A stretch of DNA of 64,000 bases from a phage. A model generated the notes under the pieces. That model was given only the letters and a program-made list of their open reading frames with translations. It searched no databases and was not told the DNA's origin. Positions 1-64,000 of this stretch are shown here, piece after piece. The position numbers were made by a program, and so were the translations under genes. Location: the sequence record PV419677.1. One strand, 5' to 3'. The number at the start of each line of letters is the position of its first letter. The first letter of the stretch is position 1.

Positions 1-27
1 AAAAAAGGGACCCGAAGGTCCCCTTTA
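1..27 (-). terminator. rho-independent terminator after gene 32
   Basis: minus-strand hairpin GGGACC-UUCG-GGUCCC followed by U-run directly downstream of the gp32 stop. Confidence 0.55.
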
Positions 28-29
28 TA

Positions 30-941
30 TTAAAGGCCAGCCAGAAGGTCGTCAAGACCATCATCGGAAGGCTCTGGAGCGCTTGGAGCAGTCGCAGTGC
101 GTTCAGACTTAGCAGGTTTGCTGGAAGTGAAGTCTTCCATATCTTTATCGAAATCGTCCAGGTCTGCGCCCAGTTTATCAGCTTGTGCGGCGGCTTTAGA
201 AGCAGCACCACCGAGAGCAGCCGTACCCATTACTTTAGAGAATTTCTTCTGATTCTCTTCAAAGGATTTAAACACCAGCAATTCATTCAGGTCAGACATT
301 TCGTCCCAAAGTTTTTTCTGGAATGCTTCATCATTGATACCAGCGATTTCAGACTGGTTCATGAATTTGGAATCATCGTAGTTTTTATAACCGGAAACCA
401 GTTTAGATTTCAGTACGAAGTTCGCACCTTCAAAAGGACAAGTTACATCAATAGCTGTTTCGCCCATGTCAACATCGACTTCAACCATCTGGTTAATTTT
501 ATCCATGATTTTCTTGCCGAAGCGATATTTGAATACTTGACCTTCGTTAGACGGAACAGCAGGGTCTTTAATGACCAGGATGTTAGCCCAGTAAGAAGTA
601 TTACGCTTCAGTTTACGATATTCGGATTCGTTTGTGTTGTACAGGTCATTCTTATTCATGTACGCACACACAGGACAGCTTTCATAGTCGCCGTGGGTAG
701 AAGTACAGTTTTCAATATACCATTGACCGCCATTTTTAAAGCCGTGGTTAACGAGCTTGATGAACGGAGATGGATTTTCTTCATTCTTGGAAGGCAGGAA
801 ACGAATAACCGCAGAGCCGACGCCATCAGTATCTTTCAGTTTCCATTCTTTTTTATCGTCAGAAGAGAAACCAGAACCACCTTTCAGAGCGTTAAGGGAA
901 GCAGCCAGGTCAGCAGGGTTACGACGTTTAAACATAGACAT
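30..941 (-). CDS. 32: single-stranded DNA-binding protein gp32
   Basis: 303 aa; matches recalled T4 gp32 (301 aa) along its length incl. acidic DDLDDLL C-terminus; synteny with 59/33/dsbA/rnh. Confidence 0.95.
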
Positions 942-999
942 ATGATTTTCCTTAGATTATTTGATTTTTAACAGTTGTTTTGATTACGTATTAATTATA

Positions 1000-1671
1000 T
1001 TACTTTTTATTTAAAGCGCATTTATCACGATGACGTTTTAAATGATTTATAGATGTTTCATATCCACATAAATCACAAATAGCTCTTGGTAATTTTTTAC
1101 CTTTAAACCCTTTGGGATGGATATTATCAGGGTTTGAGTAACGACGCTTAGCAGAATCACTAAGAGTTTTTATCACTTCATTACCTCTGATGTTATTTAT
1201 TTTATCATCTTTTTCATAAAAGCGATTTAGGCCTTCAGAAATTGATTTCTTATGCTCCATACTTTTTGGAACATCTTTTTGTGCTTCCGAAATACATTTA
1301 TTTGTATGTGCGGAATTTTTCATTCCATATCTTGGAGCACGTTCACCAGCACCACCGAATGCACCACGAGCCGTTGCTTTATTAAAGAATAGCGGGGATT
1401 TTGGTATATTATAATGGGCGTGGTACCACTCTTCCTCGTCCAAAACATCTTCGCAGACATCAAGTATTTTGATTGTCGGCTTTTCGAGTTGAATAGCTTC
1501 AAGAAAATCAGGTTGCTCACAGGAGGACCAATATTCTCTTCTTGACGTGTATTTCAAATCAATTATAACACCATTTTCAAAAGCACAATTATGCTTTGAC
1601 CCAATGTAAAAATAAGGAGGCGTTTTATTTTTCAGACGAGTTTCAAATGTAAACCAATACACAACATTCAA
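1000..1671 (-). CDS. GIY-YIG homing endonuclease, SegG-like (free-standing)
   Basis: 223 aa; N-terminal VVYWF...YFYIGSK resembles GIY-x10-YIG; located between 32 and 59 where T4 carries segG. Confidence 0.6.
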   Translation of the reverse strand: MNVVYWFTFETRLKNKTPPYFYIGSKHNCAFENGVIIDLKYTSRREYWSSCEQPDFLEAIQLEKPTIKILDVCEDVLDEEEWYHAHYNIPKSPLFFNKATARGAFGGAGERAPRYGMKNSAHTNKCISEAQKDVPKSMEHKKSISEGLNRFYEKDDKINNIRGNEVIKTLSDSAKRRYSNPDNIHPKGFKGKKLPRAICDLCGYETSINHLKRHRDKCALNKK

Positions 1672-2321
1672 AACTTACACCCTTTAACAGTCTCAATGAA
1701 CAATTTACGGGCTTCAAGAGAATCGATATTTAAGATTTTCTTATAAGCATTTAGTTTAGTTGAATACTTTTCCCAAACCAAGTCGTTAGTCTGTTCATCA
1801 TGTTTATTTATAATGCCTAAAAATGAATCAAGCAAACAAAACGTTTCAAATGAGATAACATTCGATTGGAGAAGTTTGAAAATATAACTTGTGTTTACTT
1901 TAGTATTATACTCGAAAATCTCTTGAAGCGATTTGACTTCGACTTTCTTACTGAAGTAATAGATATTCTTTATATCATCTTCGTATACTTGTTTAATTCT
2001 TTTAAGTCTGCCAATGTATTCTCGATAAAATATCAGAGCATCAGCATCGCTTATATCACCTATCCATGCATCCTGGTTCGCGACCAGGTTTGACATGAAT
2101 ATTAACGTTAATTCTTTGAGAGTGTACTTATCACTAAGCTTTTCGAAAAAATACTTATCGCGACGTTTTTGATAAGCACTATCGGAGATTCGCATGGTCC
2201 AGTTATATTTGATAATATCATAACGACCCGAAAAATGCTGTTTGATGGATAAGTACAGTTGATATACTGATTTACCATTTATGTATCGGTTGTTATTTGG
2301 AGGCATGCGAATCGTAATCAT
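1668..2321 (-). CDS. 59: helicase loader gp59
   Basis: 217 aa, same length as T4 gp59 and matches recalled sequence; stop/start overlap with upstream ORF. Confidence 0.9.
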   Translation of the reverse strand: MITIRMPPNNNRYINGKSVYQLYLSIKQHFSGRYDIIKYNWTMRISDSAYQKRRDKYFFEKLSDKYTLKELTLIFMSNLVANQDAWIGDISDADALIFYREYIGRLKRIKQVYEDDIKNIYYFSKKVEVKSLQEIFEYNTKVNTSYIFKLLQSNVISFETFCLLDSFLGIINKHDEQTNDLVWEKYSTKLNAYKKILNIDSLEARKLFIETVKGCKF

Positions 2322-2611
2322 AACAAAAAGTCCAGCGTATTAGTTTTCTGTGTACGAGACATACTCGGACGAAGCAGGTTATCATCATAGGCTTCGTTCA
2401 TAATCTTATCAATGATTCCCGCAGGAATGTATCGCGCAAAATTACCTTCAGGAATTCCACGTTCTTCCAACCAGGCAGTCGCAGCTTCCAGATAAGACAT
2501 TTCAGTTGACTCAACCATGGCTTCAATATCAAGCCCGTTTTGCTGCTTACTAATCGCCCCGGAAGGCGATTCAGTTTTCTGTGTATCGAAATTAACTAAA
2601 GAGGACATCAT
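2318..2611 (-). CDS. 33: late transcription co-activator gp33
   Basis: C-terminal ...LLRPSMSRTQKTNTLDFLL as in T4 gp33; start trimmed from track ORF to ATG at 2611 preceded by GGAG. Confidence 0.75.
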   Translation of the reverse strand: MMSSLVNFDTQKTESPSGAISKQQNGLDIEAMVESTEMSYLEAATAWLEERGIPEGNFARYIPAGIIDKIMNEAYDDNLLRPSMSRTQKTNTLDFLL

Positions 2612-2861
2612 AGAGCTCCACAGCTTCGGTTTTTTCATCTTCAAAACGTTCACGAGTGCCTTTATGATACAGACCGAGCTGTGTATTGAACATCTTACCG
2701 TCAACGCCTAATTCAGTTTTTGCCTTATCTTTAAGGTCTTTAATTTCGTCTGCATATGCTTCCATTTTTAATTTGGTATCGGAAGCAGCTTTAATCAGCT
2801 TGGCTAGTTCAGCGCCATGAGTATCAGGACAAAATTCAACTTTCACTTTTTTCTCTTTCAT
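2592..2861 (-). CDS. dsbA: dsDNA-binding protein DsbA
   Basis: 89 aa, same length as T4 DsbA; matches recalled sequence; position between rnh and 33. Confidence 0.8.
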   Translation of the reverse strand: MKEKKVKVEFCPDTHGAELAKLIKAASDTKLKMEAYADEIKDLKDKAKTELGVDGKMFNTQLGLYHKGTRERFEDEKTEAVELYDVLFS

Positions 2862-2869
2862 AATATACC

Positions 2870-3814
2870 TTAATAAAATTCAGCAATATTTGCAGTTAGT
2901 TTAGACAGACCAGACTTAACAAAGTAAGGATAAACTTTACTTTTGGCTGGGATAACGTAGTTATTATATCGTTCTAAGATTGAAGCGGATATTTCCGCTG
3001 GGATAAAGTCCATATCAATCAACAATTGGTTTTCACAGAATCTATTATATTGCTCTTCTGTTAAAAGCGTTTTCAAAACGTCATGGTCGTAATAATTGAG
3101 TGCAATTTGTTCAAGCTCAGCAGCGCGGGTCGGTGGGGTGCGTTCACCTTCTTCACGAGTGTAATAAAAATCACCACGAACCTTGATGCTTGACACGTTA
3201 TCTTTTTTGTCACCTTTAACAACCTTTGTCACGCAATCCATAAGAGCATCGCCTGATTTAGTTTTGACATATTTTTTCTGCATCGGTGACCATTGTTTTA
3301 CCCCAGGGAATTTATGCAACTGGGTAAAGTCGCCATCCGAAGAAACAACCATAACCGGATGTCCGAGACCAGTGAGCAATTTCGTTAATACTGCAATATG
3401 GTCGTCAGCCTCAATTTTATCCATATTCATCACGATGTAAGGCATATGTTTTTCCATTTCATCAATGATGATATGCATGGCAGCGTGTAGACCTTCCCAA
3501 TCAAATTGTGACTCTTCACGAGCTTTTGCACGGTTTTTCTTATAATAATAAGATTTCGTGCGTCGCCAATAACCATTCTTCGAATTATCAACACAAATAA
3601 TTGGGACTGTATAACCGAGCTTTTTAAACTGTACAATGTTTTTTCTGATAGAGTTCAGAACCAGATGTCTGGTCATTGCGGTTGTCACCTTAGGGAAGCC
3701 CGCGTCTTTACCGAATTCCTGGAAGGCTGCTGCCATGATGAGCTGACTAAAATCGAGTAACTGAAAACCATCTTTTTGACGGTCTTCTTCAGGGAGTAAA
3801 AAATCTAAATTCAT
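2870..3814 (-). CDS. rnh: RNase H / 5'-3' exonuclease
   Basis: 314 aa; motifs YYKKNRAKAREES, SSDGDFTQLH as in T4 RNase H (305 aa). Confidence 0.9.
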   Translation of the reverse strand: MNLDFLLPEEDRQKDGFQLLDFSQLIMAAAFQEFGKDAGFPKVTTAMTRHLVLNSIRKNIVQFKKLGYTVPIICVDNSKNGYWRRTKSYYYKKNRAKAREESQFDWEGLHAAMHIIIDEMEKHMPYIVMNMDKIEADDHIAVLTKLLTGLGHPVMVVSSDGDFTQLHKFPGVKQWSPMQKKYVKTKSGDALMDCVTKVVKGDKKDNVSSIKVRGDFYYTREEGERTPPTRAAELEQIALNYYDHDVLKTLLTEEQYNRFCENQLLIDMDFIPAEISASILERYNNYVIPAKSKVYPYFVKSGLSKLTANIAEFY

Positions 3815-3871
3815 ATGAACCTCTGTTCAATTAGTTGACTCGATTATATTAGCATAAAATTTTTAAAGCAA

Positions 3872-3879
3872 TATAAATA
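3872..3879 (+). promoter_or_regulatory. late promoter (TATAAATA) for gene 34
   Basis: exact TATAAATA about 30 nt upstream of gp34 ATG. Confidence 0.6.
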
Positions 3880-3909
3880 CACGTATACCAATCAATAAGG
3901 ATAAAGCAC

Positions 3910-6900
3910 ATGGCCGATATTTTAAAACCAGCATTCAGAGCAACATCCGGTCTCGATGCGGCTGGTGAGAAAGTCATTAATGTCGCGAAAGCTGATTTCT
4001 CAGTTTTGTCAGACGGCGTTAACGTAGACTTCTTTATAGAAGAAAACACAATTCAACAATATGATGCAACACGCGGATATAAGAAAGATTTTGCAGTTAT
4101 CTATGATAACCGTATTTGGGTTTCCCAACGTGAAATCGCAGAACCAGCTGGCCCATTTGTTCAGCAATATTGGACCGCAACCCGTACTGACCCGAAATGG
4201 GAAACTGTTGCATCACCAACTCGTCAGCTTAGCTCCGGGGAATTTATCGCAGTCGACTCAGCTGCAAGCTTTACCACATTTACATTGCCTCCGAACCCGA
4301 CTGATGGTGATACCATCGTTATTAAAGATATCGGCGGTAATACCGGTTATAATGAAATTAAAATCCAGTCAAGCAACGTGCCTGGCCAAGGTAACCAAAA
4401 GATTGTTCGCTTTGGTAATCAGTATTCAGAAGTTTTAATTACCAAACCATTCTCTTATAACATGCTTATCTTTTCAAACCGCTTATGGCAATTTTGGGAA
4501 GCAGGTAACGAAGAACGTGGTATCAGAGTAGAACCGTCGACCGGACGTTTCCATGCACAAGCTGGCGACTTTATTATGCGTCGTTATACAACTGGTGCAC
4601 CGATTACTTTCATTCTTCCTAAGTATGCAAACCAGGGTGATATTGTCAAATCTGTTGATATCGATGGCATGGGGCCAACGTTCCACCTGATGGTTGAAAC
4701 CTTTGACACCAGTTCCAGTCTTGGTAAAGCTGGCCAGCATCAAATGGAATTCCGTACCACAGGTGATGGTTTCTTCGTTTATGATGCTGCCGAAAAACTC
4801 TGGCATGTTTGGGACGGTGATTTTAAAACTCGTCTTCGTGTTATTCGCGACAGCGTTAAACTTTTACCAAACGAAAGTGTCATTGTATTTGGCGAAGATA
4901 ACTCAACTCCGGCAACGATTAATATCGATTTACCAACGGATGTTTTGCAAGGCGATATTGTTAAGATTGCGCTGAACTATCTCCGTAAATCGCAGACTGT
5001 TAATATAAGAGCTGCTGTCGGCGATAAGATTGCAACTGACATTAAATTGCTGCAATTCCCTAAACGTTCCGAGTATCCACCAGATACAACTTGGGTGATG
5101 GTTGATTCATTGACCTTTAATGGCAACATCAGTTATACTCCGGTTATTGAATTATCATATGCAGAAGATGCAGTGTCTGGAACAAGTTATTGGGTTGTCG
5201 CTCAGAACGTCCCGACTGTCGAACGAGTTGACTCATTAAATGATTCCACGCGTACACGTCTTGGTGTTATTGCTCTGGCAAACCAGACTCAGGCAAACGT
5301 TGACCATGAAAATAACCCAGAGAAAGAACTCGCAATTACACCTCAGACTTTAGCCAACCGTGTTGCTAAAGAGAACCAACGAGGCATTGCCAGAATCGCA
5401 ACGACTGCCCAAGTAAATCAGAACAGTGATTTTGCATTTGTTGATGATGTAATTATTTCTCCGAAAAAACTCAATGAACGTACGGCAACAGAAACGAGAC
5501 GTGGGCTCGCAGAACTCGCCACACAGCAAGAAACCGATGCGGGTGTAGATGATACCACAATTATAACTCCAAAGAAACTGCAAGCTCGCCAGGGCTCAGA
5601 ATCGCTATCCGGTATTGTAACTTACGTTTCAACGACTGGTGCAACTCCTGCTGCTTCGCGTGAATTAAATGGTACAAACGTTTATAATAAAAATACGGTT
5701 AATCTGGTTGTTTCTCCGAAAGCTCTTGACCAGTACAAAGCTACTTACACCCAGCAAGGCGCGGTTATTCTTGCGGTTGAAAGTGAAGTAATCGCTGGTA
5801 CTTCTCAATCTGGCTGGGCAAACGCAGTCGTTACTCCAGAAATGTTGCATCGCAAAACTGCTCTTGATTCCCGTATCGGTTTAATCGAGATTGCTACTCA
5901 AGTTGAAACAGATGCAGGAACCGATTATACCAGAGCTGTGACTCCTAAAACGTTAAATGACCGTAAAGCATCAGAAACGTTAACCGGCATAGCCGAGATT
6001 GCTACGCAATCAGAATTTGATACTGGAACTGATGATACTCGTATCTCAACTCCATTAAAAATTAAAAATAGATTTAATAATACTGCTCGTACTTCTGTTA
6101 ATGCATTAAGTGGTTTAGTAGAAACAGGGACGCTCTGGGACCATTATAGCCTGAATATTCTTGAAGCAAATGAGACTCAGCGTGGCACAGCAAGATTAGC
6201 AACTCAGGGTGAAGTCAATACTGGCACTGACGATAAAACAATCGTTACTCCGCTTAAATTGATGTCGAAAAAAGCCACTGAAAACGCCGAAGGTATTGTT
6301 CGCATCGCGACAAACGCAGAAGCAACAGCAGGCACATCAAAAGTCTTGGCCATTAGTCCGTCTGCGCTGAAATATATTGCCCAAACGGAAACAACTTGGG
6401 AAGCATCTGAAACACTGCGTGGATTTGTTCGTTTATCTTCCGGTGCAGCTACTTCGGCCGCAACTACAACGACGGGCGCGGGATTTACATATGAAAATGG
6501 TGTGTATACCCCGGACCCAAGTAAACTGGTTAGCTATGCGAAATCTGGATATGCAGTTTCGCCTTACGAATTAAACCGCGTATTGCAAAACTTCTTACCG
6601 ATAAATGCGATGGCTGTTAATGCTGAAAAACTGGATAACCTCGATTCGACCCAGTTTATTCGTCGTGATATTGCTCAGACTGTTGAAGGTGTATTAACCC
6701 TTACTAAGCAGACAAATATCTCTGCTCCGGTTGTATCGACGAGCACTGCGGTGTTTACTGATGTAACGGCTGGTACTTCGACGTTCGGAACTGTGAATGT
6801 TGTTAATGGAACTAACAAGTGGAAAATCACTGCTCCTTCCGCCGGAACAACAATGACTATTGGCGATACGACTAACGTATTGACATTAAACACCGCCTCG

Positions 6901-7866
6901 GGTAATGTTGCTGTATTGAACAACCTCAGCGCCGGAAACGATGTTCAAGCCAAAAATAATTATGTTCTAAATGGTCGTACTATCGCAACTACGACGGGTG
7001 AAGTTTCTGGTGCAACTTTGTCTCTGGGTGATAACTCACAGAATTTAGTGCTCAAAACTCTTGATGCGGGTAATATCATAGCAAATGGTGGTGGTGCATT
7101 TAAAGTTCTGACCGAGAAAAACGCAGTAGAAATTGTTGATAGAAACTTTGTTAACCAGGCTGGTGATACAATGTCTGGTGTACTCCGTGTAAATGCTCCG
7201 GTCCGTGTATTTGGTACAAAACCGAGTCTTATTGCACAAGCTCCGACTGCTGATACTGTTGGTTTCTGGTCTGTCGATATCAATGATGAACCGACTTATA
7301 GTCAGTTCCCTGGCTATTGGACAATGAAGTTAAAACGTCAAGTAAACATTGATACGGTTCAAACTAAACCTGCTGGGGTAACTGATGAAGTTTGGAATGC
7401 TTCTGGTTGGTTAACTGAAAACGGAACTTTTGCCTCGCCCGCTATTCGTTATCGTACTGATGATGGTACACTCGGTGATGAAGTATTAGGTAGCTCCGGG
7501 CAGAAACTGCGTGGAACCTGGTTTGACTATTCAGTTCGTGACAAACAAATTAAATATCCTGGTACATTGACTCAGTTTGGTAATACGCTGGATTCGTGCT
7601 ATCAAGATTGGGTTTGTTATCCAACTGAATTGAACGGTGGTACTATTCGTTATACTCGTACGTGGCAGAAAAATAAATCTGCATGGACGACTTTCGCAAT
7701 GGTTTATACCGCGGATAACCCTCCGTCTGCAGAGGATGTTGGTGCATTACCAGCCGATAACACAACGATGGGGAACTTAACCATTCTTGATTGGTTGCGT
7801 ATCGGTAACGTGCGTATCATCCCAGACCCGACCACTAAATCCGTTAAGTTTGAATGGATTGAATAA
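3910..7866 (+). CDS. 34: long tail fibre proximal subunit gp34
   Basis: 1318 aa (T4 1289 aa); long collinear match to recalled gp34 incl. repeated ...RRGIARIATTAQ... motifs. Confidence 0.95.
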   Translation: MADILKPAFRATSGLDAAGEKVINVAKADFSVLSDGVNVDFFIEENTIQQYDATRGYKKDFAVIYDNRIWVSQREIAEPAGPFVQQYWTATRTDPKWETVASPTRQLSSGEFIAVDSAASFTTFTLPPNPTDGDTIVIKDIGGNTGYNEIKIQSSNVPGQGNQKIVRFGNQYSEVLITKPFSYNMLIFSNRLWQFWEAGNEERGIRVEPSTGRFHAQAGDFIMRRYTTGAPITFILPKYANQGDIVKSVDIDGMGPTFHLMVETFDTSSSLGKAGQHQMEFRTTGDGFFVYDAAEKLWHVWDGDFKTRLRVIRDSVKLLPNESVIVFGEDNSTPATINIDLPTDVLQGDIVKIALNYLRKSQTVNIRAAVGDKIATDIKLLQFPKRSEYPPDTTWVMVDSLTFNGNISYTPVIELSYAEDAVSGTSYWVVAQNVPTVERVDSLNDSTRTRLGVIALANQTQANVDHENNPEKELAITPQTLANRVAKENQRGIARIATTAQVNQNSDFAFVDDVIISPKKLNERTATETRRGLAELATQQETDAGVDDTTIITPKKLQARQGSESLSGIVTYVSTTGATPAASRELNGTNVYNKNTVNLVVSPKALDQYKATYTQQGAVILAVESEVIAGTSQSGWANAVVTPEMLHRKTALDSRIGLIEIATQVETDAGTDYTRAVTPKTLNDRKASETLTGIAEIATQSEFDTGTDDTRISTPLKIKNRFNNTARTSVNALSGLVETGTLWDHYSLNILEANETQRGTARLATQGEVNTGTDDKTIVTPLKLMSKKATENAEGIVRIATNAEATAGTSKVLAISPSALKYIAQTETTWEASETLRGFVRLSSGAATSAATTTTGAGFTYENGVYTPDPSKLVSYAKSGYAVSPYELNRVLQNFLPINAMAVNAEKLDNLDSTQFIRRDIAQTVEGVLTLTKQTNISAPVVSTSTAVFTDVTAGTSTFGTVNVVNGTNKWKITAPSAGTTMTIGDTTNVLTLNTASGNVAVLNNLSAGNDVQAKNNYVLNGRTIATTTGEVSGATLSLGDNSQNLVLKTLDAGNIIANGGGAFKVLTEKNAVEIVDRNFVNQAGDTMSGVLRVNAPVRVFGTKPSLIAQAPTADTVGFWSVDINDEPTYSQFPGYWTMKLKRQVNIDTVQTKPAGVTDEVWNASGWLTENGTFASPAIRYRTDDGTLGDEVLGSSGQKLRGTWFDYSVRDKQIKYPGTLTQFGNTLDSCYQDWVCYPTELNGGTIRYTRTWQKNKSAWTTFAMVYTADNPPSAEDVGALPADNTTMGNLTILDWLRIGNVRIIPDPTTKSVKFEWIE

Positions 7867-7874
7867 GAGGTAAT

Positions 7875-9005
7875 ATGGAAAAATTTATGGCAGAGTTTGG
7901 ACAAGGATACGTCCAAACGCCAGTTATATCAGAAAATAATGCCGTTAAATTTAAAATGAGTATAGCAGGGAGCTGTACTCTTTCCACGGTGAAATCGTAT
8001 ATCAAATTTCAGGATGAACGAATTGGACCAACTACTTTTGGTAATGGTCTGACTCTATTGGAAATTGATACAACTACGAATAAAATTGTTAACACGAAAA
8101 ACTATTCATTAACTAGCACGCATGATGCAATCAGTCAGGCATTAATCACCTTTGTGGAATCTGTTCCAGCCGGAAGATTGATTGCTTTTATTTCTTCAGG
8201 GAAACTAAACGCATCACAGACATTAATTGATTGGTTCCGTAAATGTGGTTCAAGAGCATTCCCGGAGAAATGGCTGATTGATAAAGTTGATACATCGTAC
8301 TCGGCTTTTTACATAACCGGCCGGAATGTAATTGTTTCGGAGCATGTTAAGTATAATGACGGGAAGTTAGTTGAGGATGTTTCGACCCCGCTTGAAGTCA
8401 TTTATGATACCTTTAGTGATATAGGAGCAACAGGCTATCCTGTACGCATAACGGAAGACGAGAGCACGTATTCATCAACAGGTGATGGAACATCAACCAC
8501 AATTAAAAGGTTCCCCACAGAGGACCTGGTGACTCCTATGGATACCTATAACCTTTTACCTTTGGATGTGCTTTACTTGAAGTTTCAGATGTCATTTGAC
8601 GCAGCACTGAAAGCCGCCGGAACTGTAAGGACTTCGGTTCGATTCTTTAAAAGCCCCAGCACTTCACCGATATCAAATACAAACATCGATATTGCAGCAA
8701 ACGTTCCAGCCGGGGCTTGGGCGAGTTTCGAAAGATATGTCGAGATTCCACCAGGAGCTGATGGTTTTACAGTAGTAACATCAAGAACTGTAGCTACTGG
8801 AACAGGGTCAATACGTAATATTGTTATTGGTGAGATAACCAGAGGCGACTCGGCATTCAAACCAGCTGAATTTGGTGTCAATGGCATAAGGATGTCATAT
8901 GCAAACGATGCAACAAATACAGGTAATACAATTGTAACATTCCCGGATGCACAAGCTCCGAGAGCCGGCAAGATATATGCAGCCGAACTACGAGAAAAAC
9001 AATAG
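7875..9005 (+). CDS. 35: long tail fibre hinge connector gp35
   Basis: 376 aa (T4 372 aa); position directly after 34. Confidence 0.85.
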   Translation: MEKFMAEFGQGYVQTPVISENNAVKFKMSIAGSCTLSTVKSYIKFQDERIGPTTFGNGLTLLEIDTTTNKIVNTKNYSLTSTHDAISQALITFVESVPAGRLIAFISSGKLNASQTLIDWFRKCGSRAFPEKWLIDKVDTSYSAFYITGRNVIVSEHVKYNDGKLVEDVSTPLEVIYDTFSDIGATGYPVRITEDESTYSSTGDGTSTTIKRFPTEDLVTPMDTYNLLPLDVLYLKFQMSFDAALKAAGTVRTSVRFFKSPSTSPISNTNIDIAANVPAGAWASFERYVEIPPGADGFTVVTSRTVATGTGSIRNIVIGEITRGDSAFKPAEFGVNGIRMSYANDATNTGNTIVTFPDAQAPRAGKIYAAELREKQ

Positions 9006-9027
9006 GACTCTTCGGAGTCCTTTTTTC
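9005..9027 (+). terminator. rho-independent terminator after gene 35
   Basis: GGACTC-TTCG-GAGTCC hairpin followed by TTTTTT. Confidence 0.6.
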
Positions 9028-9029
9028 GT

Positions 9030-9037
9030 TATAAATA
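9030..9037 (+). promoter_or_regulatory. late promoter (TATAAATA) for genes 36-37
   Basis: TATAAATA about 35 nt upstream of gp36 ATG. Confidence 0.6.
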
Positions 9038-9072
9038 CAAAATATCATATGCCGGTTGAAGAGGACTTATAA

Positions 9073-9720
9073 ATGGCAGATTTAAAACTAGGCTCAACAG
9101 CCGGGGGTTCGGTCCTCTGGCACCAGGGTAATTTCCCATTAACACCAGTCAGTAATGACTTATATTTCAAAACTTATAAAATTTATTCCGAATATAACAA
9201 GCCACAAGCAGTCGATAACGATTTTGTTTCTAAAGCTCTAGGTGGTAATTATAAAGCAAATGTGTATTTCGAACAAGGCCTGGCATTTAACGATTCAAAT
9301 GGTTACGGGATTAAGTTAGGAGCGAGAACAGGCGGTACACCATTTACAGCATCTTTCCGTATTAAAGGACCATTCGGATTTGAGACTGAAACAGGAACAC
9401 CGTTCGTTATTTTTGACCCTGACGCTACGACGGGAGCAAAACGTCTTACTGTTATGGGTGATACGTTAGCTCGACAAATTTATGATGAAACAGGTCGTGT
9501 ATTTTCTCCAGGGAACACTCCATCAAAAGCTCAAGTCGGACTTGGTAATGTAACCAACCAACAACAGGTGGAACTAAATAATAGTACATTACAAACAATG
9601 ACAGGTAACTTGTCAGCACCTAATTTCTTCTCTAGGAACCCAGCATCAGACCCGGCCCATGTGCCTCGTTTTGACCAAATCGTTCTTAAAGACTCCGTAC
9701 AAGATTTTGGATATTATTAA
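9073..9720 (+). CDS. 36: long tail fibre distal connector gp36
   Basis: 215 aa (T4 221 aa); synteny 35-36-37. Confidence 0.85.
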   Translation: MADLKLGSTAGGSVLWHQGNFPLTPVSNDLYFKTYKIYSEYNKPQAVDNDFVSKALGGNYKANVYFEQGLAFNDSNGYGIKLGARTGGTPFTASFRIKGPFGFETETGTPFVIFDPDATTGAKRLTVMGDTLARQIYDETGRVFSPGNTPSKAQVGLGNVTNQQQVELNNSTLQTMTGNLSAPNFFSRNPASDPAHVPRFDQIVLKDSVQDFGYY

Positions 9721-9728
9721 GAGGCATT

Positions 9729-12700
9729 ATGGCTACTTTAAAACAAATACAATTTAAAAGAAGTAAGGTTGCCGGCGTTCGTCCGGCGCCAACAGTTCTT
9801 GCTGAAGGTGAACTGGCTATCAACCTGAAAGACCGCTTACTTTTTACTAAAGATGACACCGGCGCCATCATCGACCTTGGTTTTGCCAAAGGTGGTAATA
9901 TCGATGGTAATGTTATTCATAACGGTAATTACAATCAAACTGGTGATTATACCCTGAATGGTACTTTTACCCAAACTGGTGATTTTAATTTAACCGGCAT
10001 TGCTCGTGTAACTCGCGATATTATTGCCGCGGGTCAGATAATGACTGAAGGTGGTGAACTTATTTCTAAGAGTGCATCGACTTCGCATCTTCGTTTTTTT
10101 GATGGTGCATCACGCGAACGCGGTATTATCTTTTCTCCTAACAATGCGGGTTTGACAACTCAGGTAGTTAATATACGAGTGCAAGATTATGCCGCTGGTA
10201 GCGAAAGCACTTACGCGTTTTCAGGCAATGGTCAATTTACTTCACCTGAAGTATCAGCATGGAAATCTATTTCATCCCCACAAATTCTGACTGATAAAGT
10301 TATTACAAACGGGAAGAAGGCCGGCGATTATGATATCTATTCATTAGCAAATAATAATTCTAACACAGATAAAAATAATTTACGTGTTGTGCGTACTGAT
10401 GCAGCCGCCGCAATGCTCCATGAAATTTGTGAAAATAACGGTATCAGTTGGTATTCTGGTTCAACCCCTACTGATTATATGTTATCTTTTGCTTATTCAG
10501 GTGGTTTTCAAGCTGGGCATTCGATTGCAGTGGGTATGGAATCAGGGCCTATGACATATTCGGCCTTAGGTAAGGGTTCTATTGCTCTTGGTGATAATGA
10601 CACCGGGTTAAAATGGCATCAGGATGGATATTTCTTTAGCGTTAATAACGGCACAAAAACTTTCCTTTCTGGGCCGGCAGAAACCACCAGTCTTAGAAAA
10701 ATGGTTATGGGTTATTCTGTAAACGGTACCGATTTAACCACTCCTCCGTCAGAAAACTATGCTTTGGCTACTGTTGTTACTTACCATGATAATAACGCGT
10801 ATGGTGACGGTCAAACTCTTTTAGGTTATTATCAAGGCGGTAAATATCATCACTATTTCCGTGGTAAAGGTACAACAAACATTAACACCGCAGGTGGACT
10901 ATTAGTTACTCCAGGCAATATTGACGTGATTGGCGGTTTAATTAATATCAACGGTCGTAGTAATGCTTCAACCCTATTGTTTAGTAGCTATACGTCAGGT
11001 CAAAGCTCTGTCGATAATATGAATATACGTGTTTGGGGCGATACTTTTACTACTGTAGGTGGTACTCGCAAAAACGTAATGGAAATTTCTGACGCAACTA
11101 GTTGGATGAGCTATATTCAACGAACAACTGCAGGTAAAGTCGAATCTGTTATAAATGGCACCCAGATTGTTAATGAAAACTTGACAGTAGTAAAAAATGC
11201 TACATTTGATGGTACAATCAGCGCAGCCGGCGAAATCGCGACAAATGCTGTAAATGGTCTTCGTATTTGGAACAATGATTACGGTGCCATTTTTAGACGT
11301 TCAGAAGGAAGTCTTCATATTATTCCTACAGCATTTGGTGAAGGACAGAATGGTGATATCGGTCCACTTCGCCCGTTTAGTATGGCTTTAGATACCGGTA
11401 AAGTTACTATTCCAGATTTACAATCAAGTTACAATACGTTCGCAGCAAACGGCTATATTAAATTTACTGGACATGGTGCAGGTGCAGGCGGTTACGATAT
11501 TCAATATGCACAAGCAGCTCCTGTTTTCCAGGAAATCGATGATGATGCTGTAAGTAAATATTATCCTATTGTTAAACAGAAGTTTTTAAACAGTAAAGCT
11601 GTTTGGTCTTTAGGTACTGAAATTAATTCGGGAACATTTGTTTTACACCATATCAAAGAAGATGGTTCACAAGGCCATACATCAAGATTTAACGCTGATG
11701 GTACAGTTAACTTTCCGGATAACGTTCTGGTCGGCGGTGATATTAACACGAAAGGCGTGTTGACTTTTGACGCCGGACGTTTAGGATCACAAGATTATTT
11801 TAAATTTAACCATTTGGGTGATAGTAATAATGCTCGTGATAACATCATCCAGTTAGAAGATAGTCAAGGCGCTCATTTTTCCACTGAACGTACTTTAGCG
11901 ACAGGTGCAATTAAAACTCGTTTCTTTGGCGAAATATCCACTGATGGTACATTATACCTAAATCAGATGAATAATAGCTCTGAACGATTCTCTATTAATA
12001 ATTGGGGAAATTCAGAAGTTGGTCGCGCGGCAGTGATGGAAGTCAAAGATTCCAAAGGTTATCACTTCTATACGGAACGCAGGACAGATAACAGTTTGAA
12101 TTTTGATGTTGCTGGCAATTTTACTGCGCATGGACCTTCCGGAATAACCATCAAAAACTCTGCTGGCGCTCGCCACATCTGGTTTAAAGATAATAGCGAA
12201 TCGGAAAAGGCTGTTATCTGGGCTACAGATGAGGGTATTTTACATATACGAAATAATTATGGGGGTTCATTTAGTCATCACTTCCAGGGTGCAATGATTC
12301 TAGCGGGAGAGAGTGTTCCATATAATGGTGAATACGCTCTTATCCGTGGTAATATTTCCGGTGGTGCATGGTCAGACTGGCGTAACCGTCCGGCTGGATT
12401 GTTGGTAGACTGTCCGGACTCACGAAACCAAGCATATAACATTTGGAAAGCTACTCATTGGGGCGAACAGCACCTTGCGGCGATGGGTATTCATGCTGGC
12501 GGTGGTAATCCTCATGTTATATTGCATGTGGGTGGGAATGATTTTGGATTTGGATATAACGGTGATTTTGCTGCTAGTGCTGCTGTATATTGTAACGACG
12601 TTTATATTCGTTCTGACCGTCGTCTGAAAATTAATGTTGAAGACTACGAAGAGAATGCGGTGGATAAGGTAAATAAACTCAAAGTTAAAACCTATGATAA

Positions 12701-12965
12701 AGTTAAATCTCTTTCTGACCGCGAAGTTATCGGCCATGAGATTGGTATTATCGCACAGGATTTGCAAGAAGTATTACCGGAAGCTGTTAGCACTTCTAGT
12801 GTCGGATCTCAGGATAACCCAGAAGAAATTTTAACAATTTCAAACTCTGCTGTGAACGCGCTTTTAATTAAGGCCATTCAGGAAATGAGCGAAGAAATTA
12901 AAGAATTGAAAACGCCTCTCTTTACTAAAATTGCTCGCAAAATTAGTAAATATTTTAAATTCTAA
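9729..12965 (+). CDS. 37: long tail fibre distal subunit gp37 with C-terminal intramolecular chaperone domain
   Basis: 1078 aa; last ~115 aa carry SDRRLK...[17 protein letters not shown] motif typical of self-cleaving chaperone (peptidase S74-like) domains, as in T2-type gp37. Confidence 0.9.
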
Positions 12966-13000
12966 CAACAAGGGGGAAATGCCCCCTTTGGAGTATAATT

Positions 13001-13801
13001 ATGGCAGTAGTTGGAGTTCCTGGCTGGATTGGAAGTTCAGCCGTAAATGAAACAGGACAACGATGGATGAGTCAAGCGGCTGGTCAATTAAGATTAGGTG
13101 TTCCTTGCTGGATGAGTCAATTTGCAGGTCGCTCAAGAGAAATTATTCACACGCTTGGAGCAGACCACAACTTTAACGGGCAATGGTTCCGCGACCGTTG
13201 CTTTGAAGCCGGTAGTGCGCCTATTGTTTTTAATCTTACAGGTACATTAGTATCTTATACCCGTGATGTTCCATTGTTCTTTATGTATGGGGATACTCCA
13301 AACGAATATGTTCAATTGAATATTGGTGGTGGGGTTCATATATGGGGCCGAGGTGGTCAAGGTGGATGGACCCACTCGGGTGGCGATGGCAACGGGCAAT
13401 GGGGTGGAACTTGTATTGTAAATGATATTGGCGGTCGTTTAAGAATTAATAATGGTGGGGTTATCTGCGGCGGTGGCGGCGGCGGTGGCGGCATCGCTTA
13501 TCGTCCTCACTCTGGTGCAAACTGGCAAGATATTGGTGGCGGTGGAGGAAGACCATTTGGCCTAGGCGGCGGTGGTGGATATTCAGGTGGCGGAGCTTCT
13601 TTGGATGGTCCAGGAGGTGGTTATCAATACGGAAATGCCCACTCTGGTCATGGTGGGGATGCCGGCGGAGCAGGTCAGAATGCATGGTCTGACGGTGGTA
13701 AAGTTCTAAAAGTCGGCGCTGGAGGCGGCGCAGGAGCTGCTGTTGCTGGAAGTTCTCCTACTTGGCATAATACAGGTGTTATCTACGGTTCCTGGCTATA
13801 G
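13001..13801 (+). CDS. 38: T2-type tail fibre adhesin gp38 (Gly-rich motifs flanking variable segments)
   Basis: 266 aa; conserved N-terminus, then multiple poly-Gly blocks (GGGGGGGG, GGGGG) separated by short variable segments. Confidence 0.85.
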
Positions 13802-13812
13802 TGCATAAGCTC

Positions 13813-13820
13813 TATAAATA
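13813..13820 (+). promoter_or_regulatory. late promoter (TATAAATA) for gene t
   Basis: TATAAATA then AAGGAGA Shine-Dalgarno upstream of t. Confidence 0.6.
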
Positions 13821-13838
13821 TCTTTAAAGGAGAAAAGT

Positions 13839-14492
13839 ATGGAACCAAAAGTAGGAATATCAATACCCGACCTACTTTTTGGACTTCTTGATAGAATTTT
13901 TAAAGATAATGCGACCGGGAAAGTTGTTTTTTCCCGGGTACTAGTTATTGTTCTATTATTTTTAATGGCGGTAATCTGGTATAAAGGTGATGCACTTTTA
14001 GATGCGTACAGGGATGCTTCATATGCCTCATACACTGAAATGATAAGGCAAGACCAGGATAACAGATTTAAAATTGCAGCTATCGAGCAAATCCAGATAG
14101 TCCACTCGTCAAGTGGGGCAGACTTTACAGCAATATATTCTTTTAGACCAACTAACCTTAACTACTTTGTGGATATGGTGGGTTACGAGGGGATATTGCC
14201 TGATACAGTCGACGAAAAAAATTTAGGTGGGTTTCCAATAGATAAGACTTCAGCGGAATATTTGGCGGGGGTTAATGGTAATTATTTTGAATCCAGCGTG
14301 GAATCTGTATTCTTACCAACAAAGAAAAAAAGCAGCTTCACATATATGTTCAGCTGCCCATTCTTTAATTTGGAAAACGTTTATGCAGGCACAGTCTCAC
14401 TGTACTGGTATAAGCAAAAACCCGACCTTGGTTTTGATAGGCTTTCTTCTATGTGTGGACAAGCAGGTCGTACGCTCGGGCGTACACGTTAG
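13839..14492 (+). CDS. t: holin T
   Basis: 217 aa (T4 218 aa); LDRIFKDNATGKV..., YMFSCPFFNLENVYAGT match recalled T4 holin. Confidence 0.9.
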   Translation: MEPKVGISIPDLLFGLLDRIFKDNATGKVVFSRVLVIVLLFLMAVIWYKGDALLDAYRDASYASYTEMIRQDQDNRFKIAAIEQIQIVHSSSGADFTAIYSFRPTNLNYFVDMVGYEGILPDTVDEKNLGGFPIDKTSAEYLAGVNGNYFESSVESVFLPTKKKSSFTYMFSCPFFNLENVYAGTVSLYWYKQKPDLGFDRLSSMCGQAGRTLGRTR

Positions 14493-14764
14493 AATCCGGA
14501 GGTATACATCATAAGATAACGGTGTATATCTTCGAATCCTTCGTTAAATTGTTCAATGATTTGTTCAATTTCATCTTCAGATAAACTTTTAAACAATTTG
14601 TTAAACGATACATTGTTTAACTCATTCCCATTCTCATTTCTCAATCCCAACTCATTCAAAAACGCGATAAACACATCGCGCTTCATCGTAATATCTTCCC
14701 GGTCGGTTTTAATCAAAATTGAAGTTATAGTAACAATTTCAGAAACGATTTCAAATTTAGTCAT
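14489..14764 (-). CDS. asiA: anti-sigma70 factor AsiA
   Basis: 91 aa; EIVTITSILIK...FIAFLNE...EFNEGFE..YRYL matches recalled T4 AsiA (90 aa). Confidence 0.9.
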   Translation of the reverse strand: MTKFEIVSEIVTITSILIKTDREDITMKRDVFIAFLNELGLRNENGNELNNVSFNKLFKSLSEDEIEQIIEQFNEGFEDIHRYLMMYTSGF

Positions 14765-14822
14765 TTTAATTTACTCAAGTATTCAATAAGACATTCAATT
14801 ATTCAGTAAGGGTATTATACTA

Positions 14823-14987
14823 TTATTCCTCTGGGTTGTACACATGATTTTCCATCTGTACAACATATTCCTGATACATCTGTTCAACTGGTTCCTGGAA
14901 CTTAAAATCAGCTCCAAGGAATTCCTCAAAGCAAGCCTGTTCGTGCGTACGTTGACCGGTGATGGTGTTCTCTAAGTTATGACTCAT
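14823..14987 (-). CDS. hypothetical small protein (54 aa)
   Basis: ATG with AGGGA Shine-Dalgarno; below the 60-aa ORF-track cutoff; between asiA and arn. Confidence 0.35.
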   Translation of the reverse strand: MSHNLENTITGQRTHEQACFEEFLGADFKFQEPVEQMYQEYVVQMENHVYNPEE

Positions 14988-15076
14988 AATGATTCCCTTT
15001 GTGCTTCTGCTTACGTTTGGACTGCATTTTGGTTTTCTTCTTGTCCTTATGGACAGACGCCTTATTGAAATCGTGC

Positions 15077-15355
15077 TTAGCTACCAGATTGTTCATGCAA
15101 TTTCCTTAATTGATATTCAAGAGAACTGATAATTTCTTTATTAGTTGCAATATACATATCACGTAGGAAGGGTTTCAGACCTTCTCTAACTCTATACGTG
15201 TTATCACTAATATCCTTTATATATTCATGGTCTAAAGCATCCCAAGCCGGCTGGTTAACATAAGTTCCCCAGTTATCTTCCATCATAGTGTTCAGACGTT
15301 TGATATGATTGATATGGGTTTCGATTGCATCAATCTGGAGTTGTTTAAGGTTCAT
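15077..15355 (-). CDS. arn: possible anti-restriction nuclease Arn
   Basis: 92 aa, same length and genomic slot as T4 Arn; assignment by synteny only. Confidence 0.45.
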   Translation of the reverse strand: MNLKQLQIDAIETHINHIKRLNTMMEDNWGTYVNQPAWDALDHEYIKDISDNTYRVREGLKPFLRDMYIATNKEIISSLEYQLRKLHEQSGS

Positions 15356-15966
15356 TAATAAAGGTCCTCTGAATAAAGTTCTTTTTCACTACCGCCACGT
15401 TCAATACGCACCTGATTTGCATAAGTCGCAATAATCATTGCTTCTTCGCGGGTCCAGTAATTGCTGTACTGGTCAATGAATCCTTGATTATCACCACAAA
15501 CATGGTCTGACACAAGTTTATCACTTACTTGGTCAAGCACTTCTGCCATATCCTTGGAATAATGTCTGGCACCAGGAATAACCAGAGTCCCACCATCTTT
15601 TAACTTAAATCGGTTGGCGGCACATACAATCCGTCGCTGATATTTTTCATTGTTATTCCAATGCGCAATCTGCCAACAGATTTCCGGGACTTCTTCCAGA
15701 ATATCTTTTTCATCGCATGTGTATCCATGTGCTTTAAATTTTTCAGCGAGGCTTTTGGGGGTTTCACGCGATTCTGGTGCTGGTAACATTTCTAAACGAG
15801 TGATAAACGGATTCATTTCACAATTACCTTCTTCATTATATTCGGTGTAATCACCGTATGCATGTAATTTAGCAGCGAGACTTTCAGGAGTCTCCCGAGA
15901 AAGAGCTTTATCTAACAAGGCCATACGGTCTTTAAAGGATAATGCTTTACCTTTTAATGGATTCAT
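15355..15966 (-). CDS. hypothetical protein with internal tandem repeat
   Basis: 203 aa; two N-terminal repeats ([18 protein letters not shown] / [18 protein letters not shown]); C-terminal IVCAAN...[12 protein letters not shown] motif of unknown family. Confidence 0.6.
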
Positions 15967-16310
15967 TTGAAAATCACCTTATAACCGTTATCTTTAGCGA
16001 ATTCTTGAATTTTAGCGGCGGTTTCAATTAAATCACCTTTATAATAGGATGATAATTTAATATCAACTGTTTTGCCTTCGCCATACGAAGTTATATTCAC
16101 TTTTTCCGTAAAAATAAGCTCAAGAAATCGCAATAGCTGCATACCAAATTCAAGAGTAACATTATCAATCTGGAGGTTAAGTTGATAAGTTTTCTTAATA
16201 CCATTCACCAGGGCACAGCGCTCATCCCAATCATTACGTTGTTCTTCAATCAATTTAAGGGAATGACCTTCGCCATCCCAATTTAGTTCCATAGGAATCA
16301 TTTGAACCAA
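15963..16310 (-). CDS. hypothetical protein
   Basis: 115 aa; stop/start overlap with neighbours. Confidence 0.5.
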
Positions 16311-16630
16311 CCTTTAACACGTTGCCACAGACTTTTCTGTTGAGCTTTATTAACACCAATTGAGCGAATAACTGGTTGTGATTCCAGGTATTCTTTATAG
16401 TCAGCTTTATAGACTTCATATGCTGCTGGAACAAAGGCACCAATCGCCGCCATGAAGTTCTTGCGAGCACCAAATGGAGCTACTGCATCATCCTGGCGAT
16501 GGATAAGATACTGACCAGCTTTGACCTTGACAATAGTCCCAAGGTAAGCGCCATGATACCAAACATCCCAACCCTCTTGAGTAGGTTCTACGCAAGCACG
16601 CAATTCATTAACAATATTCAGCTTATTCAT
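16298..16630 (-). CDS. hypothetical protein
   Basis: 110 aa; in arn-motA interval. Confidence 0.5.
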   Translation of the reverse strand: MNKLNIVNELRACVEPTQEGWDVWYHGAYLGTIVKVKAGQYLIHRQDDAVAPFGARKNFMAAIGAFVPAAYEVYKADYKEYLESQPVIRSIGVNKAQQKSLWQRVKGWFK

Positions 16631-16637
16631 AATTTCC

Positions 16638-17246
16638 TCACTTTAAGATGTTAATAACATGTTGAATGTTTTCAGTTGACATATGATTGTCAATGTAGGT
16701 ATTCAATCCACCTACTTTAACGCTAAATCCCACGTCTGTAAACTGTTTTACTATCTTTTGTTCAGTATTATACGCATGCACACGAATCTGACCATCACGA
16801 CGTACATCAATCTGTTTTAATGTCTTGATACGCTTGAACTTCACAATCAGATTGCTGCGGTCTTCTGAAATGCTCTTAAAGTCAATACCAATAGACAACA
16901 ATTGCTCTTTGATATATTCTGCAGTCGCTTCCATTTCATCAGTAACGCCGCGTTTTGTTCTTGTCTTCTTCACTTCCAGAAGGTCAGGATTATTTTCATT
17001 TGCCCAAAGTTCAGCTGCGTCCAGAATAAGGTCAACACCTTTTTCCGTAACCATCAAACCATCACCAGAAGCTTCAACATAGTTGTTATTCAACAATGTC
17101 TGTACGCTATCAATTGATGTGTTCTGCTGGTCTAAAACAACCTCAGGACGCACGAAGTTGTTTTTATATACAAACACCAGAGCATTAACATCAGTCTCAT
17201 GTAGAGCGTTCTGGGAGCATTTAACGATATAATTTAGCTTGTTCAT
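16638..17246 (-). CDS. motA: middle transcription activator MotA
   Basis: 202 aa (T4 211 aa); position between arn cluster and gene 52; partial similarity to recalled MotA. Confidence 0.65.
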   Translation of the reverse strand: MNKLNYIVKCSQNALHETDVNALVFVYKNNFVRPEVVLDQQNTSIDSVQTLLNNNYVEASGDGLMVTEKGVDLILDAAELWANENNPDLLEVKKTRTKRGVTDEMEATAEYIKEQLLSIGIDFKSISEDRSNLIVKFKRIKTLKQIDVRRDGQIRVHAYNTEQKIVKQFTDVGFSVKVGGLNTYIDNHMSTENIQHVINILK

Positions 17247-17248
17247 AA

Positions 17249-17476
17249 TTATCCCTTAATAGATTTCATGTAATTTGATGCATATGATTGTACCACAGTA
17301 CGTTTCATATGGGAAGTAGAAACAATAACATCAATCGCTTGTTTACGTTCTTCTTTAGAATTCGCCAGTTTGAACATGTCAAAGTAATAATAGCAAGCTT
17401 CTTTATTAGATTTGAATTTAGCGTTAATGTATTCTTGACCTTCATTCTGTTGTGCAGTAAACATTTTATTCTCCAA
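17249..17476 (-). CDS. hypothetical protein
   Basis: 75 aa ORF directly upstream of motA. Confidence 0.45.
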   Translation of the reverse strand: MENKMFTAQQNEGQEYINAKFKSNKEACYYYFDMFKLANSKEERKQAIDVIVSTSHMKRTVVQSYASNYMKSIKG

Positions 17477-17480
17477 AGTT

Positions 17481-17548
17481 TTTTGTGATTCAGTTTGTAA
17501 CTCAGTATGGAATCATTATGCATCAGGTCAAGGGTCATGTACACTACT
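17481..17548 (-). promoter_or_regulatory. early promoter cassette (type B leader)
   Basis: minus strand GTGTACA -35, about 17 nt spacer, CATAAT -10, then conserved leader ...UUCCAUACUGAGUUAC; repeated at 21721, 35596, 43795. Confidence 0.5.
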
Positions 17549-17562
17549 TTTTTTAAAATATT

Positions 17563-17592
17563 TTAAAATAAAAAAGGACCCCGAAGGGTCCT
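17563..17592 (-). terminator. rho-independent terminator
   Basis: GGACCC-UUCG-GGGUCC hairpin plus U-run after small ORF downstream of gene 52. Confidence 0.6.
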
Positions 17593-17689
17593 AGTCTTTA
17601 TCTATCTTATTACCAATAAACATACCAACAATCACACCTGCGATTGCCGCAAAAATACAAAGCAATGCAAACTCAACTCCAAAACTCAT
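17591..17689 (-). CDS. small hydrophobic protein (32 aa)
   Basis: ATG overlaps gp52 TGA (ATGA); MSFGVEFALLCIFAAIAGVIVGMFIG single TM. Confidence 0.35.
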   Translation of the reverse strand: MSFGVEFALLCIFAAIAGVIVGMFIGNKIDKD

Positions 17690-19065
17690 AGAGCCTCCAA
17701 ATCATTAAGGTATTCAGTTTTAACATCAGTTGTCTTCCAGTACTCATGCTCAGCTTTCTTAGCCTTTGCTTCGTCTGCAAGCTTCTTGGCTTCATCAGAG
17801 GTCATATGGTAGATGTTCATCGCCACTAACTTCTCTGCATAATCGCCATATATTTCACTCGCCTGGAGTTCCTCAATCAACTTCTTACGAGGTTTTCCCT
17901 GGATAACAACCTTACCATCAATCACTTCTTTAATAAAGAAGACTTTTGCCCGGGCCAGTTTAAATGCCGCTTCAGTTTCTTTAATCTTACTGTCAATTCG
18001 CACTTGAACATAAGTCTTACGGACATCAACGAAATCGCGAATCAGGTCAAGCGTGTTGGTATATTCAGCCAATTTGCCTTTGTGATTAAGCACAGTTAAG
18101 TTCTGGGAGAGCTTCTCAATCAGACCAAAGTCTTTCATGATTTTCTCATGATTCTCTTCTTCGGTGCCATCCAACTTGTATTCTTTACGGAATTTAATCT
18201 TAAACCCAAAACCATGTTCACCGCAGTTATCTTTCCAGGTGATAAAACCTTTCTCTTCCAGCGGGTCCAGGATTTTACTTGTATATTTTTCCAGGTTCCA
18301 TTGGACCGGGATTTCAGTAATTTCCATTTGAGTCCGGGAAGTCATTTTGTACGTGCCATGAAGTTCATACTTACCAGGCTCTTCCAGCTCAACAACTTTA
18401 CCACGGAATTCTGGATATTTTACTTTCGGAGCAACCGGCTCACGACCTTCCACGATAGCTTTAACAGCTTCCTTGACGTCCTGGAACGAATGAGGAAGGA
18501 TATCAGTAGCAAAGCCAACAGCAATCCCAGAAGTGGCGTTAAGTAATACAGTAGGAATAACAGGAAGATAAAAAGCAGGAGGCTTATGTTCTTCATCAGG
18601 ATGGACCGGAGCATATTCTGTATCCTTAAACAAGTTGTAAAAGTTCTTTGAAACCCTTGCGAATACATAACGAGCCGATGATGCTTCTGGTACCATTCTG
18701 GAACCAAAGTTACCTTGCCCATCAAACATAGGATATTCATTTTTATATGTTGCAACCAGACCAGAAGTTGCTTCTTCCGCTGATGCTTCACCATGGTGAT
18801 AACCATAATCAGCTACGCCACCTGCGATGGATGCAACTTTATGGAATTTATTCTTATCACCACGCGCCAGGTCTAATGCTCTCGCCATAACAAATCTGTG
18901 AACTGGTTTAAAACCATCAATCATGTTTGGGATGGCACGACCTTCCACAGTGTAGATAGCATATGACAATGCTTCCACATCAATAATGTCTTTTAGACTG
19001 CGTGGGTTAAGGGTCCCCATGGAATCACTGAACTGTTTGGACATCATACTTAAAACGTCAGACAT
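17686..19065 (-). CDS. 52: DNA topoisomerase II medium subunit gp52
   Basis: 459 aa (T4 442 aa); GyrA-like N-terminus ...GFKPVHRFVMARALD... Confidence 0.9.
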   Translation of the reverse strand: MSDVLSMMSKQFSDSMGTLNPRSLKDIIDVEALSYAIYTVEGRAIPNMIDGFKPVHRFVMARALDLARGDKNKFHKVASIAGGVADYGYHHGEASAEEATSGLVATYKNEYPMFDGQGNFGSRMVPEASSARYVFARVSKNFYNLFKDTEYAPVHPDEEHKPPAFYLPVIPTVLLNATSGIAVGFATDILPHSFQDVKEAVKAIVEGREPVAPKVKYPEFRGKVVELEEPGKYELHGTYKMTSRTQMEITEIPVQWNLEKYTSKILDPLEEKGFITWKDNCGEHGFGFKIKFRKEYKLDGTEEENHEKIMKDFGLIEKLSQNLTVLNHKGKLAEYTNTLDLIRDFVDVRKTYVQVRIDSKIKETEAAFKLARAKVFFIKEVIDGKVVIQGKPRKKLIEELQASEIYGDYAEKLVAMNIYHMTSDEAKKLADEAKAKKAEHEYWKTTDVKTEYLNDLEAL

Positions 19066-19073
19066 ATATCACC

Positions 19074-19214
19074 TTACCAGATTAACGAATGTACTGCCAT
19101 TATAGCATCAGAAATAAAAAGCACAACCTGCACTAATGCAAACACAACTCCATAATAAAGCGCCACCAACAAAGTAGCAAGGGCTAACGAGTAGCCCAAG
19201 ATTTTCTTAATCAT
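19074..19214 (-). CDS. small hydrophobic protein (46 aa)
   Basis: ATGA overlap with upstream ORF; hydrophobic; ac/52.1 locus of T4. Confidence 0.35.
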   Translation of the reverse strand: MIKKILGYSLALATLLVALYYGVVFALVQVVLFISDAIMAVHSLIW

Positions 19215-19359
19215 TTTTATCCAATAATTTAAATAGTGTTAAAGTCGCTAATACACCTTGAGCTGTTGACTGCAGAAATACTGAAGTTTCTCCAGTTATT
19301 AATGTTCCAACAAATAAAAATGACCAACAGAAAAAAGCTACGCCATGAACAAATTTCAT
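19207..19359 (-). CDS. small hydrophobic protein (50 aa)
   Basis: ATG with GAGGA Shine-Dalgarno; hydrophobic; ac/stp locus. Confidence 0.4.
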   Translation of the reverse strand: MKFVHGVAFFCWSFLFVGTLITGETSVFLQSTAQGVLATLTLFKLLDKND

Positions 19360-19439
19360 ATTTTCCTCAAGGGCGTCCAAAGACGCCAGTTAATTTCAGA
19401 TTATAACGATGCCATTGCATCACGTGTTCATTATGGAAA

Positions 19440-19613
19440 TTACTCATATATACCACACATTTTGCATAAGCGTTCAAAACAGATATACCCACCACTAAAG
19501 CACATAGTAACAGCAACTTTATCATTAAATGGAGCACCAAATGCTATAAAGGCTCCTGTAATAACAAATAGTGCTAAAACAAATAGGTAACCCATTGTAA
19601 AGAAATGTCTCAT
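19440..19613 (-). CDS. small membrane protein (57 aa)
   Basis: ATG one nt after ndd stop; TM segment [19 protein letters not shown]. Confidence 0.35.
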
Positions 19614-19614
19614 A

Positions 19615-20064
19615 TTAATAGCTCTGCAGAATGAATTTAAAGTTATCAGCAAGCATGCGATTCATTTCTGAAAGGGTCTGGCAATCAGAACTATGTGAGC
19701 GAGTGAACGCCATCGCAATTTGACCTTTACCATAACCAGTTGTCAGAGGTTTCATTTTAGAAACTGGGACAAACAGGACTTCATAGATAACCCCATTGTT
19801 CGCCATTGTGCGAGACAGTTGAGAACGCTGTTTGCGGATGTGACTTAATACAGTGTCAAACCCTTGTTGTGAACGTTGGTTACCAACATAAAAACGTGCA
19901 GCAACAATACGTGATTCGCCTTCACCTTTAACCACGAAATAAAAACCTGGTTGAGTGATAGCTTCTTTAGTTGGGCGACCGGCAACATAATTACCATTAT
20001 GGATATAAGCAACAGTGGTAGCACCAGCATTCAGTACGTCACGACGGGTCATGTAAGTAGTCAT
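19615..20064 (-). CDS. ndd: nucleoid disruption protein Ndd
   Basis: 149 aa; [45 protein letters not shown] match recalled T4 Ndd (151 aa). Confidence 0.9.
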
Positions 20065-20095
20065 ATTAATTTCCTCAGTAAGTTAAAGTTTTGTG

Positions 20096-20138
20096 CTCCA
20101 GTGGGGTCATTATACTCTGACCCCAAGAGTTTGTACAC
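20096..20138 (-). promoter_or_regulatory. early promoter cassette (type A) upstream of ndd
   Basis: minus strand GTGTACA-N17-TATAAT; -10 lies in loop of inverted repeat GGGGTCA/TGACCCC; 44 bp identical to 31163..31202. Confidence 0.55.
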
Positions 20139-20482
20139 TATTTTTGTAGTTGTTCTAAAATAAATCCACTGGTGTAAAGGCTTGCATTATACAGACGGTC
20201 AAGAGACAACGAATCCAACCCATAAGCTTCACGAATTGCATTCACAACACTTTCATAACTTGTATAATAAACATCGCGATAATCGCGGTCCATAGTCATG
20301 CGGAACTTAATAAATTTATAGAAACCAGTTTCAGGGTCCTGATAGAATGCAAATTCAGCAGACATCAAATTTTTAAGGTTAACAGCTTTTGTGCCACCTG
20401 AATAACTTAAATCAAATGCTTCTGATATGCTAATTTGTTTAAAGAACATAATGTTGCGATTACCAAAAAATACTTTAGACAT
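20138..20482 (-). CDS. hypothetical protein
   Basis: 114 aa; ndd-rIIB variable region. Confidence 0.5.
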   Translation of the reverse strand: MSKVFFGNRNIMFFKQISISEAFDLSYSGGTKAVNLKNLMSAEFAFYQDPETGFYKFIKFRMTMDRDYRDVYYTSYESVVNAIREAYGLDSLSLDRLYNASLYTSGFILEQLQK

Positions 20483-20502
20483 AATATTTTCCTCAATTAA
20501 AT

Positions 20503-20540
20503 TTTATTATCCATGGGAACATTATACTCTGCTCCCAAGA
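20503..20540 (-). promoter_or_regulatory. early promoter cassette (type A)
   Basis: near-identical copy of the 20096 cassette (GTGTACAAACTCTTGGG..GAGTATAATG). Confidence 0.5.
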
Positions 20541-20549
20541 GTTTGTACA

Positions 20550-20795
20550 CTATTCTACATCTACCGCGTCATCCCACAAGTCAACTTCTTCTGATGATTC
20601 CATCAGTTCATCAACTGTGAAGCACTCAGTATTATTTTCAATTGCAAAACGCTTCTGATAAAAAGGATAATCCAAACAGTTTTCAGTGCGCACGGGGCGC
20701 TCGCTGTTATCCATTAAAGGCGAAATGCGAATCAGTTGTTGACCATTACCCAGGACAAATTTTTCACCAACTGCAATGTCTTTAAAAAGTTTCAT
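20550..20795 (-). CDS. hypothetical protein
   Basis: 81 aa; acidic C-terminus. Confidence 0.5.
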   Translation of the reverse strand: MKLFKDIAVGEKFVLGNGQQLIRISPLMDNSERPVRTENCLDYPFYQKRFAIENNTECFTVDELMESSEEVDLWDDAVDVE

Positions 20796-20998
20796 TGCTT
20801 AGCTCCATTCCAAATTACATCAACAACAGACTTCAAACCATTATCCTGGATTTGTGTGAACACTTCAGCAGCAATCCAGAGCTGGAAACCAATCATTGCA
20901 ATGGCACCAATGAAAATCAGGATAATCATCGCCACAATAAACTTGAACATAAAGTCAAAGCGACGATTGGATTTCTGAAATTTTGAATTGTAATTCAT
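20792..20998 (-). CDS. hypothetical membrane protein
   Basis: 68 aa from ATG at 20998 (GAGGA Shine-Dalgarno); track start at 21046 is a TTG codon; TM segment FIVAMIILIFIGAIAMIGF. Confidence 0.45.
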   Translation of the reverse strand: MNYNSKFQKSNRRFDFMFKFIVAMIILIFIGAIAMIGFQLWIAAEVFTQIQDNGLKSVVDVIWNGAKQ

Positions 20999-21008
20999 AA
21001 TATTATCC

Positions 21009-21125
21009 TCAAAAGAAATAGTTAAAGTAAACGCGCACATGGTCAATCATAAAAACAATTGGGAAAATGCTCAGAACAACAAACAGTACAAACATGTTCC
21101 AAATGGCTTTAAGTAACTTTTTCAT
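21009..21125 (-). CDS. small hydrophobic protein (38 aa)
   Basis: ATG with GGAG Shine-Dalgarno directly downstream of a promoter cassette; hydrophobic. Confidence 0.35.
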   Translation of the reverse strand: MKKLLKAIWNMFVLFVVLSIFPIVFMIDHVRVYFNYFF

Positions 21126-21132
21126 AATCATC

Positions 21133-21180
21133 TCCAGTAGTTGATAGGTTCATTATACTACAACCACTGGAGATGTACAC
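21133..21180 (-). promoter_or_regulatory. early promoter cassette (type A)
   Basis: GTGTACA-N16-TATAAT followed by leader AUCAACUACUGGAG. Confidence 0.5.
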
Positions 21181-21270
21181 TCTTTTATGCAAGTTTCATT
21201 AATAATAAACTAAAACAAACGCAAATTACTGGGATACACAGCATCCAGATAAGGCACCAGGTTTTGCTGC

Positions 21271-21537
21271 TCAAAATATCACCTCTTTTATTTCAATCAG
21301 ACCTCGGTACAATGCAGTGCGAAGGTCATAAAGAATATCTATGCCATCAACATTATCCAGTTTTCCATCAATAAGCTTTTTTAAATCTTCCTTTGATGCA
21401 ATCAATGGACGAAGAAATTTACAATCAGAAAGAGACAATTCTGTGGTAACATCATCACCATCACCTGACGCATCATACATAGCGGCAACAACCATACCTG
21501 TAACTTTGTGTTTGGCGTAGTATAATTTAATATCCAT
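21271..21537 (-). CDS. hypothetical protein
   Basis: 88 aa from ATG at 21537 with GAGGA Shine-Dalgarno. Confidence 0.45.
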   Translation of the reverse strand: MDIKLYYAKHKVTGMVVAAMYDASGDGDDVTTELSLSDCKFLRPLIASKEDLKKLIDGKLDNVDGIDILYDLRTALYRGLIEIKEVIF

Positions 21538-21547
21538 TTTATTTTCC

Positions 21548-21703
21548 TCATGCATAACGATTGTATGTATTTTTGCGACACGCGTAAAATTGACGCTCAG
21601 TAACTGCAAAACTTTTTCCACGTTGTTGCATTAATTTAAAAAATTCAGTAATATCGCCATTAACTTCAAGGTATAAAGTCATTGCATATTGAGCAGGTTT
21701 CAT
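21548..21703 (-). CDS. hypothetical small protein (51 aa)
   Basis: ATG with GGAGA Shine-Dalgarno just downstream of a type B cassette. Confidence 0.35.
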   Translation of the reverse strand: MKPAQYAMTLYLEVNGDITEFFKLMQQRGKSFAVTERQFYACRKNTYNRYA

Positions 21704-21720
21704 TTTATTCTCCAGTTGTT

Positions 21721-21770
21721 TGGTAACTCAGTATGGAATCATTATACATAGACTCCATACTGATGTACAC
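21721..21770 (-). promoter_or_regulatory. early promoter cassette (type B leader)
   Basis: GTGTACA -35 and TATAAT -10, conserved leader shared with 17481/35596/43795. Confidence 0.5.
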
Positions 21771-21780
21771 TACTTTTTAA

Positions 21781-22056
21781 TTAATTGTGCATTTGTTCTT
21801 TAACTTCTTTATATGCGCCAACTGCATTCACGACCCCAGTAAAATCTGCAGTCCCACGATAGAGATAGAAAGCGATTTCAGTCAGGTGGTAGACTTCAAA
21901 TTCTGAAAGATAAATGATAACGTCATAATAGGCAACTTGTCCCTGGACTTCGTTGAATACTACATCAAAAATTTCATGGGTTGGAAAATTGATGTTGTTG
22001 TTTTTGAGTGCTTGAATAAGAATTTGTTTGATGTTATTAGTAGTAACGTGTTCCAT
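21781..22056 (-). CDS. hypothetical protein
   Basis: 91 aa from ATG at 22056 with GAGGA Shine-Dalgarno. Confidence 0.45.
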   Translation of the reverse strand: MEHVTTNNIKQILIQALKNNNINFPTHEIFDVVFNEVQGQVAYYDVIIYLSEFEVYHLTEIAFYLYRGTADFTGVVNAVGAYKEVKEQMHN

Positions 22057-22059
22057 GAT

Positions 22060-22114
22060 AATGTCCTCATTTGTGTGTGAGGACATTATTACATGGTTGG
22101 TTCAGCTTGTAAAC
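22060..22114 (-). promoter_or_regulatory. early promoter
   Basis: minus strand GTTTACA -35, 16 nt spacer, TAATAAT -10. Confidence 0.45.
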
Positions 22115-22695
22115 CGGTGATAGGGAAATTTTTCTTCTGAACAAGAACGGAGGTACCAGCCATCCCCTTGTGACTTCTGCACAAGACCAGACTCAGGAAC
22201 GAAAGCGCCAGGTCCAGCAAGGAATTTTGGTTTAAATCTATAACCTTTGATAGTCTCTTTTACATCGAACATAATCATAAGGTCAGCAAGCTTGTGCTGC
22301 ATAAAAGGGCCAAGATTAACTCCGTAACCGTGTGGGTAATCGCCATGGCTGCCAGTGTGCACGGATATCCATTTGGAACCAGACTGATGGGTCTTGACTT
22401 CGATTCTTACCCCTTCCTTCGAAACTACATCAAATGCAAAGGAATAAGGATTATCGTAATCTTCATCGCCACCACATAAAAAACCGGAGGTCCATTTAGC
22501 AATAGCTTGTTCAGCCATTGTAGCCACCATACATCTTTGCATGACTTGCTCACGGTCCTGACCAGGGTCTTTACGCAATGAATACCTGGCAGTGTCTACA
22601 ATCTTTTGCAGGGATTCGGGGGTTAAGTCTTCTTTTGTATAAAGAAAGGAGGGCATCTTTTTCAGATGCTCCCATGTTTTACTCTTCTGAATCAT
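22102..22695 (-). CDS. putative PD-(D/E)xK-type nuclease (candidate denB-like)
   Basis: 197 aa; FAFDVV...RIEVKT resembles D...(D/E)xK nuclease core; lies near rIIB where T4 has denB; assignment tentative. Confidence 0.4.
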   Translation of the reverse strand: MIQKSKTWEHLKKMPSFLYTKEDLTPESLQKIVDTARYSLRKDPGQDREQVMQRCMVATMAEQAIAKWTSGFLCGGDEDYDNPYSFAFDVVSKEGVRIEVKTHQSGSKWISVHTGSHGDYPHGYGVNLGPFMQHKLADLMIMFDVKETIKGYRFKPKFLAGPGAFVPESGLVQKSQGDGWYLRSCSEEKFPYHRFTS

Positions 22696-22948
22696 CTTTT
22701 ACCTCATCGATACCGACGATTCCCCGGATATGAAGCTCGCCATAGTACAAACGGTCATTAGCATCAAATGTATCAGAATCCGGGTCAGGGAATTCCCCAA
22801 CAACTACTTCATCACATTCCAACCAGCCATAGTGAACATCACCTTCATGCTTGATGAGCTTACCACAGTAAACTATTCCCGCATAATGATGACCCCGGAG
22901 ATTTGAAACTTTGATGTCACGGTCTGACACATTGAAATGCTTAATCAT
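22679..22948 (-). CDS. hypothetical protein
   Basis: 89 aa. Confidence 0.45.
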   Translation of the reverse strand: MIKHFNVSDRDIKVSNLRGHHYAGIVYCGKLIKHEGDVHYGWLECDEVVVGEFPDPDSDTFDANDRLYYGELHIRGIVGIDEVKDDSEE

Positions 22949-22951
22949 AAT

Positions 22952-23161
22952 TTATTCACCAAAATAAGAGATACGAGTTGCCAGTACATGAGCATAAGCG
23001 CCCATCGCATCCAACTGGGCAATCAAAAGACCTTGTTGACGAGCATCGAGAGTTTCAAAAACTCCACCCTTAATAAACTCTTCAAGAGCATTAATTTTCA
23101 AAACCAGCTGGTCATATTCTTCAACTACACGTGCTTGGAAACCTAACATTTCTTTAGACAT
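22952..23161 (-). CDS. hypothetical protein
   Basis: 69 aa. Confidence 0.4.
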   Translation of the reverse strand: MSKEMLGFQARVVEEYDQLVLKINALEEFIKGGVFETLDARQQGLLIAQLDAMGAYAHVLATRISYFGE

Positions 23162-23645
23162 TGTGTTCTTCCATATATTTTAATCGAGCTTCATTTGCTT
23201 CTTCTGGAGTTGCAAAAGCTCCGACTTGAATTTGTTTTTTATTTCGCATAATAGTGGCTCGCCATGGTTTATTCAAAGCTCGTTTATCAAACGAGACTCC
23301 TTTAAATCCAGACTTGTTGTTATTATACGGGCGCTTATTTAAAGCATTCTCGCCTGGACTAACCCATCTGCAGTTATCGGGAGAGTACCCTTTATCGTTA
23401 TCTGTTCGGTCAAGTTGATGTTTGTCAGTGGGTCGTGGCCCCATATCTGTATAAAATCTTTCAAAATCATGCAGCCATTCATCGCAAACAGTGATACCCC
23501 GACCGCCATATCGAGAATAACTAATATGTGTTGGATTGCAACACCGAGCTTTCATGCCAATCCATACAATGTATTCAGGCGTGTGACCTAGCCCGTGGAC
23601 AATACCACGAGCCGAGCCATCTTTAGCAATTGTTTGTTTAATCAT
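23154..23645 (-). CDS. HNH homing endonuclease with AP2 DNA-binding domain
   Basis: 163 aa; HNH-like ...LDRTDNDKGYSPDNCRWVSPGENALNK; AP2-like SGFKGVSFDKRALNKPWRATI...AFATPEEANEAR. Confidence 0.7.
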   Translation of the reverse strand: MIKQTIAKDGSARGIVHGLGHTPEYIVWIGMKARCCNPTHISYSRYGGRGITVCDEWLHDFERFYTDMGPRPTDKHQLDRTDNDKGYSPDNCRWVSPGENALNKRPYNNNKSGFKGVSFDKRALNKPWRATIMRNKKQIQVGAFATPEEANEARLKYMEEHNV

Positions 23646-24615
23646 TGAAACGTTCGGTCACATCTTCAAGAACCAGGTAACCGCAAACCCTCATCTTACT
23701 ATCGGAATAATCCACCGGGATGCTTACAACATCACGCGGGTGAACTTTACAGGATACGATGCGCCCATCACCATGACCAAAACCGCTTCCGAGATAACCT
23801 TTAGAACAAACATGCAGCCCAGTTGAGCAGGTTTGTTCGTCATTGTCATTCACACGAGAGCGTGGCATTTTAACATATTTACCAGGACTGTTGTCGAATG
23901 TGTTTGAGTGACAATCTTTGTAGGTTGAACGAACCATTTTCCAGGCGATGAAATGACCATCTTCGGTGATTTCGATATCGTTCGCAACCAGGAAGTCAAA
24001 CAAACGTTGCACTGCTTTTTCACTCGGGTTTTCAAGGAGATTCTCGAGGAATGGCAGATAGAATTCAAAGTCTTCGCCATTTTGCATTGAATCAATGATA
24101 CGCGTAACCAGACCAGAGCGCAGTTCAATTCCCTGATAGAACAGGCTACCACCTTCAATACGCACATCGCCTTTCACATATTTTTGCACTGCAGCTTTGA
24201 TTGAGATAAACTCGATAGCATCATCAAAACGCGATTCTTTGAGCGCTTGGACAATATCATCAAAGTGCTTATGGTCTTTTGTTGCGTTCCAGACCGTACG
24301 GCCTTCAGTGATGGAAACGAATTTGCTTGATGCATTCCATACGATTTCCGGGCGGCTTCCGCCGATTGTATCAGTAACCGGGACTTCAACCGTTACTGTC
24401 ACCGGAGCATTAATCGCCACACCAACAGCTGCTTTCAGTGATGCAGAAATGGTTTTAGCTAATTTTGATTCTTTATCATTTTTCAAAACGCGGCGAATGG
24501 TGTCAACGGACACAGCAAAATATTCTGCCAATTCAGGCTGGGTATAATTGCCCGTTGAATACATCTGGACCACATCAGCTTGTTCGGCTTTAGACATACA
24601 TTTGATATTAAACAT
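23638..24615 (-). CDS. rIIB: rIIB protein
   Basis: 325 aa (T4 312 aa); adjacent to rIIA. Confidence 0.85.
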   Translation of the reverse strand: MFNIKCMSKAEQADVVQMYSTGNYTQPELAEYFAVSVDTIRRVLKNDKESKLAKTISASLKAAVGVAINAPVTVTVEVPVTDTIGGSRPEIVWNASSKFVSITEGRTVWNATKDHKHFDDIVQALKESRFDDAIEFISIKAAVQKYVKGDVRIEGGSLFYQGIELRSGLVTRIIDSMQNGEDFEFYLPFLENLLENPSEKAVQRLFDFLVANDIEITEDGHFIAWKMVRSTYKDCHSNTFDNSPGKYVKMPRSRVNDNDEQTCSTGLHVCSKGYLGSGFGHGDGRIVSCKVHPRDVVSIPVDYSDSKMRVCGYLVLEDVTERFND

Positions 24616-24616
24616 A

Positions 24617-26851
24617 TTATTCCTTATTGGCCGCTTCCACGGCCTTCATGATTTGAGCAACGTTCTGTACTTGTTCAGTTGACATGGCGTTACGGTTATA
24701 TAAAAAGTGTGAAACAATCGGGTGATTCTTTTCAAATTCAAAAACCATTTTATCGCTTGTTACCGAAGCGTTTTTGGTCAGGTCGTCATAAATCTTATTA
24801 CAAAGGACCAGAGTTTCCTGCATGGTCTTATCAACTGTTCCACTGTTATATGCGTTATAAGCAAAGAACTTATTGAACTGCATTAATTCGGCATAGTCAG
24901 TATTCACATCTTTCTGAACATCTTTTGCATAAAAATACTTGAACATAAAATTCAGTTCTGCATATTCAGACAGGATAGGAATATAATAACGCGAACGGCT
25001 TGAAGCGGCAATGTACTGGTCCGCATCAACCGCATCAATCAATTCCACATAACGATTGACTGCAGCTTCAATCAGACAATCACACTGCGCCAGCTTGGTA
25101 ATCTTTTTCTGAAGCTGTGGACGAATAACACAGAATTCATTGATTTCCAACAGGTTTGCCAGTTTACACAATGTCTGGGTCCCGAAGGTCGTGGTGCCAT
25201 ATTCTTGATTCAACGGGGAAATGCTACTGCGATTAATGAATACAGCATAACCATCGATTTCCTCTGCATCAGCTGCACATGTAAATTCTTCAACAGACTG
25301 CCATTTGCCATTAGTTTTAGTCCAACGAATCAATGATGGAGTCTTTGACTTAACGCGCGCTTTCGGGTCAGCAACCGGAATCCAGTCTTTTACAAGGGCG
25401 GTCAGTTCAGACGTACGATAGATATTAACTGTATCGCCTTTAAATCGTTCTTGAAGTTGAACCATCAGACGTGTTTGAATTTCGCTGGTTGGGTCAACGA
25501 ACAATAGACTACTACCTTGTACAGTCGGGACTTTACCAGATGCTTTGAGCTTTTTGGCTTTCGCGCTGGTGTCATATAGCATTGAACTGATACCACGAAT
25601 CATCGCAATTCGCCCTTTAGCATCGTCAATAACAATGTTCAAGGTATTATTCTGAATACCAAACATGCTCGTCAGGCTTGCAGTATTCGTGTTCGAGCTT
25701 GAGTTACGCAGACGTTTCAGACGGGTAGTGCTATAGATATCATAGACAACCCCGGCATTAATAAGGTCTTTGTCCAGCTCGAACATTTCATACATCTGGT
25801 TAAAGGTCAATTGCGATTTCGTAAATTTCGTTTCAGCATTACGAGCTTTCAGAAAATTACGAGCTTCATAACTCAGACTCTGTAATTCGCGATACGTGTG
25901 GCGGATACATTCTGATTCCTGCCATTTCTTACAATCATCTTCCATGACTTTCTTATCAAGGGATTCAATACGTTCAACGATATTTGCGACCGTACGTTTA
26001 TCCAGTGATAATGCTTCGCGAGAAGGTGCAATATCCAACGAACCCATCGGGAACTTAATAAAGACAACATCATTTTTGGCGGTCATCCAGGTTTTCTTTG
26101 TATAACCGTCAGCAATTGGATAAACAATTCCACCGTAAATTGCATAAAGACCATAACGTTCTGGGCTGCTATAATCAATACGCTCTGGAGCATAATAATC
26201 ATCAAATTCCGGGAAATAATTAATTTCGCCTACGCCTTGTACTTCAGCCAGTCCAGCAAATGGGCGCATGATATATGCAATCTCGTGGCGGAACTTACCA
26301 AAATCATTACTATCAACCGGGACAACAACTTCAATCCCTGTGCGGTCGCCAGGTTTCATTGGTTCGCTAAAGGTTGGCTTAATCTGTGGACCATCACCAT
26401 CCATATAAGCGACATAACCATTAACTTGACCATCATGATACGAAATCAGGCTAAACGTCTCTGTATAACTGAACGGAGATTTAGAACCCAGACCAAAGCC
26501 ACCAATAAAATCATTGGATTCAGCCTTGGATGATGCAAAGAAACTGTTATACAGACCTGGGGTATTTTCATCACCACGAATCTGGAAATCACTCATACCT
26601 GGGCCAAAGTCACGACACACAAAGCGTGGGTCCAGTTCACCAGGAGCTTGAACAATGAATTTATCCTGACAACCATTGAGCATATGAGCATCAATCATAT
26701 TGGTAATCAGCTCACGAACAACCGCACGCACCTTATTTGTATAAAGGTCACTGGTCAGAATCTTAAACACCTTTGGAGATGCCTGGATTGTGAATGCTGA
26801 TGCCTTGGCACCATTACCAAGGATTGTTTCCTTTTCAGTTTCTAAAATCAT
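24617..26851 (-). CDS. rIIA: rIIA protein (GHKL ATPase-like N-terminus)
   Basis: 744 aa (T4 725 aa); N-terminus MILETEKETILGNG...RELITNMIDAH matches recalled rIIA. Confidence 0.9.
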   Translation of the reverse strand: MILETEKETILGNGAKASAFTIQASPKVFKILTSDLYTNKVRAVVRELITNMIDAHMLNGCQDKFIVQAPGELDPRFVCRDFGPGMSDFQIRGDENTPGLYNSFFASSKAESNDFIGGFGLGSKSPFSYTETFSLISYHDGQVNGYVAYMDGDGPQIKPTFSEPMKPGDRTGIEVVVPVDSNDFGKFRHEIAYIMRPFAGLAEVQGVGEINYFPEFDDYYAPERIDYSSPERYGLYAIYGGIVYPIADGYTKKTWMTAKNDVVFIKFPMGSLDIAPSREALSLDKRTVANIVERIESLDKKVMEDDCKKWQESECIRHTYRELQSLSYEARNFLKARNAETKFTKSQLTFNQMYEMFELDKDLINAGVVYDIYSTTRLKRLRNSSSNTNTASLTSMFGIQNNTLNIVIDDAKGRIAMIRGISSMLYDTSAKAKKLKASGKVPTVQGSSLLFVDPTSEIQTRLMVQLQERFKGDTVNIYRTSELTALVKDWIPVADPKARVKSKTPSLIRWTKTNGKWQSVEEFTCAADAEEIDGYAVFINRSSISPLNQEYGTTTFGTQTLCKLANLLEINEFCVIRPQLQKKITKLAQCDCLIEAAVNRYVELIDAVDADQYIAASSRSRYYIPILSEYAELNFMFKYFYAKDVQKDVNTDYAELMQFNKFFAYNAYNSGTVDKTMQETLVLCNKIYDDLTKNASVTSDKMVFEFEKNHPIVSHFLYNRNAMSTEQVQNVAQIMKAVEAANKE

Positions 26852-26858
26852 GTTTTTC

Positions 26859-27068
26859 TCACTTTATGTTACGTTTGATTAATTCTGCAACTTCAAGAAG
26901 TTCATCCTTTGTTGCGGTGTCTGAAGCTATTTTAATACGGATTTCTTTGAAGCGTTCTTTAAACTCTTCAGCTTCTCTTATATCAAAAAATCGTTGGATA
27001 ACACGGTATTCTTTATGGACAGCTTTATCAAACAGTTCCATATTAACTTTGAAGTTTGTCATTTCCAA
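26859..27068 (-). CDS. hypothetical protein
   Basis: 69 aa. Confidence 0.45.
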   Translation of the reverse strand: MEMTNFKVNMELFDKAVHKEYRVIQRFFDIREAEEFKERFKEIRIKIASDTATKDELLEVAELIKRNIK

Positions 27069-27327
27069 TCTCCTGCAATATTTTTCTCATACTACGCATG
27101 GTAGCTTTATGTTCTTGGCCATGGTATATCAATGCAAGGAGTGCTTCAATTCGCTCCTCAGGAACCTTCTGGCCAGCCTTAATGCTCATGGCTGATGCTC
27201 TTACAGCCAACAAGTAACTTCGCTTCCTGTCGCTATCTGGGAGCTCCTGTACCTTCCTCAGACCTGCTTCCATAATACAACGTGCAACATTCTGCAGATT
27301 AACTAAACTTCCGTCAGACATAATCAT
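27043..27327 (-). CDS. hypothetical protein
   Basis: 94 aa. Confidence 0.45.
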   Translation of the reverse strand: MIMSDGSLVNLQNVARCIMEAGLRKVQELPDSDRKRSYLLAVRASAMSIKAGQKVPEERIEALLALIYHGQEHKATMRSMRKILQEIGNDKLQS

Positions 27328-27373
27328 ATGTTCACCTCAAGGATATCTTAACGCAATTTTTGTGGCTTGTACA

Positions 27374-27398
27374 TAATAAAAAAGGACCCGAAGGTCCT
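27374..27398 (-). terminator. rho-independent terminator
   Basis: GGACC-UUCG-GGUCC hairpin plus U-run after the 50-aa ORF stop. Confidence 0.55.
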
Positions 27399-27403
27399 TT
27401 TGG

Positions 27404-27556
27404 CTACTCAACTTTATAGACTTGCCCATATGCGGTATAGTATTCGCCATCCCAAGTCTCGCACATAATGGTGACAAAGGATGCAAACAGAGGTTTAGTA
27501 TCGGCCCACAGATAACCGTATTCGCCATTTGACAACGTAACCCACCACTTTTTCAT
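27404..27556 (-). CDS. hypothetical small protein (50 aa)
   Basis: ATG with AGGAGA Shine-Dalgarno; protein-like composition; overlapping track ORF 27337..27528 is another frame and runs through the terminator. Confidence 0.4.
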   Translation of the reverse strand: MKKWWVTLSNGEYGYLWADTKPLFASFVTIMCETWDGEYYTAYGQVYKVE

Positions 27557-27574
27557 GGACTTCTCCTATAAGAC

Positions 27575-27590
27575 GGGAGAATATTCTCCC
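27575..27590. promoter_or_regulatory. perfect 16-bp palindrome GGGAGAATATTCTCCC
   Basis: sits between gp39 stop and the next ORF; could be RNA hairpin or protein-binding site. Confidence 0.4.
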
Positions 27591-27598
27591 ACATCTAT

Positions 27599-29431
27599 TT
27601 ATAGTGTTGCATTCATCCAATCTTTACGCTGCTGGGAATCTTTACCGAAGAGCATTTCGAACAGTTCTTTCCAGTTGTCGGGCAATTGAACAACTTCGAA
27701 TACCGGTTCGAGCAATACGCGTTTGTACTCGGCATCTTCCAGAGAACCAAGTCCCTTTATATATCTGATAGTATGCTTCGGAAGTTTATCCTTAGCTTCT
27801 TCATAATCAGGAAGAGAATAGAACCATTCTTGTTTATCTTTGAGCTGCGCAATAATAACAGGAGTTTTCACAAAGCGAATTCGTCCTTCATGGAACAGCT
27901 CTGGCCAGTTACTGAAAAACGCCAATAACGATGGATAGATACTACCAACACCATCCACATCCGCATCTGTCATGATAGCAATGTTTCGGTAATTCATATT
28001 CTCGGCCGGTTGTCCAATCGTTAAACCAGTAATCGCACACACATCAAAGGCTTCGGCGTTCTTCATAACGTCAACAGCTTTCAGACCCCATGTGTTTTTG
28101 AACTTACCACGTAACGGATAAGCACCTTGCAATTCACGGTCGCGAACCTTGATAAATGGCCCGGTTGCAGAATCACCTTCGGTCAGGAATAGAGTCGTTT
28201 CCAGCTTATCATTGCCCCATTCGTTGGCCTTGATATGCTTTTGCACCTTGGCCTTTGAAGCTTTCTTATTCGCCTTGGTCTCTGCTGCTTTCTCTGCAGC
28301 CAATTTACGGGCTAATGCAGCTTCAACAATCGGCATAATCAGCGGTTCATTTTTCAGAATAGCTTGCGCGATTTTCTTGGCATCAATCTTAATGTGATTT
28401 CGAATTTCACCAGCTGGAGAAGTCAGTCGCTCCTTAGTCTGGGAATCAAATCGCATGTTGCTCATATCGCGGATGAACATAAGCATGGTGAGGCATTCTT
28501 TAACTCGTGCCTTGGTCACCTCGATGCCTTTATATTTGCGCTTAATGGCCGGCTGAAGGTGTTCACAGATATCATCCATAACACATTCAACGTGGTGTCC
28601 ACCATTCTTTGTATGAATGTTGTTGACATAAGTCAGCTGTCGAAAACCGTCCGGGCTAGTCGTAAAGGCCATCGATACTGTATCCGTTTCCTGGATAACA
28701 ACTTCGGTTCCGAATTGCTTGGCGAACTTCTTGAAATTGCCATCAACCTTTTTACCATTAAAGGTAAACTGAATATCCGGATAAACAACCGCAAGAGTCT
28801 GCAGACGGTCCAATGTAATATCCAGATAAATCTGGGACAGGCTATTTTCTTCAAAGTGACTGAAGTCCGGAACAAAAATAACAGTTGTACCTTTACCCTT
28901 AGATTTCTTGGTAGACCAACCTTTGTTTTCCATACCATTGGAGCAGTTAACGGTGATTTCATTTGTGCCGTCGGCAGTAATCCCGGTGAACAATACAGAG
29001 AAAATATTAGTCAGAGAAGACCCGACGCCATTCATCCCGCCAGTTTTACGTTCAGCATCATCACCGAAGTTACCACCTGCTTTTGGAATAGTCCATGCTG
29101 CAACAGGGCCAGGGATTTGTTCACCGTTTTGGTCTGTAACCATTGCTTGTGGAATACCACGGCCATTATCAGAAACCGAAATCTGATTATCTTTAATTTG
29201 GACATCAATTTTATTGGCAAATTTAAAACTGGTGCGAATTGCTTCATCAACAGAGTTATCGATAATTTCATCAATCAGTTTTACAATACCAGGAACATAG
29301 CTTACGGACTTATATTCACCAAACAAGAATCGCTCATGCGCTTCATTTGAACTGGAACCAATATACATCCCGGAACGTTTTTTGATATGCTCGACGTCCG
29401 AGAGTACTTTAATTTCATTATTAATCATCAT
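27599..29431 (-). CDS. 39: DNA topoisomerase II large subunit gp39 (unsplit, includes gene-60 equivalent)
   Basis: 610 aa; GyrB-like ATPase N-terminus; single ORF rather than T4's 39 + 60. Confidence 0.9.
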   Translation of the reverse strand: MMINNEIKVLSDVEHIKKRSGMYIGSSSNEAHERFLFGEYKSVSYVPGIVKLIDEIIDNSVDEAIRTSFKFANKIDVQIKDNQISVSDNGRGIPQAMVTDQNGEQIPGPVAAWTIPKAGGNFGDDAERKTGGMNGVGSSLTNIFSVLFTGITADGTNEITVNCSNGMENKGWSTKKSKGKGTTVIFVPDFSHFEENSLSQIYLDITLDRLQTLAVVYPDIQFTFNGKKVDGNFKKFAKQFGTEVVIQETDTVSMAFTTSPDGFRQLTYVNNIHTKNGGHHVECVMDDICEHLQPAIKRKYKGIEVTKARVKECLTMLMFIRDMSNMRFDSQTKERLTSPAGEIRNHIKIDAKKIAQAILKNEPLIMPIVEAALARKLAAEKAAETKANKKASKAKVQKHIKANEWGNDKLETTLFLTEGDSATGPFIKVRDRELQGAYPLRGKFKNTWGLKAVDVMKNAEAFDVCAITGLTIGQPAENMNYRNIAIMTDADVDGVGSIYPSLLAFFSNWPELFHEGRIRFVKTPVIIAQLKDKQEWFYSLPDYEEAKDKLPKHTIRYIKGLGSLEDAEYKRVLLEPVFEVVQLPDNWKELFEMLFGKDSQQRKDWMNATL

Positions 29432-29471
29432 CTTTCCTCTTGTGTATGGAGGTATTATAAGTCACATATTT

Positions 29472-29495
29472 TAAAGCAAAAAGGCCCGAAGGCCT
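29472..29495 (-). terminator. rho-independent terminator
   Basis: GGCC-UUCG-GGCC hairpin plus U-run downstream of lipoprotein gene. Confidence 0.5.
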
Positions 29496-29755
29496 TATTC
29501 AAATCGGATGGTACTGTTCTTGAATAGCAAACCAGAACAAACAGTTCCTTCAACTTTCTTACCAGTTGGGCCCACGGCCGTAAAGCCTGTATGTTGGAAA
29601 TCATCTTTACCGCAAGAGAACCAATTATATCCGGTGATTTGGATTTGCTCATAGCCGTTTGCATCTAATACACGAATGGCGTTATCTGCATCAGTACAAC
29701 CAGCTAATGAAACCGCCAGCACCAGCGCGGCAATAGAACGATTAATGTATTTCAT
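29495..29755 (-). CDS. putative lipoprotein
   Basis: 86 aa; signal peptide with lipobox LAGC. Confidence 0.6.
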   Translation of the reverse strand: MKYINRSIAALVLAVSLAGCTDADNAIRVLDANGYEQIQITGYNWFSCGKDDFQHTGFTAVGPTGKKVEGTVCSGLLFKNSTIRFE

Positions 29756-29761
29756 AATTTC

Positions 29762-29938
29762 TCACTTAGTCAGCAGGTCGTAAAAACCGCCATTAACATG
29801 TTTAGGGGCCGAGACTAACCGAACAGCCAGCCGATGGCAATCAGGACAAACATCATTATCTCTTTCAGAGATTTTCTTGATTTTTTCGTATTCTTTCGCG
29901 CAGTCATCAGATTGGCATTTGTAATCATAAAGTGGCAT
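29762..29938 (-). CDS. FmdB-like zinc-ribbon protein (58 aa)
   Basis: MPLYDYKC...C(17)...CPDC with N-terminus like FmdB family MPIYEYxC; AAGGA Shine-Dalgarno; below ORF-track cutoff. Confidence 0.45.
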   Translation of the reverse strand: MPLYDYKCQSDDCAKEYEKIKKISERDNDVCPDCHRLAVRLVSAPKHVNGGFYDLLTK

Positions 29939-29939
29939 G

Positions 29940-30311
29940 TTATTCCTTAAAGTGTGCTTTCAACATCTGGTAAACGGTCCAGGCTTCGGAGTTATTAGAG
30001 ATGGTGATTTTAGTCAAAGGGAATTCGCTTGGCTCAGATGGAGCCGCGTCTTCGCATTCATCTTCAGTATCGTCATCTTTTTCTTCTTCAAAGAAATGGA
30101 ATTCATCTTCCTTTATGAATAGGCTCACAAATTCACCAGTTGATAATTCCATTTTATACACATCACCATCTTCAATTCTGACTGGTCTAAATCCCTCGCC
30201 ATTGATTATAGCATTGGCTATATTATCATTATCTGTGCATAACAAACGGAATCTGCTTTCAGCAACATTATCTTTAAAATAATACCACTTATCAGTTTCA
30301 AATTTAGACAT
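29940..30311 (-). CDS. hypothetical acidic protein
   Basis: 123 aa from ATG at 30311 (AAGGAG Shine-Dalgarno); acidic stretch EEEKDDDTEDECEDAAPSEPSE. Confidence 0.5.
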   Translation of the reverse strand: MSKFETDKWYYFKDNVAESRFRLLCTDNDNIANAIINGEGFRPVRIEDGDVYKMELSTGEFVSLFIKEDEFHFFEEEKDDDTEDECEDAAPSEPSEFPLTKITISNNSEAWTVYQMLKAHFKE

Positions 30312-30528
30312 TATAAATCTCCTTCCAAAAATCCGTACCATTTTCTGATTCTTCGCGGAACAACGCATAACTAGGTAATTTTGCGTCTTTGTCTGCATAC
30401 ACATAAATGATATCAGTGGTGCAAAGAAATTCATTGATGTTTTTCTTCACAATCACTTTATCACTTTCGGCAGTGTCCCAAAACTCTTCAGCGGTCAGGG
30501 AAGTGGTCACACAATCTGCATTAAACAT
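30304..30528 (-). CDS. hypothetical protein
   Basis: 74 aa; GAGGAGA Shine-Dalgarno. Confidence 0.5.
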   Translation of the reverse strand: MFNADCVTTSLTAEEFWDTAESDKVIVKKNINEFLCTTDIIYVYADKDAKLPSYALFREESENGTDFWKEIYNV

Positions 30529-30576
30529 AATATTCTCCTCATTGATAGGGCAAAATTACCCTATCATTTTTATAAT

Positions 30577-31131
30577 TTAGGCAAAATGGATATCAGCATA
30601 CTCAACGATAAAGCTCTCAGGAACAACCTTAAAGGTTCCAAGGAACACGATATTATACAGTTTGACACCTTCTTCAACCCACTGGTCTGTGATGTAACCA
30701 GACATGCTAGTGGTTTCATAAGTCGGACCATACATGCAATTGTATTCAAACGGTTTAGGTGAAACAAAAAAGACACCTTTGCCCAATTTCCATTTAAAAT
30801 CAACCCCAACATGAGACTGGTCAATGGTTTCAACGTCTTGAGCAATTACGCCACGGATATCATTGCTTTCGCACACATATCCATCATGGGATTCAACTTC
30901 CTCAGACACAGGAGCGATATATCCAGTAAATTCGGTTGATTCCAGGAATTTAGGATGCACATAAGCCAATTGAGTTTCAGTCTGACCATTTTTAGGAATG
31001 ATACGCACTTTAACTTCTTTAATTCCACCTACTAAATTAGTGCGAAGACCCACAACCTCAACAAAACGACCAGCAGCTTTAGAACGAGATTCTTTAGAAA
31101 CACGTACAATATCACCAGCTTCAACTTTCAT
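30577..31131 (-). CDS. hypothetical protein, paralog of 31211..31966 (shared C-terminal domain)
   Basis: 184 aa; C-terminus YITDQWVEEGVKLYNIVFLGTFKVVPESFIVEY aligns with GWVTDQWIEDGVELLNVVHAGEFTVVPRSMVVE. Confidence 0.6.
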   Translation of the reverse strand: MKVEAGDIVRVSKESRSKAAGRFVEVVGLRTNLVGGIKEVKVRIIPKNGQTETQLAYVHPKFLESTEFTGYIAPVSEEVESHDGYVCESNDIRGVIAQDVETIDQSHVGVDFKWKLGKGVFFVSPKPFEYNCMYGPTYETTSMSGYITDQWVEEGVKLYNIVFLGTFKVVPESFIVEYADIHFA

Positions 31132-31162
31132 AATTTTCTCTCTTGGTTAATAAGTTTATTCT

Positions 31163-31202
31163 CCAGTGGGGTCATTATACTCTGACCCCAAGAGTTTGTA
31201 CA
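31163..31202 (-). promoter_or_regulatory. early promoter cassette (type A)
   Basis: 44 bp identical to 20096..20138. Confidence 0.55.
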
Positions 31203-31210
31203 CTTTAAAT

Positions 31211-31966
31211 TTAATTAAAAATTTCAACAACCATAGAACGTGGTACAACAGTAAATTCACCAGCATGGACAACGTTCAGGAGTTCAACACCATCTTCAAT
31301 CCACTGGTCTGTTACCCAACCACAAATGGAACTATTAAATGGGCGTTTGATTTGAACTGGTTTGCATAACAAGTCAATAGGGTCACCCAGTTCGCTAACT
31401 TCTTCCAGCAGTACAGATTCACGCGGATAAAGGATAGCTTCAAGATTGTCACCTGATTCATTGACCGCAGTAAATTCAAAGATGCTTTGGTGATTGTGGT
31501 ACTTAACTGTTTTAACGGTAAATGGAGCAAATCCAAAAATACCTTTCAGTACCCGCCACCCGGCATGCATTGCAACAGTCTTTCCAAACTGACTGGCATC
31601 TTCAATAAGCTGATAGGTTTTACCAACTTTGATAGGAGTTTCTTCAACTTCCTTGAAGAGCTCAATCTCAGCTTCATAAACAATAATTTTTTCTACTTCA
31701 TTAGTATCAAGGCGACGTGCATGCAGAATATATGCGTTATAAAACCAGTTACTTTTTACAAAAGTTTCAACAATAAATTCACCTTCACCTAAAGCATCAG
31801 CCAGAGTATTATACCCAGAAATCATAGCTGCGTTTTGAGTAATAGGTTTAACCAGATGATAAGTTTTGTTAATTTCAATAGTCATATTTTGTTTCTCAAG
31901 TTTTAATGGTTTAATTGGGCGAACATACATACTTACAACATCAAAGTCAATAAATTCTGGTTTCAT
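31211..31966 (-). CDS. hypothetical protein, paralog of 30577..31131
   Basis: 251 aa; shares C-terminal domain with neighbour. Confidence 0.6.
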   Translation of the reverse strand: MKPEFIDFDVVSMYVRPIKPLKLEKQNMTIEINKTYHLVKPITQNAAMISGYNTLADALGEGEFIVETFVKSNWFYNAYILHARRLDTNEVEKIIVYEAEIELFKEVEETPIKVGKTYQLIEDASQFGKTVAMHAGWRVLKGIFGFAPFTVKTVKYHNHQSIFEFTAVNESGDNLEAILYPRESVLLEEVSELGDPIDLLCKPVQIKRPFNSSICGWVTDQWIEDGVELLNVVHAGEFTVVPRSMVVEIFN

Positions 31967-32223
31967 TATGCAACCTTATTGAACATCGCCAGTTGGTTAG
32001 GTTGTACAACCATAATTTCACGACGACCTTTTGCGTTTGACACGTTCAAGTAGATACCTTTGTTCATGTCTGTTTCTTTATCATATACCGCAATTTTATT
32101 GACAGTAAAGATTTTACCACGAATATTTGCAAATGCACATTCAAACGCTTCAGTCAGACCTGCTTCAGCAGCTTGAAGAGCAGACATTTCATATTGTTGG
32201 CCAATTTCAAAAGAAGTAATCAT
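31966..32223 (-). CDS. hypothetical protein
   Basis: 85 aa from ATG at 32223; upstream in-frame residues are translated leader. Confidence 0.45.
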   Translation of the reverse strand: MITSFEIGQQYEMSALQAAEAGLTEAFECAFANIRGKIFTVNKIAVYDKETDMNKGIYLNVSNAKGRREIMVVQPNQLAMFNKVA

Positions 32224-32229
32224 TTTGTT

Positions 32230-32285
32230 ATCCTCATCAGTAGTTGATGAGGTGATTATGTCTCTTTCCATTGGCCTTGTACACT
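32230..32285 (-). promoter_or_regulatory. early promoter cassette (type A) with leader stem-loop
   Basis: GTGTACA -35; leader CCUCAUCA-ACUAC-UGAUGAGG hairpin sequesters Shine-Dalgarno. Confidence 0.5.
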
Positions 32286-32290
32286 ACTTT

Positions 32291-32974
32291 TTATCGTTTT
32301 TTCGGTAAAGATAACGGGTCTGCATCTTCTTCGGAAGGAACTTCATCCAAACCAAGAGCATAGCGCTGGGCATACTTAAGCATCAAAATATCTTTCGCGC
32401 AGTCATGCACCGAATCGTGCGCCACAAATCCGTCTAAAGTCCCCTTCGGTAATGGAGTTTCACACATCTTACGGACGAGTGACAGGGCTTCGATTGCTGT
32501 TCTGATATCTCGCTGGTTCCAGAATACAACCGGCTCCAGGCCATAGGTATTCAATTCACGCTCGGGAATACCCTCATTGCGCTGTAGGTCACGGATAAGG
32601 TCAACAAACAACGGGAAGTCAAAAGACATTCCACGACACCACATAAGGCTTTCGTATTTGTTAATTCCATTACCATTCAGATAATCAATTGCCTGTTGGA
32701 TACCGGTCAGAGTATCAACATCTTGCGCAGAAGGAGCCAAGTTAACACGGGCTTCTGCTGATTGCTTTTTCCACCAACCCATGGTTGTTGTATCGAACAG
32801 ACGCTTACCTTTTTGGTATTCAAGGCTAAACTTGATACGTTTGCCGCGATTAACCAGGGTTTCGAATGATTCCACAATAACAGGGTCAGATTCGAATGTA
32901 ATCAGGGCCAGGTCAATAACGGCTCCCTTCGAGCCGTTTCCCAGAGTTTCAAAGTCAATAATAGCATCAATCAT
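32291..32974 (-). CDS. dexA: exonuclease A (DnaQ-like 3'-5' exonuclease)
   Basis: 227 aa, same length as T4 DexA; MIDAIIDFETLG exo motif I; synteny next to dda. Confidence 0.8.
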   Translation of the reverse strand: MIDAIIDFETLGNGSKGAVIDLALITFESDPVIVESFETLVNRGKRIKFSLEYQKGKRLFDTTTMGWWKKQSAEARVNLAPSAQDVDTLTGIQQAIDYLNGNGINKYESLMWCRGMSFDFPLFVDLIRDLQRNEGIPERELNTYGLEPVVFWNQRDIRTAIEALSLVRKMCETPLPKGTLDGFVAHDSVHDCAKDILMLKYAQRYALGLDEVPSEEDADPLSLPKKR

Positions 32975-33206
32975 CGCACATCTCTTTTAATTTTTGAATT
33001 TCACCAGCAACATAGTCGGAGATAAAAATCCCTGGCTCTTCATTGTTAAAATATTCAATCGCGGCCATACGTTTCCGAATAAGATTCAGTTCCAGCAAAA
33101 CGTAATTACCCTGCACGACGATAGTCGGATTATCTTCGAAAAATTCAACCGCGTCCTGAATACCATAGATAAGATTATCTAAATCTTCTTTATGTACTTT
33201 ATACAT
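32967..33206 (-). CDS. hypothetical protein
   Basis: about 80 aa; start uncertain (track ORF begins at 33242). Confidence 0.35.
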   Translation of the reverse strand: MYKVHKEDLDNLIYGIQDAVEFFEDNPTIVVQGNYVLLELNLIRKRMAAIEYFNNEEPGIFISDYVAGEIQKLKEMCDD

Positions 33207-34527
33207 AATATGCGTCGTACCTCGCTCGTGTGATTCCAACATAAGCCAACTGGCTCGCTAATGAAGCTTCGGCCATATGGATGCATGGAGTATAGATGAA
33301 TGCTTTGTCCACTGAAACGCCTTGGGCCTTGTGGATTGTACTGACCGGAAGAGCACGGACTTTCAAGAAGGTCCTGCGCGCTTTCCAGAAGTCTTTCCAC
33401 TCTGGACGTTTACCAGCGGCTTTCATCTGTTTGTATGTGTCAGCAACTTTCGCCAGATATGCCTGGAATTTTGGTTGCTGGTCTTCTGGTAAAACTTTAA
33501 TGCGGTCAACCTGATATTCTTCATCTTCATCAATTGACTCAACTTCCAGGTCCCAGTAATTAATCACTAACTGGTGCGATTCGCCTTTACAACGGAGAAT
33601 GGTGGAAGTGTATTTGCAATCCTTGATGCGAACCAACTGACCATTATTAAAAATGGTTTCGCTGAATTTCTTACCTTCAAATTCCAGCTCTTTCATGTGC
33701 GGCTCTTGCATAACCAGGACTTCATACGGTAAAAATGCTTTATCCGTTTCATAGAGCTTGCGACGAATAATATTGTTCAGTTTTTCAACTGATTTATTCG
33801 TGTATGCATACATCCTGTTTTCCATCAACATATCAGCATCTTTTACAATACTGAAATAGTTTACCAGGAAATCCTTTAAAGCGGTTTGTGAGGTGAAACC
33901 TTGCACGCCATGACCTTCATACATACAGTCACGGAACCAGCCGCCATTGCGAATTTCTGTCGCCACTTCAATGATAGGAGCATTGCTTCGCATGACCTCA
34001 GTCAGATGAATCTGTTTGAACTTAGGATGCGTAAAGAACGGGCTTATCTTTTGCTGTGTGCTTCCCGGGTCAACTGGCTGCAGCTGGTGCATATCACCAA
34101 TTCCAAGAATAGTGCACCATTTAGGAACAGAGTTAAGAATAATCTTAAACAGAGACCCGTCATACATACTTGCTTCATCACAAACCAGAACATTGCATTT
34201 TGACATGTCAGGCATTTCGCGCTGTTCAAAAACGTTTTGGTCTTCATATGTCGTTGGGTTAATCTTCAAGATACTATGGATTGTATTCGCTGTTTGACCA
34301 GACAATTTAGATAAAACTTTTTTCGCCTGGTGAGTTGGTGCAGCAAGCACAATTCCCATAACTCCATTACGCACTAAGTGGTCAATGACAAATTTTGTCA
34401 GAGTGGTCTTACCTGTGCCAGCTGGACCATTCAGAGTGATACATTCCCCTGAACGTCGCTGAATAGCTTCAGTAATATAATCAAAAGCTTCTTTTTGTCC
34501 TGTGTTCAAGTCTTCAAATTTAATCAT
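33199..34527 (-). CDS. dda: Dda DNA helicase
   Basis: 442 aa (T4 439 aa); Walker A GPAGTGKTTL; long match to recalled Dda. Confidence 0.9.
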   Translation of the reverse strand: MIKFEDLNTGQKEAFDYITEAIQRRSGECITLNGPAGTGKTTLTKFVIDHLVRNGVMGIVLAAPTHQAKKVLSKLSGQTANTIHSILKINPTTYEDQNVFEQREMPDMSKCNVLVCDEASMYDGSLFKIILNSVPKWCTILGIGDMHQLQPVDPGSTQQKISPFFTHPKFKQIHLTEVMRSNAPIIEVATEIRNGGWFRDCMYEGHGVQGFTSQTALKDFLVNYFSIVKDADMLMENRMYAYTNKSVEKLNNIIRRKLYETDKAFLPYEVLVMQEPHMKELEFEGKKFSETIFNNGQLVRIKDCKYTSTILRCKGESHQLVINYWDLEVESIDEDEEYQVDRIKVLPEDQQPKFQAYLAKVADTYKQMKAAGKRPEWKDFWKARRTFLKVRALPVSTIHKAQGVSVDKAFIYTPCIHMAEASLASQLAYVGITRARYDAYYV

Positions 34528-34823
34528 GCCAATTTTACTCGCTTAACATATAAAGTATCTAAAATTAATTTCAATTCTCGTGCGTGTTCTTCAGTAGGAA
34601 AAACAGTTTTTGTTTCCCACTTATCAAACCACCATTTTCTAGGTGTGCATACTGTTTCAATACGTCCCATGCGTAAATAGCGCCTTGTAGTATATGAATA
34701 GTTGGCAAGTTCATATTCTGCGCCCACTTTTGTGGTGTATAAGGTAACCTTTCCATCATACTCCAATGGGTGTTCAAAACCATCTTTATCTTTGTGGACC
34801 AGCACATATGCGTAGTACATCAC
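34524..34823 (-). CDS. hypothetical protein
   Basis: 99 aa; stop/start overlap with dda. Confidence 0.5.
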   Translation of the reverse strand: MMYYAYVLVHKDKDGFEHPLEYDGKVTLYTTKVGAEYELANYSYTTRRYLRMGRIETVCTPRKWWFDKWETKTVFPTEEHARELKLILDTLYVKRVKLA

Positions 34824-34824
34824 A

Positions 34825-35571
34825 TTAACCTCTAATCAGTTTAAAAATTGACGCGTTCAAAGGCAGACCACGTTTCAGTTTTAATTTACCAATAAAACCA
34901 ATCTTCTCAAAACGCTCAAGACCTTGAATGATTTTATCATAGCAATCAAAAAGCGTTTCAGCATTAGTTAATTTCTTGGTAACTTTCCAGTCATTACCTT
35001 TGAGCAAGACGTTCAATTTAGTAAGCTCATGACCTTCCGCAATACGGGAACCATCAATGCGAGCCTTCAGAGCAACCATTTTTAATTGGTTTTCTTTGGA
35101 CTGCTCTGATTTACTCATTTGAGCATAATGCTTAACGCGATTCTCACGTTTGTGTTGGATGTTCTTGATATGGGTATATGACTTTTTAATCTGTTCCCAT
35201 TTCTCTGCAGACAGATTTAACTTTTCAATCTTCTTGACAGATGGACGAGCAATTTTTACAGCAACATCATCACGACGTTGTTTAAGCTCATCCAGGGACC
35301 AATCAGAACGCATAGTGTTGTATTTCTTTTTAACAGGAATAACATTACCTTTGATATAACCAATGTCATTGTTAAAACGCTCTAATGATAGCTTCTCACC
35401 TTCAATAGAGTTATTAAATGTTTCACCAGAATAAGCACAAACTTTTTGGTCAAGAATGTTAACCAGGTAATTGAAATCCAGGTTAAAGTCCTTGCCACGA
35501 CGTTTAGCAGAAGCTTGAGTGTGTTCCAGGCGACGTTTAACTTTCAGCGTTTTGGTTTTTGATAAAGTCAT
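34825..35571 (-). CDS. hypothetical basic protein (possible Srd by position)
   Basis: 248 aa; lysine-rich; position equals T4 srd; no sequence-level confirmation. Confidence 0.5.
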   Translation of the reverse strand: MTLSKTKTLKVKRRLEHTQASAKRRGKDFNLDFNYLVNILDQKVCAYSGETFNNSIEGEKLSLERFNNDIGYIKGNVIPVKKKYNTMRSDWSLDELKQRRDDVAVKIARPSVKKIEKLNLSAEKWEQIKKSYTHIKNIQHKRENRVKHYAQMSKSEQSKENQLKMVALKARIDGSRIAEGHELTKLNVLLKGNDWKVTKKLTNAETLFDCYDKIIQGLERFEKIGFIGKLKLKRGLPLNASIFKLIRG

Positions 35572-35595
35572 GATATTTTTCTCATCTTACGGACG

Positions 35596-35648
35596 ATTTG
35601 GTAACTCAGTATGGATTCATTATACACCATCCATTAGGTGTGTACACT
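35596..35648 (-). promoter_or_regulatory. early promoter cassette (type B leader)
   Basis: GTGTACA -35, TATAAT -10, conserved type B leader. Confidence 0.5.
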
Positions 35649-35706
35649 ACTTTTTCGCCTTTAACGCTTTTATTTTTACTGTGTATAATGGTTCTAAGGT
35701 CTTTGG

Positions 35707-36321
35707 TTAGTTCAAAACAGTCAAATGCCAAACAGTATACAGGTTATTCAATGGGTGTGTTTCAATCAAGTCTACGCGGAGCGTAGTCCCAGCGGGAAAC
35801 ATAAACTCATCTTCATCATTAACCAGGTGCAAGTTTGACTTCCTGGTTGCTTCTGGATATGCACCATTGAACTCTTCAGGAGGAGCACCACAAATCATTT
35901 TGAAGATTGCTTCCTGATAGTTATACGCATATGGTGCATTGTTTATGCAGAAAATATTCCTTGTTCCATAGAAACTGTATGATGCGAAATTTCTTGCAAC
36001 CTGCCAGTCCCTGGAAAAACTCATTACACGATTGAATTCAATTGTTGCCCCAACATATCTTAAATCTTCCAGGTATTCCATAGTTTTCTTTGATATACCA
36101 CGGAACAACGCCGCTGGCGGGGCAGTATTCAGATTGTTGCGGATAATCCTGGACAAGTCTTCTTGAATCAGGTCAGGTTTATTTTCCATACACTGCCAGA
36201 GTACTGATTGCTCATTATCTGTATAAAGAGCATCAATCTCCGCTTGACATTGGTTACGAAAAGACTCACTAGAAGCGGCGGTGTCAATAATTCCATTCAA
36301 AACGTCATCAGTGTATAGCAT
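35707..36321 (-). CDS. ADP-ribosyltransferase, ModA/ModB family
   Basis: 204 aa from ATG at 36321; R-S-E triad candidates (LFRG, SFSRD, DEDEF). Confidence 0.6.
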   Translation of the reverse strand: MLYTDDVLNGIIDTAASSESFRNQCQAEIDALYTDNEQSVLWQCMENKPDLIQEDLSRIIRNNLNTAPPAALFRGISKKTMEYLEDLRYVGATIEFNRVMSFSRDWQVARNFASYSFYGTRNIFCINNAPYAYNYQEAIFKMICGAPPEEFNGAYPEATRKSNLHLVNDEDEFMFPAGTTLRVDLIETHPLNNLYTVWHLTVLN

Positions 36322-36329
36322 TTTATTAT

Positions 36330-36382
36330 CCTCATCAGTAGTTGATAGGAACATCTTAACGTGTCTTATTGTTCTTGTACAC
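36330..36382 (-). promoter_or_regulatory. early promoter cassette (type A)
   Basis: GTGTACA-N17-TAAGAT and AUCAACUACUGAUGAGGA leader. Confidence 0.5.
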
Positions 36383-36926
36383 AGTCAAGAACATAATAAT
36401 CATCAATAAATCCAGCATCAACTACCACGAATTTCTGGTCAACTGGAACAAACCATTCAAGCTCGGAATCAATCATGTCCATGTATTCTTCACGCCTTAA
36501 TGTAGCTGCCCGGTCGGAACCAGAAGCTGTATTGAAGAATTCAAGTGGAACATCAAGTGCGATTTTGCGCATCGCATCATGGTAACAAAAAGCTTTGGTC
36601 TGATTCAATCTGACGATAGTCCTAGTCACATATTCCATTGCAGCAAAATCCCTGGCAATACCATAGTCTTCTGTAAAGGAGGTTATCCGTCCAAATTCAA
36701 AAGGTTGCATTGATTCTTTTGCTTCATCTAACAAATCAATCTCTTGCTGGGTTACTCCGCGCCACAAGACTGTATCGGGTATAGACAACCTTGACTTGAT
36801 GATTGAGTTGACATTTGAATGCAAGGTCTTATCAACCTTTGATGTGCGGCATTCAAATAATGAAGCTATCTCCATTTCACTAAATTTTAACTGGTTGGGT
36901 TCGGTATCAGATTTGATGATGTTCAT
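36366..36926 (-). CDS. ADP-ribosyltransferase, ModA/ModB family
   Basis: 186 aa; LWRG, SFTED, ELEWF triad candidates; tandem with second ADP-ribosyltransferase as in T4 modB-modA. Confidence 0.6.
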   Translation of the reverse strand: MNIIKSDTEPNQLKFSEMEIASLFECRTSKVDKTLHSNVNSIIKSRLSIPDTVLWRGVTQQEIDLLDEAKESMQPFEFGRITSFTEDYGIARDFAAMEYVTRTIVRLNQTKAFCYHDAMRKIALDVPLEFFNTASGSDRAATLRREEYMDMIDSELEWFVPVDQKFVVVDAGFIDDYYVLDCVQEQ

Positions 36927-36982
36927 AATGGTCTCTCTGTTGTAAGAAAGACCATTATGACATTAGGAGGGGAGTAAGTAAA

Positions 36983-37231
36983 CTACTTAAATACTCCAAG
37001 TGGAACGCCAAAGACTGCAATGTCTACGGCCATACCAATCGGAGATTGATATGATGGAGATTGATATGATGAGTAAGAACTTTTCGATTTTATCGGGGTT
37101 TCGACTTTAATTGTCTCGGATTCAGTCTTAAGCCTTTGTAAACGATTAATTTTTTGTTGCTCGATTTCCTTATGAGCATGTTTACGGTCGATATCCAGCG
37201 CCGATGTGGGAATATTTGTTAACCAGTTCAT
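36983..37231 (-). CDS. hypothetical protein with Ser/Tyr-rich repeat
   Basis: 82 aa from ATG at 37231 (ATGA overlap with upstream ORF); SSYSSYQSPSYQSP repeat. Confidence 0.4.
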   Translation of the reverse strand: MNWLTNIPTSALDIDRKHAHKEIEQQKINRLQRLKTESETIKVETPIKSKSSYSSYQSPSYQSPIGMAVDIAVFGVPLGVFK

Positions 37232-37407
37232 TGTTTCACCCATGGTGCCCATGGAGGTGGGTCGTCGTAATATGAGGCCAGGTCGCGTAGAACTTCCAAG
37301 GGGAGGCTAAAACCGTGCTTCTGTATAATCGCATCAAGTTCGTCAACTAGGTCCACACGGGCTTCCGTAGGAGCTTTAGGCTCTTCAAAAAGTTCAAATA
37401 AATCCAT
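37228..37407 (-). CDS. hypothetical small acidic protein (59 aa)
   Basis: ATG overlaps stop of upstream ORF (TAATG); stop overlaps next ATG. Confidence 0.35.
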   Translation of the reverse strand: MDLFELFEEPKAPTEARVDLVDELDAIIQKHGFSLPLEVLRDLASYYDDPPPWAPWVKQ

Positions 37408-37889
37408 TAGTATCCACCGATAGGGCCGTAACCATACATACGAGCGCGCATCTTAGTATCGTGCAGAGCTTCTTCTGTTAAAGTAAAGCGCAGACCAATA
37501 TCAAAGTGTTTCCAAATCTGACGTTCAACTTCAGCAAGGTCTTCAGGTGCAGAAATCAGATATGTGCGACCTTTAAGTCGTTCAGTGGCCATTTTATCTC
37601 TATCTTTATAGAAAATGGTATCTTCGCCATAAAGGTCCGGGTGGCGATAGCCTTTGATGTGTAGAGCTTCGGAAACAGTAAACGGACACCCTTCGGCAAC
37701 ATCAACGTTTTTTCTATGAAATACCTTCAGCATAACGTTTTCTGGCATCGTCAGGTTCATTAATTTTGTTTCCAACTCAGTAACTGAATCCATGCCATTA
37801 TATGGCAAGATAAGACAGGCTGTTGCATCGTAAGGACGTGTCTGTCCAGCGGAATCACGGACATAGAATTCTAATTCATATACTTTCAT
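37407..37889 (-). CDS. hypothetical protein (possible Mrh by position)
   Basis: 160 aa vs T4 Mrh 161 aa, same slot between modB and soc; synteny only. Confidence 0.5.
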
Positions 37890-38035
37890 AATGATTTCCT
37901 CTTACCGACTAATGGACCATCAGGAACTTTATTTTCCTTGATGTACTTTTCGTTTTCTTCCATCATTTTACTGCCAATTTTCAAAAGCAAATCCAGTGCT
38001 TCTTTTGCTCGGCGTTCAGCATCTTCTTGTGTCAT
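37886..38035 (-). CDS. hypothetical small protein (49 aa)
   Basis: ATGA overlaps on both sides with track ORFs at 38032 and 37889. Confidence 0.35.
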
Positions 38036-38226
38036 GATTTATCTCCGTAGATATCACGCATCAGTTTAAGCGCTGCTCGTTCAGTCTTCTTTTCCTGCAT
38101 GGCTTTAAGCCCGTTAACGGCCCATTCTTCGGCTTCGCGCTGCATTTCTTCCTCGGCTCTGGCCACCCAGGAATCATCAATCCCTGGAGTAACCAACCAA
38201 TCTTTAAGCCAACTTGTAATTCTCAT
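38032..38226 (-). CDS. hypothetical protein
   Basis: 64 aa. Confidence 0.4.
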
Positions 38227-38568
38227 TTAATCACACGAGCTGGAAGACGAATCACAGCTTCCCGAATCATAGGAGGAATAAGACGAATCACCGGTCCACG
38301 AACTAACTGCGGCGGCGGTGACCACAATCGAAGTAGTATCGATACTACTTTGCGCTTGGGCTCTTTGTTCTTGCAGTCGAGTTAAACGTTTTTGTAAGTC
38401 TTCTTCTGACATTGTAGAATATAGGTCTTTTGATTTCGATTTGACCACTTCTTCCATCATGCCATCACCCATGTAAGCATATTCTCTTAGCTTAACATCC
38501 GGCAGGCTAACCGGAACCACACCCTCGTTTGGTTTGGTCTTGAACAAATTTTTGAGCCAACTAATCAT
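38227..38568 (-). CDS. hypothetical protein with Ser-rich C-terminus
   Basis: 113 aa; C-terminal SSYSSYDSGSCDSSSSSCD. Confidence 0.45.
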   Translation of the reverse strand: MISWLKNLFKTKPNEGVVPVSLPDVKLREYAYMGDGMMEEVVKSKSKDLYSTMSEEDLQKRLTRLQEQRAQAQSSIDTTSIVVTAAAVSSWTGDSSYSSYDSGSCDSSSSSCD

Positions 38569-38762
38569 AGGAAACCTCGTTTAAATTCAACTTGACCATC
38601 ATCATAACGGATTTCAATATTGAATTCTAAAGAGTCATCGTCATGCATCATGAATGAATGTACGATAACTTCATCAAACACACCCAATCCGTACTTAAAA
38701 TGGACATCATGGGCAATAATTTCATCTAAAGTTTTGTTTGGTTTAATCCAACGGTTTAACAT
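38565..38762 (-). CDS. hypothetical protein
   Basis: 65 aa. Confidence 0.4.
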   Translation of the reverse strand: MLNRWIKPNKTLDEIIAHDVHFKYGLGVFDEVIVHSFMMHDDDSLEFNIEIRYDDGQVEFKRGFL

Positions 38763-38804
38763 AGTATTCTCCTCTGTAATTGAAATAATTATACCGCTTC
38801 TATT

Positions 38805-38835
38805 AAAAGCAAAAAGGGAACCCGAAGGTTCCCTA
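38805..38835 (-). terminator. rho-independent terminator after soc
   Basis: GGGAACC-UUCG-GGUUCCC hairpin plus U-run. Confidence 0.6.
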
Positions 38836-38838
38836 TAA

Positions 38839-39072
38839 TTAAACTACTGGGGTAGGCGTAAACATCGCCGCGTTCTTAGTTCGCCAATCAGCTGCACTAG
38901 ACGCTACGGTGACATAAGCGGCCTTTTCGGAAGGAAAAGTCTGATAGTGTGCATTCGCAATACGATGCTCATTTGAATAGATTTCAAACGGAACAGATAC
39001 TTCAACACCTTTAACTTCTTTACCTTCACCAGCTGGATGCGTAAAGGTTTTGATATTAACGAAACCACCCAT
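38839..39072 (-). CDS. soc: small outer capsid protein Soc
   Basis: 77 aa; VNIKTF...HYQTFPSEKAAY matches recalled T4 Soc (80 aa). Confidence 0.85.
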   Translation of the reverse strand: MGGFVNIKTFTHPAGEGKEVKGVEVSVPFEIYSNEHRIANAHYQTFPSEKAAYVTVASSAADWRTKNAAMFTPTPVV

Positions 39073-39103
39073 AATTAACTCCTTTGTTGTTTAATTACGG
39101 GTG

Positions 39104-39111
39104 TATTTATA
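39104..39111 (-). promoter_or_regulatory. late promoter (TATAAATA) for soc
   Basis: minus strand TATAAATA about 30 nt upstream of soc ATG. Confidence 0.55.
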
Positions 39112-39113
39112 AC

Positions 39114-39650
39114 TTAATAACCCCGGTCCTGACGAGCGAAGTTTTCAGCATTTTTCAGGTAATACAGTTTAAAGATTTCTTCTGCTGACAGACCAAGACC
39201 ATGGAACATGTTCAGAACAAAGTGCAGGATGTCAATCATCTCAAATTTAATTTCGAGCTGGTCTTCAGGAGACAACTCATCAATACGACGATTACGGAAT
39301 TCAGCATGTTGGGCTTTCCACGGTTTCCAACAACTTGAGGCTGCTTTCTCGCCATTAGACATACCCCCGAGAGAAGTCAGAAGTTCACGGAATTCATCAT
39401 CGACATAATCTTTCTGGTTGCGAAGCCATGCAACAACATCACCTGCAGTAGCCAATTCATCTGGATGTGAGTTATATTCAGGTTTTTCGGTAGCCAGACG
39501 AACTTGCAATGATTTCTGCATATCAAGCATAATCTGCAGCGGGTCAATACCTTTTGTAATTGCATTGTCATAAGCCAGAGCAGCTTTATCAACGCCAGCA
39601 ATCAGTTGTGAACATTCATTAAAATGAGCCATTATATTTTTCCTTATCAA
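39114..39650 (-). CDS. 56: dCTP pyrophosphatase gp56 (MazG-like)
   Basis: 178 aa; position between soc and 61; C-terminal ...FHFVLNMF..GL..EEIFKLYYLKN..NFARQDRGY as recalled for T4 gp56. Confidence 0.7.
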   Translation of the reverse strand: MIRKNIMAHFNECSQLIAGVDKAALAYDNAITKGIDPLQIMLDMQKSLQVRLATEKPEYNSHPDELATAGDVVAWLRNQKDYVDDEFRELLTSLGGMSNGEKAASSCWKPWKAQHAEFRNRRIDELSPEDQLEIKFEMIDILHFVLNMFHGLGLSAEEIFKLYYLKNAENFARQDRGY

Positions 39651-39717
39651 TTCATGTTATTTTGTATGTTAATTATATCATATTGGTTTGAAGCATAAAT
39701 ACACGGAAGGGGGATAT

Positions 39718-39915
39718 ATGCTCAAACTATCTAGTCTAATTCAAGCCATCAAAGGCAGTCGTAAGCGAACGATTCTGGTCCTTTCGATACTCTGTTTAGT
39801 TCTACTCTGGAACTTCGTTGTTGCCCCTGTTGCATTGACACATGGTGTTATATTACCAGTCATTGCACTCGAATCAGTTGTAGATATTTTACTGGCATTA
39901 ATCGGCCTTATATAG
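39718..39915 (+). CDS. hypothetical membrane protein (65 aa)
   Basis: plus-strand ORF from ATG at 39718 with GGAAGGGGG Shine-Dalgarno; two hydrophobic segments; opposite to flanking genes. Confidence 0.4.
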   Translation: MLKLSSLIQAIKGSRKRTILVLSILCLVLLWNFVVAPVALTHGVILPVIALESVVDILLALIGLI

Positions 39916-40033
39916 ATGGAATAATGTGAATATTATTCCATCGGATTTGGAAATTAACCAGTAAGAAAGACAAGAAACATCATGGGCTTTTTAGCTCTTG
40001 ATGTTTTTCTGCGGAACTTACCGGAATTCCTTC

Positions 40034-41062
40034 CTAAACTTTTGCGTACTTCGAAAGTCGCATTCTCGCCATCAACCCTTGAGCAACGTTATCGGCCATA
40101 TATGATTCGATTTGTTCAGGGGTTGCGCCCTCCGATTTAACCATCTCATTTATGTCTTTCGTATGCCATGGTGCATTGTCCCAGAACATAACGGCTTCAC
40201 CCGCTTCAACGAGCTTCTTCATACGTTTAATCGTATCCGGATGTCTTGGCTCGTTGTCCATTACCCATACTCGGGTTTCAGCATAAGGAACGGCTTCCAA
40301 TGCTAATGTTCCACCAGTTATCGCAATGCTGTTAGGGATAAACAAACTATCAATCGGACCTTCCATTACCCACACGCGCTTGCGCTCATCAATCTTGTCT
40401 ACGCCATAGACTTTGGAAGCTTCTGGGTGAGCTTTGATTGTGATATATTTTTGTGGTGCATCTTTGCGAAGAGCTCGTCCTTGGAAAGATTCGATTTCTT
40501 TTTTGCCGTTGAAGATAGGAATAACCAAGCGTGGTTCATTCGTTTCATTCTTATACGTCCCAGGATTAACGGAGTTAACTAATGCAGGCCATTTGTTTGT
40601 AAACCATAACCGGTTCCAAACATTGCTCGGAATACACCGACTTTTTACATACTTAACTATCGGATGCTCTTCTGGTAAAGTATCAATTCTTTCACAAAAA
40701 GCAAGCTCTTCAATAACCGGAGTTTTTTCTGGTTCTTTCGGAGCTTCTGCAACTTCATTACGTTGTCGACCGAAGGCATTCTCCTTATACTTCTCAACCA
40801 TATATTCCCGGTGCAAATCCGGCTCAAACTCTTTTATGTATTTGCTTATATGCGTGGAGTAGTCACAGTTAAAACATTTCACGTAAACCGCACCATCAGA
40901 CGGATTGGTATACGCCCAGAATCGAGCCTTGTGCGAATCTTTCTGGGAGTCACCACAAACCTTGCAACGACAGTTTGCCTTAAATGTGCTCCCGGTGACT
41001 TCTCTATAACGTGGTTGATACGATAAAGCTCTGACTGCAAATTCTCTATCAATATATGACAT
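40034..41062 (-). CDS. 61: DNA primase gp61
   Basis: 342 aa, same length as T4 gp61; zinc ribbon CRCKVCGD...CFNCDY; long collinear match. Confidence 0.9.
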   Translation of the reverse strand: MSYIDREFAVRALSYQPRYREVTGSTFKANCRCKVCGDSQKDSHKARFWAYTNPSDGAVYVKCFNCDYSTHISKYIKEFEPDLHREYMVEKYKENAFGRQRNEVAEAPKEPEKTPVIEELAFCERIDTLPEEHPIVKYVKSRCIPSNVWNRLWFTNKWPALVNSVNPGTYKNETNEPRLVIPIFNGKKEIESFQGRALRKDAPQKYITIKAHPEASKVYGVDKIDERKRVWVMEGPIDSLFIPNSIAITGGTLALEAVPYAETRVWVMDNEPRHPDTIKRMKKLVEAGEAVMFWDNAPWHTKDINEMVKSEGATPEQIESYMADNVAQGLMARMRLSKYAKV

Positions 41063-41281
41063 AGTTTCCTCATTTCAATGCCCCCGAAGGACCATTATAC
41101 TGTAGGTTTATCGTCTTTATTCTTACGCTTTTTTGATGGGATTTGTTCAGGGCCTTTATTGACAACTGCCCCGGAAGTGGTACCTGTTGCGATATTAGTT
41201 GGGTTTCCACCTGCATCACCGGCAACCATATCTTCGTTGATAAAATCTTTGAATGTTTTCATAACACCCCCTTTCCGCTAT

Positions 41282-41473
41282 TTATACAACGAAGATAGCT
41301 TTATCACCATTTGCATCAGTCACTTCATAAGTGTCTTCATGATACAACGGAATAATCCAGGTAACACCATCATCAGCGATAACATGGATTGCTTCTTGGT
41401 CTTGCGACACGATTTCATATTCTTCAAAAATCTGGAAGACCGAAATCTTAGAGCCCGTACACATTGCAGTCAT
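41282..41473 (-). CDS. hypothetical protein
   Basis: 63 aa. Confidence 0.4.
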   Translation of the reverse strand: MTAMCTGSKISVFQIFEEYEIVSQDQEAIHVIADDGVTWIIPLYHEDTYEVTDANGDKAIFVV

Positions 41474-41474
41474 A

Positions 41475-41843
41475 TTAACCTCGCTTCATGAAAGCATTAA
41501 AAATCTGGTCATCAATATCAGTAGGCGGTTCTTGAGATTTAACCCAGCCAGCATCCAGAATGTCATTTGCTTCAGTAGATAGCATGACCCCAATTTCAGG
41601 ATTTCCGGTTATCCACGCTGCACAATCGCGTACATTCTTTTTATCAAATGGATAGCCACGAGTATCTTCATAAGGCCCATTCATTACCATAAATGAGCGA
41701 GCCTTTATGATAACGCCATCTTTAACAATAATATAACCAATCGCCTGATTATAACGAGGCTCGCGGAATTCATAATGAGCATTACCATCATTATTTTTAA
41801 CTAATTCAAAATTCAGATAAGACAAATCGCTTTGAATATACAT
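41475..41843 (-). CDS. hypothetical protein (shares C-terminal DDQIFNAFMKR with next ORF)
   Basis: 122 aa. Confidence 0.5.
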   Translation of the reverse strand: MYIQSDLSYLNFELVKNNDGNAHYEFREPRYNQAIGYIIVKDGVIIKARSFMVMNGPYEDTRGYPFDKKNVRDCAAWITGNPEIGVMLSTEANDILDAGWVKSQEPPTDIDDQIFNAFMKRG

Positions 41844-41844
41844 A

Positions 41845-42282
41845 TTAATCTCGCTTCATAAAGGCATTAAAAATTTGGTCGTCAACTGAATATACAGGGG
41901 TTTCCAGAAGTTTCAAAAGACTGTTTTTAATGTACTTACCCGGGATACCCATATTAACAATACTGTCATTCAATTCATTGTTAGGATTGATGTCTTTAAA
42001 TTCAAACCCATCAAATTCAACCTTGTCAGGAATACCATCAGCGAAAAAATAAACCAATTGGTGCATTGTATTGCATGAAAATAATTTAGACTTGACTGCA
42101 ATAAGTTCTTGCCAATGGTTTAATTCTTTGTTAAGAAGCTTATGAGCAAACGTAATTCTATCATCACTATCAACAAGAAAATAACCCAGGTATTGAATTT
42201 CGTCGCTCCAAAACACCCGGTATGCCTGTGCATTTGGATTTTTACAGCGAAGTTTTTTGATAACTAAATTTCTGTTAATCAT
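41845..42282 (-). CDS. hypothetical protein (shares C-terminal DDQIFNAFMKR with previous ORF)
   Basis: 145 aa from ATG at 42282 (AGGTG Shine-Dalgarno) just after sp stop. Confidence 0.5.
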   Translation of the reverse strand: MINRNLVIKKLRCKNPNAQAYRVFWSDEIQYLGYFLVDSDDRITFAHKLLNKELNHWQELIAVKSKLFSCNTMHQLVYFFADGIPDKVEFDGFEFKDINPNNELNDSIVNMGIPGKYIKNSLLKLLETPVYSVDDQIFNAFMKRD

Positions 42283-42283
42283 T

Positions 42284-42577
42284 TTATTCACCTGTAACCC
42301 ATTGAACAATTTTGCTATTGTCAAATGAAGCATCGCAATACAGAACATAGTTATACTGCATAACGTCACCAGAAGTCAATTGGTCAGATACTTCTTTAAC
42401 CATATCAGGGTGGTCACGTTTAGTTATGTTCATGATATCAGCATAAATCTGATGTTCAACATCAGTCTGGTCGGCAGTCATAGACCACTCACAAAGGTCT
42501 TTATCAAGTCCAGCAGTAACTGGAGCTGTACCACATGATGCTACGGTAAGAATTGCCGCGATTAATAACTTTTTCAT
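42284..42577 (-). CDS. sp: Spackle periplasmic protein (superinfection exclusion)
   Basis: 97 aa, same length as T4 Sp; signal peptide; DKDLCEWSMTADQT...VMQYNYVLYCD matches recalled Sp. Confidence 0.85.
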   Translation of the reverse strand: MKKLLIAAILTVASCGTAPVTAGLDKDLCEWSMTADQTDVEHQIYADIMNITKRDHPDMVKEVSDQLTSGDVMQYNYVLYCDASFDNSKIVQWVTGE

Positions 42578-42580
42578 TTC

Positions 42581-42635
42581 AATCTCCTCAGTAGTTGATA
42601 GGGATAATATACAGCATTACCCCTTTGTTGTACAC
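42581..42635 (-). promoter_or_regulatory. early promoter cassette (type A) upstream of sp
   Basis: GTGTACA-N17-TATATT; leader AUCAACUACUGAGGAG. Confidence 0.5.
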
Positions 42636-42874
42636 TATTTTAATGCATCTTCCAGATAAATTTTGCGGAATTTGCGTTTTGTCTGACGAATCTGACGCTT
42701 GGTAGGTTTCACAGGAAATTCGAAGAACTCTACGTATTCTTGTTCATAATCATTGTGGCCGACTGAAAGAACTAGTTCCCAGCTGCTTACGGTGCGTTGG
42801 ATAAACATATTATGCTTACCAAAAGATTTATTCCAAAAAGAACTAGGGGTAGGTTTCATTAATGTGATATTCAT
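42635..42874 (-). CDS. hypothetical protein
   Basis: 79 aa. Confidence 0.45.
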   Translation of the reverse strand: MNITLMKPTPSSFWNKSFGKHNMFIQRTVSSWELVLSVGHNDYEQEYVEFFEFPVKPTKRQIRQTKRKFRKIYLEDALK

Positions 42875-43081
42875 TTAAATTTCCTCAATGCGGCGGGCAT
42901 CATATTCAAAAACTTTATTGTCATTAACAAAGGCTTTAACCAGCGCATTATTCACTTCTGCATACTGCACTGTAACCCATTCAATCATATTTTGGTCACT
43001 AACATCCAGCGCGGTTTCTTTGGTAAACATATTACCATTTTCAAACCAACCAATAAATACTACGTTTTCTAATTTATACAT
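42875..43081 (-). CDS. dmd: Dmd antitoxin (discriminator of mRNA degradation)
   Basis: 68 aa; VVFIGWFENGNMFTKE...QYAEVNNALVKAF matches recalled T4 Dmd (60 aa). Confidence 0.8.
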   Translation of the reverse strand: MYKLENVVFIGWFENGNMFTKETALDVSDQNMIEWVTVQYAEVNNALVKAFVNDNKVFEYDARRIEEI

Positions 43082-43399
43082 TTAGATTTCCTCGCAGAAG
43101 GCCCAGGCAGCGTGATAAACTGTTGCGCCTTTAGTATCATTTAAACAAACCACGTCAACCGGTGCAATCACACGATAAAGACGGGGTTCTCCTCCATATG
43201 AGCGGGCTGCTCTTCCTGCATAGATACGGGCCAAACCAATATCTTCAGTAAAAAACACACGCCCTAAATTTTTCTTGCGCCCAACTTCTGACAGAACACC
43301 AGTTGCATCAGGAGGGCAAAGCATATTTTGGATTCCAGCATTAGAGCTTGAGCCATGATAATAAACTTTGTATTCCGCCTTGCAATCAATAGTTTTCAT
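43082..43399 (-). CDS. hypothetical protein
   Basis: 105 aa; Gly/Arg-rich; no T4 counterpart recalled between dmd and 41. Confidence 0.5.
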   Translation of the reverse strand: MKTIDCKAEYKVYYHGSSSNAGIQNMLCPPDATGVLSEVGRKKNLGRVFFTEDIGLARIYAGRAARSYGGEPRLYRVIAPVDVVCLNDTKGATVYHAAWAFCEEI

Positions 43400-43415
43400 T
43401 TTATTCTCCAGTAGT

Positions 43416-43462
43416 TGATAGAGTCATTATAACATAAGAAAAAGGGGCTGTAAGCCCCTTTG
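43416..43462 (-). promoter_or_regulatory. hairpin plus early promoter
   Basis: AGGGGC-UUACA-GCCCCU hairpin with U-run then TATAAT and AUCAACUACUGGAG leader. Confidence 0.45.
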
Positions 43463-43467
43463 TTCAC

Positions 43468-43770
43468 TTACGCCAACTCATAGTTGTGCATAGTCAGACA
43501 ACGAATTTTCCCAGTAGTTGGGTGCATAACAGTCACACTAATTGTGTAATCATCACACACGTTAACAAAAGGTTCAGCGATAACATATACTGCCCCACCC
43601 GCCAACAGGTATTCACGAAGAGAGCTGCGAACAGATGAAGGTTGAACATCGCTTTTGAGCTTTATTAATTTACCAGTTTGAATGCCTGATGCGATAAGAG
43701 CAGCACAGTTTTCATCACGGCGAGCGAATTGTCCAAAATAGTAACGATTCATGTCGGTTTGATTAAACAT
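43468..43770 (-). CDS. hypothetical protein
   Basis: 100 aa; no T4 counterpart recalled between dmd and 41. Confidence 0.5.
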   Translation of the reverse strand: MFNQTDMNRYYFGQFARRDENCAALIASGIQTGKLIKLKSDVQPSSVRSSLREYLLAGGAVYVIAEPFVNVCDDYTISVTVMHPTTGKIRCLTMHNYELA

Positions 43771-43794
43771 ATGGTTTTCCTTTTAACAGTTGGT

Positions 43795-43852
43795 TTATTG
43801 TGTAACTCAGTATGGAATCATTATGTCCTAAGACAAGGGGCTTGTACACCCC
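43795..43852 (-). promoter_or_regulatory. early promoter cassette (type B leader)
   Basis: -35 GTGTACA sits in loop of AAGGGG/CCCCUU hairpin. Confidence 0.5.
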
Positions 43853-43866
43853 TTTTTAAAAATATT

Positions 43867-45306
43867 TTAAAATTTCATTTGAGCAGCAAGGTCATCCAGG
43901 TCGCTCCTGTTGACCCTGGTTTGTCGATTCATTTCGGCCTGGCGATTCATCTCACCGGTGGCTTCTTTAACCGTAGGGCCTTGTTTAGGAGCCGAATCAT
44001 CATCAACCTCATACCAGCGCTGATTACCTTTCTTAACACCCATCTTGAATTTATTATAGTAGTTCTTATCACCATAACGAGACTTAAGCTGTTTGATTAA
44101 CTGCAGCCCCATTTGAGCGAATTCTTCGGTCTCAACAACACCCAACATAAAGTCAGCCGTGTGAGCAATACCAAAGGATTCTGCAATGTCAGCCATATCA
44201 ATCTCGGCTGCAACGTTAGCGCCCCTGGTTGTCTGCGCTGCAGTCCACAAGACCACATTTTTCTCAACTGCCAACCCACGAAGTTCTTCTGCAACCATCT
44301 TAATCAGACCGTAACTGTTTTCGGTAAACGTTTTCAGTCTTGAGCTTGCACAGATTGCCAGGTAGTCAACAATAATCACATCCGGTACAAACCCTTGCTT
44401 CAGTTTGTATTCGTTCAGTAATGCACGGAAAGTATCCGCATGAGCACCACCAGTTGGATATTGTTTTATCTTCAGAGTCCCAAGAGTCCCGGAAGCACGC
44501 CATTTTTCCATCTTAGCTTTATATTCTGCCCATGATATATGACCTTCATCAATATCATCCAGAGACACATCCAGCAAGTTGGCATCAATACGTTTGGCAC
44601 ATACTTCTTCGGCCATTTCCATGCTTATATAAAGAACGTTATGACCAGTCTGAAGATAGTCAGCCGCTAACGAACAAAGTCCTAGAGATTTCCCGACGTT
44701 TGTCCCGGCCAGTAAAACGTTCTCTGTACCATACTCAACTCCACCCTTCGTGATTTTATTCAGGATGTTAATGCGGAACGGAACCTTTTTCGATTTGTTC
44801 AGATAAGTCTGGAATCGAGCTTCGTAATCGTTTAACCAGTCATGGCCCAGGGCAGAGTCAAAACAGATAGATAATGCATCACGCATGATATCAGGGATAG
44901 CACCAATATCCGGGATTCGTTTATCACGTTTATCTTTCGGAAGTTCGGCATTGCTCTGGATTTCGATAATCCTGGATGTAGCATTGAACATCGCAGACTT
45001 CTGTACATACTTCTCGGTTTCTCTAACCAACCATTCCTGGTCTTCTGGAGTATCGGCCAAGACTCCTAAGAGTTTCTTGGTGCCTTCATATTCAACTTCA
45101 GAAAGGTCAGAACTGTCGAGCGCGATATCAAGTGCAGTCTTAGTTGGCACCGCCTGATATTCTTTTACGTGTTCGTTAATCGTATTAAAAAGGGTCTTCG
45201 CTGGACCCTTTTCAAAATATGTGCTATTCAGATATGGCCAGACTTTAACAAAATATTCCTTGTTAAAGAGCAGCTGGGATAAAATAGTTTCTACCACTTC
45301 CACCAC
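43867..45306 (-). CDS. 41: replicative DNA helicase gp41
   Basis: 479 aa (T4 475 aa); DnaB-like; Walker A GTNVGKS. Confidence 0.9.
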   Translation of the reverse strand: MVEVVETILSQLLFNKEYFVKVWPYLNSTYFEKGPAKTLFNTINEHVKEYQAVPTKTALDIALDSSDLSEVEYEGTKKLLGVLADTPEDQEWLVRETEKYVQKSAMFNATSRIIEIQSNAELPKDKRDKRIPDIGAIPDIMRDALSICFDSALGHDWLNDYEARFQTYLNKSKKVPFRINILNKITKGGVEYGTENVLLAGTNVGKSLGLCSLAADYLQTGHNVLYISMEMAEEVCAKRIDANLLDVSLDDIDEGHISWAEYKAKMEKWRASGTLGTLKIKQYPTGGAHADTFRALLNEYKLKQGFVPDVIIVDYLAICASSRLKTFTENSYGLIKMVAEELRGLAVEKNVVLWTAAQTTRGANVAAEIDMADIAESFGIAHTADFMLGVVETEEFAQMGLQLIKQLKSRYGDKNYYNKFKMGVKKGNQRWYEVDDDSAPKQGPTVKEATGEMNRQAEMNRQTRVNRSDLDDLAAQMKF

Positions 45307-45635
45307 CTCTTTTTCATTTTAATCTTATCAATTTCATCTTGTATTTGCATTGTAACACACTTTTCTACATGCACTGCAAGCTCCGCTTTGCGGTCTTCAG
45401 AAGGGGTGCCGAAATCAACTGAAACTTTTCCCGATGGTTCAATTTTAATTCCGGTTACGTACACAATGTGATTGGACCCATCAGGGAGTGATAACAGAAT
45501 TTCCTGCCGTACAGTTCCCATGGATTGCCGGATAATCTCCAAACTTTTTTCGTAGTAAGGTACAGAAGGAGCCTTAGCTCCCTCCGCATCTTTCTCGAAA
45601 TTATCTAAATCAGATAAATCGATATCATTCATCAA
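45291..45635 (-). CDS. 40: probable head vertex assembly protein gp40
   Basis: 114 aa; position between 41 and uvsX; C-terminal KKRWWKW membrane-association-like tail. Confidence 0.55.
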   Translation of the reverse strand: MMNDIDLSDLDNFEKDAEGAKAPSVPYYEKSLEIIRQSMGTVRQEILLSLPDGSNHIVYVTGIKIEPSGKVSVDFGTPSEDRKAELAVHVEKCVTMQIQDEIDKIKMKKRWWKW

Positions 45636-46803
45636 GGTCTTCCATCATATCTAAATCGTTTTCGATATCTGCCGCAGATGGTTTTGCCTTACCTTCGGGA
45701 GCAGAGTATTTTTCAACCTTGGAGGCAATAAGCGCATCAACCTCGGCGTCAACAACAGCATTGCTATCGATTGCACCCAGCTGGTAATGTCGTTTGATTG
45801 CATCACGGAAAGGTTCGTGCTTGAACAACGGACCCCAGAATTCGGTACAGTTAGTATCTTTTGCACGCCATGATTTTTCTTCGCGGACCATTTCACCGGT
45901 CTCAACATCAAGATATTCACGGTTATACCAACCAACTTTCGGTTTCACCACAAATCCGATTTCCATTGCCATATCAAGCAGGCCAGAATACGGGTCAATA
46001 CCCCCATCGAATTTTACATCAATGAAGAATTTACTTTTCTCTTTGACCATACGAGATTTTTCGGCGTTCAGAACAAATTGGAAACCTTCAAGTTCTTTAC
46101 CGGTTTCTTTAATCTGGCGTTTGCCGATAATGAATACGGTGTCCGCAGAATACATAACACCTGTACCACCGGTCATAACGGTTTTGCTGTACATCTCAAT
46201 CGTCTCGATTGTATGGTTAACCGCGACACAAGGAATATCCTTGATACTAAAATATGGGGTAACAATACGGAACAGAGATTTCAGGGATTTAGCACGAGTC
46301 ATATCACCAACGACTTTTTCGTTCATCGCATCTTCTGTTTCTTTTTTCGACGCCATGTTACCGATTGAGTCAATAAAGATAATGACTTTTTCACCGCGCT
46401 CAATTGCTTCAAGCTGGTTAACCATATCAACTTTCAATTGTTCAACCGACTGGATTGGTGTGTGGATAACACGCTCCGGGTCTACTTTCATTGCACGCAG
46501 ATAGGCCTCTGTGATACCAAATTCTGAATCGTAGAACAAACAGATTGCGTCGGGGTATTTGTTCATATATGCAGAGACCATCGTTAAACCCATATTGGAT
46601 TTAAAGTGTTTTGACGGACCAGCAAAAATAGTCAAACCTGACTGCATACCACCATCTAGTGCACCGCTGATTGCAATGTTCAGCATCGGGATTTTTGTAC
46701 GAACTACATCTTTATCATTAAAGAACTTGGACTTGGTAAGAGTCGCGGTCATTTTGGATGTAGAAGCTTTAATCAAACGGGATTTCAAATCTGCAATAGA
46801 CAT
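45625..46803 (-). CDS. uvsX: UvsX recombinase (RecA-like)
   Basis: 392 aa (T4 391 aa); Walker A GPSKHFKS; long collinear match. Confidence 0.9.
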   Translation of the reverse strand: MSIADLKSRLIKASTSKMTATLTKSKFFNDKDVVRTKIPMLNIAISGALDGGMQSGLTIFAGPSKHFKSNMGLTMVSAYMNKYPDAICLFYDSEFGITEAYLRAMKVDPERVIHTPIQSVEQLKVDMVNQLEAIERGEKVIIFIDSIGNMASKKETEDAMNEKVVGDMTRAKSLKSLFRIVTPYFSIKDIPCVAVNHTIETIEMYSKTVMTGGTGVMYSADTVFIIGKRQIKETGKELEGFQFVLNAEKSRMVKEKSKFFIDVKFDGGIDPYSGLLDMAMEIGFVVKPKVGWYNREYLDVETGEMVREEKSWRAKDTNCTEFWGPLFKHEPFRDAIKRHYQLGAIDSNAVVDAEVDALIASKVEKYSAPEGKAKPSAADIENDLDMMEDLDE

Positions 46804-46888
46804 TCATTTTTTCCATAGGCACCATTATATTTTTCTCACAGGTTTAAGATAGGATAATTATATCACTGTATTTTTAGAGCAATTAATG

Positions 46889-47392
46889 TTAGTTAATACC
46901 TTGGCGTGCTTTCTCTTTAGCTACACATTTATTAATATAGCTCAGACGGTTTTGAGCAGAACGCTGATACATATCACGATACTCATTAGCTTTTGGAGAA
47001 CCAGCCTCTGCTGCCTGATAAGCTTCCGCGCGCATGATGTTTATCTGCATATTGATGTATGACATGCAGACCTGTGAAATCTGGTTAACAGTATCCAGGT
47101 CATTTTGGCGCTTGGTTTCTGCTTCCAGTTTAGCAATGATTTCGTCATGCTTCGCAGCTTGTTCGCGTTTGTACTCAATTTCACGTTGAGCATATTTCGC
47201 GCAGTTATTTCCACATTGATTGTTGTCGCGTTTGTAGATAAGTCCAGTACCACCTTTGAAATCAAAGGAACCATTATGCACCTGACGGTCTGCAGCAATT
47301 CGCGCTTTACCAATCTCATTGGCATTAACAACATCGCCCTGGTAAGCACAACCAGATAGCAGCATAACAGCTGCGATAGCTAACTTTTTCAT
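46889..47392 (-). CDS. putative lipoprotein
   Basis: 167 aa from ATG at 47392 (GAGGA Shine-Dalgarno); signal peptide with lipobox LSGC; occupies T4 beta-gt/42 slot. Confidence 0.6.
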   Translation of the reverse strand: MKKLAIAAVMLLSGCAYQGDVVNANEIGKARIAADRQVHNGSFDFKGGTGLIYKRDNNQCGNNCAKYAQREIEYKREQAAKHDEIIAKLEAETKRQNDLDTVNQISQVCMSYINMQINIMRAEAYQAAEAGSPKANEYRDMYQRSAQNRLSYINKCVAKEKARQGIN

Positions 47393-47402
47393 TGTATTTT
47401 CC

Positions 47403-47546
47403 TCAATTAAAACATTCATAGCGGGCTTGGAGTCCCAAAAATATCCAACCCAAAATTAAAGTTGGAGTCATATGTGGAGTCATTATTGCCCAATAGATTG
47501 ACATACTAAAAAATGCAATCAGTACAATAATTGTAATTATCTTCAT
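47403..47546 (-). CDS. small membrane protein (47 aa)
   Basis: ATG overlaps imm stop (ATGA); hydrophobic. Confidence 0.35.
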   Translation of the reverse strand: MKIITIIVLIAFFSMSIYWAIMTPHMTPTLILGWIFLGLQARYECFN

Positions 47547-47785
47547 TTGGTTTCCTTGATGATAATTACATGTGCATTTGATTTACGCTCAGCAACGAGT
47601 GCCCAGATAAATGCAATAAACCATCCGACCATTGTCCAACCTAACAGGAGGTTAACAAAGAAGATTCCGCAATTACTTTTGGTTCCTCGCAGTAGCGCGA
47701 TAATCCACGGCAGAAAATATGCCAGTGCAGCCAGGAAGAAAGAACCAGCACCAAGAACAACAGTACCTGCAATTAATGTTTCCAT
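47543..47785 (-). CDS. imm: superinfection immunity protein Imm
   Basis: 80 aa; two TM segments with YFLPWIIA...LLLGWTMVGWFIAFIWAL signature of Imm family. Confidence 0.8.
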   Translation of the reverse strand: METLIAGTVVLGAGSFFLAALAYFLPWIIALLRGTKSNCGIFFVNLLLGWTMVGWFIAFIWALVAERKSNAHVIIIKETK

Positions 47786-47805
47786 TTTAATATCCTTAAT
47801 TTAAT

Positions 47806-47856
47806 CATCAGTAGTTGATGGAGTAATCATACGGCAATCCTTTGCTGTTGTAAACA
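47806..47856 (-). promoter_or_regulatory. early promoter upstream of imm
   Basis: GTTTACA-N17-TATGAT and AUCAACUACUGAUGA leader. Confidence 0.5.
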
Positions 47857-47857
47857 C

Positions 47858-48864
47858 TTAAAAATCAAACATATCAAAAAGAGATGCTTTTTTCTCGTAA
47901 TCAACCTTAGCTGCTTCAGAGAACCCTGTTAACGGTTTGACAAAAGTCTTCTGGAACAGTGTGTTGTAGTCCATCCACTGCAAGACTTGGTCACGGATTT
48001 CAATCGGGAGTTCAATCCCAGATGGCCATGCAATCACGGTTTCACCAAACGGGTTGCCGACTTTAAGAGGAAGTACATACACCTTTTCCCCTTCCATGAT
48101 TTGTGGAACAGTCTTCAGACCTTTAGTTGCACGCATATATGCAAGCACACCTTTGATATGAGCCGGGCACTTAAATCCAGGGAAACCACCCTCATTATAT
48201 TTCTGAATGTTGTTAACCGATGATACACCTGCGATGGTCATGTAGTTAAGCTCATTAAATTCCTTATTGAATTCCTTGAAGTATGTCTGCAGAGATTCTT
48301 CACCTTCTTGCAGCATGCGACGGATACATTCTTTCAGAGCTTTCTGACATGCTTTTGGTGTGCTCGACTTTTGAGTTTCCAGACCCATGATTTTCAGTTT
48401 CGGAACAGCATATCGTGTGCCTTCCATATCGTACACATTCAGAGCATAACGCTTCTTCGCTGTCCAGAATCCACCAACACCTTTAGAACCAAGCGGAGGA
48501 CATGCAATCGCTTCACGGTCCATAAACATAAGGTGCTGTTTGTTGTTCATGTATTCAGCCAGTTCACGGAAAGCTTTATCGATTGCCGGTTCCAGACGGT
48601 CTTTCGCAAACTTGTCCATGAAGTCAACCAGGTGGTTTGTATCGCGGAATTTCGATTCGCCACCAACCTTTTTAATCAGGTTATCGCACTGGATATAAAT
48701 GGAGTCAGTATCGCCATAGAATACATATGTTTCACCACTTGTACCACAAACACTATCAAAATATTCGTTAACTTTACGCTCAATCCACTGCAATGCAAGT
48801 TGTCCGAAAGATGTAATCGCGGTTGCATTTCGCAGGTCAAAGTAACGGAACCAGATATTTCCCA
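47858..48864 (-). CDS. 43: DNA polymerase gp43, subunit 43B exon 2 (motif C YGDTDS to C-terminus)
   Basis: frame begins GNIWFRYFDLRNATAI..., contains YGDTDS; collinear with T4 gp43 residues about 560-898. Confidence 0.8.
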
Positions 48865-49095
48865 CAATTTTGTTCAGTTGAAGTCGTTAATTTCAACCCG
48901 GAATTATATCCAGCTGCATGTTGCCATGCAGAGCAGACTATATCATCATCTTTCGATGCCATGCGCTTCCAGCCACTTGGCTGTACTCCTTTCGGATAGT
49001 CGTTGCACGTTCCTATAATAGGCTTCGCTCAGGATTGTCTCATAGAGATGTCCCCTGAATTCACATGGTTTAAAGTGCGCCGGAATACTTGGTTA
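48865..49095 (-). mobile_element. candidate ORF-less group I self-splicing intron in gene 43
   Basis: 231 nt between ...CYGA/L and GNIW...; P1 (exon GUGCGU : intron GCGCAC, U.G at splice site), P7 (GACUA / UAGUC within GAUAUAGUC), GNRA hairpin, terminal G; splicing restores frame. Confidence 0.55.
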
Positions 49096-49267
49096 ACGCA
49101 CCATAACAACTGTTGATAAGCAATTTGCGGTTAATCTGTGCAGTATTTGCCGCAATTTCTGCCATTTGCGAATTATGCAAATGACTTTCCAAATCCGCCC
49201 TTGATAATGTTTTTAAATATGCAATTTGCGAATCATCAAAATCTATATTATAATCAATATTCATCAT
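49096..49267 (-). CDS. 43: DNA polymerase gp43, subunit 43B exon 1 (motif B region)
   Basis: MMNIDYN...NRKLLINSCYGA matches T4 gp43 around KILINSLYGALG; ATG overlaps stop of the homing endonuclease gene. Confidence 0.7.
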
Positions 49268-50082
49268 TTATTCCTACAGTTATCAAAATGCCAACGTTTC
49301 ATGCCTGCTAATATACCTTCTTTTCCACAATGTGGACAAACTGCTTTAACCTCTTTTGCTTGTTTCCAATATTCCTTTCTGGCATCAGAAATAGCTTGAT
49401 TGTGTTCATCTGAATTTTTGTGTCCCAATCTGGTTTTAACGATATCTGGATTTTTAGCAACACGTTCTTTCATAAACTCAGATTTCGCTGCACGCATTTC
49501 TGGTGTCCAGGCATCGGAGCATTTTTGTTTGTGGTCGTCGGATATAGTTCCATTTTTCAGCACAGACTCATTGTTCTTATAATGTTCAATTAAACTTTGT
49601 GAACGTTTTTGACAAGTTTCTACCGAGTGTTTTGTTCCAGTATTTTTAATTGAGGCGATTTTAAAATTATCAATTGAAATTTTATTGTAATAATCTGGAT
49701 TTTGGGCCCGGGTATATTTGATACTATCGGAAACCTTTTTGGCAACTACTGGATTATGCATCGCATTTGGTAAATTTAAAGAATTGACATAATCCCACCC
49801 ACCTTTACCACCTGGGGTTAAATTATATGTGTCAGTACGTGTGATAAATTCATTATCAACTAATTTGGCTTCAAGTGCATATGCATCATCTTCGTTATCA
49901 AATTCAGCAATGATTGATTTGACCAGGTTATGCTTGCCATATTTTTCTTTCGCAGCTTTCACAATGGGACCCGAACCCAGATAATCATCCAACAAATTAT
50001 AAGATTCACATTTATGAACTCCAATGTAAATCTTATCGTTCACTAAATTTTTAATTTGATAAACAGTGTATACATTTTTCAT
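49264..50082 (-). CDS. GIY-YIG homing endonuclease inserted in gene 43
   Basis: 272 aa; VYTVYQIKNLVNDKIYIGV GIY-YIG motif, NLTPGGKGG, C-terminal zinc finger CPHCGKEGILAGMKRWHFDNC. Confidence 0.8.
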   Translation of the reverse strand: MKNVYTVYQIKNLVNDKIYIGVHKCESYNLLDDYLGSGPIVKAAKEKYGKHNLVKSIIAEFDNEDDAYALEAKLVDNEFITRTDTYNLTPGGKGGWDYVNSLNLPNAMHNPVVAKKVSDSIKYTRAQNPDYYNKISIDNFKIASIKNTGTKHSVETCQKRSQSLIEHYKNNESVLKNGTISDDHKQKCSDAWTPEMRAAKSEFMKERVAKNPDIVKTRLGHKNSDEHNQAISDARKEYWKQAKEVKAVCPHCGKEGILAGMKRWHFDNCRNK

Positions 50083-50094
50083 AATGTCTCCTTA

Positions 50095-50135
50095 ATTTAA
50101 AAATATTTTAGCGCGCTTCCTTGCGCTTGTACAAC
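50095..50135 (-). promoter_or_regulatory. promoter-like element for homing endonuclease gene
   Basis: minus strand GTTGTACA...TAAAAT then GGAGA Shine-Dalgarno inside 53-nt spacer between 43A stop and endonuclease ATG. Confidence 0.35.
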
Positions 50136-51659
50136 TTAAAGATGGTTTAAAAGGTCTTTAATCAATTCACTATTACGTTGTGCCGCCAACATCTTTTTCT
50201 TTTCGGTTTTTCGTTGATTAAAAACTTTCTCAACTTCTGTCGGAATAATACCTGCAACATCTTTAAAATACATCATGCCATTTGGAGCACAACTAAATGT
50301 ATCAGATGGACGGTCAGCAGTTCCTGCGATGTATTCATACATCGGCGCAGGAGCAAATGAACCGGCAATCGTTTCTGGACTGATGTTAATCTGTCGGATG
50401 ATGCTCGGATACAGAGATGTCAAGTCACAGCTCATAACGTATTTGTATGCGTTCGGAATCGGTTCCTTAACAAATGCACCAGGGAATGATTGACGAACAT
50501 GCGATTTGGTTTCCGGAATGACTTTGTTTTGAGTCTTCAGGCTGTTAAAGATAATCGCATCCCAAGTTTTGATTGGGCTGAATACAGACTGAATCTGCAT
50601 TTTTGCGTAATAACCCATTGACTGGCTAAGGTTAATAAACTGGCGCTTACGGTCAATCTGTACAACACGATAAACATCGATGATGTTATAAGAAATATAC
50701 CGTTGGTGATTTGATTCACGCAGTTTAGAAATCGGACCATCATACGGGAGTTTACCAACACCCAGCTCAGATTCCGCAACATAATCCAACGAATAAGACG
50801 GTTGGTTTGTGAAGCTGAACTTTTTATACAGGTCCAGATAATCCAGAACAGAGATACCCAGAATCTGAATGATTTCTTGTTCTTCACCAAAGCCGTTGTT
50901 AATTACTTTAACTTTTGTACGACGATGTGGGCTCAGACGTTTTGCTGTGGCTTCACCAAATACATTTTTAAGGCGGTTGTAGATATACGGAATATCAAAC
51001 TTCTCGATGTTCCAACCAGTTAACATAACCGGAGTTTTCTCGTTCCAGAATACCAAATACTGCTGGAGCATTTCTTCTTCTGAATCGAAAGCCATATAAA
51101 CAATTTTTTCCAGGATTTCTTCAGGGACTTCATCGCCGCCATCTTCTTGCAGCTTGGCAGCAATATCAATAGACCATTGCTCCACAGTGGCGTATGGTGA
51201 GCTCAAAAGGTCAAAGACATAGAATTTATCGTCTACCGAATCATAGTGCGTCAGGGCATCAATAGGGTGACGTGCTTCAGACGGCTCAGGGAACCCATCC
51301 GGAGATGTCACCTCGATATCGAAGTTAGCCACACGGATTTTACTTGAATCGTATTTGATTTCGTGTGGATAACGGTCGGACAAGTATGCGAGTTTAAAGT
51401 CATCCATACCCATAGCTTCGAGACCCATGTCATTCATTCGCTTCATCCACTGGGATGCATCACGCATGGAATCGAATTCTTTTTTCACACAACCTTTATT
51501 ATAGATGTCTGTATACTTTGCAGCCTGGTCTTCGCGAGCATGCATAAACAAGCATGGAGCATAAGGGATTTCACGAACACGTTCATGACCATTCTTGTCA
51601 ATGTATCGTTCAAGCAGATTGTCACCGATTTGTTCGATAGTTAAATAAAATTCTTGCAT
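50136..51659 (-). CDS. 43: DNA polymerase gp43, subunit 43A (exonuclease and palm motif A)
   Basis: 507 aa; collinear with T4 gp43 N-terminal about 510 residues incl. FDIEVT, SLYPSIIRQ; ends with stop before the motif B region. Confidence 0.9.
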   Translation of the reverse strand: MQEFYLTIEQIGDNLLERYIDKNGHERVREIPYAPCLFMHAREDQAAKYTDIYNKGCVKKEFDSMRDASQWMKRMNDMGLEAMGMDDFKLAYLSDRYPHEIKYDSSKIRVANFDIEVTSPDGFPEPSEARHPIDALTHYDSVDDKFYVFDLLSSPYATVEQWSIDIAAKLQEDGGDEVPEEILEKIVYMAFDSEEEMLQQYLVFWNEKTPVMLTGWNIEKFDIPYIYNRLKNVFGEATAKRLSPHRRTKVKVINNGFGEEQEIIQILGISVLDYLDLYKKFSFTNQPSYSLDYVAESELGVGKLPYDGPISKLRESNHQRYISYNIIDVYRVVQIDRKRQFINLSQSMGYYAKMQIQSVFSPIKTWDAIIFNSLKTQNKVIPETKSHVRQSFPGAFVKEPIPNAYKYVMSCDLTSLYPSIIRQINISPETIAGSFAPAPMYEYIAGTADRPSDTFSCAPNGMMYFKDVAGIIPTEVEKVFNQRKTEKKKMLAAQRNSELIKDLLNHL

Positions 51660-51720
51660 TTGGTTTCCTTTATAGTCGAGTGATTGACTTTTGTTTTATG
51701 ACTTGATGTTATTATACTAC

Positions 51721-51742
51721 AAAAGGGACCGAAGTCCCTTTG
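51721..51742 (-). terminator. putative terminator hairpin
   Basis: GGGAC-UUCG-GUCCC hairpin with short U-run upstream of gene 43. Confidence 0.4.
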
Positions 51743-51744
51743 CT

Positions 51745-51972
51745 TTAAATTTCTATTGTACGTCGTTCGATGGTTGGATTACCCTTTTCATCTTTAGTTC
51801 TAACCATAGCCTGGAAGACTCTCTGTCCAGGATGCAATAATTTCTTGAGTTCCTTTTGAAATTCTATTTGAAGTTCTTCGGAAAGGTCAAAAATAGTTTG
51901 ATTTGGGGAAAGTCCATATATTTCTTTAAGGCGTTCGCATGTTTCAATTTCATGCTTCATATCAATTACCAA
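51745..51972 (-). CDS. hypothetical protein
   Basis: 75 aa between regA and 43. Confidence 0.45.
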   Translation of the reverse strand: MVIDMKHEIETCERLKEIYGLSPNQTIFDLSEELQIEFQKELKKLLHPGQRVFQAMVRTKDEKGNPTIERRTIEI

Positions 51973-52330
51973 TTGTGTATTTGGCTACAAGCTTCCAGTC
52001 GTCTTTTTGTTTAAAGGAGATAACACGGAAGTTGTTTGTTACTGCGAACAATTCATTATGCTCTTCTTCTTTGATAGTGATTAAGCCCCAGTCTTCGAGC
52101 AGTTGAGCAATGGAATCACGGCGCTGATAGTCTTCACCATCAATATCCACCTGGCGACCATCCATGCGCAGCATTTCTTTGAAGTGAACAATATAATAAC
52201 GGCCTTGCTTCTGGAGGATGTGGCAGCTCTGGTACAGCACACGGTCTTTATTATTTGCGATGCCCATACGGGTCAGAGTTTCTTTAACTTTCAGGAAGTC
52301 TTCAGGTTGCTTTAATGTAATTTCAATCAT
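51962..52330 (-). CDS. regA: translational repressor RegA
   Basis: 122 aa, same length as T4 RegA; near-identical to recalled sequence. Confidence 0.9.
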   Translation of the reverse strand: MIEITLKQPEDFLKVKETLTRMGIANNKDRVLYQSCHILQKQGRYYIVHFKEMLRMDGRQVDIDGEDYQRRDSIAQLLEDWGLITIKEEEHNELFAVTNNFRVISFKQKDDWKLVAKYTIGN

Positions 52331-52331
52331 T

Positions 52332-52910
52332 TTACCATTCCAATATTTGTTTTTTAATTTCTTTTTGTTCTTTCACATTACTGGTAACGGTCTTTAAGAA
52401 TTCATCCGTCACCAGACCTTTTGTCTTTTTCAAAACATCTTTAAGACTACCTTTGGCTTTCAATGTTTCCATATACATCAAAGCATCATCTGCATTAATT
52501 GTATAATATTTCATTAAAAGCTTTAACACAAGCTGGACGCTGACTACATCCGGCTCAGCCTTCGCCCATTTACCATAACGCTTGCCTTGCGGAACTGCAT
52601 GCAGCAAATAATTATAATGCTGTTGGTCTGTTAACCCGGAACCGATTAAGTTCATCACGTTTACCTGCATGATGCAATCGACATGTTGGCTCAACGCGTT
52701 TTCCAACCAGAATTTATTGTAGTTTTCCGATTGAATCAGGTTCCGTGGTTTTTTGCTAACGGTTATGTCATTAAGAATCGCAAACAATTCATTTTCTGCT
52801 TTCTCTTTGTATGAATCGGACAATTCCTGAATTTTGTTAAAGTCGCGTGATTTCCACGCAACCTCATGTTCGTTTAATTGAACGTCATCACCAAAGAGAC
52901 TTACAGCCAT
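52332..52910 (-). CDS. 62: clamp loader small subunit gp62
   Basis: 192 aa (T4 187 aa); synteny regA-62-44. Confidence 0.85.
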   Translation of the reverse strand: MAVSLFGDDVQLNEHEVAWKSRDFNKIQELSDSYKEKAENELFAILNDITVSKKPRNLIQSENYNKFWLENALSQHVDCIMQVNVMNLIGSGLTDQQHYNYLLHAVPQGKRYGKWAKAEPDVVSVQLVLKLLMKYYTINADDALMYMETLKAKGSLKDVLKKTKGLVTDEFLKTVTSNVKEQKEIKKQILEW

Positions 52911-53893
52911 TTCATTTCCCCAGCCAGTTGAGCAAACAGATAAGTCAAGTGAACTTCGGTATTGGCCGCAATGCCATGGTACTGATTATTCTCACCTACA
53001 ATCTCATACATGCGGATGATACTTGCACCAGTCAGTTTGCCATACATTTCATCAGCCAGCTTTGCAATGAAGCTTGAATAATCATTTGCATGCTTAGGAG
53101 CCAGACCACGGAGAACTTTAAAGTTACGGTCCTTAAGGGCATCAATCACATCATCAATTGGCGTGCGATTGTTTGTCACGATACTCAGAATACCAGAATC
53201 GATAACACCCTTTGCAGAGTAACGGTCAAGCTCGTTAATTGTCTTACGCAGGTCCGGGAAGTTATGCTTAACCAGAGCAGCAACAACTTTCAGGTCTTCG
53301 ATTTCAACGCCTTCGTTTTTACATATCGCAACCGCACGATGAATCATCTCTTTCATCATAGTAGTCTGGTCAGCTGGAGTTGCTTCACCAAACTTAATTA
53401 CGCGACAACGAGACTGCAACGGAGTAATGATGCCATCGATATTGTTCGCGGTCATAATGATTGAACAGTTGCTCGAATAAGCTTCCATAAAGCTACGGAG
53501 GTGTCGTTGTGATTCTGCCAGACCTGCACGGTCGAACTCATCGATAACAATTACCTTACGGCGACCTTCGATTGATTTGGATGATGCAAAGCGAGTCAAT
53601 TCATTACGCACAAAGTCAATTCGGCAATCGGAGCCGTTAACAAACAGCATATCAGAATTCGTATCTGCGCACATAGCTTTTGCAACTGTTGTCTTACCAG
53701 TACCAGGGGAACTACTGACCAGAATCAAGTTAGGAATCAAACCTTTTTTAACAATCGCCTCTAATGTTTCTTTATCGTGAGCCGGGAGAATACACTCTGA
53801 TAATGTACCTGGGCGGTATTTTTGTTCCCACATGAAGTCGGATTCGTTGACTGTCAAACCGTTAATTACTGTTGCCATTATTATTTTCCTCAT
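52901..53893 (-). CDS. 44: clamp loader large subunit gp44 (AAA+)
   Basis: 330 aa (T4 319 aa); Walker A SPGTGKTT. Confidence 0.9.
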   Translation of the reverse strand: MRKIIMATVINGLTVNESDFMWEQKYRPGTLSECILPAHDKETLEAIVKKGLIPNLILVSSSPGTGKTTVAKAMCADTNSDMLFVNGSDCRIDFVRNELTRFASSKSIEGRRKVIVIDEFDRAGLAESQRHLRSFMEAYSSNCSIIMTANNIDGIITPLQSRCRVIKFGEATPADQTTMMKEMIHRAVAICKNEGVEIEDLKVVAALVKHNFPDLRKTINELDRYSAKGVIDSGILSIVTNNRTPIDDVIDALKDRNFKVLRGLAPKHANDYSSFIAKLADEMYGKLTGASIIRMYEIVGENNQYHGIAANTEVHLTYLFAQLAGEMKWL

Positions 53894-54440
53894 TAAATTT
53901 TTTAACTATTTTATTCAATTCATTGGCTGAATAATTATACCCATAGTTCCGCAAAAGCGTACTGAACTTACCGCGCTTTGGTTTATCCAGCTCTATCCAA
54001 ATTTTTAACAGTTCATCATAGTGATTCCAAACTTCAGAACGCTGCCATAACGAACAATTCAATTTATGTGTTTTACTAAATGTTCGAGATACACCAGTAC
54101 GTGATTCAGACATTTGTCTACGAGTTTCTTCTGTATGAAAATCAACTCCACCATTACCGCCTGGATGAACATTAACACATTTATTTCCATATTCAATAAG
54201 ACCTTTGGCAACAATCAAAGATTCATAGTGTTTAGCTTCTTTGAAAGTTTTTACTTCTTTAATAATTTTTGTATCGAATAACCAAAGCCCAGGAATTAAA
54301 TCATTTTCTTTTCGACAAGCTTTAATAAACGTTCCACTGCCGTGATATTCTTCACCGGTCAAACGATGTCTACCAAAATAATGATAAACATCGTTTGATG
54401 CAGTATTTGTTATTTTTGTATGATAACAAATGTATGACAT
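53862..54440 (-). CDS. putative GIY-YIG (Seg-like) homing endonuclease between 45 and 44
   Basis: 192 aa from ATG at 54440 (GGAGA Shine-Dalgarno); SYICYH...VYHYFG and VHPGGNGG resemble Seg-family motifs; overlaps gp44 start by 32 nt. Confidence 0.5.
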   Translation of the reverse strand: MSYICYHTKITNTASNDVYHYFGRHRLTGEEYHGSGTFIKACRKENDLIPGLWLFDTKIIKEVKTFKEAKHYESLIVAKGLIEYGNKCVNVHPGGNGGVDFHTEETRRQMSESRTGVSRTFSKTHKLNCSLWQRSEVWNHYDELLKIWIELDKPKRGKFSTLLRNYGYNYSANELNKIVKKFNEENNNGNSN

Positions 54441-54471
54441 TTTATTCTCCATGGGGCCGAAGCCCCATTTA

Positions 54472-55167
54472 TTAATCTTGGAATTCGTGGCTAGAGCCTT
54501 GTTCCATCGCAATCACATAGCTTGCTTGTGTGCCTTCAAACTTCGTAGCAAATTTATCATCTTTCGCCCAAAGCATAACACGGTAATCAGCCGGAATCAT
54601 TTTCATGTTCAGTTTGTTAATGATAAATTTAAACGCTGCATCGCCTTCGTAGTCGCCACATACCAGGGAATACAATGGACGTGCTAATTCTTTATCTTCG
54701 AGCTGGTTATAACCATGGATAACAATCTTACCGTCTTTGTTGGTGATTGCAAAGGTGTCCAGAGACAAACCACCAGCCACACGCAGAAGCTGCTGCAGGT
54801 CACTACCTTTCAGGTCGAAAATAACCTTAGCTACCGGGAAAGGAATCTTTTTAGCAGGGAACACGATAGTGCTCGGGTCTGCAGCTGGCCAGTGAATCGT
54901 TGAACGTTGGTCTTTGATAATGATGTTTGATGCGTCTTCAGCCAGAGATACTTCAGCTTGGTCAGTTACCAGGCCCAGGATACTTAAGAAGCCGTTCAGG
55001 TCATAAATCGCAGCTTCAAAGTCAATTGTATCATTGATTTCGGCTTCGCCATATGACGCTCCAGTTACGGAACGAGTCAGGATGGTATTACCTGGCTTAA
55101 GCATAATGCCAGAGTAAATGGAAGTAAAGTTTTTCAATACCGCGATTGTGTCCTTTGAGAATTTCAT
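54472..55167 (-). CDS. 45: sliding clamp gp45
   Basis: 231 aa (T4 228 aa); N-terminus MKFSKDTIAVLKNF...IYDLNGFL matches recalled gp45. Confidence 0.9.
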   Translation of the reverse strand: MKFSKDTIAVLKNFTSIYSGIMLKPGNTILTRSVTGASYGEAEINDTIDFEAAIYDLNGFLSILGLVTDQAEVSLAEDASNIIIKDQRSTIHWPAADPSTIVFPAKKIPFPVAKVIFDLKGSDLQQLLRVAGGLSLDTFAITNKDGKIVIHGYNQLEDKELARPLYSLVCGDYEGDAAFKFIINKLNMKMIPADYRVMLWAKDDKFATKFEGTQASYVIAMEQGSSHEFQD

Positions 55168-55232
55168 GTAATTACCTTTTATTCAATATTCAGTTAATGA
55201 GAATTAATTATACAACGTTTATTAACGTGCAG

Positions 55233-55658
55233 TTAAGCAATAACTGTCATTTGTTTGCGGATAGCTTCCGGAAGAGATTCAATATACTCTGGAAGTTGCG
55301 CAGCAATAATAGAACCAGCTTGCACCAGATGGTCGTCAGAGTTAACGCAATAATCATCTTCAAGACGTTCGGAACCGTCACGGTCGATAACCAGTTTAGC
55401 ACCAGCAGCCAGTGAATCGTTGTAGTGATTGCGCATCAGTTCAATCCACTTATCAGATACATCAGCATCGATAACACCATACAACATGAATTTAACTTCT
55501 TGAGGAAGTGATTTCAAACGGGTGGCAGATACTTCATCACACGCCAGGACCCAGGATTTACGGATGCGGTTTTGGTTATGTGGGTTAGCGTCAGTGCGGA
55601 TGGTTTTAACTTGGATATCTTTAGCAGTTACGTTGTTCATAATATTCTCTCTATTCAA
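55233..55658 (-). CDS. rpbA: probable RNA polymerase-binding protein RpbA
   Basis: 141 aa; position directly downstream of 45 as in T4; synteny-based. Confidence 0.5.
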   Translation of the reverse strand: MNRENIMNNVTAKDIQVKTIRTDANPHNQNRIRKSWVLACDEVSATRLKSLPQEVKFMLYGVIDADVSDKWIELMRNHYNDSLAAGAKLVIDRDGSERLEDDYCVNSDDHLVQAGSIIAAQLPEYIESLPEAIRKQMTVIA

Positions 55659-55663
55659 TTCAA

Positions 55664-55882
55664 TTAATCAAAGTATTCATATGCGAACCAGGCATTGTGT
55701 CTGTTCGCGATTATTTTAACATATTCTTCACCGAAAGCGTTTTGCAAGTCACGTTCAGTGACAAGGTGTTCATCTTTCGAAAAGGTATTAACTAACACAT
55801 ACCGTTTAATTTCAGGGACAGCCAGTAAATGCTGCCCGGTTAAAAAATTGCTCATAAATAATATTATCCGTTGCAGTATCAA
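55664..55882 (-). CDS. hypothetical protein
   Basis: 72 aa. Confidence 0.4.
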   Translation of the reverse strand: MILQRIILFMSNFLTGQHLLAVPEIKRYVLVNTFSKDEHLVTERDLQNAFGEEYVKIIANRHNAWFAYEYFD

Positions 55883-55895
55883 ACAAGGGTCTGAT

Positions 55896-56612
55896 ATGAA
55901 TTATAACATCATTTACCAAAAGCTTATTAGCAGAGCATTGAATCGCAAATTAACCACATACTCTGAAAGCCATCACATTATACCCCGTTGTATGGGTGGG
56001 GCTGACGACGCTTCAAATCTTGTTGATTTAACTCCCGAGGAACATTTCGTTTGCCATCAACTGTTGGTCAAAATGCATCCAAATAACGCTTCTTTGGTCT
56101 ATGCCGCGCGCATGATGACAGTTTCTGCACCAAATGCCGACAGAAGCAAAAATAAATTATTTGGATGGCTTCGTCGTAAAAACTTGGAAGCTCAACAAAA
56201 TAAAATTTTCTCCGATGAAACCAGAAAGAAAATGTCAGAATCCGCCAAATTAAAACCGAGAGTCGAATGTCCACACTGTGGAAAAACCGGTCTCGCTGGC
56301 AATATGAATCGTTGGCATTTTGATAACTGTTCCAAAGGTCCAAACAAGGTTGTTCATACTATTCCGGAAAAGCAAAAGCAAAAAATTTCAGTAGGTTTAA
56401 AACAAGCTAAACATGAAATTTTAAATTGTGAATTTTGCGGGCTTGAAGGTAAAAAGTGTGTTATATCCACTCACCGACAATTCTGCAAATCCAATCCAAA
56501 CCGGAAGAAAAAGGTGGACCCCAAAATTCAGTGTCCACACTGTAATGTAGTCAGTACGCCAGCTAATATGAAACGTTGGCATTTTGATAACTGCAAAATG
56601 AAGCCTCAATAA
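55896..56612 (+). CDS. HNH homing endonuclease with two C-terminal zinc fingers (mob-like)
   Basis: 238 aa from ATG at 55896; HNH core SHHIIPRCMGG...NLVDLTPEEHFVCH; two CPHCG...RWHFDNC fingers; plus strand amid minus-strand genes. Confidence 0.75.
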   Translation: MNYNIIYQKLISRALNRKLTTYSESHHIIPRCMGGADDASNLVDLTPEEHFVCHQLLVKMHPNNASLVYAARMMTVSAPNADRSKNKLFGWLRRKNLEAQQNKIFSDETRKKMSESAKLKPRVECPHCGKTGLAGNMNRWHFDNCSKGPNKVVHTIPEKQKQKISVGLKQAKHEILNCEFCGLEGKKCVISTHRQFCKSNPNRKKKVDPKIQCPHCNVVSTPANMKRWHFDNCKMKPQ

Positions 56613-56617
56613 GAGGC

Positions 56618-58312
56618 TCATTCCAGAACAGTAAATCGACCGACTTTTTTCATTTGAAGATGCTGTCCATATGCTTCTGGGTCATGGTCTCGGTGACTGA
56701 TGATAAACACGTTTTGACCTTCCAATTTATTGATAATTGCCTGGATAGCTTTGATGCCTTCGGCGTCAGTGGCTGAATCCATGACCTCATCCAGAATCAA
56801 CGTACTAATTTGCACACCAGATACTTTCGCAGCAATATCGCGCCATGTAAACAGCAATGCAATATCTATACGAGCTTTTTCACCCTGGCTAAATGATGCA
56901 TAGCTAAAGTCTTCACGTCCACGAGATTTAATCGTTTCGTTGAACTCTTCATCTAACGTAAAGCTATAATCAGCTTCCATAACTTTAAGATAAGCGTTTA
57001 TCTGCTTATTAAAGATAGGAATATATTTCTTAATAATCGCGCCCTTAATACCAGAATCTTTCAACATATCCGTTAGGATACCACGTTGATATTTTTCCAT
57101 CACAAGGTCGGATTTCTGTTTGACTATTTTATCAAGCTGGTCTTGGAGCATTTTAATGTCTGCTGCATGGTCAATGAATTCCGACTTGGCTTGCTCGATT
57201 AATGCTTTAACCTTTTTAGCTTTTTCGACAGTCTGGACTAAGGTTTGTTTCTTAGTTTGAATGTCTTGAGCTATTGTACGCTGGTTTTGTCTTGCCTTGG
57301 TATACGCATCAAATTGCTCCTGAACAACATTCTGGCGAGCTTTATGCTTATCAGCCGAAGCATTACATTCTTCAATCTTTGACTCAATCCTGGCGACAAT
57401 AGGGTCTCCTGGATGCAACTGACTGGCACAGGTCTGACAACAACCACCTTTCTCGTACAGACCAACAACCTTTCGATAATCGTCAATCTTCGACTTAATC
57501 AGGAATGATTCTTGCTTTAACTTCGTGAGTTCATGCTCAGGGTCTTCTCCCAAGATTATCTCGGTCAGTCTTGTCGTTGCTTCTTCGATAGTTGTCTTGA
57601 TTCCACGTGCTTCTGTGGCAAGTTCATCATACATCGTTTGCAGTCGCAACAGATTATCGCCTGACAATTTTCTTTGACGGTCTTCGTTGTCCTGATAGAT
57701 TTTAATCTGTTGAACAATACCATCATGCTGCACATCCATCACCTGGATTTGGCTATTGACTTCGCGGATAAGAGATTTGTTCAACTTATCCATATCGGCC
57801 AGTACAGAAACCTCTAAAAGGTCTTCGACAAGCTTTCTTCTGGCAGGAGTGGATAGGCCCATAAAAGGGGTATATCCAGCTGTGCCGAGTACGACAATTT
57901 GTTTGAAACTGGCGTATGACATTCCGATAAGCTGTTCAAATTCCGCTTGGAAGTCTTTACTGCTGGCAGATTCATCAAGACGTTTACCGCCACAAGAGAT
58001 TTCAAAAACATTGGGTTTTTGCCCGCGTTTGATATAGTATTCTTTTCCATCATATTCCATCCACAATTCAACGAGCATATCTTTTTTGTTGCTCGAGTTA
58101 ATCAGCTGACCTTTCTTTACATCACGGAAAGGCTTACCGAACATAGCAAAGGTAACCGCTTCAAGGAACGTAGATTTACCTGCGCCATTCTTGCCGGTGA
58201 CCAGAGTTTTCTGAACTTTATCCAGTTCAACAGTAATCGGTTGAGCACCAACCGACATAATATTTTTATAGATAACTTTCTTAAGCTTAAAAGTCTTCAT
58301 CGTAATAAGCAT
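56618..58312 (-). CDS. 46: recombination endonuclease subunit gp46 (Rad50-like)
   Basis: 564 aa (T4 560 aa); Walker A GKNGAGKST. Confidence 0.9.
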   Translation of the reverse strand: MLITMKTFKLKKVIYKNIMSVGAQPITVELDKVQKTLVTGKNGAGKSTFLEAVTFAMFGKPFRDVKKGQLINSSNKKDMLVELWMEYDGKEYYIKRGQKPNVFEISCGGKRLDESASSKDFQAEFEQLIGMSYASFKQIVVLGTAGYTPFMGLSTPARRKLVEDLLEVSVLADMDKLNKSLIREVNSQIQVMDVQHDGIVQQIKIYQDNEDRQRKLSGDNLLRLQTMYDELATEARGIKTTIEEATTRLTEIILGEDPEHELTKLKQESFLIKSKIDDYRKVVGLYEKGGCCQTCASQLHPGDPIVARIESKIEECNASADKHKARQNVVQEQFDAYTKARQNQRTIAQDIQTKKQTLVQTVEKAKKVKALIEQAKSEFIDHAADIKMLQDQLDKIVKQKSDLVMEKYQRGILTDMLKDSGIKGAIIKKYIPIFNKQINAYLKVMEADYSFTLDEEFNETIKSRGREDFSYASFSQGEKARIDIALLFTWRDIAAKVSGVQISTLILDEVMDSATDAEGIKAIQAIINKLEGQNVFIISHRDHDPEAYGQHLQMKKVGRFTVLE

Positions 58313-58550
58313 CCTTGATGCATGATTCAGCCATATGAATTAATGTCTCTGGAGTATCATCTTCCATTACATTAAAACTAAATTCTACGGCCCAATCGGT
58401 GACTACATAGACTTTGATAAGTTGACCGGTTTCCCGGTCAGTGATAGCTTCAAACCAATACTTAATAGTATTTGGTTGATTATCGTCGTCAACCACATCA
58501 CATTCGCGGATATGTTCAAGCCCCGCTTCATTAAAATCATAAAGTCTCAC
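58287..58550 (-). CDS. hypothetical protein
   Basis: 87 aa between 47 and 46. Confidence 0.45.
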   Translation of the reverse strand: MRLYDFNEAGLEHIRECDVVDDDNQPNTIKYWFEAITDRETGQLIKVYVVTDWAVEFSFNVMEDDTPETLIHMAESCIKDAYYDEDF

Positions 58551-59566
58551 GGTTGCACCTCAAGATATAATTTGTTGGCCAATGCTTTAAGAGCTTTTGA
58601 TTCTTTCTCATTGGTGTCAGGTAATGCATCAATATATTCTGCCATCATATCAGTTAAGCGTTTTATGTCTAACTCTTCTTCGGAGTCAGTCGTATCAACA
58701 CTGTTATCAACCTTATTGACAACACGCAATTCATGTACACGCTTTTCTAATTCAGATTCGAACTTGGTCAGGTCTTTATCGACTTTTTCTACAATAACAC
58801 GGACTGATAAGTCTTTGAAGTCGTCGTAGTTAATAGTTTCGTTTGGATAGAAAATCTTCCGATGCCAGGTGGTTTCATTCGGAATAAATTTCATCTCTTC
58901 GGTTTCTGTATCAAATTCCCAGAATCCGCGCGGGTCATTCTCATCACCTGCTGTTAATGTCCATGGTGTCCCGATGTACTTAACGTTTGCAGCTTCTGAA
59001 ATGGTATGAAAGTGACCAGACCAAACTTGCTTGTACTTCTTAAGGAAATCAGGCTCAAGCCCGTGGGATTTCAATCCTTTATAGAAATAAAACCCGGTTA
59101 ATTCCCAGTGACCGATGCAATATTCAGCCCCAGAAGTTTTGATGTGTTGATGAATGTCAGTTGCGTTCTCGTCGCACATCCATGGAATCATATCAATCTG
59201 GCAACCGTCAAAATCAACAGTCGTTGGCTTATCATAGATTTTAACATGGTCATACTTATTCAGGAGTTCAGTGATAGCATTAGGATGAATCTTATTCTTC
59301 AGATTCATGTCATGGTTCCCGACTATCGTGTGCATAGTAATTCCTGCTTCACGAAGGAGTTCCATAATCTCACGGCTGAATTCCATTGTCTTATGCGTTA
59401 CGGCCTTACGGACGTCAAAAATATCACCATATTGAATCCAGACTTTAATCCCATTCGCTTTGGAATATGCAATCGCCTGTAAAATACCATCGCGTTGAAT
59501 GTTTTGAGCCCATGGGTCGTCAGCTTTGACACCCAAGTGCCAATCACCTAAATTTAAAATTTTCAT
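58547..59566 (-). CDS. 47: recombination endonuclease subunit gp47 (Mre11-like)
   Basis: 339 aa from ATG at 59566, same length as T4 gp47; phosphoesterase motifs LGDWHLG, GNHD. Confidence 0.9.
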   Translation of the reverse strand: MKILNLGDWHLGVKADDPWAQNIQRDGILQAIAYSKANGIKVWIQYGDIFDVRKAVTHKTMEFSREIMELLREAGITMHTIVGNHDMNLKNKIHPNAITELLNKYDHVKIYDKPTTVDFDGCQIDMIPWMCDENATDIHQHIKTSGAEYCIGHWELTGFYFYKGLKSHGLEPDFLKKYKQVWSGHFHTISEAANVKYIGTPWTLTAGDENDPRGFWEFDTETEEMKFIPNETTWHRKIFYPNETINYDDFKDLSVRVIVEKVDKDLTKFESELEKRVHELRVVNKVDNSVDTTDSEEELDIKRLTDMMAEYIDALPDTNEKESKALKALANKLYLEVQP

Positions 59567-59706
59567 AAGCCAAGCGCCGTTATCGCAGTGCAAAATAAAA
59601 TTATTGAAATGAACCCGTCAGGAGTAGAAAAGAATCCTATCCAACAAGCTCGTGTGAATGTGTAGAATGCCATGAATAACACGACATATCCTAAAAATAA
59701 TTCCAT
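59563..59706 (-). CDS. small membrane protein (47 aa)
   Basis: GAGGAGA Shine-Dalgarno; stop overlaps gp47 ATG (ATGA); hydrophobic. Confidence 0.4.
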   Translation of the reverse strand: MELFLGYVVLFMAFYTFTRACWIGFFSTPDGFISIILFCTAITALGL

Positions 59707-59751
59707 ATGTTCTCCTCAGTTGGTTCATTTTATCATCCCGAATATAAAGCA

Positions 59752-59783
59752 AAAAGGAAGCACTAGGCTTCCTTTCCAATTAA
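59752..59783 (-). terminator. putative rho-independent terminator
   Basis: AAGGAAGC-CUAGU-GCUUCCUU hairpin plus U-rich tail overlapping end of 57-aa ORF. Confidence 0.45.
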
Positions 59784-59936
59784 TACACCGTACAGAGGTT
59801 CGTGAGAAGACCTGAACTTGATAGGCTTATAGGTAATAGTACCTTCATTTTCTGCTTTAATGCGAGCGGCTTCAAATTGAAGTATCATCTCATTTTTGTC
59901 AGATTTAATCTTATCAAAATCCGTCGAATTCGTCAT
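59763..59936 (-). CDS. hypothetical small protein (57 aa)
   Basis: ATG with AAGAGG Shine-Dalgarno; in T4 alpha-gt slot. Confidence 0.35.
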   Translation of the reverse strand: MTNSTDFDKIKSDKNEMILQFEAARIKAENEGTITYKPIKFRSSHEPLYGVLIGKEA

Positions 59937-60017
59937 TCATAAAACCTCTTAAACTTTTTCGTATTCGTCATGCATAAGCTTAAAAATCCGGGTGTTCGTC
60001 TTCAAAGCAACCGATAT

Positions 60018-60218
60018 TCATCGCTGCCACCATTTCTTAAGTTGATGTGAATCCACCCAAACCTTGGCCACGGGCTCAATCTGAAAAATACCATCAGAAT
60101 ACTGCCCAACCATTTTATATTCGGTTTCAGTCTGCTTGATACAGATATTACCATATGAGCGAAGTCTGAAAGCGGCTCCAACAAGAAGCCGTTTAAAAGG
60201 TTTATTTACTAATGCCAT
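60018..60218 (-). CDS. hypothetical protein
   Basis: 66 aa; alternative frame ORF 60002..60184 also possible. Confidence 0.3.
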   Translation of the reverse strand: MALVNKPFKRLLVGAAFRLRSYGNICIKQTETEYKMVGQYSDGIFQIEPVAKVWVDSHQLKKWWQR

Positions 60219-60513
60219 TTACGATTTCCCAAATTTGTTTGCGAGTAGTTTCCCACATCAACTTAATCAGGTCTTCCGTAACTGGTTGGCGGTAAATTCC
60301 ACGCAGTTTAACTAAAGCATATTTGTATGCTTCAAAATTGTTTTCCAGCACTGCCCCTTGAGCATGCTTATTCAGTCGTGCAATTTCACGAGCATTCTTT
60401 TTCAGAATCTTTGCTGCTTGACTCTGTGCTTCGAGTGCGTTCGCTTCTTCGAGACGTTCCTGTGCTTCTTCAATCTGCTTATCGGTCAGTTGAGAAATAT
60501 CTGGAGCTTGCAT
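60202..60513 (-). CDS. hypothetical protein
   Basis: 103 aa, helical composition. Confidence 0.45.
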   Translation of the reverse strand: MQAPDISQLTDKQIEEAQERLEEANALEAQSQAAKILKKNAREIARLNKHAQGAVLENNFEAYKYALVKLRGIYRQPVTEDLIKLMWETTRKQIWEIVNGISK

Positions 60514-60514
60514 A

Positions 60515-60766
60515 TTAATCCTTGGGAGTTAACTCAATTGTAAAATATAGATTAGCATTATCCACATGATAACGGTAATCAACGTTATTATCCGGTGAAG
60601 TAAATTCCAGATTCCGGACGTTTAAAGGGTCGATATCAATTGGAAGACCTTTTATGTCTCGCAGATAAAGTTTAATGAAATATGGGAGCGCAGTAAAGTC
60701 TTCCTCGATTTTATCTAAAAAATCGGTAATATCAAATTGATGTTCCATATAAAAAATCCAAATCAC
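60515..60766 (-). CDS. hypothetical protein
   Basis: 83 aa. Confidence 0.4.
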
Positions 60767-61289
60767 CTTCTTTATCTTTGGCGCTCTTATCAGACCCTGG
60801 CGCTTTAACTAAAGAGGATTCGTACTGTGTCATTTTGTCATAGATGTCCTGGATAAATGTTTCATCAGCCAGAGCCACCATATCGTCGTCACGTGAATCA
60901 TACACGTTGTGAACGAAGTAGCTATATTTCTTTGCCATTTCTTTACGTTCTTTTTTGATACGCTGAACGAAAGCATTGAAGCAAGCCATTGTTATGTAAG
61001 CATGTGGATTATCGTATTTTGTTTCGTCGAAGTTATGAAGACCTTTTATTGCGGCCTCAATTCCGTCTGCAATCATTTCTTGCTTCCAGGATTGGGTATA
61101 TCCGGAGAAGTTGAAACGTTTGCTAAGACCTTCGGCTATAAGCATAATTGCCAGACCAATAACATCGTTCTGGCGAATAATTTTATTCGGGTCGGTGTTC
61201 GCATTCAGCTTCTGTTTCCACTCCGAAATAGCTTTCAGAAGCTCTTTATTATTTACATAGTTATTCTTGGTTAATTTAATTTCGTTCAT
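60732..61289 (-). CDS. 55: late sigma factor gp55
   Basis: 185 aa, same length as T4 gp55; near-identical central region ...[29 protein letters not shown]... Confidence 0.95.
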
Positions 61290-61337
61290 ATCGCCTCACT
61301 TAGTATATTAATATTATATCGTCCTTGATATAAAGCG

Positions 61338-61604
61338 TTAGCGAAGTAAACAGTAAGCCTGGAAGACCTTCTCCATAATTGCCTTAAATTCGTGGATGTC
61401 AATATAAGGGATAACCTCCGCATCACTAATGAATTCCATCAAACGGTCATGCTCGTTGCGGTATTGTCCTTCATTCAGCATACCGATATGGGACTCCCAA
61501 GAGCCATACCCTTCTGCATGCGGGAAGAATGTTATTTTCATGAATTCATCCACCCAAAATGTTCCCAGGTCCTGGATGGATATCATTGTATGATTGATGT
61601 GCAT
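61338..61604 (-). CDS. hypothetical protein
   Basis: 88 aa. Confidence 0.45.
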   Translation of the reverse strand: MHINHTMISIQDLGTFWVDEFMKITFFPHAEGYGSWESHIGMLNEGQYRNEHDRLMEFISDAEVIPYIDIHEFKAIMEKVFQAYCLLR

Positions 61605-61870
61605 CAGTATACCATCTGGGCAGCTTCTAAAACATCATCAAGCTTATCAAACTGGTCAACATAATCAATCCCACCAACTTCATCTTTAGCATACAACCAA
61701 TACTGATGGAATTCATATTCAATAATAAAGTGGTCGCCTTCAATCTGGAGGACACCAACATCATTAAATTGAACTGCATAACCCGTCAAGCGGACATCAT
61801 TCAGGAGTTCTTCTTTCATAGTAATCATTTCCAGGTTTTTCTCATAATGAGAGAGTTTAATTTTAATCAT
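61604..61870 (-). CDS. hypothetical protein
   Basis: 88 aa. Confidence 0.45.
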   Translation of the reverse strand: MIKIKLSHYEKNLEMITMKEELLNDVRLTGYAVQFNDVGVLQIEGDHFIIEYEFHQYWLYAKDEVGGIDYVDQFDKLDDVLEAAQMVY

Positions 61871-62126
61871 TTAAGTAGTCCAGGAATTCGTCTAATGTCA
61901 TGCCTTCCGCCCAAGCTTCCCAAGCATCGATTTTGGTGTACTTGGTTTTAGTACACATAGGATAGATTCTGAATTCATATCCCATTGAAATGAAATAATT
62001 TAAAGTCCTTTGTAAATAGTAACCTTGACTAATTTTATGAGCTCGGCGAATTCCATTAGCATACGTATGTTTGTATGATACTATTACCGCAACACCTTCA
62101 GGTAATTCAATAGCAGGACACATCAT
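61863..62126 (-). CDS. hypothetical protein
   Basis: 87 aa. Confidence 0.45.
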   Translation of the reverse strand: MMCPAIELPEGVAVIVSYKHTYANGIRRAHKISQGYYLQRTLNYFISMGYEFRIYPMCTKTKYTKIDAWEAWAEGMTLDEFLDYLND

Positions 62127-62449
62127 TTCGCACCCTTAATAATTTTCAGGTCAACAAAACCTTTCTTGCGCTGGGACTTCATACGCTTGATAGCTTTATC
62201 AGAAACTTCTTTGTTTTCACGCAGAAGCGGCAGACCAAACGCTACTACATCAAATTCATTCAGGATATACTGGACAAGGCTTTCACGAATACGCGCTTTA
62301 CCCATTGTCTGACCTTCTGCAATAATCAGTTTCTGTACATCGCCTTCCCACTGGTCCAGAATCTCAGGGGTAACAAAACCAGATTTCATCAGAGTGTTAA
62401 CTTTAGCAAATGCGAAATTAGCGATGATGTTAGTGATAGATGCAGTCAT
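62123..62449 (-). CDS. hypothetical protein
   Basis: 108 aa. Confidence 0.45.
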   Translation of the reverse strand: MTASITNIIANFAFAKVNTLMKSGFVTPEILDQWEGDVQKLIIAEGQTMGKARIRESLVQYILNEFDVVAFGLPLLRENKEVSDKAIKRMKSQRKKGFVDLKIIKGAK

Positions 62450-62521
62450 GATATATTCCTCAGTCTCATTAAATTAAAATTTTATTATCCTGGGGTCATT
62501 ATACCATGACCCCGTTGGTTT

Positions 62522-62719
62522 TTACTGCGCTTTAGCGCCTTTCCAGCCTTCATACATCATTGCAACGGACAAAAGCAGTGCGCCTTCGCATGCTGCGTAC
62601 TTATTATTCCAAAACCAGTTCAGAAAAACTTCATCCTCAATGCCAGAGTGTTTCATGTTCTGAAAAAATTTGGCACGTTCTTCTGCAATACGTTGTGACA
62701 ATTTAGATTGTGGATTCAT
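62522..62719 (-). CDS. hypothetical protein
   Basis: 65 aa from internal ATG; longer track ORF overlaps upstream gene. Confidence 0.35.
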   Translation of the reverse strand: MNPQSKLSQRIAEERAKFFQNMKHSGIEDEVFLNWFWNNKYAACEGALLLSVAMMYEGWKGAKAQ

Positions 62720-62726
62720 ATTTTCC

Positions 62727-63020
62727 TCAGCTATAGTAATAACAGATATTAGCTTTACGTTTGGCTGTTCGATGTGAAGTATTGTAATCCGGTTCGTCAT
62801 CCATGTAAACATCCTTTTTCAGCTTTCTCACTTCCCCGCGAGCAATTCGGTTCTGTTCGTTTTTAACTTCAGAAGAAATACCACCCATACGCTTCCATTT
62901 GTCTGAACGGAAGATATTTTCTTCAACTAAATCCTGACTTACGCCGTCTGGTGCTTTACGACGTCCGGAATAATAAAAATCTTTTACAGACAATTCTTTG
63001 CGACGAATAGTTTTACCCAT
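62727..63020 (-). CDS. hypothetical basic protein
   Basis: 97 aa; GAGGT Shine-Dalgarno; Lys/Arg-rich. Confidence 0.45.
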   Translation of the reverse strand: MGKTIRRKELSVKDFYYSGRRKAPDGVSQDLVEENIFRSDKWKRMGGISSEVKNEQNRIARGEVRKLKKDVYMDDEPDYNTSHRTAKRKANICYYYS

Positions 63021-63022
63021 AG

Positions 63023-63277
63023 TTACCTCAACAGTTTGTATCCAATAAGATTTTTAATGTACTGGATATCTTTGACATCCAAATCCAACTTAAGGTCTTT
63101 CAGACGGTCACCCAGGGTCAAAAAGGTTACATGCTTCCAATTCTTCACTGGGCAGCAATAAGTCTTAGGACCATTTGCAATTTCAATATTCTTATCAGTG
63201 ACGGTGAGAAAAATTAGGCGCTCATCATCCAGATTAAGGGTAATGATATTTTTCATTGAGTGTAATTTCAGGTTCAT
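63023..63277 (-). CDS. hypothetical protein
   Basis: 84 aa. Confidence 0.4.
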   Translation of the reverse strand: MNLKLHSMKNIITLNLDDERLIFLTVTDKNIEIANGPKTYCCPVKNWKHVTFLTLGDRLKDLKLDLDVKDIQYIKNLIGYKLLR

Positions 63278-63450
63278 AATTTAATTTCCTTAGCTATCGA
63301 ACAAAACACTCCACGGTCACAAATCATTTTAATACCAAGGTCAATTATGGTATACCACACATCCAGGCTAGATATTTCAGTTACTAAAACAGCTTTGCCG
63401 TTGATTGAATAATACTGGTTGACTTTAATTTCTTTATCATTGATAGTCAT
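63274..63450 (-). CDS. hypothetical protein
   Basis: 58 aa from ATG after conserved leader; upstream in-frame residues are translated leader. Confidence 0.35.
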   Translation of the reverse strand: MTINDKEIKVNQYYSINGKAVLVTEISSLDVWYTIIDLGIKMICDRGVFCSIAKEIKL

Positions 63451-63461
63451 TTTGTTTTCCT

Positions 63462-63512
63462 CATCAGTAGTTGATGGGATAATGATACACCGTTCAAAGG
63501 GGCTTGTACACC
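63462..63512 (-). promoter_or_regulatory. early promoter cassette (type A) with hairpins
   Basis: -35 GTGTACA in loop of AAAGGGG/CCCCUUU hairpin; leader CCUCAUCA-ACUAC-UGAUGGG. Confidence 0.5.
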
Positions 63513-63517
63513 CCTTT

Positions 63518-63835
63518 TTAATCTTCAATTAAGTCCTGGTCATACCCCAGGGATATCAGTTTTGTTTTAAAGGCAGGAATATTTGTCATTTTTTCATCAT
63601 TGACAAAAATCACTGGGTAACGAATGTTAAGGGTAGGATATCCAGCACGCTTAGCCAAAGACACGATTAAAGGTCTGTCATAAGCGATTTCAGAGCCTTG
63701 TTTGTTAAGGACTGAATAGAATGTATAAGGAAGGTTTAAGGAGCCCAGAAGGCTCCTGACGTGCATACAACCAGGGCATCGACCGACTTCTTCGGGGATA
63801 CCATAGATTTCAATCTTAGTCGAGTTTTGGCCCAC
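63518..63835 (-). CDS. glutaredoxin/thioredoxin-like protein (NrdC/NrdH family)
   Basis: 105 aa; CPGC active-site motif near N-terminus; apparent GTG start. Confidence 0.5.
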   Translation of the reverse strand: MGQNSTKIEIYGIPEEVGRCPGCMHVRSLLGSLNLPYTFYSVLNKQGSEIAYDRPLIVSLAKRAGYPTLNIRYPVIFVNDEKMTNIPAFKTKLISLGYDQDLIED

Positions 63836-64000
63836 AGGAAATCACTCCTTGGTAGTTCCAGGTTTTAATAACTTCTTCATCGTTGGCGGTTGCATACGGG
63901 ACATAAATCTGAATAAGGAAACCTGTGTCATCGAAAGAGAAATAAACCGTCGGTTTGATTCCATGAATCTCAGATAGAGCATAGATATCTTTAAGGTCTT
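63815..64000 (-). CDS. hypothetical protein, 5'-truncated at window edge
   Basis: open frame from window end to TAA at 63815..63817; protein-like composition. Confidence 0.3.

Follow-up and report, generated by a model that had tools for sequence, protein, structure and literature searches.

What are the short promoter-like repeats that recur between genes in the window, a stretch of 64,000 nucleotides of phage DNA (sequence record PV419677.1)? The window belongs to a T4-like coliphage of the genus Gaprivervirus, is about 98% identical to the phages UPEC07 and TH55, and has the minus strand as its gene strand. The repeats are early promoters of this T4-like E. coli phage, many of them lying inside RNA hairpins. 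The observation is real, yet largely ordinary, because a cassette of promoter and stem-loop is already a known kind of element. More precisely, we give a probability of about three in four to the reading that the cassettes are sigma-70-dependent early promoters in short intergenic units, which recur as paralogous families. Promoter activity and the +1 position were inferred from the sequence, and downstream genes were named by comparison with the annotation of VR7 and SP18.

A strict composite motif (GT[GT]TACA, a 16-17 nt spacer and TATAAT with at most one mismatch, A2 and T6 being kept) was searched on both strands of positions 14400-64000. It was found 15 times on the minus strand and 0 times on the plus strand, while 200 dinucleotide-preserving shuffles gave a mean of 0.07 and a maximum of 1 match. 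Relaxed scans and inspection extended this to 18-19 cassette sites, so the claim of the sequence-only reading that at least 14 gene-strand sites combine GTGTACA or GTTTACA with a TATAAT-like element holds. It is extremely improbable that the pattern is due to chance or simply reflects A/T-rich intergenic DNA. A scan for the generic sigma-70 consensus indeed gave no enrichment (73 matches where 57 +/- 8 were expected, and 65 where 57 +/- 6 were), but the phage-specific composite is enriched, with a total strand bias, and exact 11- and 14-mers occur in 7 and 4 copies. Furthermore, in an unbiased repeat search the cassettes made up the largest families of dispersed repeats in the region (D1-D5 and D7), and they are kept in relatives. 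The composite, k-mer and repeat counts thus already refute the chance reading.

The cassette consensus is aaaaA..a-GTGTACA-N17-g-tATAAT-ga.ccc-A(+1). The 25 nt upstream of the -35 element are 74% A/T, compared with 60% overall, and positions -3 to -1 are C-rich and followed by the A of the presumed +1. Both features agree with the published logos of T4-like early promoters (PMC1524935; PMC2988021). The early promoters of T4 and five T4-like phages described there share with the cassettes the GTTTAC-type -35, the 17-nt spacer, the TATAAT element, the A-rich UP-like region, the C-rich -3 to -1 followed by A, and the location upstream of asiA, motB, modB, srd, ndd, sp and imm. They differ in that T4 has GTTTACA, whereas most cassettes have GTGTACA, with G at the third -35 position.

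All cassettes described in the following are on the minus strand. Two leader families had been proposed from the sequence. Types A and B are real, but there is also a third family, C, as well as several cassettes outside any family, and the leaders are more aptly grouped into at least three paralogous families, with 7 (A), 4 (B) and 3-4 (C) copies. The type A leader ATCAACTACTG occurs in 7 exact copies where 0.96 would be expected, and all of them are on the minus strand. It continues in four different ways (...CTGATGAGGA in three copies, ...CTGATGATT in one, ...CTGGAGA in two and ...CTGAGGAG in one), and therefore the type A consensus as originally written fits only part of the copies. The seven copies are cassette 63482 (63451..63517; leader ATCAACTACTGATGAGG) upstream of a gene 55.6 homologue, 47826 (47786..47857) upstream of imm and with the leader of T4 imm.1, 43426 (43400..43467), 42606 (42578..42635) upstream of sp (spackle), 36353 (36322..36382; -10 TAAGAT) upstream of modA, 32255 (32224..32299) upstream of an 85-aa ORF homologous to VR7ORF013c, and 21152 (21132..21195) upstream of ndd.4. 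The leader of cassette 42606, AACTACTGAGGAGATT, is common to T4 sp. The type A leader is thus shared with T4 early promoters at the same loci (sp, imm.1), and it also stands before T4 denV.

The type B leader CCATACTGAGTTAC is present in 4 exact copies against 0.28 expected: cassette 43820 (43771..43866) upstream of a 100-aa ORF, 35619 (35572..35662) upstream of srd, 21741 (21704..21785), and 17515 (17465..17592) upstream of the ORF preceding motA. The type C leader GTGTACAAACTCTTGGGGTCAGAGTATAATGACCCCACTGGAG is found in cassettes 31174 (31132..31210; motB downstream), 20521 (20483..20550) and 20109 (20065..20138; ndd downstream), the last with 96% identity over 50 nt to the motB copy. A partial, type C-like copy without a -35 match lies near 62498 (62450..62528; repeat family D1). 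Four to five cassettes carry no family leader, namely those of modB (36954; 36927..36983), of a VR7ORF288c homologue (22085; 22057..22114), of asiA (14814; 14765..14843; beyond the range of the sequence-only reading) and the promoter-like cassette 50105 (50083..50135; TTGTACA-17-TAAAAT), upstream of a GIY-YIG endonuclease ORF within the gene 43 intron. The genes 3' of the cassettes therefore include imm, sp, modB, modA, srd, motB, ndd, ndd.4 and asiA. The statement that every cassette is followed by a small ORF of unknown function fails for about half of them, and the description as elements punctuating variable regions applies to some but not all, because many cassettes drive conserved, named early genes.

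About 11 cassettes have a conserved hairpin, backed by compensatory changes, with the 5' arm in the promoter spacer, -10 or -35 region and the 3' arm in the leader. The fold z-scores of -2.2 to -7.3 are stronger than chance, which bears out the inverted repeats reported around the -35 and -10 elements. The -35 is in the loop in cassettes 63482 (GTGTACA at 63505-63511 within AAAGGGG..CCCCTTT; -10 TATCAT at 63482-63487), 43820 (AAGGGG..CCCCTT) and 43426. The -10 is in the loop in cassettes 21741 (13-bp stem TCAGTATGGAGTC / GATTCCATACTGA), 21152 (TCTCCAGTGGTTG / CAACTACTGGAGA) and 31174 (GGGGTCA-GAGTATAA-TGACCCC, with the variant GGGAGCA..TGTTCCC in 20521). Hairpins also surround the -10 of cassette 42606 (AGGGGTAAT/ATTATCCCT) and the TGnTATAAT extended -10 near 62498 (GGGGTCA-TGGTATAA-TGACCCC), and a GCGC..GCGC stem lies between the hexamers of 50105. 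Comparable structures are known from T4, where inverted repeats with the -10 in the loop are annotated before ipIII, ipII and denV (record X04567) and dmd has a 12-bp stem around the -10. A conserved hairpin was not found in 5-7 cassettes (47826, 35619, 17515, 14814, 50105 and the downstream part of 43820).

Covariation of type A was assessed on 16 distinct promoters of T4, JS98-like and Gaprivervirus phages. Only one pair varies; it is UA in 8, AU in 5 and GU in 3 of them and unpaired in none, and the covariation score was reached by 0 of 500 shuffles. Stem orthologues mostly keep pairing (9 kept and 0 broken for 22085; 7 kept and 1 broken for each of 21152, 63482 and 36353), the modB stem runs through a C-G, U.G, U-A series, and type C has compensatory pairs. 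The ratio of G.T to A.C in the stems is 25:7, compared with 164:119 in the background, although the stems are not independent; this is suggestive of selection on RNA rather than on DNA. A sense-versus-antisense energy test on the stems did not discriminate.

In several cassettes the hairpin reaches the ribosome-binding site. The modB stem (CATAATGGTCTTTCT / AGAGAGACCATTATG, 15-19 bp), which starts at the -10 CATAAT, holds the Shine-Dalgarno sequence and AUG in its 3' arm, and in cassette 22085 the -10 is linked to the Shine-Dalgarno sequence by the stem TAATAATGTCCTCA / TGAGGACATTATCA, which extends up to the AUG. The ndd.4 stem has the Shine-Dalgarno GGAG in its 3' arm, and stems lie over the Shine-Dalgarno sequence of modA (TCCTATCA..TGAT(G)AGGA) and cassette 32255 (a perfect stem, CCTCATCA-ACTAC-TGATGAGG). 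Since the predicted transcription start lies within or past the 5' arm, we infer that the hairpin would form only in RNA read through from upstream promoters and not in RNA from the cassette's own promoter. In a subset, the Shine-Dalgarno sequence and/or AUG would then be buried in read-through RNA; this predicted burial is clear for modB, ndd.4, the ORF at 22085 and the copy near 62.5 kb, and partial for modA, 32255 and 63482. Translation of such genes would need their own early promoter and ignore read-through transcripts. Masking is not a property of the class: in read-through context, the unpaired probability of positions -14 to +3 averaged 0.49 both in 19 cassette genes and in 85 other genes (p = 0.23).

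The masking was followed across phages in the gene for the modB-type ADP-ribosyltransferase (mod), in which the -10/spacer of the early promoter pairs with the Shine-Dalgarno/AUG region in seven phages, with differing sequences. These are T4 (Tequatrovirus), the phage of the window (Gaprivervirus), phiEC1 (Mosigvirus), STP4-a (Gelderlandvirus), Virsaitis27 (Winklervirus), TG1 (Tegunavirus) and Klebsiella phage Roth79, whose record gives no genus. In six of the seven phages, the ribosome-binding region has a probability of 0.02-0.16 of being unpaired in read-through RNA, compared with 0.59-0.82 in own-promoter RNA; for Roth79, support comes from the fold obtained with the annotated start (z = -3.8). 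Structure in T4 modB RNA is mentioned in passing in PMC1702504. This RNA is structured in vitro and still cut by RegB in vivo (Durand et al.), and for that reason the structure may not be fully formed on nascent RNA. By analogy, the masking logic would be that of the T4 e, soc, 49 and I-TevI hairpins (PMC3014915), but with an early promoter. There, too, the Shine-Dalgarno sequence and/or AUG is in a helix whose 5' strand lies upstream of the start site of an internal promoter, and so only the longer read-through transcripts are masked. The difference lies in timing: in those T4 genes a late (or middle) internal promoter is combined with masked early RNA, whereas in the cassettes the internal promoter is predicted to be early and the masked RNA would stem from upstream early or middle promoters.

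The hairpins could instead be terminators, attenuators or 3'-end stabilisers that insulate the promoters from upstream transcription, with Shine-Dalgarno masking being incidental; we regard this as possible but less probable. A terminator scan found the 9-bp hairpin 43461-43441 of cassette 43426 (AAAGGGGC-TTACA-GCCCCTTT, followed by a T-run and with the -35 in the loop), and a separate intrinsic-terminator-like hairpin at 17592-17575, directly upstream of cassette 17515. These two and the 63482 hairpin look like terminators or attenuators with the -35 in the loop. Moreover, the PeSL211/210 stem-loop of RB49 stopped transcription in a reporter (PMC2839356), and a RegB-like GGAG directly follows the type C hairpins, where cleavage would leave a hairpin-protected 3' end. 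However, most stems (21152, 21741, 36954, 22085, 32255 and type C) are not followed by a T-run, and what the mod series conserves is the pairing of -10/spacer with the Shine-Dalgarno/AUG region and not a U-tract.

The leaders comprise the initial transcribed sequence, in about 11 cassettes the 3' arm of the hairpin, and often the Shine-Dalgarno sequence, in part as the RegB consensus GGAGAAUAAAA (PMC1702504; PMC3014915). This consensus has 4 gene-strand copies against 0.23 expected, three in cassette leaders and one at another gene. In several leaders, among them the ends of 43426 (GGAGAATAAAATG) and 21741, the Shine-Dalgarno sequence would thus be an exact T4 RegB/S1 cleavage site, as in the GGAGRAYARAA sites of early T4 mRNAs (PMC1702504); cleavage in this phage is predicted by applying the T4 consensus.

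Pairing does not explain the conservation of the type B leader, because five to seven cassettes have no conserved hairpin. The leaders (AUCAACUACUG, AUACUGAGUUACCAAA) might act independently of any hairpin, either as sites to which a trans-acting factor or RNA from phage or host binds, or as tuned initial transcribed sequences. Type B is kept in hairpin-less copies and in three promoters of Morganella phage MP1 with unrelated spacers, and type A is conserved in T4 as well as in JS98-like and Gaprivervirus phages. This explanation is nevertheless quite doubtful: no candidate factor is known, an Rfam search at gathering threshold gave no RNA family at any cassette or leader, and the promoter spacer co-varies wherever the 3' part of the leader varies.

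A close known system is that of the PeSLs of RB49/phi1, T4/PST and KVP40/nt-1 (PMC2839356; PMC4122927), together with the T-even internal-protein-locus repeats (Repoila et al. 1994, as cited in those papers). PeSLs consist of an A/T-rich upstream region, -35, -10, stem-loop, Shine-Dalgarno sequence and ATG, with the stem-loop overlapping the -35 or -10 or lying between them. The cassettes agree with this anatomy and with these stem positions, some have G-run/C-run stem arms, and they are scattered through early regions in one and the same orientation. Unlike PeSLs, they are not homologous in sequence to those of RB49, half of them precede conserved named genes, and many stems pair with the ribosome-binding site and have no U-tract.

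Assignment to the PeSLs, as first suggested, therefore stands for the anatomy and for module variation at one locus, but not for indel enrichment. Among 38 distinct indel events against 7 relatives, only 8 touch a cassette; with cassettes at 19 of about 105 gene junctions, this is no more than expected if indels fall at junctions between genes in general. The large indels are mostly insertions of homing endonucleases or introns, or cassette-free swaps. It is accordingly rather unlikely that the cassettes are chiefly mobile recombination modules in the strict PeSL sense, conserved for mini-circle excision and insertion of the flanked ORFs and driving most divergence among relatives. Cassettes 42606, 20521 and 21741 do have breakpoints at their edges, and the cassettes cluster at 19.4-22.1 kb and 42.6-43.9 kb; however, most inserted segments carry no cassette, and many cassettes (sp, imm, modB) precede conserved genes at loci where T4 and other genera have one too, a pattern that speaks for vertical conservation of function.

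The promoter reading leaves room for module exchange at the gene 41-dmd locus, where relatives carry one, two or three tandem modules of cassette and ORF. The module at 43461..43818 (minus strand), which comprises most of the type B cassette and the 100-aa ORF, is missing in TH55 and TH40, and its junction falls inside the GGGG..CCCC stem-loop common to cassettes 43820 and 43426, although the clean junction has no more than about 7-20 nt of shared homology. Dispersed direct repeats with such stems may thus be occasional substrates for gain and loss of cassette and ORF, as proposed for PeSLs.

By megablast, the window belongs to the T4-like coliphages of the genus Gaprivervirus, with UPEC07, TH55 and TH22 being about 98% identical. 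From about 14.5 kb to 64 kb every gene lies on the minus strand, and in comparison with the annotated VR7 and SP18 genomes the genes follow the order asiA, motA, 52, ndd, denB, rIIB, rIIA, 39, motB, dexA, dda, srd, modA, modB, soc, 56, 61, sp, dmd, 41, uvsX, imm, 43, 45, 46, 47, 55 and nrdH. The gene order is that of a T-even genome in its classical early/middle region.

The sequence-only reading had proposed a common early promoter motif at 14 or more gene-strand sites, and the counts bear this out. A strict composite motif, consisting of GT[GT]TACA, a 16-17 nt spacer and TATAAT with at most one mismatch, was found 15 times on the gene strand and 0 times on the opposite strand. All of these matches are intergenic or at gene 3' ends, and in dinucleotide-preserving shuffles the motif occurred 0.07 times on average and at most once. 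With relaxed scans and inspection of every intergenic gap the total comes to 18-19 cassettes. A scan with the generic sigma-70 consensus showed no enrichment; the phage-specific composite is the only informative promoter scan. The sites have the GT(T/G)TAC -35, the 16-18 nt spacer and the TAnnnT -10 of T4-type early sigma-70 promoters, on the gene strand and with an ORF downstream. Their aligned consensus is aaaaA..a-GTGTACA-N17-g-tATAAT-ga.ccc-A, with an UP-like region 5' of the -35 (74% A/T in 25 nt, compared with 60% across the whole strand) and C-rich positions -3..-1 followed by A at +1. It matches the published T4-like early-promoter pattern, which is C-rich at -3..-1 too (PMC1524935; PMC2988021). 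The repeated elements are the predicted early promoters of the phage, in composite promoter/stem-loop cassettes, and the observation is real and highly non-random. Cassettes of this kind have already been described in T4-type phages, in the internal-protein locus of T4 and as promoter-early stem-loops (PeSLs). Promoter activity and the +1 position at each site are predicted from the motif, and the 18-19 sites give a usable early-promoter map for the Gaprivervirus early region.

Besides the promoter motif, two families of conserved leaders, types A and B, had been described. Both are indeed repeated, with seven exact copies of the type A leader ATCAACTACTG, all on the gene strand (0.96 expected), and four of the type B 14-mer CCATACTGAGTTAC (0.28 expected). 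There is also a third family, type C (GTGTACAAACTCTTGGGGTCAGAGTATAATGACCCCACTGGAG), which had been overlooked; it has three copies and one partial copy, and the copies at ndd and motB share 96% identity across 50 nt. Several cassettes have no family leader at all, and those found 5' of modB, the ORF at 22085 (a VR7ORF288c homologue), asiA and the intron endonuclease gene had likewise been missed. A blind repeat search ranked the cassettes as the region's largest families of dispersed repeats. The suggestion that a small ORF of unknown function follows every cassette applies to only about half of them. Among the genes that follow are imm, sp, modB, modA, srd, motB, ndd, ndd.4 and asiA, and the claim that cassettes mainly precede unknown ORFs is not supported.

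The leader families are old elements common to T-even phages and not peculiar to this phage. In the T4 record X04567, inverted repeats with the -10 in the loop are annotated 5' of ipIII, ipII and denV, and the denV promoter combines the spacer TCTCCTGTAGG with the leader TATCAACTACAGGAGA. The T4 leaders of sp (AACTACTGAGGAGATT) and imm.1 (TATCAACTACTGAT) are both of type A and occupy the same loci as in the window, and at T4 dmd a 12-bp stem surrounds the -10. The type B leader was not found in T4; it occurs at 10-13 places per Gaprivervirus genome and also in Morganella and Providencia phages. Morganella phage MP1 has four annotated promoters within 1.6 kb (locus L003, 1-1560), each 5' of a small ORF, and three of them carry the type B leader, so that the family reaches the genus Gualtarvirus. 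These three promoters retain CATACTGAGTTA(A/C)CAAACAAAC despite unrelated spacers, and in one of them the register of pairing between spacer and leader is different. An IMG/VR scan with the type B 14-mer returned mostly chance matches, with promoter context in only 5 out of 129. At gathering thresholds Rfam has no family for the cassette leaders, the sole hit in the window being a group I intron.

Several leaders end in GGAGAATAAAATG, which is the exact T4 RegB/S1 consensus GGAGAAUAAAA (PMC1702504, PMC3014915). The consensus has four gene-strand copies in comparison with 0.23 expected, three of which are in cassette leaders. By sequence, these leaders offer GGAGRAYARAA, which is single-stranded in a RegB/S1 target, in an early intergenic region and are candidate target sites.

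To describe the secondary structure we folded RNA starting at the -35, which mimics read-through RNA from a promoter upstream of the cassette, and compared it with RNA starting at the predicted +1. The former contains strong stems in most cassettes (z = -2.2 to -7.3), which confirms the inverted repeats noticed at the -35 or -10 in the sequence-only reading, and the latter is nearly unstructured. Two layouts were found. In the first one, a GGGG..CCCC stem holds the -35 in its loop, as in the cassettes at 63482 (gene 55.6 homologue), 43820 and 43426; the 43426 stem has a T-run behind it and is scored as a terminator. In the second one, the spacer or the -10 forms the 5' arm and the leader, often with the Shine-Dalgarno sequence, forms the 3' arm. 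This layout is present at 21152 (ndd.4), 21741, 42606 (sp), 32255 (an 85-aa ORF), 36353 (modA), 36954 (modB), 22085 and in the type C cassettes. Overall, about 13 of the 19 cassettes have a stem-loop within or adjacent to the promoter, as described for PeSLs, with pairing kept in orthologues, and in five to seven of the 19 a conserved stem was not found. The weak predicted structures at 35619 (srd), 17515 (the ORF before motA) and 47826 (imm) were dropped because changes in the orthologues mostly break their pairs.

Across seven relatives, changes in the strong stems mostly retain pairing. In the 22085 stem nine changes kept the pairing and none broke it, in the 21152, 63482 and 36353 stems seven kept and one broke it each, and compensatory changes are seen in the modB and type C stems. 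When IMG/VR was scanned for type A leaders with the spacer left free, 16 distinct hairpin promoters were found. Among these the leader ACAGGAGA is invariably paired with the spacer TCTCCTGTAG, and the leader ACTGGAGA is accompanied by the spacer TCTCCAGTAG or TCTCCGGTGG. The variable pair is UA in eight, AU in five and GU in three promoters and is never unpaired, and its covariation score was reached by 0 out of 500 shuffles. The excess of G.T over A.C in the stems, which are not independent of each other (25:7, compared with 164:119 in the background), hints at selection on the sense RNA. The sense-versus-antisense difference in folding energy did not discriminate between cassettes (-1.55 kcal/mol) and random segments (-1.37 kcal/mol). 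From the folding we infer that the stems would act on read-through RNA.

The clearest hint of function comes from the mod gene. At modB of the window, the -10 (CATAAT) opens a 15-19 bp stem, which ends on ATTATG with the start codon and has the Shine-Dalgarno sequence in its 3' arm. In T4 modB this layout recurs with another sequence (-20.3 kcal/mol, z = -4.5), as it does in the ADP-ribosyltransferase homologues of phiEC1 (Mosigvirus), STP4-a (Gelderlandvirus), Virsaitis27 (Winklervirus), TG1 (Tegunavirus) and Klebsiella phage Roth79. These diverse ModB orthologues were gained by tblastn against phage records; a related-locus search gave only three near-identical loci and a homologous-protein search only two hits. 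A further hit in VEc20 (H98) was uninformative, being a paralogous ADP-ribosylase at another locus and without the hairpin. In six of the seven phages the unpaired probability of positions -13..+3 is 0.02-0.16 in the read-through RNA compared with 0.59-0.82 in the own-promoter RNA; these figures exclude Roth79, where the wrong ATG was picked and folding with the annotated start gives the same stem (z = -3.8). Six of the seven phages come from six named Tevenvirinae genera, while the Roth79 record has no genus. That the arrangement is kept with differing sequences in these phages suggests selection and not accident.

In T4 e, soc, 49 and I-TevI, the Shine-Dalgarno sequence or AUG is in a helix whose 5' arm is upstream of the start of an internal promoter (PMC3014915). 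The arrangement at the mod gene is the same, but the promoter inside the stem is an early one. The nearest upstream promoter in the window that would supply modB with read-through RNA is a putative MotA-box middle promoter near 38.8 kb. Masking of the ribosome binding site as a property of the whole cassette class was rejected, the unpaired probability being 0.49 for cassette genes and 0.49 for other genes (p = 0.23). Pairing of the Shine-Dalgarno sequence and/or AUG with a 5' arm that precedes the internal start site is restricted to a subset, which besides the mod gene includes ndd.4, 22085 and a copy near 62.5 kb.

For some immediate-early genes of T-even-type phages, these folds could reflect a general design in which translation is gated by the gene's own promoter, a tentative reading to which we give a probability of roughly 0.4. 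The -10 element or the promoter spacer would then also serve as the anti-Shine-Dalgarno or anti-AUG strand. Production of potentially harmful early proteins, such as the Mod ADP-ribosyltransferases and those like Ndd.4, would require transcripts of their own early promoters. Once these are off, the genes would stay silent, even though middle-mode read-through RNA covers them. In passing, Durand et al. describe T4 modB RNA as structured and nonetheless cut by RegB in vivo, which calls for caution on how fully the structure forms. If functional, the gating by these stems would extend a classic trick of T4 translational control from late to early genes and would explain the temporal confinement of toxic early enzyme expression.

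The cassettes had also been proposed to mediate modular gene shuffling, as PeSLs do. We aligned the window to VR7, SP18, TH55, TH40, TH54, TH41 and TH44 (91-96% identical) and found 38 separate indels or replacements of 40 nt or more. In eight of them, at least one end falls within a cassette interval. Cassettes make up 3% of the sequence yet occupy 19 of about 105 gene junctions, and therefore no enrichment over other gene junctions is evident; a general role in indel formation is not supported. The pattern expected of PeSLs is present at the gene 41-dmd locus. A single cassette is found here in TH55 and TH40. In the window there are two, separated by a 100-aa ORF, and SP18, TH41 and TH44 have three tandem modules of cassette and ORF. 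The TH55/TH40 junction falls in the AAAGGGG..CCCCTT stem-loop common to both window cassettes, which makes it one clean cassette-to-cassette event. Breakpoints also adjoin the cassettes at 42606 (in five relatives), 21741 and 20521. Most of the remaining events are without a cassette. Among them are the gene 43 intron with its endonuclease gene, two inserts (53.8-54.4 kb and 55.8-56.6 kb) and swaps of genes (15.7-16.3 kb, 22.7-22.9 kb and 23.1-23.7 kb). This tempers the PeSL idea: in Gaprivervirus the cassettes coincide with one or two hot spots of shuffling, and most indels are unexplained by them.

A 51-aa ORF right after a type B cassette (21540-21703) is absent from VR7, TH40 and TH54. Its junction shows a 6-13 nt overlap in the repeated GGAGAATAAAATG Shine-Dalgarno/start segment, indicating that the repeated ribosome binding site, and not only the promoter, can be a crossover point. 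Within motB, a 49-nt segment (30839-30889) is absent from five relatives, and the 14-nt overlap of its flanks points to a short in-gene duplication or deletion.

An insert of about 1.29 kb (48866-50135, minus strand), absent from all seven relatives compared, interrupts the DNA polymerase gene 43 and leaves it in two parts, 50136-51659 and 47858-48865. The insert contains the core of a group I intron at 48914-49127 (Rfam: RF00028, 81.4 bits) and, behind a promoter-like cassette of its own, a 272-aa GIY-YIG endonuclease ORF (49264-50082). Two further inserts, 53839-54441 and 55846-56620, are absent from all or most relatives. One of them has a 196-216-aa minus-strand ORF with a weak NUMOD3 match, possibly a seg-like endonuclease, and the other has a 305-aa plus-strand ORF (55695-56612) with only a weak zinc-ribbon match, antisense to the surrounding genes.

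On the minus strand, at 38763-38838, 29432-29494 and 59707-59762, there are GC hairpins that resemble terminators and have a UUCG-type loop. They are directly followed by TTTGCTTT(A/T) and, about 12 nt further, by TATAAT. These elements look like MotA-box middle promoters fused to terminators and resemble the PmSL elements named for phage nt-1. Further MotA-box-like promoters were found 5' of uvsX, 56 and 55.

Follow-up and report, generated by a model that had tools for sequence, protein, structure and literature searches.

A probable PeSL-type promoter cassette duplicated in the early region of a Gaprivervirus T4-like coliphage

Promoter-early stem-loops (PeSLs) have been described in the phages RB49/phi1, PST/T4 and nt-1/KVP40 (Arbiol et al. 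2010, PMC2839356; Comeau et al. 2014, PMC4122927). A second kind of hairpin with a promoter inside it is found at T4 genes e, soc, 49 and I-TevI, where the ribosome-binding site is sequestered by the structure (reviewed in PMC3014915). Here we compare with these systems an exact 44-bp repeat in a 64,000-nucleotide stretch of phage DNA (PV419677.1; the window). The window belongs to a Gaprivervirus (Straboviridae, Tevenvirinae), a T4-like coliphage that is 95–98% identical to Gaprivervirus genomes (the group of VR7, SP18, ECML-359, TH41 and UPEC01) in the early region. A search of a literature library on the early promoters of VR7-group phages found nothing relevant. We propose, with a probability of roughly 0.8, that the repeat is a PeSL-type cassette, that is, an early promoter combined with a hairpin of the readthrough RNA. 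The cassette is thus largely ordinary, being a kind of element that is already described, and its analysis places an eye-catching exact repeat in a known class and extends PeSL cassettes to the Gaprivervirus group.

Copies of the cassette and their genomic setting

An exact-match search of the window recovered the 44-mer CTCCAGTGGGGTCATTATACTCTGACCCCAAGAGTTTGTACACT at exactly two places on the plus strand (copies 1 and 2, Table 1), and none of 100 dinucleotide-preserving shuffles contained a match. The two copies are direct repeats with a spacing of 11,065 bp. At either end the identity breaks off sharply, and the flanking sequences are unrelated (13/45 and 22/57 positions identical). In 26 phage records, a 47-mer that contains the repeat is matched with at least 99% identity, at three to four places per genome, and the repeat is therefore not an assembly artefact. 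The first-pass annotation of this DNA, which had been made from the sequence alone, was right that an identical 44-bp cassette is duplicated, and the repeat is reproduced in independent phage records; the end that it gave for the first copy and its positions for the second were off by one or two bases. On the minus strand, the coding strand in this region, the repeat reads AGTGTACAAACTCTTGGGGTCAGAGTATAATGACCCCACTGGAG.

A third, diverged copy is identical to the 44-mer at 35 of 44 positions in an ungapped comparison. It had been noticed as a near-copy at 20503-20540 and in fact occupies about 20508-20551. Its promoter and stem core differs at four positions, all of them in the stem and with pairing kept (GGGAGCA/TGTTCCC). 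The fourth copy, which had been missed, is partial and lacks a -35 element. Its arms are those of copies 1 and 2 (GGGGTCA/TGACCCC), its loop is changed to TGGTATAA, and the arms enclose TGGTATAAT, an extended -10 (TGnTATAAT). At the site orthologous to copy 4, the phages JS98 and HX01 carry a full cassette.

Table 1. Coordinates of the cassette copies, their elements and the adjoining genes in the window
Feature	Position	Strand	Remarks
Cassette copy 1	20096..20139	-	upstream of ndd
Copy 1, -35 TGTACA	20137..20132	-	
Copy 1, 5' stem arm TGGGGTCA	20125..20118	-	
Copy 1, loop GAGTATAA	20117..20110	-	
Copy 1, -10 TATAAT	20114..20109	-	
Copy 1, 3' stem arm TGACCCCA	20109..20102	-	
Copy 1, predicted +1 (A)	20102	-	
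Copy 1, GGAG	20099..20096	-	
Stop codon TAG of the ORF upstream of copy 1	20140..20138	-	abuts the -35
ndd (nucleoid disruption protein)	19615..20064	-	phrog_1102, E 1e-59; downstream of copy 1
ORF of 114 aa	20138..20482	-	phrog_10053 (function unassigned); between copies 3 and 1
Cassette copy 2	31161..31204	-	upstream of the MotB-like gene; 44 bp identical to copy 1
Copy 2, -35	31202..31197	-	
Copy 2, -10	31179..31174	-	
Copy 2, 5' stem arm	31190..31183	-	
Copy 2, 3' stem arm	31174..31167	-	
Copy 2, predicted +1	31167	-	
MotB-like transcriptional regulator gene, 184 aa	30577..31131	-	phrog_1671, E 5e-68; downstream of copy 2
motB.1-like gene	31211..31966	-	phrog_2333; upstream of copy 2
Stop codon TAA of the motB.1-like gene	31213..31211	-	
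Cassette copy 3, diverged	20508..20551	-	core 20522-20549; upstream of ORF 20138-20482
Copy 3, -35	20549..20544	-	
Copy 3, -10	20526..20521	-	
Copy 3, 5' stem arm TGGGAGCA	20537..20530	-	
Copy 3, 3' stem arm TGTTCCCA	20521..20514	-	one G.U pair with the 5' arm
Cassette copy 4, partial	62492..62513	-	without -35; upstream of ORF 62123-62449 (DUF7570)

On the minus strand, copies 1–3 contain the -35 TGTACA, a 17-nt spacer and the -10 TATAAT, with 10 of 12 matches to the sigma70 consensus in a generic scan. The TAG stop codon directly adjoins the -35 in copies 1 and 3, and the downstream SD and ATG lie 32–38 nt past the predicted +1. The stretch upstream of the -35 is AT-rich by eye in copies 1 and 2 and less so in copy 3. 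The elements thus stand on the coding strand between a stop codon and the SD/ATG of ndd, motB and a small ORF, which agrees with the earlier description of the repeat as a promoter cassette, although that account left the strand unstated and did not recognize the element class. A promoter on the plus strand was considered and rejected: the hexamers read ATTATA and TGTACA there, the genes all lie on the minus strand, and plus-strand promoter matches are at background level. The cassette family in the window comprises about 14 sites of the form tagTGTACA-N17-TATAAT, all on the coding strand and just ahead of genes. The host sigma70 RNA polymerase would be expected to start at the A right after the 3' arm and would thereby give immediate-early expression of ndd, motB and the small ORF; promoter activity, the +1 position and the readthrough RNA discussed below are all predicted from the sequence.

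The early region has the order motA-52-ac-ndd-...-denB-rIIB-rIIA-39-goF-motB-dexA-dda, with all genes on the minus strand. Transcripts starting at copy 3 would read through ORF 20138-20482 into copy 1. The stop codon of the motB.1-like gene stands 6 nt ahead of copy 2, so that motB.1-like transcripts would carry the hairpin of that copy. The MotB-like gene itself exists in two length variants (184 aa in the window and P8, 184–186 aa in EAWsc9 and MN01; 163 aa in UPEC01, DK-13 and P896) with an internal breakpoint near 30839-30889, and the VR25 protein has a different N-terminus, starting MI as T4 MotB does. Elsewhere in the region, a 163-aa ORF (23154-23645, minus strand) is found in only MN01 among 10 close relatives, and its AP2-domain match is weak and does not reach the Pfam cut-off. 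It is a candidate for a mobile HNH-AP2-type endonuclease gene inserted between rIIB and the denB-side ORFs.

Further hairpins accompany other promoters in the window. Those with their -10 at 63487, 43825 and 43431 (minus strand) have a second class of hairpin, AAAGGGG-[-35 in loop]-CCCCTTT, which at 43431 is followed by T-rich sequence after the stem; judged by sequence, the three look like genuine terminator/promoter composites. Around the -10 at 21746 (minus strand), a 13-bp stem TCAGTATGGAGTC/GATTCCATACTGA spans about 21728-21763 (-21.6 kcal/mol, z = -4.8). At the promoters with their -10 at 21157 and 32260 (minus strand), the stems TCTCCAGT/ACTGGAGA and CCTCATCA/TGATGAGG pair promoter or leader sequence with the functional SD, and the predicted start falls after or inside the 5' arm. 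The logic of these two is that of the hairpins at T4 genes e and I-TevI, except that the promoters are early.

Selection on the hairpin and its possible roles

The cassette contains an 8-bp G/C-rich stem, TGGGGTCA/TGACCCCA. Its 5' arm falls within the promoter spacer (-23..-16), and the discriminator (-7..+1) makes up the 3' arm. Five bases of the -10 are in the hairpin loop, and the predicted start is the A straight after the stem. TATAAT had been placed in the loop of a perfect GGGGTCA/TGACCCC inverted repeat, which holds for the minus strand with the correction that the stem has 8 bp and that the final T of TATAAT opens the 3' arm. The cassette RNA folds with -18.6 kcal/mol (z = -3.3). For copy 3, the sense RNA gives -13.6 kcal/mol (z = -2.9) and the antisense RNA -7.1 kcal/mol (z = -0.5). 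Of the 15 candidate sites whose -35 is TGTACA, 6 have a stem of at least 6 bp around the -10, compared with 5% of random positions, and the six enclosing stems are unrelated in sequence: TGGGGTCA (twice), TGGGAGCA, ATGGAT (paired with ATCCAT), AGGGGTAA (paired with TTATCCCT) and the 13-bp stem at 21746. A search of positions 17000-36000 with the Rfam covariance models yielded two chance-level matches elsewhere and none at the cassettes. Since the 5' arm lies upstream of the predicted start, the cassette's own transcript cannot form the stem, and only transcripts coming from the upstream gene can do so.

The same cassette is recognizable in other genera. In T4 (NC_000866), the sequence before motB is TTTACAaactcttGGGACCAgagTATAATGGTCCC, with the -10 at about 7191 on the minus strand. 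It shares with the window the orthologous position, the spacer (AAACTCTTGGG...CAGAG), the loop and the register of the stem around the -10, but its stem is GGGACCA/TGGTCCC, with two compensated pair changes, and its -35 is TTTACA. No copy of the cassette is present before ndd in T4. Records of Tequatrovirus and Kanagawavirus typically contain one place per genome that matches the 47-mer. The stem is GAGGACA/TGTCCTC before ndd in Kanagawavirus, GAGAGCA/TGCTCTC in the Mosigvirus HX01, GGGGCCA/TGGTCCC and GGGGCCG/TGGCCCC in motB alleles of Gaprivervirus, and GGGAGTA/TACTCCC and GAGAGAT/TTCTCTC in metagenome variants. In MN01, whose cassettes lie at 3449 and 15087, the ndd and motB copies are both mutated at stem position 7 (A to T and A to G). 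By sequence comparison, one cassette lineage (spacer AAACTCTTG.G....CAGAG-TATAAT) is common to at least five Tevenvirinae genera, in which it stands ahead of different early genes.

Pairing was evaluated across 33 distinct variants from at least five Tevenvirinae genera, many of which are closely related, so that counts of alignment cells overstate the number of independent events. An IMG/VR scan for further variants returned only VR20, VR25, VR26 and JS98, and unrelated promoters that matched the pattern in a metagenome scan, with 1–7 of 8 stem pairs, were left out of the alignment. Pairing is maintained in 97.3% of the stem cells, compared with 84.8% in shuffled controls (0/500 reach the observed value) and at most 45% in slid registers. 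Four of the eight pairs are altered on both sides, and at one stem position GC, CG, UA, AU, GU and UG are all seen. In a set of 22 variants, 12 cells hold wobble pairs, every one of them G.U or U.G as read on the sense strand, and A.C is absent. Together, the compensatory changes and the sense-only G.U pairs show that the hairpin is under selection in single-stranded form, and the confinement of wobble pairs to the sense strand points to an RNA hairpin in readthrough transcripts. The hairpin may instead act in single-stranded sense DNA. We infer that in readthrough RNA the upstream cistron is marked off and insulated by the hairpin at its 3' boundary, where the hairpin may serve as an attenuator, as a stabiliser of the 3' end or as a shield for the adjacent GGAG.

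One role to be considered is that of a true terminator of the upstream gene joined to a restart promoter. The PeSL211/210 stem-loop of phi1/RB49 cut lacZ read-through as much as rrnB T1 (PMC2839356), the hairpin starts about 20 nt past the upstream stop codon, and the three window promoters with AAAGGGG-loop-CCCCTTT stems around the -35 look terminator-like. However, a T/U-run after the stem is absent in every copy and orthologue: the sequence ends in ...CCCCACTGGAG in the window, ...CCCGTGGAG in T4 and ...CCTCCTTGGAG in Kanagawavirus. Classical intrinsic termination is unlikely without such a run, and we consider it doubtful that the hairpin is a terminator. A canonical intrinsic terminator was rejected for the individual copies as well, the tails ACTGGAGCAC, ACTGGAGAAT and ATGGATAATA being without a T-run, and a terminator scan of the window flagged none of the cassette copies while finding canonical terminators nearby. 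Terminators of the latter kind, with a UUCG tetraloop and a T-run, occur in the same early region at 17592-17575, 27401-27380 and 29496-29481 (minus strand). For the cassette subfamily of the window, a terminator role of the PeSL stem is thus unsupported by the sequences.

Another possibility, which we regard as similarly tentative, is that the hairpin distinguishes transcripts by their origin, the GGAG (an SD-like RegB site) being hidden in readthrough RNA and free in RNA from the cassette's own promoter. In minimum free energy folds of the window copies and of T4, CUCU/GGAG pairing lengthens the stem; GGAGAATAAA matches the RegB/S1 consensus GGAGRAYARAA, and the copy 2 leader GGAGAATAAAC agrees with it at 10 of 11 positions (PMC3014915 for the consensus). 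Secondary structure is known to protect against RegB (PMC3014915), and at the promoters 21157 and 32260 it is the functional SD itself that pairs in the stem. Against this, ndd and motB do not use the GGAG of their cassettes as SD, the real SD lying 20–25 nt further on, and the ndd SD-AUG is predicted to be unpaired with a probability of 0.62 in readthrough RNA and of 0.65 in RNA from the cassette's own promoter. The lower stem, moreover, has 4 bp with a bulge and is without covariation because the GGAG is invariant. Sequestration of the SD as the function of the cassette was rejected, since base-pair probabilities show no effect for ndd; an effect on the accessibility of the motB SD depends on long-range pairs and was judged untrustworthy. 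Stated more generally, the stem would be a conserved non-terminator RNA device of early promoters across the Tevenvirinae by which two RNAs of one gene are treated differently, a proposal that we likewise rate as unlikely. The readthrough RNA, with the hairpin, would have its GGAG/RegB site shielded and the upstream cistron capped at the 3' end, and the promoter-proximal RNA, without the hairpin, would expose the GGAG at +4..+7. If such a device exists, the covariation would supply the first evidence that selection acts on PeSL stems as RNA structure and not as recombination or termination signals.

It is less probable still that the hairpin works as DNA, either as a cruciform or as a sequence-specific protein site that targets recombination to the cassettes. 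Arbiol et al. (PMC2839356) suggested GGGG...CCCC as a possible target of a recombination protein and mapped mini-circle crossovers within or beside the stem-loop, and cassettes stand at indel boundaries in the relatives analysed here. The arm sequence is not conserved, however, and a sequence-specific protein would not be expected to tolerate compensated changes at four of eight positions. A cruciform is disfavoured because both strands must pair in it: the wobble intermediates are all G.T on the sense strand, with no A.C, and would leave the opposite strand mismatched. Arms of 8 bp are also short for extrusion. Finally, the idea that the repeat is a mere duplicated strong promoter with an incidental inverted repeat, in which the two promoter hexamers and the length of the spacer would suffice to account for much of the conservation, is already contradicted by the covariation and is very improbable, as compensatory substitutions preserve pairing across genera in this register and not in slid ones (at most 45%), and other promoters in the window have the -10 within stems that are unrelated in sequence.

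The compensatory changes in the stem, its sense-strand wobble pairs and its lack of a U-tract argue that PeSL stems work as RNA structure in readthrough transcripts, and they argue against both published suggestions for them, a sequence-specific DNA recombination target and a classical terminator.

Recombination and modularity at the cassettes

The site of copy 3 exists in three states whose boundaries coincide exactly with the cassette. The window, UPEC01 and TH44 contain the cassette; TH54 lacks precisely this segment, its SD following straight after the stop codon; and TH40 and EAWsc9 have in its place about 190 bp encoding a 48-aa ORF. Among 10 relatives, the ndd-denB and 39-motB regions contain many indels at gene boundaries. 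DK-13, TH54 and TH40 have lost the ORF at 21548-21703, downstream of the promoter at 21746, and P896 has another sequence in its place; the swap junctions fall at the ACTGGAG leader. On a wider scale, the gene downstream of the cassette lineage is motB in Tequatrovirus, ndd in Kanagawavirus, a 55.x-region gene in JS98/HX01 and an unrelated gene in VR20/VR25. A comparison with relatives for different gene content downstream of the same cassette, as the first-pass annotation had proposed, thus shows that it precedes different genes in different phages and genera. That such cassettes act as homology patches by which genes are shuffled, an idea raised there as a swap of downstream genes, is the published PeSL model (PMC2839356, PMC4122927), and the relatives fit it. 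Over evolution, the cassettes would be portable homology patches where small genes and promoters are gained, lost and swapped.

Two rearrangements suggested for the 11-kb segment between the identical copies fared less well. Inversion does not apply, since crossing-over between direct repeats deletes or duplicates a segment or excises a circle and cannot invert it. Deletion was sought with synthetic junctions in which the ndd leader was joined to the flanking sequence of either copy 3 or the motB copy. The predicted ndd/third-copy and ndd/motB junctions occur in none of 50,697 phage records, every match being split in two or covering 61% of the query only. The 11-kb segment holds rIIA, rIIB, denB and the gene for the topoisomerase large subunit, and its loss would therefore probably be costly. 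Homology of less than 50 bp can be used in T4 recombination (Singer et al. 1982, as cited in PMC2839356). As the 44-bp direct repeats are close to this length, rare deletions or circles between the copies are plausible, which is relevant to phage engineering and to therapy stocks.

From the sequences, we infer that gene conversion between paralogous cassettes best accounts for the match of the ndd and motB copies at 44 of 44 positions. Within this genome the paralogues are identical, and different stems and leaders are found in orthologues from other genera, which suggests concerted evolution. Strong selection on every base could also have kept the two copies identical. The motB core in Gapriverviruses is either identical to the ndd copy or T4-like, and in P896 and VR20 an upstream flank of the T4-like type is joined to an ndd-identical core. 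Such mosaic alleles are compatible with exchange inside the cassette, and they could also derive from ordinary allelic recombination between co-infecting phages instead of ectopic conversion; the flanks of the motB haplotypes are too alike to separate the two.

Comparison with known systems

With Rho-independent terminators, the cassette shares a G/C-rich hairpin shortly past a stop codon, but it is without a U-tract and has an 8-nt loop that holds the -10. With the hairpins of T4 genes e, soc, 49 and I-TevI, it shares the arrangement in which the transcript from the internal promoter is without the 5' arm and transcripts initiated upstream fold. The T4 hairpins, however, contain late promoters and hide a functional SD/AUG, whereas the promoter of the window cassette is early and the functional SDs of ndd and motB are outside the stem.

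The PeSLs are the closest match, and the cassette fits that class on every feature that can be judged from sequence. The two share a sigma70-like early promoter with hexamers 17 nt apart (in copies 1–3; copy 4 has only the extended -10) and a G-run/C-run stem-loop over the -10, G.T pairs included, which is one of the two commonest PeSL arrangements. Both are intergenic, extending from the stop codon upstream as far as the downstream SD/ATG, and the surroundings of both are small ORFs of a hyperplastic region, where close relatives differ by insertion, deletion and replacement. They differ in the -35, which is TGTACA here and TTGACA or TTTACW in the PeSLs, and in the stem, which lacks a T-run here and whose function as a terminator is doubtful. 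Mini-circle crossovers were mapped for the PeSLs, and no mini-circle or deletion product is documented for the present cassettes. The genus also differs: neither PMC2839356 nor PMC4122927 describes the element in Gaprivervirus, and the two papers make no mention of that genus, of motB or of compensatory changes. What is new here, and was not reported for PeSLs, is the covariation and its strand asymmetry: a stem that is kept by compensatory changes, with wobble pairs on the sense strand only and without a U-tract.

Follow-up and report, generated by a model that had tools for sequence, protein, structure and literature searches.

In T4, the genes between rIIB and ndd lie in the order rIIB-denB.1-denB-ndd.6...ndd.1-ndd. 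The DenB protein of T4 and T2 is a dC-specific endonuclease of single-stranded DNA and is the trigger of retron Eco2. PeSL-type early promoter cassettes have been described in RB49/phi1, PST, and nt-1, and the published layout places the stem-loop with "most common positioning... overlapping the -10 box" (PMC2839356). The IPA-HNH (AP2-HNH) class of homing endonucleases includes ICP1 gp59 and gp209, RB49 ORF040c, and the class of Magnani et al. (2004); ICP1 gp59 is its type member, and T4 itself lacks the class (Barth et al., PMC10448857). Here, we compare these systems with the ndd-rIIB interval of a 64,000-nt stretch of phage DNA (the window).

Organization of the ndd-rIIB region

The interval from 20138 to 23645 contains twelve tightly packed ORFs, all on the minus strand, between ndd and rIIB. 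It very probably corresponds to the hyperplastic region between rIIB and ndd in a Gaprivervirus (VR7/SP18/MN01-like), a T4-type coliphage. The region matched 101 phage records, including phage MN01 (96.1% identity, with 100% of the query covered), and comparison of annotations revealed a gene order common to MN01, VR7, UPEC01, SP18, EAWsc9, and VR20. The region is already known and ordinary, with nearly identical copies in public phage genomes. Its features are as follows.

19615-20064 (-): ndd (nucleoid disruption protein), downstream flank; Pfam Phage_T4_Ndd, E 9.6e-69
20109-20137 (-): PeSL-type cassette serving ndd, at the interval edge; GTGTACA-N16-GTATAATG, predicted hairpin across the -10 box
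20138-20482 (-): ORF A, 114 aa, phrog_10053
20521-20549 (-): PeSL-type cassette serving ORF A
20550-20795 (-): ndd.1 homologue, 81 aa, acidic, phrog_2183; 51% identical to T4 Ndd.1
20792-20998 (-): ndd.2a/ndd.3-like small membrane protein, 68 aa; Pfam DUF7248, E 8.5e-25
21009-21131 (-): ndd.4 homologue, 40 aa, single transmembrane segment; phrog_3098, E 2e-23
21152-21179 (-): PeSL-type cassette (16-nt spacer variant) serving ndd.4, ndd.2a, and ndd.1
21185-21274 (-): ndd.6 homologue, 29 aa, hydrophobic, TTG start; shared T4 Ndd.6 motif
21271-21537 (-): ORF E, 88 aa, phrog_2390; true start ATG at 21537
21548-21703 (-): ORF F, 51 aa
21741-21769 (-): PeSL-type cassette serving F, E, and ndd.6
21781-22056 (-): ORF G, 91 aa, phrog_17571; true start ATG at 22056
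22085-22113 (-): weaker promoter-like site at the denB 3' end, upstream of G; consensus match only
22102-22695 (-): denB, 197 aa, endonuclease IV orthologue with a PD-(D/E)xK-type core
22679-22948 (-): ORF I, 89 aa, acidic; Pfam DUF7418, E 3e-33
22952-23161 (-): denB.1 homologue, 69 aa; Pfam crAss001_48 family, E 1.3e-19
23154-23645 (-): ORF K, 163 aa, free-standing homing-endonuclease-like gene
23638-24615 (-): rIIB, upstream flank

The original prediction described this as a hyperplastic region of about twelve small packed ORFs, several with stop/start overlaps and three of them hydrophobic, and our analysis bears out each of these points. Overlaps of 8 nt join K to both rIIB and denB.1, I overlaps denB by 17 nt, and the ndd.2a/ndd.1 and E/ndd.6 pairs each overlap by 4 nt. 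The hydrophobic products are the ndd.2a-like protein and Ndd.4 (Kyte-Doolittle maxima of 2.96 and 2.43, respectively, in a 19-residue window) and the 29-aa Ndd.6 homologue. In a set of nine close relatives, at least six sites show gene replacement, insertion, or deletion, almost all of them at gene borders (breakpoints at 20492-20560, 20995-21011, 21547-21701, 22695-22941, and 23149-23652); some breakpoints lie away from PeSLs, for example, at 20193-20419 inside ORF A. The cassette at 20521-20549 is an indel hotspot: it is absent in VR7 and VR20, and EAWsc9 and pEC-M719 carry an extra 48-aa ORF at this site.

Small accessory ORFs

T4 homologues exist for ndd.1, ndd.2a, ndd.4, ndd.6, and denB.1; Ndd.4 and DenB.1 are 61% and 50% identical to their T4 counterparts, and the flanking Ndd is 61% identical to that of T4. 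The ndd.2a/ndd.3-like protein, whose true start is the ATG at 20998 and not a TTG further upstream, has in common with T4 ndd.2a a C-terminal NGLKSVV-IWNG motif. The 29-aa ORF and T4 Ndd.6 have the motif SSxxWCxIWxLxIPVIC in common; its start codon is TTG here, ATG in MN01, and GTG in SP18, its frame is intact in 8 of 9 relatives, and it is annotated in UPEC01 and pEC-M719. Several of the remaining ORFs vary among relatives. ORF A occurs as two alleles that are about 56% identical to each other, the alleles of ORF E diverge (78% identity in MN01, 41% in SP18), ORF F is present in some relatives and absent in others, and ORF I is swapped in several for a 106-aa allele of the same Pfam family (33% identical). 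The profile searches found no Pfam family for A, F, or G and no PHROG for F, and they assigned a function to none of the small ORFs. ORF G is a lineage-restricted ORFan; only its own 90% cluster was recovered among 5.8 billion clusters. The host-takeover or anti-defence role proposed for these genes is a general expectation only.

Coding signal was assessed in close relatives, a comparison set beforehand as the point on which the ORFs might fail. A strong excess of variable sites at third codon positions was found in every ORF from A through denB.1, with counts at the first, second, and third positions of 3/2/23 for A, 5/8/24 for ndd.1, 8/2/26 for E, 0/0/8 for F (all synonymous), and 7/6/63 for denB; the 29-aa ndd.6 homologue gave 6/2/8, a weak bias. 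Shine-Dalgarno motifs precede the ORFs, some as a repeated Shine-Dalgarno-plus-start motif (the TTGAGGAAAATATTATG family, five copies).

Predicted early promoter cassettes

The minus strand of the window carries nine copies of the motif GTGTACA-N16-GTATAATG, compared with 0.18 expected. The promoter and hairpin calls described here are consensus and energy predictions. The predicted hairpins are stable. The ndd cassette, whose hairpin scores -18.8 kcal/mol (z -3.4), has an identical copy at 31173-31203, and the hairpin at 21741-21769 is the strongest of the four (-21.4 kcal/mol, z -6.1). The weaker site at 22085-22113 reads TTTACA-N17-AATAAT with a TG. With three strong cassettes within the interval, one at its edge, and this weaker site, the proposal of a separate early promoter cassette for most genes is not borne out, since only three or four cassettes are available for twelve genes.

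The denB gene

The 197-aa product is 46% identical to T4 DenB over its full length (E 4e-58) and matches phrog_1360, the PHROG DenB family, at E 9e-80. The same gene is annotated denB in VR7, MN01, and SP18, its homologues all carry the precomputed Pfam family PF26887, and it lies between denB.1 and the ndd cluster, the same locus as in T4. Eight residues are invariant in 18 homologues (E62, G71, D89, E99, V100, K101, S175, and G179), among them the PD-(D/E)xK-type core E62/D89/E99-V-K101, which agrees with the D...EVK nuclease-like core first read from the sequence. We infer that D89, E99, and K101 act in catalysis, probably together with E62. The predicted fold (AF2 model, pLDDT 86) resembles PD-(D/E)xK restriction enzymes. 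Homologues of gp42, alpha-gt, and beta-gt were not found within the window, and therefore the modification that shields the phage DNA from DenB would differ from that of T4.

Gene K and its insertion site

K comprises an atypical HNH-like N-terminal domain (approximately residues 20 to 105) and a C-terminal AP2 DNA-binding domain (approximately residues 112 to 160), the latter matched at 21.9 bits, below the Pfam gathering score of 33.3. The protein matches phrog_374 ("HNH endonuclease") at E 8e-59 and has 6,743 homologues. BLASTP related its N-terminal domain to ICP1 gp59 (E 3e-6, 27% identity over 115 aa). The Pfam HNH profiles did not match K, an hhalign comparison of the K family with the canonical HNH_3 protein ICP1 gp80 found nothing, and Foldseek supported the HNH part only weakly (match to PacI, E 1.9). 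Across 48 homologues D79 and N103, at metal-ligand-equivalent positions, and the structural residue N91 are conserved, and the position of the canonical catalytic HNH histidine is an invariant arginine (R80). Because R80 occupies the general-base position, K could be catalytically inactive. The original prediction of an HNH-AP2 endonuclease beside rIIB is thus upheld for the AP2 domain and the family annotation; its HNH domain is atypical, and we therefore only infer nuclease activity.

K is probably a recently acquired, selfish gene. About 5 of some 100 related genomes carry it, with copies of at least 90% identity only in DCP80, TH54, MN01, VR7, and phage 212, the last with a 2-nt insertion that shifts the frame; a 70% homologue adjoins rIIB in Morganella phage MP1. 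Of its 492 nt, none differ from MN01 and 4 differ from VR7, and the denB.1 and rIIB flanks differ by 5 to 8% where K is 99 to 100% identical. K precisely replaces a 33-nt spacer, containing a GGGGCTTCGGCCCC hairpin, that is found in genomes without it. The last eight or so codons of rIIB differ between K-bearing and K-less genomes, and DenB.1 is 65 aa long in the latter, with an N-terminal MSKE extension only where K is present.

Alternative interpretations

The 197-aa protein was originally proposed as a possible denB analogue. Its PD-(D/E)xK-type core stands; the word analogue does not, as the protein is a DenB orthologue. A functional analogue from another nuclease lineage would accord with the failure to find a match in the Pfam copy used for the profile search or a sequence-related solved structure, but the matches to T4 DenB and the PHROG DenB family, together with PF26887 on all homologues, led us to reject this reading, which is scarcely credible. 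The denB.1-denB-ndd position is that of T4, and when 1.8 billion representatives were searched exhaustively with a profile, only 33 relatives were recovered in all, a single narrow family. It is also very unlikely that several of the small ORFs are chance frames in non-coding spacer between promoters. The missing families of A, F, and G, the confinement of G to its own cluster, and the TTG start and weak codon bias of the 29-aa ORF would be expected of such frames; however, the third-position excess extends over all ORFs from A to denB.1, Shine-Dalgarno motifs stand ahead of them, and the 29-aa ORF is recognizably homologous to T4 Ndd.6, with its frame kept in nearly all relatives.

We consider it unlikely, though less so than either of these, that K is a domesticated sequence-specific DNA-binding regulator and not a nuclease, in which the AP2 domain and a degenerate zinc/HNH-like module control transcription of phage, host, or competitor genes, as in the AP2-containing CasPR anti-CRISPR repressors. 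The invariant arginine and the missing Pfam HNH match are in keeping with this, as is the translational coupling of K to rIIB and denB.1, as if it were integrated into an operon, and the literature includes phage AP2-domain proteins whose sole action is transcriptional silencing (bioRxiv 10.64898/2026.02.23.707548). However, sporadic presence, near-identity across genomes despite diverged flanks, and a frameshifted copy are together the signature of a selfish mobile gene and not of a retained regulator. D79, N103, and N91 are conserved, the family is the one classed as homing endonucleases by Barth et al. (PMC10448857), and CasPRs carry a CapR domain, not the N-terminal domain of K (bioRxiv 10.64898/2026.02.23.707548). 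The reading of K as a homing-endonuclease-like gene is therefore retained.

Proposed function of the region

We propose that the region is an early-transcribed, minus-strand block of non-core genes in four parts: denB, ten small accessory genes, the PeSL cassettes, and the selfish gene K. DenB, like its characterised homologues in T4 and T2, would be an Mg-dependent nuclease of the PD-(D/E)xK type; it would cleave single-stranded DNA on the 5' side of unmodified dC and help to destroy cytosine-containing host DNA. The accessory genes (ndd.1, ndd.2a-like, ndd.4, ndd.6-like, denB.1, A, E, F, G, and I) appear to be under purifying selection yet individually dispensable across relatives, and three probably encode single-pass membrane peptides. 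The cassettes would split the block into short early transcription units and, with other short repeated gene-border motifs, may supply homology for the swap, gain, and loss of modules. K lies exactly between rIIB and denB.1. In K-less genomes, its AP2 domain would recognise a DNA site, for which the best candidates are the GC-rich GGGGCTTCGGCCCC spacer and the 3' end of rIIB beside it; this site would be cut by the divergent HNH-like domain. During repair, a co-infecting genome that carries K would serve as the template, and K would be copied together with about 50 to 90 nt of each flank.

Comparison with known systems

The gene set of MN01 is identical except for an additional 48-aa ORF, and other Gapriverviruses differ only in the alleles of A, E, and I and in the presence of F and K. 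T4 has the same flanks (rIIB and ndd, then ac/52.1/gene 52), strand, and early-gene character, and denB, denB.1, ndd.1, ndd.2a, ndd.4, and ndd.6 are common to both; ndd.2, ndd.3, and ndd.5 are missing here, whereas A, E, F, G, I, and K are missing in T4.

DenB has the D89/E99/K101 core of the T4 and T2 enzymes and conserves G71, S175 (T4 S176), G179, and W180 (T2 G180 and W181). The equivalents of the T2 escape sites G71 and G180 (PMC12916289) and of the T4 site S176 (PMC2175332) are invariant. It has 197 aa in place of 185 aa, with a C-terminal extension, and W88 of T4 DenB, where W88R inactivates the enzyme, is replaced by Phe.

Like known PeSLs, the cassettes consist of an upstream stop codon, sigma-70-like -35 and -10 boxes, and a stem-loop over the -10 box, as in the published layout, followed by a Shine-Dalgarno motif and start; they too are repeated, intergenic, and concentrated in hyperplastic regions, and they coincide with indel borders. 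Their -35 box, GTGTACA, resembles the T4 early GTTTAC more closely than TTGACA, and their stems are of the GGGGTCA/TGACCCC type, in contrast to the long polyG/polyC stems of known PeSLs.

The searched literature yielded no biochemically characterised IPA-HNH member with the exact LDRxDN motif of K. PacI is an HNH-family restriction endonuclease with a non-canonical active site but is only 19% identical to K; it is dimeric, has two zinc sites, and lacks an AP2 domain. K fits the published AP2-associated IPA-HNH homing-endonuclease class: both combine a divergent N-terminal HNH-related domain, below Pfam HNH_3 detection, with a C-terminal AP2 domain, and both are free-standing genes of sporadic distribution beside a conserved phage gene, although K has 163 aa and ICP1 gp59 has 272. 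Unlike T4, this Tevenvirinae phage carries a gene of this class, located where rIIB meets denB.1.

Gene order and coding content of the ndd-rIIB region

The interval at 20138-23645 (minus strand), between ndd and rIIB, belongs to an unbroken run of minus-strand genes that covers 18500-26000 in the ORF list. When 19600-24700 was used as a megablast query against 50,697 phage records, 101 records matched. The top match was Escherichia phage MN01 (96.1% identity over 100% of the query), and the next were the Gapriverviruses VR7, UPEC01, SP18, VR20/25/26, and EAWsc9, which identifies the window as part of a VR7/SP18-like T4-type phage. The deposited annotations and the T4 reference share a common architecture: rIIB, (HNH), denB.1, an ORF, denB, several small ORFs, ndd.4, ndd.3/2a, ndd.1, an ORF, and ndd. 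Between gene 52 and ndd, outside the interval, lie three more small hydrophobic ORFs (19074-19652, minus strand), and no stp homolog was found at this T4-equivalent position. An Rfam search of 19000-25000 returned no RNA family, and no paralogs of the interval proteins were found elsewhere in the 64-kb window.

Genes of the interval and its flanks
17686-19065, minus strand, gene 52 topoisomerase subunit, followed by small membrane ORFs
within 19074-19652, minus strand, 52.1 homolog (DUF7396, 46 aa)
within 19074-19652, minus strand, ac-like ORF (57 aa, phrog_2501)
within 19074-19652, minus strand, 70-aa ORF (phrog_5941)
19615-20064, minus strand, ndd, flank of the interval
21185-21274, minus strand, ndd.6 homolog (29 aa, TTG start), identified by homology to T4 Ndd.6
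22102-22695, minus strand, denB (197 aa)
22679-22948, minus strand, ORF I (89 aa)
23154-23645, minus strand, ORF K (163 aa)
23638-24615, minus strand, rIIB, flank of the interval
24617-26851, minus strand, rIIA, beyond rIIB

The original prediction placed about twelve small ORFs here, and twelve minus-strand ORFs were recovered: eleven from the ORF list, their start codons adjusted on the basis of PHROG coverage and the sequence itself, and one of 29 aa. The latter aligns with T4 Ndd.6 (MSSLWWCFVWLISIPVIC versus SSKTWCLIWMLCIPVIC), and its frame is intact in 8 of 9 relatives, with an ATG start in MN01. In Yersinia phage vB_YenM_P8 (YenP8) the ORF is frameshifted, and the DNA around it is 98.8% identical. 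The predicted stop/start overlaps are present at five junctions (rIIB/K, K/denB.1, I/denB, ndd.2a/ndd.1, and E/ndd.6), and the three ORFs predicted to be hydrophobic are the ndd.2a-like, ndd.4, and ndd.6-like genes, whose hydrophobicity is sufficient for a membrane span. The prediction also depended on a coding signal in comparative alignments. Variable sites were therefore counted by codon position against nine close relatives, and a third-position excess was observed in every ORF from A to denB.1 (positions 1/2/3: A, 3/2/23; E, 8/2/26; F, 0/0/8; G, 7/3/23; DenB, 7/6/63). K has only 4 variable sites among its carriers, too few for this test; it is conserved at 70% amino acid identity in Morganella phage MP1, and its homologs number in the thousands (6743 at E ≤1e-5, many with PF00847).

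Profile searches of the small ORFs against Pfam, NCBIfam, and PHROG, which had been proposed as a check, placed them in families (DUF or unknown only) and yielded no functions. The ORFs are "hypothetical" throughout public records, G is an ORFan with no relatives outside its own cluster, and a literature search on ndd.1, ndd.3, ndd.4, and denB.1 returned only unrelated medical papers on "NDD." Several deposited labels were considered and rejected. Pfam at E ≤10 reproduced none of those in the EAWsc9 record, namely KTSC (A), Tad2-like DUF2829 (ndd.1), MafI immunity (G), COesterase (E), and YopX for an alternative allele of I. The VR7 note that G is [quoted passage not shown] likewise is unsupported, given that G has no relatives beyond its cluster. 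In phage MP1 (5-4156) the region is reduced to rIIB-HNH/AP2-denB-ndd-gene 52 with zero small ORFs, which shows that, across the family, a phage can do without them. That host-takeover and anti-defense genes gather in such regions is a reasonable background expectation, and the ten small, conserved, swappable ORFs are reasonable candidates for screens for such functions, with none singled out.

Promoter cassettes and plasticity among relatives

The claim that most of these genes have their own early promoter cassette was an overstatement, since for twelve ORFs the interval contains three strong promoter-early stem-loop (PeSL) cassettes.

Promoter-like elements
20137-20109 (about 20108-20138), minus strand, PeSL cassette serving ndd, just outside the interval
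20549-20521, minus strand, strong PeSL cassette, GTGTACA-N16/17-(G)TATAAT(G)
21179-21152, minus strand, strong PeSL cassette, same motif
21769-21741, minus strand, strong PeSL cassette, same motif
22113-22085, minus strand, weaker promoter-like site from a consensus scan

The four cassettes have a common 26- to 41-nt repeat (families D1 and D3) and the same layout, in which the upstream gene's stop codon is followed by GTGTACA, a 16- to 17-nt spacer, TATAAT in a hairpin loop, and then the downstream gene's SD and ATG. Their hairpins have energies of -13.6 to -21.4 kcal/mol (z-scores of -1.8 to -6.1). The 64 kb contains 9 copies of the motif, each of them on the minus strand, where 0.18 would be expected. 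A copy identical to the ndd-upstream cassette, GTGTACAAACTCTTGGGGTCAGAGTATAATG, is found 11 kb away at 31173-31203 (minus strand), and other variants are found at 14813, 17514, 42605, 43819, and 63481, indicating that the family is genome-wide. This corresponds to the published description of PeSLs as a stop codon, sigma-70-like promoter, stem-loop, and SD/start repeated in the genome (PMC2839356) and to their definition as a composite repeated intergenic motif (Arbiol et al. 2010; Comeau et al. 2014). The four cassettes are PeSLs, and their promoters are predicted.

Comparison with the nine close relatives revealed homology breakpoints at 20492-20560 (PeSL), 20995-21011 (SD/start repeat), 21547-21701, 22695-22941, and 23149-23652. 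Those at 20492-20560 and 21698-21701 abut cassettes, so that borders of indels or replacements coincide with PeSLs; other breakpoints coincide with SD/start repeats or with borders between genes, and a further one is within A (20193-20419). A occurs as two alleles, 100% and about 56% identical, and E is 41% identical in SP18 and 78% identical in MN01. F and K each are present or absent depending on the relative, and I is swapped in relatives for a 106-aa protein that is 33% identical and also belongs to DUF7418. Additional small ORFs are found in relatives at the A/ndd.1 and ndd.2a/ndd.4 junctions.

DenB and the cytosine modification question

The 197-aa protein had been described as a possible denB analog with a D...EVK nuclease-like core; the core is present, but the protein is DenB itself, the counterpart of T4 endonuclease IV. 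BLASTP aligns it with T4 DenB along its full length at 46% identity (E = 4e-58), it matches phrog_1360 over residues 1 to 196 (E = 8.9e-80), and its locus, between rIIB/denB.1 and the ndd cluster, is the same in the VR7 and MN01 annotations and in T4. Pfam family PF26887 is carried by 17 of 17 DenB homolog clusters; our local Pfam copy gave no match because the family is newer than that copy. Exhaustive profile searching of 1.84 billion representatives turned up just 33 relatives, which makes DenB a narrow phage family, and revealed no link to other named nuclease families. A search of solved structures with the DenB sequence gave no match.

In an alignment of 18 sequences, E62, G71, D89, E99, V100, K101, S175, and G179 are invariant. 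The catalytic motif comprises D89 in the strand FDVV and E99-V-K101 in the strand RIEVKTH, with E62 in the preceding helix. The conserved D...(D/E)xK motif on adjacent strands and a predicted core fold resembling that of restriction endonuclease-like nucleases place the protein in the PD-(D/E)xK class. The T2 denB mutations G71R, G180E, and W181* allow escape from retron Eco2 (PMC12916289), and the corresponding positions here are G71 and G179/W180, the Trp being present. S175 corresponds to T4 S176 (PMC2175332). T4 W88, which adjoins D89, is replaced by Phe in this DenB, an aromatic residue being retained across homologs. Endonuclease IV cuts single-stranded, unmodified dC DNA 5' of dC (PMC1635256, PMC2175332), and this DenB probably has the same specificity, as judged from its sequence. 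Because residues known to matter are kept, Gapriverviruses should trigger retron Eco2-type defenses and degrade dC DNA as T4 does.

T4-protein tblastn matches in the window include gp56 dCTPase, 61, 41, uvsX, imm, 43, 45, 46, 47, and 55; no homolog of gp42 dCMP hydroxymethylase, beta-gt, alpha-gt, or dam was found in the 64 kb. At the uvsX-imm slot (45628-47785), the site of segA, beta-gt, and gene 42 in T4, there are instead a 176-aa lipoprotein-like ORF (46889-47419, minus strand) and a 47-aa membrane ORF. Retention of DenB and dCTPase without a gp42-type hydroxymethylase suggests that a different, uncharacterized route of cytosine modification shields the phage's own DNA. This combination has already been flagged for Gapriverviruses (PMC8056088), and modified, unglycosylated cytosines have been reported in VR7 DNA (PMC6326788).

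K, a gene with divergent HNH-like and AP2 domains

K had been predicted to be an HNH endonuclease fused to an AP2 domain. The AP2 assignment held; the HNH-like domain is atypical, with no Pfam HNH match and an Arg at the presumed His position. At 21.9 bits, the AP2 match to Pfam fell short of the gathering score (33.3). No Pfam HNH family was found at E ≤0.1, and NCBIfam gave nothing. K does match PHROG families labeled "HNH endonuclease" (phrog_374, E = 8e-59), which is also the RefSeq label of the VR7 copy. An alignment of 48 K sequences revealed invariant R34, C35, G47, G48, R49, I51, W57, F64, R80, Y87, N91, W94, and N103; D79 is kept as D/E, and H76 is common, not invariant. The conserved block LDRxDNxxxYxPxNCRW...N is similar to the HNH_3/T4 endonuclease VII core, and N91 and N103 supply the conserved Asn residues of an HNH site (structural, and metal-ligand Asn/His in the helix). 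No catalytic His is evident at the end of strand 1: alignment by eye to the HNH_3/T4 endonuclease VII motifs places invariant R80 at the general-base position. Foldseek of K against the PDB gave only weak AP2 and PacI matches, and a sequence search of solved structures gave only noise. The hhalign comparison of the K family with ICP1 gp80, a canonical HNH_3 protein, gave no signal, and ICP1 gp115 showed no similarity to K.

These properties fit the "IPA-HNH" homing endonuclease genes described by Barth et al. (2023; see also Magnani et al. 2004) in ICP1 and other phages, which have an HNH-like domain invisible to Pfam HNH_3 and a C-terminal AP2 domain (PMC10448857); K has the same divergent N-terminal HNH-like domain and C-terminal AP2. 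ICP1 gp59, the IPA-HNH type member, aligns with the N-terminal domain of K (27% identity, E = 3e-6) but has Lys where K has R80. If K were active, with a beta-beta-alpha-metal site, invariant Arg80 would take the canonical His role, possibly with invariant Tyr87 acting as proposed for PacI. Two points of mild interest are this histidine-less site of the K family, for which the literature searched offered no biochemical characterization, and the retention of DenB and gp56 dCTPase described above.

The distribution of K is sporadic and points to recent horizontal spread. Copies of at least 90% identity were found by tblastn only in DCP80, TH54, MN01, VR7, and phage 212, compared with the 101 region-matching records, and K is absent from UPEC01, SP18, EAWsc9, YenP8, pEC-M719, and VR20; the homolog in MP1, a phage of a different genus, lies directly after rIIB. 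In K-less genomes, rIIB ends in ...DDVTEQF* and is followed by a 33-nt spacer with the hairpin GGGGCTTCGGCCCC and denB.1 starting MLGFQ...; this junction allele (UPEC01 or SP18) contains GATGATGTAACTGAACAATTCTAAATTAATCGGGGCTTCGGCCCCTAATGAGGCTTTATG. In K-bearing genomes, rIIB ends in ...EDVTERFND*, there is no spacer, and denB.1 has an added MSKE. The window and MN01 have 0 differences over 23094-23733, compared with 94.5% identity in denB.1 and rIIB beyond this tract. K differs from the VR7 copy at 4 of 492 nt, and denB.1 and DenB are 91.6% and 93.4% identical to those of VR7. Across these comparisons, identity is 99-100% for K with its short flanks and 92-95% for the neighboring genes. The phage 212 copy is 95% identical, with its frame broken by a 2-nt insertion. 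This combination of invasion, short coconverted flanks, and decay is typical of how free-standing homing endonuclease genes come and go.

AP2 domains favor GC-rich sites (PMC10448857), and we infer from this that the target of K may be the GC-rich hairpin spacer of K-less genomes, or else their rIIB 3' end. A MotA-box-like middle-promoter match, TGCTTTAAATAAGCGCCCGTATAAT, lies inside K (23322-23346, minus strand), where it precedes denB.1, I, and denB and might stand in for regulatory signals that disappeared along with the spacer; a scan of the window gave 19 such matches against 10 expected, which is too weak for a middle-promoter claim. It is possible, if somewhat doubtful, that K is an active histidine-less homing endonuclease invading Gapriverviruses and, separately, that an uncharacterized cytosine modification shields the DNA of the DenB-bearing phages. 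The two natural forms of the rIIB/denB.1 junction, one carrying the AP2-HNH gene and the other lacking it, make a clean test bed for whether this histidine-less HNH class cuts DNA.

Other signs of homing endonucleases were seen in the window. T4 gp43 matches gene 43 (47867-51659, minus strand) in two pieces, 47867-48865 and 50148-51659, which flank a SegA/SegF-like GIY-YIG endonuclease ORF (about 49723-50088, minus strand), so that the polymerase gene appears to be split by a homing endonuclease insertion. A MobB/MobC-like HNH endonuclease ORF (55896-56249, plus strand; 44% identity to T4 MobB) sits between genes 45 and 46, on the opposite strand.

Relation to known systems

The importance of the interval as a discovery is small. 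AP2-HNH genes were reported as early as 2006 from two T4-like phages, RB49 and RB43 (PMC1524935), and the region, its genes, the HNH annotation, and cassette-mediated plasticity have already been deposited or published (VR7, SP18, and MN01 records; PMC2839356, PMC4122927, PMC10448857). Its content is of kinds already in public records: a T4-type hyperplastic region with DenB, ndd.x/denB.1 peptides, PeSLs, and an AP2-HNH homing endonuclease gene.

Follow-up and report, generated by a model that had tools for sequence, protein, structure and literature searches.

Genes between motB and gene 39 of a T4-like Gaprivervirus as a conserved T-even early block, cef-goF-39.2-39.1

The stretch between motB and gene 39 in the phage sequence PV419677.1 very probably corresponds to the conserved T-even early block cef-goF-39.2-39.1 in a T4-like Gaprivervirus, with genes not for a single system but for four independent small proteins, each of which would tune a different process of host or phage. 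The whole stretch of DNA that was analysed, 64,000 nucleotides in length, is referred to here as the window. Each of the four is an annotated orthologue of a named T4 gene and already known from published genomes that are nearly identical in this region, and the main value of the analysis lies in a correction: the genes should be labelled cef-goF-39.2-39.1 and should not be flagged as a defence or anti-defence island. A previous interpretation based on the letters and open reading frames (the sequence-only reading) had described four tightly packed genes of unknown role at 29495-30528 as an accessory island downstream of gene 39, and had considered functions in superinfection exclusion or anti-restriction. 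The four ORFs, including the fourth one for a 74-aa protein at 30304-30528, were indeed all found within these limits on the minus strand, and the unknown role still holds for gp39.1. It does not hold for 39.2, goF and cef, which are T4 genes with known or partly known roles. The genes of the block and their neighbours are as follows.

29495..29755, minus strand: gene 39.1, 86-aa lipoprotein precursor
29762..29938, minus strand: gene 39.2, 58-aa FmdB-type four-cysteine zinc ribbon
29940..30311, minus strand: goF (comC-alpha), 123 aa, acidic
30304..30528, minus strand: cef, 74 aa, orthologue of T4 Cef
27599..29431, minus strand: gene 39, which encodes the large subunit of DNA topoisomerase II in its unsplit form (610 aa) and directly follows the block in transcription
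30577..31131, minus strand: motB, next gene upstream (Pfam motB, 1.3e-49; 47% identity to T4 MotB)
31211-31966: motB.1, order shared with T4
32291-32974: dexA, order shared with T4

At the DNA level, the region shares 97.8% identity with Escherichia phage pEC-M719-6WT.2 and 91.5% with Shigella phage SP18, of the genus Gaprivervirus in the subfamily Tevenvirinae, and the records of both phages annotate the lipoprotein, the zinc ribbon, goF, cef, motB and gene 39. The T4 gene order dexA-motB-cef-goF-39.2-39.1-39 is the same as that of the window, and in SP18 and T4 every gene in the series dda-dexA-...-motB-cef-goF-39.2-39.1-39 points leftward. Genes 39.1 and 39.2 are separated by 6 nt and 39.2 and goF by 1 nt, while goF and cef overlap by 8 nt. 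Homologues of the block genes reach E values of 1e-50 to 1e-76 and are present in 1,069 (39.1), 888 (39.2), 728 (goF) and 811 (cef) phage records, which places the genes far beyond chance. The database matches all fit the minus-strand genes, and the plus-strand ORFs of the stretch are short antisense shadows. Since transcription runs leftward, the block lies upstream of gene 39 and not downstream of it, as had been stated. The synteny with T4, together with the 728-1,069 records per gene, likewise argues for a conserved T-even early region and against an accessory island, and the GC content of the block (0.38-0.41) is no different from that of the remaining window. Near distant homologues of 39.1, in distant phages and on bacterial contigs, no homologues of 39.2, goF or cef were found, so that beyond the T-even phages the four genes are not inherited together as a system. 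None of the four proteins matched a PADLOC defence or anti-defence profile, the zinc-ribbon family was their sole NCBIfam match, and an Rfam scan of positions 27000-33500 on both strands gave nothing at E values up to 0.1.

Three further elements on the minus strand bear on how the block may be transcribed.

29481..29496, minus strand: terminator-like hairpin AAGGCC-UUCG-GGCCUU followed by the U-rich run UUUGCUUU, from a pattern scan
29454..29480, minus strand: putative middle promoter for gene 39, consisting of the MotA box TTTGCTTTA (29480-29472), a 12-nt spacer and the -10 element TATAAT (29459-29454)
30543..30566, minus strand: hairpin between motB and cef, with a stem of 8 bp, that directly precedes the ribosome-binding site of cef (GAGGAG)

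The hairpin at 29481-29496 begins within the stop codon of 39.1; T4 has the same hairpin behind 39.1, and SP18 has it behind an extra gene. It probably either closes the early transcription unit or stabilises RNA. The promoter assignment is based on the published consensus of T4 middle promoters. Within 27000-34000, the MotA-box pattern has a single match on the minus strand, and the arrangement of MotA box and -10 element is kept in SP18 and, as TTAGCTTTA-12 nt-TATAAT, in T4. As the conserved hairpin is followed by a MotA-box promoter, we infer by analogy with T4 that the four genes are the last ones of an early unit that starts upstream and that gene 39 would be served by its own putative middle promoter. 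The block would then be transcribed leftward together with motB from upstream early promoters, with the early timing taken from T4, and the early unit would stop at the hairpin just ahead of the MotA-dependent promoter of gene 39. The hairpin upstream of cef lacks a U-tract when read on the coding strand.

The 74-aa protein is assigned as the orthologue of T4 Cef based on its matches to the Pfam family PF24050 T4_Cef (81.7 bits, cut-off 27, E = 3e-23), to phrog_1354 (8e-25) and to T4 Cef itself (36% identity, E = 3e-11). T4 Cef is slightly shorter, with 71 aa, and both genes are placed between motB and goF. In T4, genetic work has identified Cef as a modifier of suppressor tRNAs that takes part in the processing of a phage tRNA cluster; an ongoing NMR study of the protein has led its authors to suggest a novel fold. 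A sequence search of solved structures with the window protein gave nothing meaningful. If the T4 role can be transferred, Cef would aid the maturation of phage tRNA precursors. No tRNA genes were found within the 64-kb window, which is part of the genome.

The second gene to be assigned, 39.2, was absent from the ORF track because its product of 58 aa falls under the 60-aa cut-off for ORFs. The sequence-only reading had nonetheless picked it out as an FmdB-like zinc ribbon, an assignment that is borne out by scores above the cut-offs for both Pfam PF09723 Zn_ribbon_8 (44.1 bits, cut-off 34.4) and TIGR02605, the FmdB family (45.5 bits, cut-off 31.3). FmdB-type proteins were defined here by the pattern CxxxxC ... 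CxxC within the approximately 40 N-terminal residues combined with a profile score above threshold, and 39.2 shows the cysteines as C8xxxxC13 ... C31xxC34. The protein is identical in 54 of 58 positions to the 58-aa protein of T4 strain GT7. It shares with T4 Gp39.2 (NwgI) its length of 58 aa, the four cysteines, the C-terminal tail PKHVNGGFYDLL and the place between goF and 39.1, differs from it by four substitutions and is, by sequence, its orthologue. T4 Gp39.2/NwgI is a 58-aa modulator of GroEL/GroES (Ang and Georgopoulos 2012, Genetics 190:989; described in PMC5153855). According to the same source, Gp39.2 moves GroEL toward an open form that binds the co-chaperonin, and a T4 39.2 deletion mutant does not grow on specific groEL mutant hosts. 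Carried over from T4 genetics, the role of the window protein would be to shift GroEL to the open state that binds GroES or a phage co-chaperonin, by which the folding of phage proteins would be secured. Also for 39.2, a sequence search of solved structures produced nothing meaningful.

The 123-aa protein had been noted for a strongly acidic segment, and it has a pI of 4.3, 30 D/E among its 123 residues and a run of 13 D/E in 20 residues around positions 68-88. The longest ORF in the goF frame has 164 aa and starts at 30434; the start at 30311, giving 123 aa, is indicated by an AAGGAGA ribosome-binding site and by all homologues. BLASTP aligns residues 3-123 with residues 4-141 of T4 GoF (E = 1e-16, 33% identity), and the protein is identified from these comparisons as GoF, a member of the GoF-MotB.1-Frd.2 LSm-like family. 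Its predicted layout consists of an SH3/LSm-like N-domain (approximately residues 1-78), for which FeoA is the nearest solved fold in a model-based comparison, an acidic linker (approximately 79-95) and a C-terminal segment with a helix (97-123). This pattern reproduces the LSm-like/SH3-like N-domain, flexible linker and C-terminal domain described by Kim et al. 2025 (PMC12152347). T4 GoF and the window protein have in common homology over the full length, the predicted SH3/LSm-like N-domain, the acidic flexible linker and the C-terminal segment. However, the T4 protein is longer (141 aa) and contains an N-domain insertion that the window protein lacks, and the window protein has a Leu in place of D25. 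T4 goF mutations bring back growth on certain rho mutants, and GoF(D25Y) stabilises gene 41 mRNA and thereby raises its level, an effect limited to D25Y; the wild type is inactive in the RNA-stability assay. Borrowing the role from T4, GoF would be an LSm/SH3-like protein acting post-transcriptionally on mRNA. In an alignment of relatives, the N-terminal part is conserved and the C-terminal 27 residues are nearly invariant. The acidic stretch, while found in all GoF homologues, is the least conserved and most indel-rich part and varies in length and sequence even among close relatives. This variability, together with modelling at pLDDT < 50 (i.e. predicted disorder), suggests that the acidic run is best read as a disordered linker rather than a structured DNA mimic, and it would serve as a flexible connection between the N-domain and the conserved C-terminal segment.

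Different functions can be proposed for both 39.2 and GoF. Many phage records label homologues of 39.2 as 'FmdB-like transcriptional regulator', and a role as a transcription regulator that does not act on GroEL would agree with its membership of the FmdB zinc-ribbon family and with its neighbours motB and goF, which act on transcription or RNA. However, the label is an annotation inherited from the family name without such evidence, a protein of 58 aa amounts to a zinc knuckle with a short tail and nothing more, and the GroEL action of the 93% identical T4 protein has been shown both genetically and biochemically (PMC5153855); we consider a regulator highly improbable. For GoF, the sequence-only reading had suggested that the acidic segment imitates nucleic acid. 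This could take the form of an anti-restriction DNA mimic of the Ocr/ArdA type or of a linker that auto-inhibits the LSm-like RNA-binding face of GoF itself, and the marked acidity of the protein and the presence of the acidic stretch in all homologues speak for either. The acidic tail of Hfq auto-inhibits by folding back onto the RNA-binding face, and the inactivity of wild-type T4 GoF compared to the active D25Y variant is compatible with a relieved auto-inhibition. However, the auto-inhibition variant is pure inference. In Ocr and ArdA the acidic residues sit on a rigid, conserved fold and imitate the DNA backbone as structured charge arrays, whereas the run in GoF is disordered and shifts in length between close relatives, and the conserved portions of the protein are the SH3/LSm-like domain and the C-terminal segment. 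Moreover, GoF matched none of the defence and anti-defence profiles, and T4 genetics ties goF to rho and mRNA levels, not to restriction. A nucleic-acid mimic thus seems improbable to us, and a flexible linker in an LSm-like protein is preferred. More generally, superinfection exclusion or anti-restriction is not supported for 39.2, GoF and Cef, whose orthologues are tied to GroEL, mRNA stability and tRNA maturation, respectively. Homology to housekeeping-type proteins, which the sequence-only reading had itself listed as an outcome against its proposal, was found for all three genes.

The product of the last gene in the block, gp39.1, had been described as an 86-aa lipoprotein with an LAGC lipobox, and this description holds. 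Its N-terminus, MKYINRSIAALVLAVSLAGC, contains K2 and R6, the hydrophobic core IAALVLAVS and the lipobox L-A-G-C with Cys20, followed by a Thr at position +2. Bacterial-type lipoproteins, the substrates of Lgt and LspA, were defined here by a positively charged N-terminus, a hydrophobic core, a lipobox of the form [LVI][ASTVI][GAS]C and conservation of the Cys, and all of these features are present. The lipobox Cys is kept in 25 of the 29 aligned relatives, and the other four keep a hydrophobic anchor. Across the family the strict lipobox pattern is found in 192 of 247 members, with most others having a looser lipobox or a transmembrane anchor, and the Cys is mostly followed by Thr or Ser. The score with Pfam LPAM_1 (14.5) is under the threshold of 20, as is common for such a short motif. 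By sequence gp39.1 is a genuine lipoprotein, for which lipid modification and sorting are predicted. According to the +2 rule, Thr, as opposed to Asp, predicts Lol-dependent sorting to the outer membrane, and on account of this residue the domain is probably tethered in the periplasm at the inner face of the outer membrane. Weak NCBIfam matches to LptM and MepS lie below the cut-offs and cover the signal peptide alone. A function as a spanin was also ruled out, there being no gene for a partner inner-membrane spanin and the location being in the early region.

The mature domain of gp39.1 comprises approximately 66 aa and is predicted to consist of a four-stranded antiparallel sheet with one helix packed against it. 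In the alignment of 29 sequences, C48 and C73 and the motifs TGY..F.C, HTGFTA and GTVCSG..FKNSTIRF are invariant. The predicted fold is similar to small alpha+beta domains of the cystatin/PepSY/VirB8-like type, including the colicin M immunity protein; the gp39.1 domain would be tethered to the membrane in the periplasm and has cysteines suited for a disulfide. Identity is 94% to gp39.1 of SP18 and 66 of 86 residues to 39.1 of T4 GT7, and some records label the gene 'lipoprotein'. A deep profile search places the protein in a family of 2,375 clusters at 50% identity, nearly all of them 80-120 aa in length, which ranks it among the larger uncharacterised phage protein families. No Pfam family scored above threshold for gp39.1, ten longer relatives inspected for domain fusions contained no informative Pfam domain, and a Foldseek search against viral models returned uncharacterised family members only. 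Relatives with approximately 45-57% identity are present in phages or phage-like contigs tied to Rhizobium, Sphingobium, Vibrio and Flagellimonas. Distant phages carry the gene among those for thymidylate synthase, NrdD/G, MazG and Dda, that is, among nucleotide-metabolism and other non-structural genes. Matches in bacterial genomes amount to eight loci, and two of these (L008 and L012) are phage-like when their ORFs are read, with an endolysin-like peptidase, a recombination exonuclease and a MazG-like gene. The contexts of the family include enterobacteria, vibrios, rhizobia, sphingomonads and one Flagellimonas genome.

What gp39.1 does in the envelope can be approached by comparison with known lipoproteins of phages. 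A function in superinfection exclusion, as in the case of T5 Llp, which jams FhuA, or of T4 Sp and Imm, which act at entry steps, had been proposed and could apply to gp39.1 alone among the four proteins. It would suit a small lipoprotein with a disulfide-capable domain that is encoded in the early gene region and whose fold class resembles small periplasmic inhibitor or immunity proteins, for instance the one against colicin M. T5 Llp, too, is a small lipoprotein of the outer membrane that is early and contains a disulfide, and Llp/Cor-type proteins share with gp39.1 the small size, the disulfide-capable cysteine pair and the early region (PMC9586334). However, the genes of known exclusion lipoproteins adjoin the gene of the receptor-binding protein and track the receptor (PMC9586334), whereas in all phages examined 39.1 is surrounded by genes for replication, transcription and nucleotide metabolism. 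In T-even phages it adjoins gene 39 and 39.2, and none of the loci examined has a tail or tail-fibre gene next to it. T4 and T6 use different receptors, yet their 39.1 proteins are identical in 84 of 86 residues. Nor was gp39.1 found to resemble Llp/Cor proteins in sequence or fold, and a search of solved structures, Llp included, with the 39.1 family profile gave no match. Because it shows neither adjacency to receptor genes nor co-variation with the receptor, gp39.1 is unlike an exclusion protein of the T5 Llp type, and we regard this function as unlikely; a broader role in exclusion or envelope protection is similarly doubtful. The conservation of 39.1 at approximately 45-57% identity across phages of widely different hosts points to a conserved target in Gram-negative envelopes rather than to a receptor, and gp39.1 probably binds something that these envelopes have in common. 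The preferred reading is that gp39.1, after export and lipid modification at Cys20, would probably reach the outer membrane, on whose inner face its disulfide-bonded cystatin/PepSY-like domain would most likely bind, and block or stabilise, a conserved envelope component. As a tentative extension, which we hold to be possible and not probable, gp39.1 may represent a very large unnamed phage family (approximately 2,400 clusters, with no Pfam model) of membrane-tethered periplasmic domains that act on a conserved Gram-negative envelope component by an undescribed takeover mechanism, with the T4 copy hidden by frameshifts in the reference sequence.

Since gp39.1 is so well conserved among phages whose hosts are far apart, it would be reasonable to study the gene by simple genetics in T4. 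In the T4 reference record NC_000866 two genes of the block are mis-framed: 39.2 is given with 45 aa instead of 58, and 39.1 with 65 aa and no signal peptide. Both genes are intact in the resequenced T4 strain GT7 and in hundreds of relatives, indicating that T4 gp39.1 is a lipoprotein as well, one that is invisible in the reference annotation.

The public labels of 39.2 and 39.1, which encode the 58-aa zinc-ribbon protein and the 86-aa lipoprotein of the block upstream of gene 39, are unreliable. In the T6 record AP018814 (L017, 645-1461), 39.2 is named 'baseplate wedge subunit', the name given to 39.1 is 'XRE family transcriptional regulator', and in other records the label 'transcriptional regulator' is given to 39.2. 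In the T4 reference record NC_000866, 39.2 is given a length of 45 aa rather than 58, and the annotated 39.1 is a 65-aa protein that lacks the signal peptide and lipobox and reads LINS in place of LIGC. Sequence comparison of this region (L002, 5398-5839) with that of the resequenced T4 GT7 (KJ477686; L003, 1300-1780) showed that these short annotations are due to differences between NC_000866 and GT7 in the two genes, which comprise insertions of single bases and a small number of substitutions. T4 GT7 encodes an intact 58-aa 39.2 and an intact 86-aa 39.1, both unannotated in KJ477686, and the differences in NC_000866 are probably old sequencing errors.

The composition of the block also varies between phages by an extra gene encoding a protein of 123–133 aa, which lies at the 39.1/39 junction in SP18 and EAWsc9 and at the 39.2/39.1 junction in T6:

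SP18 locus (L001), 3598-3996: extra gene, 39.1/39 junction
T6 locus (L017), 824-1195: extra gene, 39.2/39.1 junction

The extra gene is absent from the window, where the 39.1-39 junction spans 29432-29494. The SP18 and T6 copies share 37% identity (E = 4e-16) and are weakly similar to MotB.1. The extra gene may thus be distantly related to the GoF/MotB.1 family and have been gained or lost at differing junctions of the block.

Beyond motB, two further genes extend towards dexA:

31211-31966, minus strand: motB.1, 251 aa
31966-32271, minus strand: 101-aa ORF between dexA and motB.1, at the position of T4 motB.2

While MotB.1 of T4 has 119 aa, the 251-aa protein of the window appears to contain the MotB.1/GoF-like N-domain twice in tandem, with one copy matched at residues 112-223 (E = 2e-16) and the other, weakly, at residues 30-109. 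Its final ~40 residues also contain the MotB C-terminal motif (Pfam motB, 1.3e-8), and the end of the protein is 49% identical to residues 117-153 of T4 MotB. The 101-aa ORF matches phrog_17795 (85 profile positions; E = 4e-58) from residue 17 onwards, which suggests that the internal Met17 may be its real start. The EAWsc9 counterpart is annotated as a DUF2693 protein of 85 aa.

On the other side of the block, gene 39 is unsplit:

27599-29431, minus strand: gene 39, topoisomerase large subunit, 610 aa

In contrast to T4, both this gene and its SP18 counterpart lack the T4-specific 39/60 split with its mobA insertion and translational bypass.

The motB-cef spacer contains one further element:

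30543-30566: hairpin with an 8-bp stem, immediately before the cef ribosome-binding site

A T-run accompanies this hairpin on the plus (non-coding) strand only. GGAG, the motif at which the T4 endoribonuclease RegB cleaves early mRNAs, occurs in the ribosome-binding site of cef (GAGGAG) as well as in that of goF (AAGGAGA).
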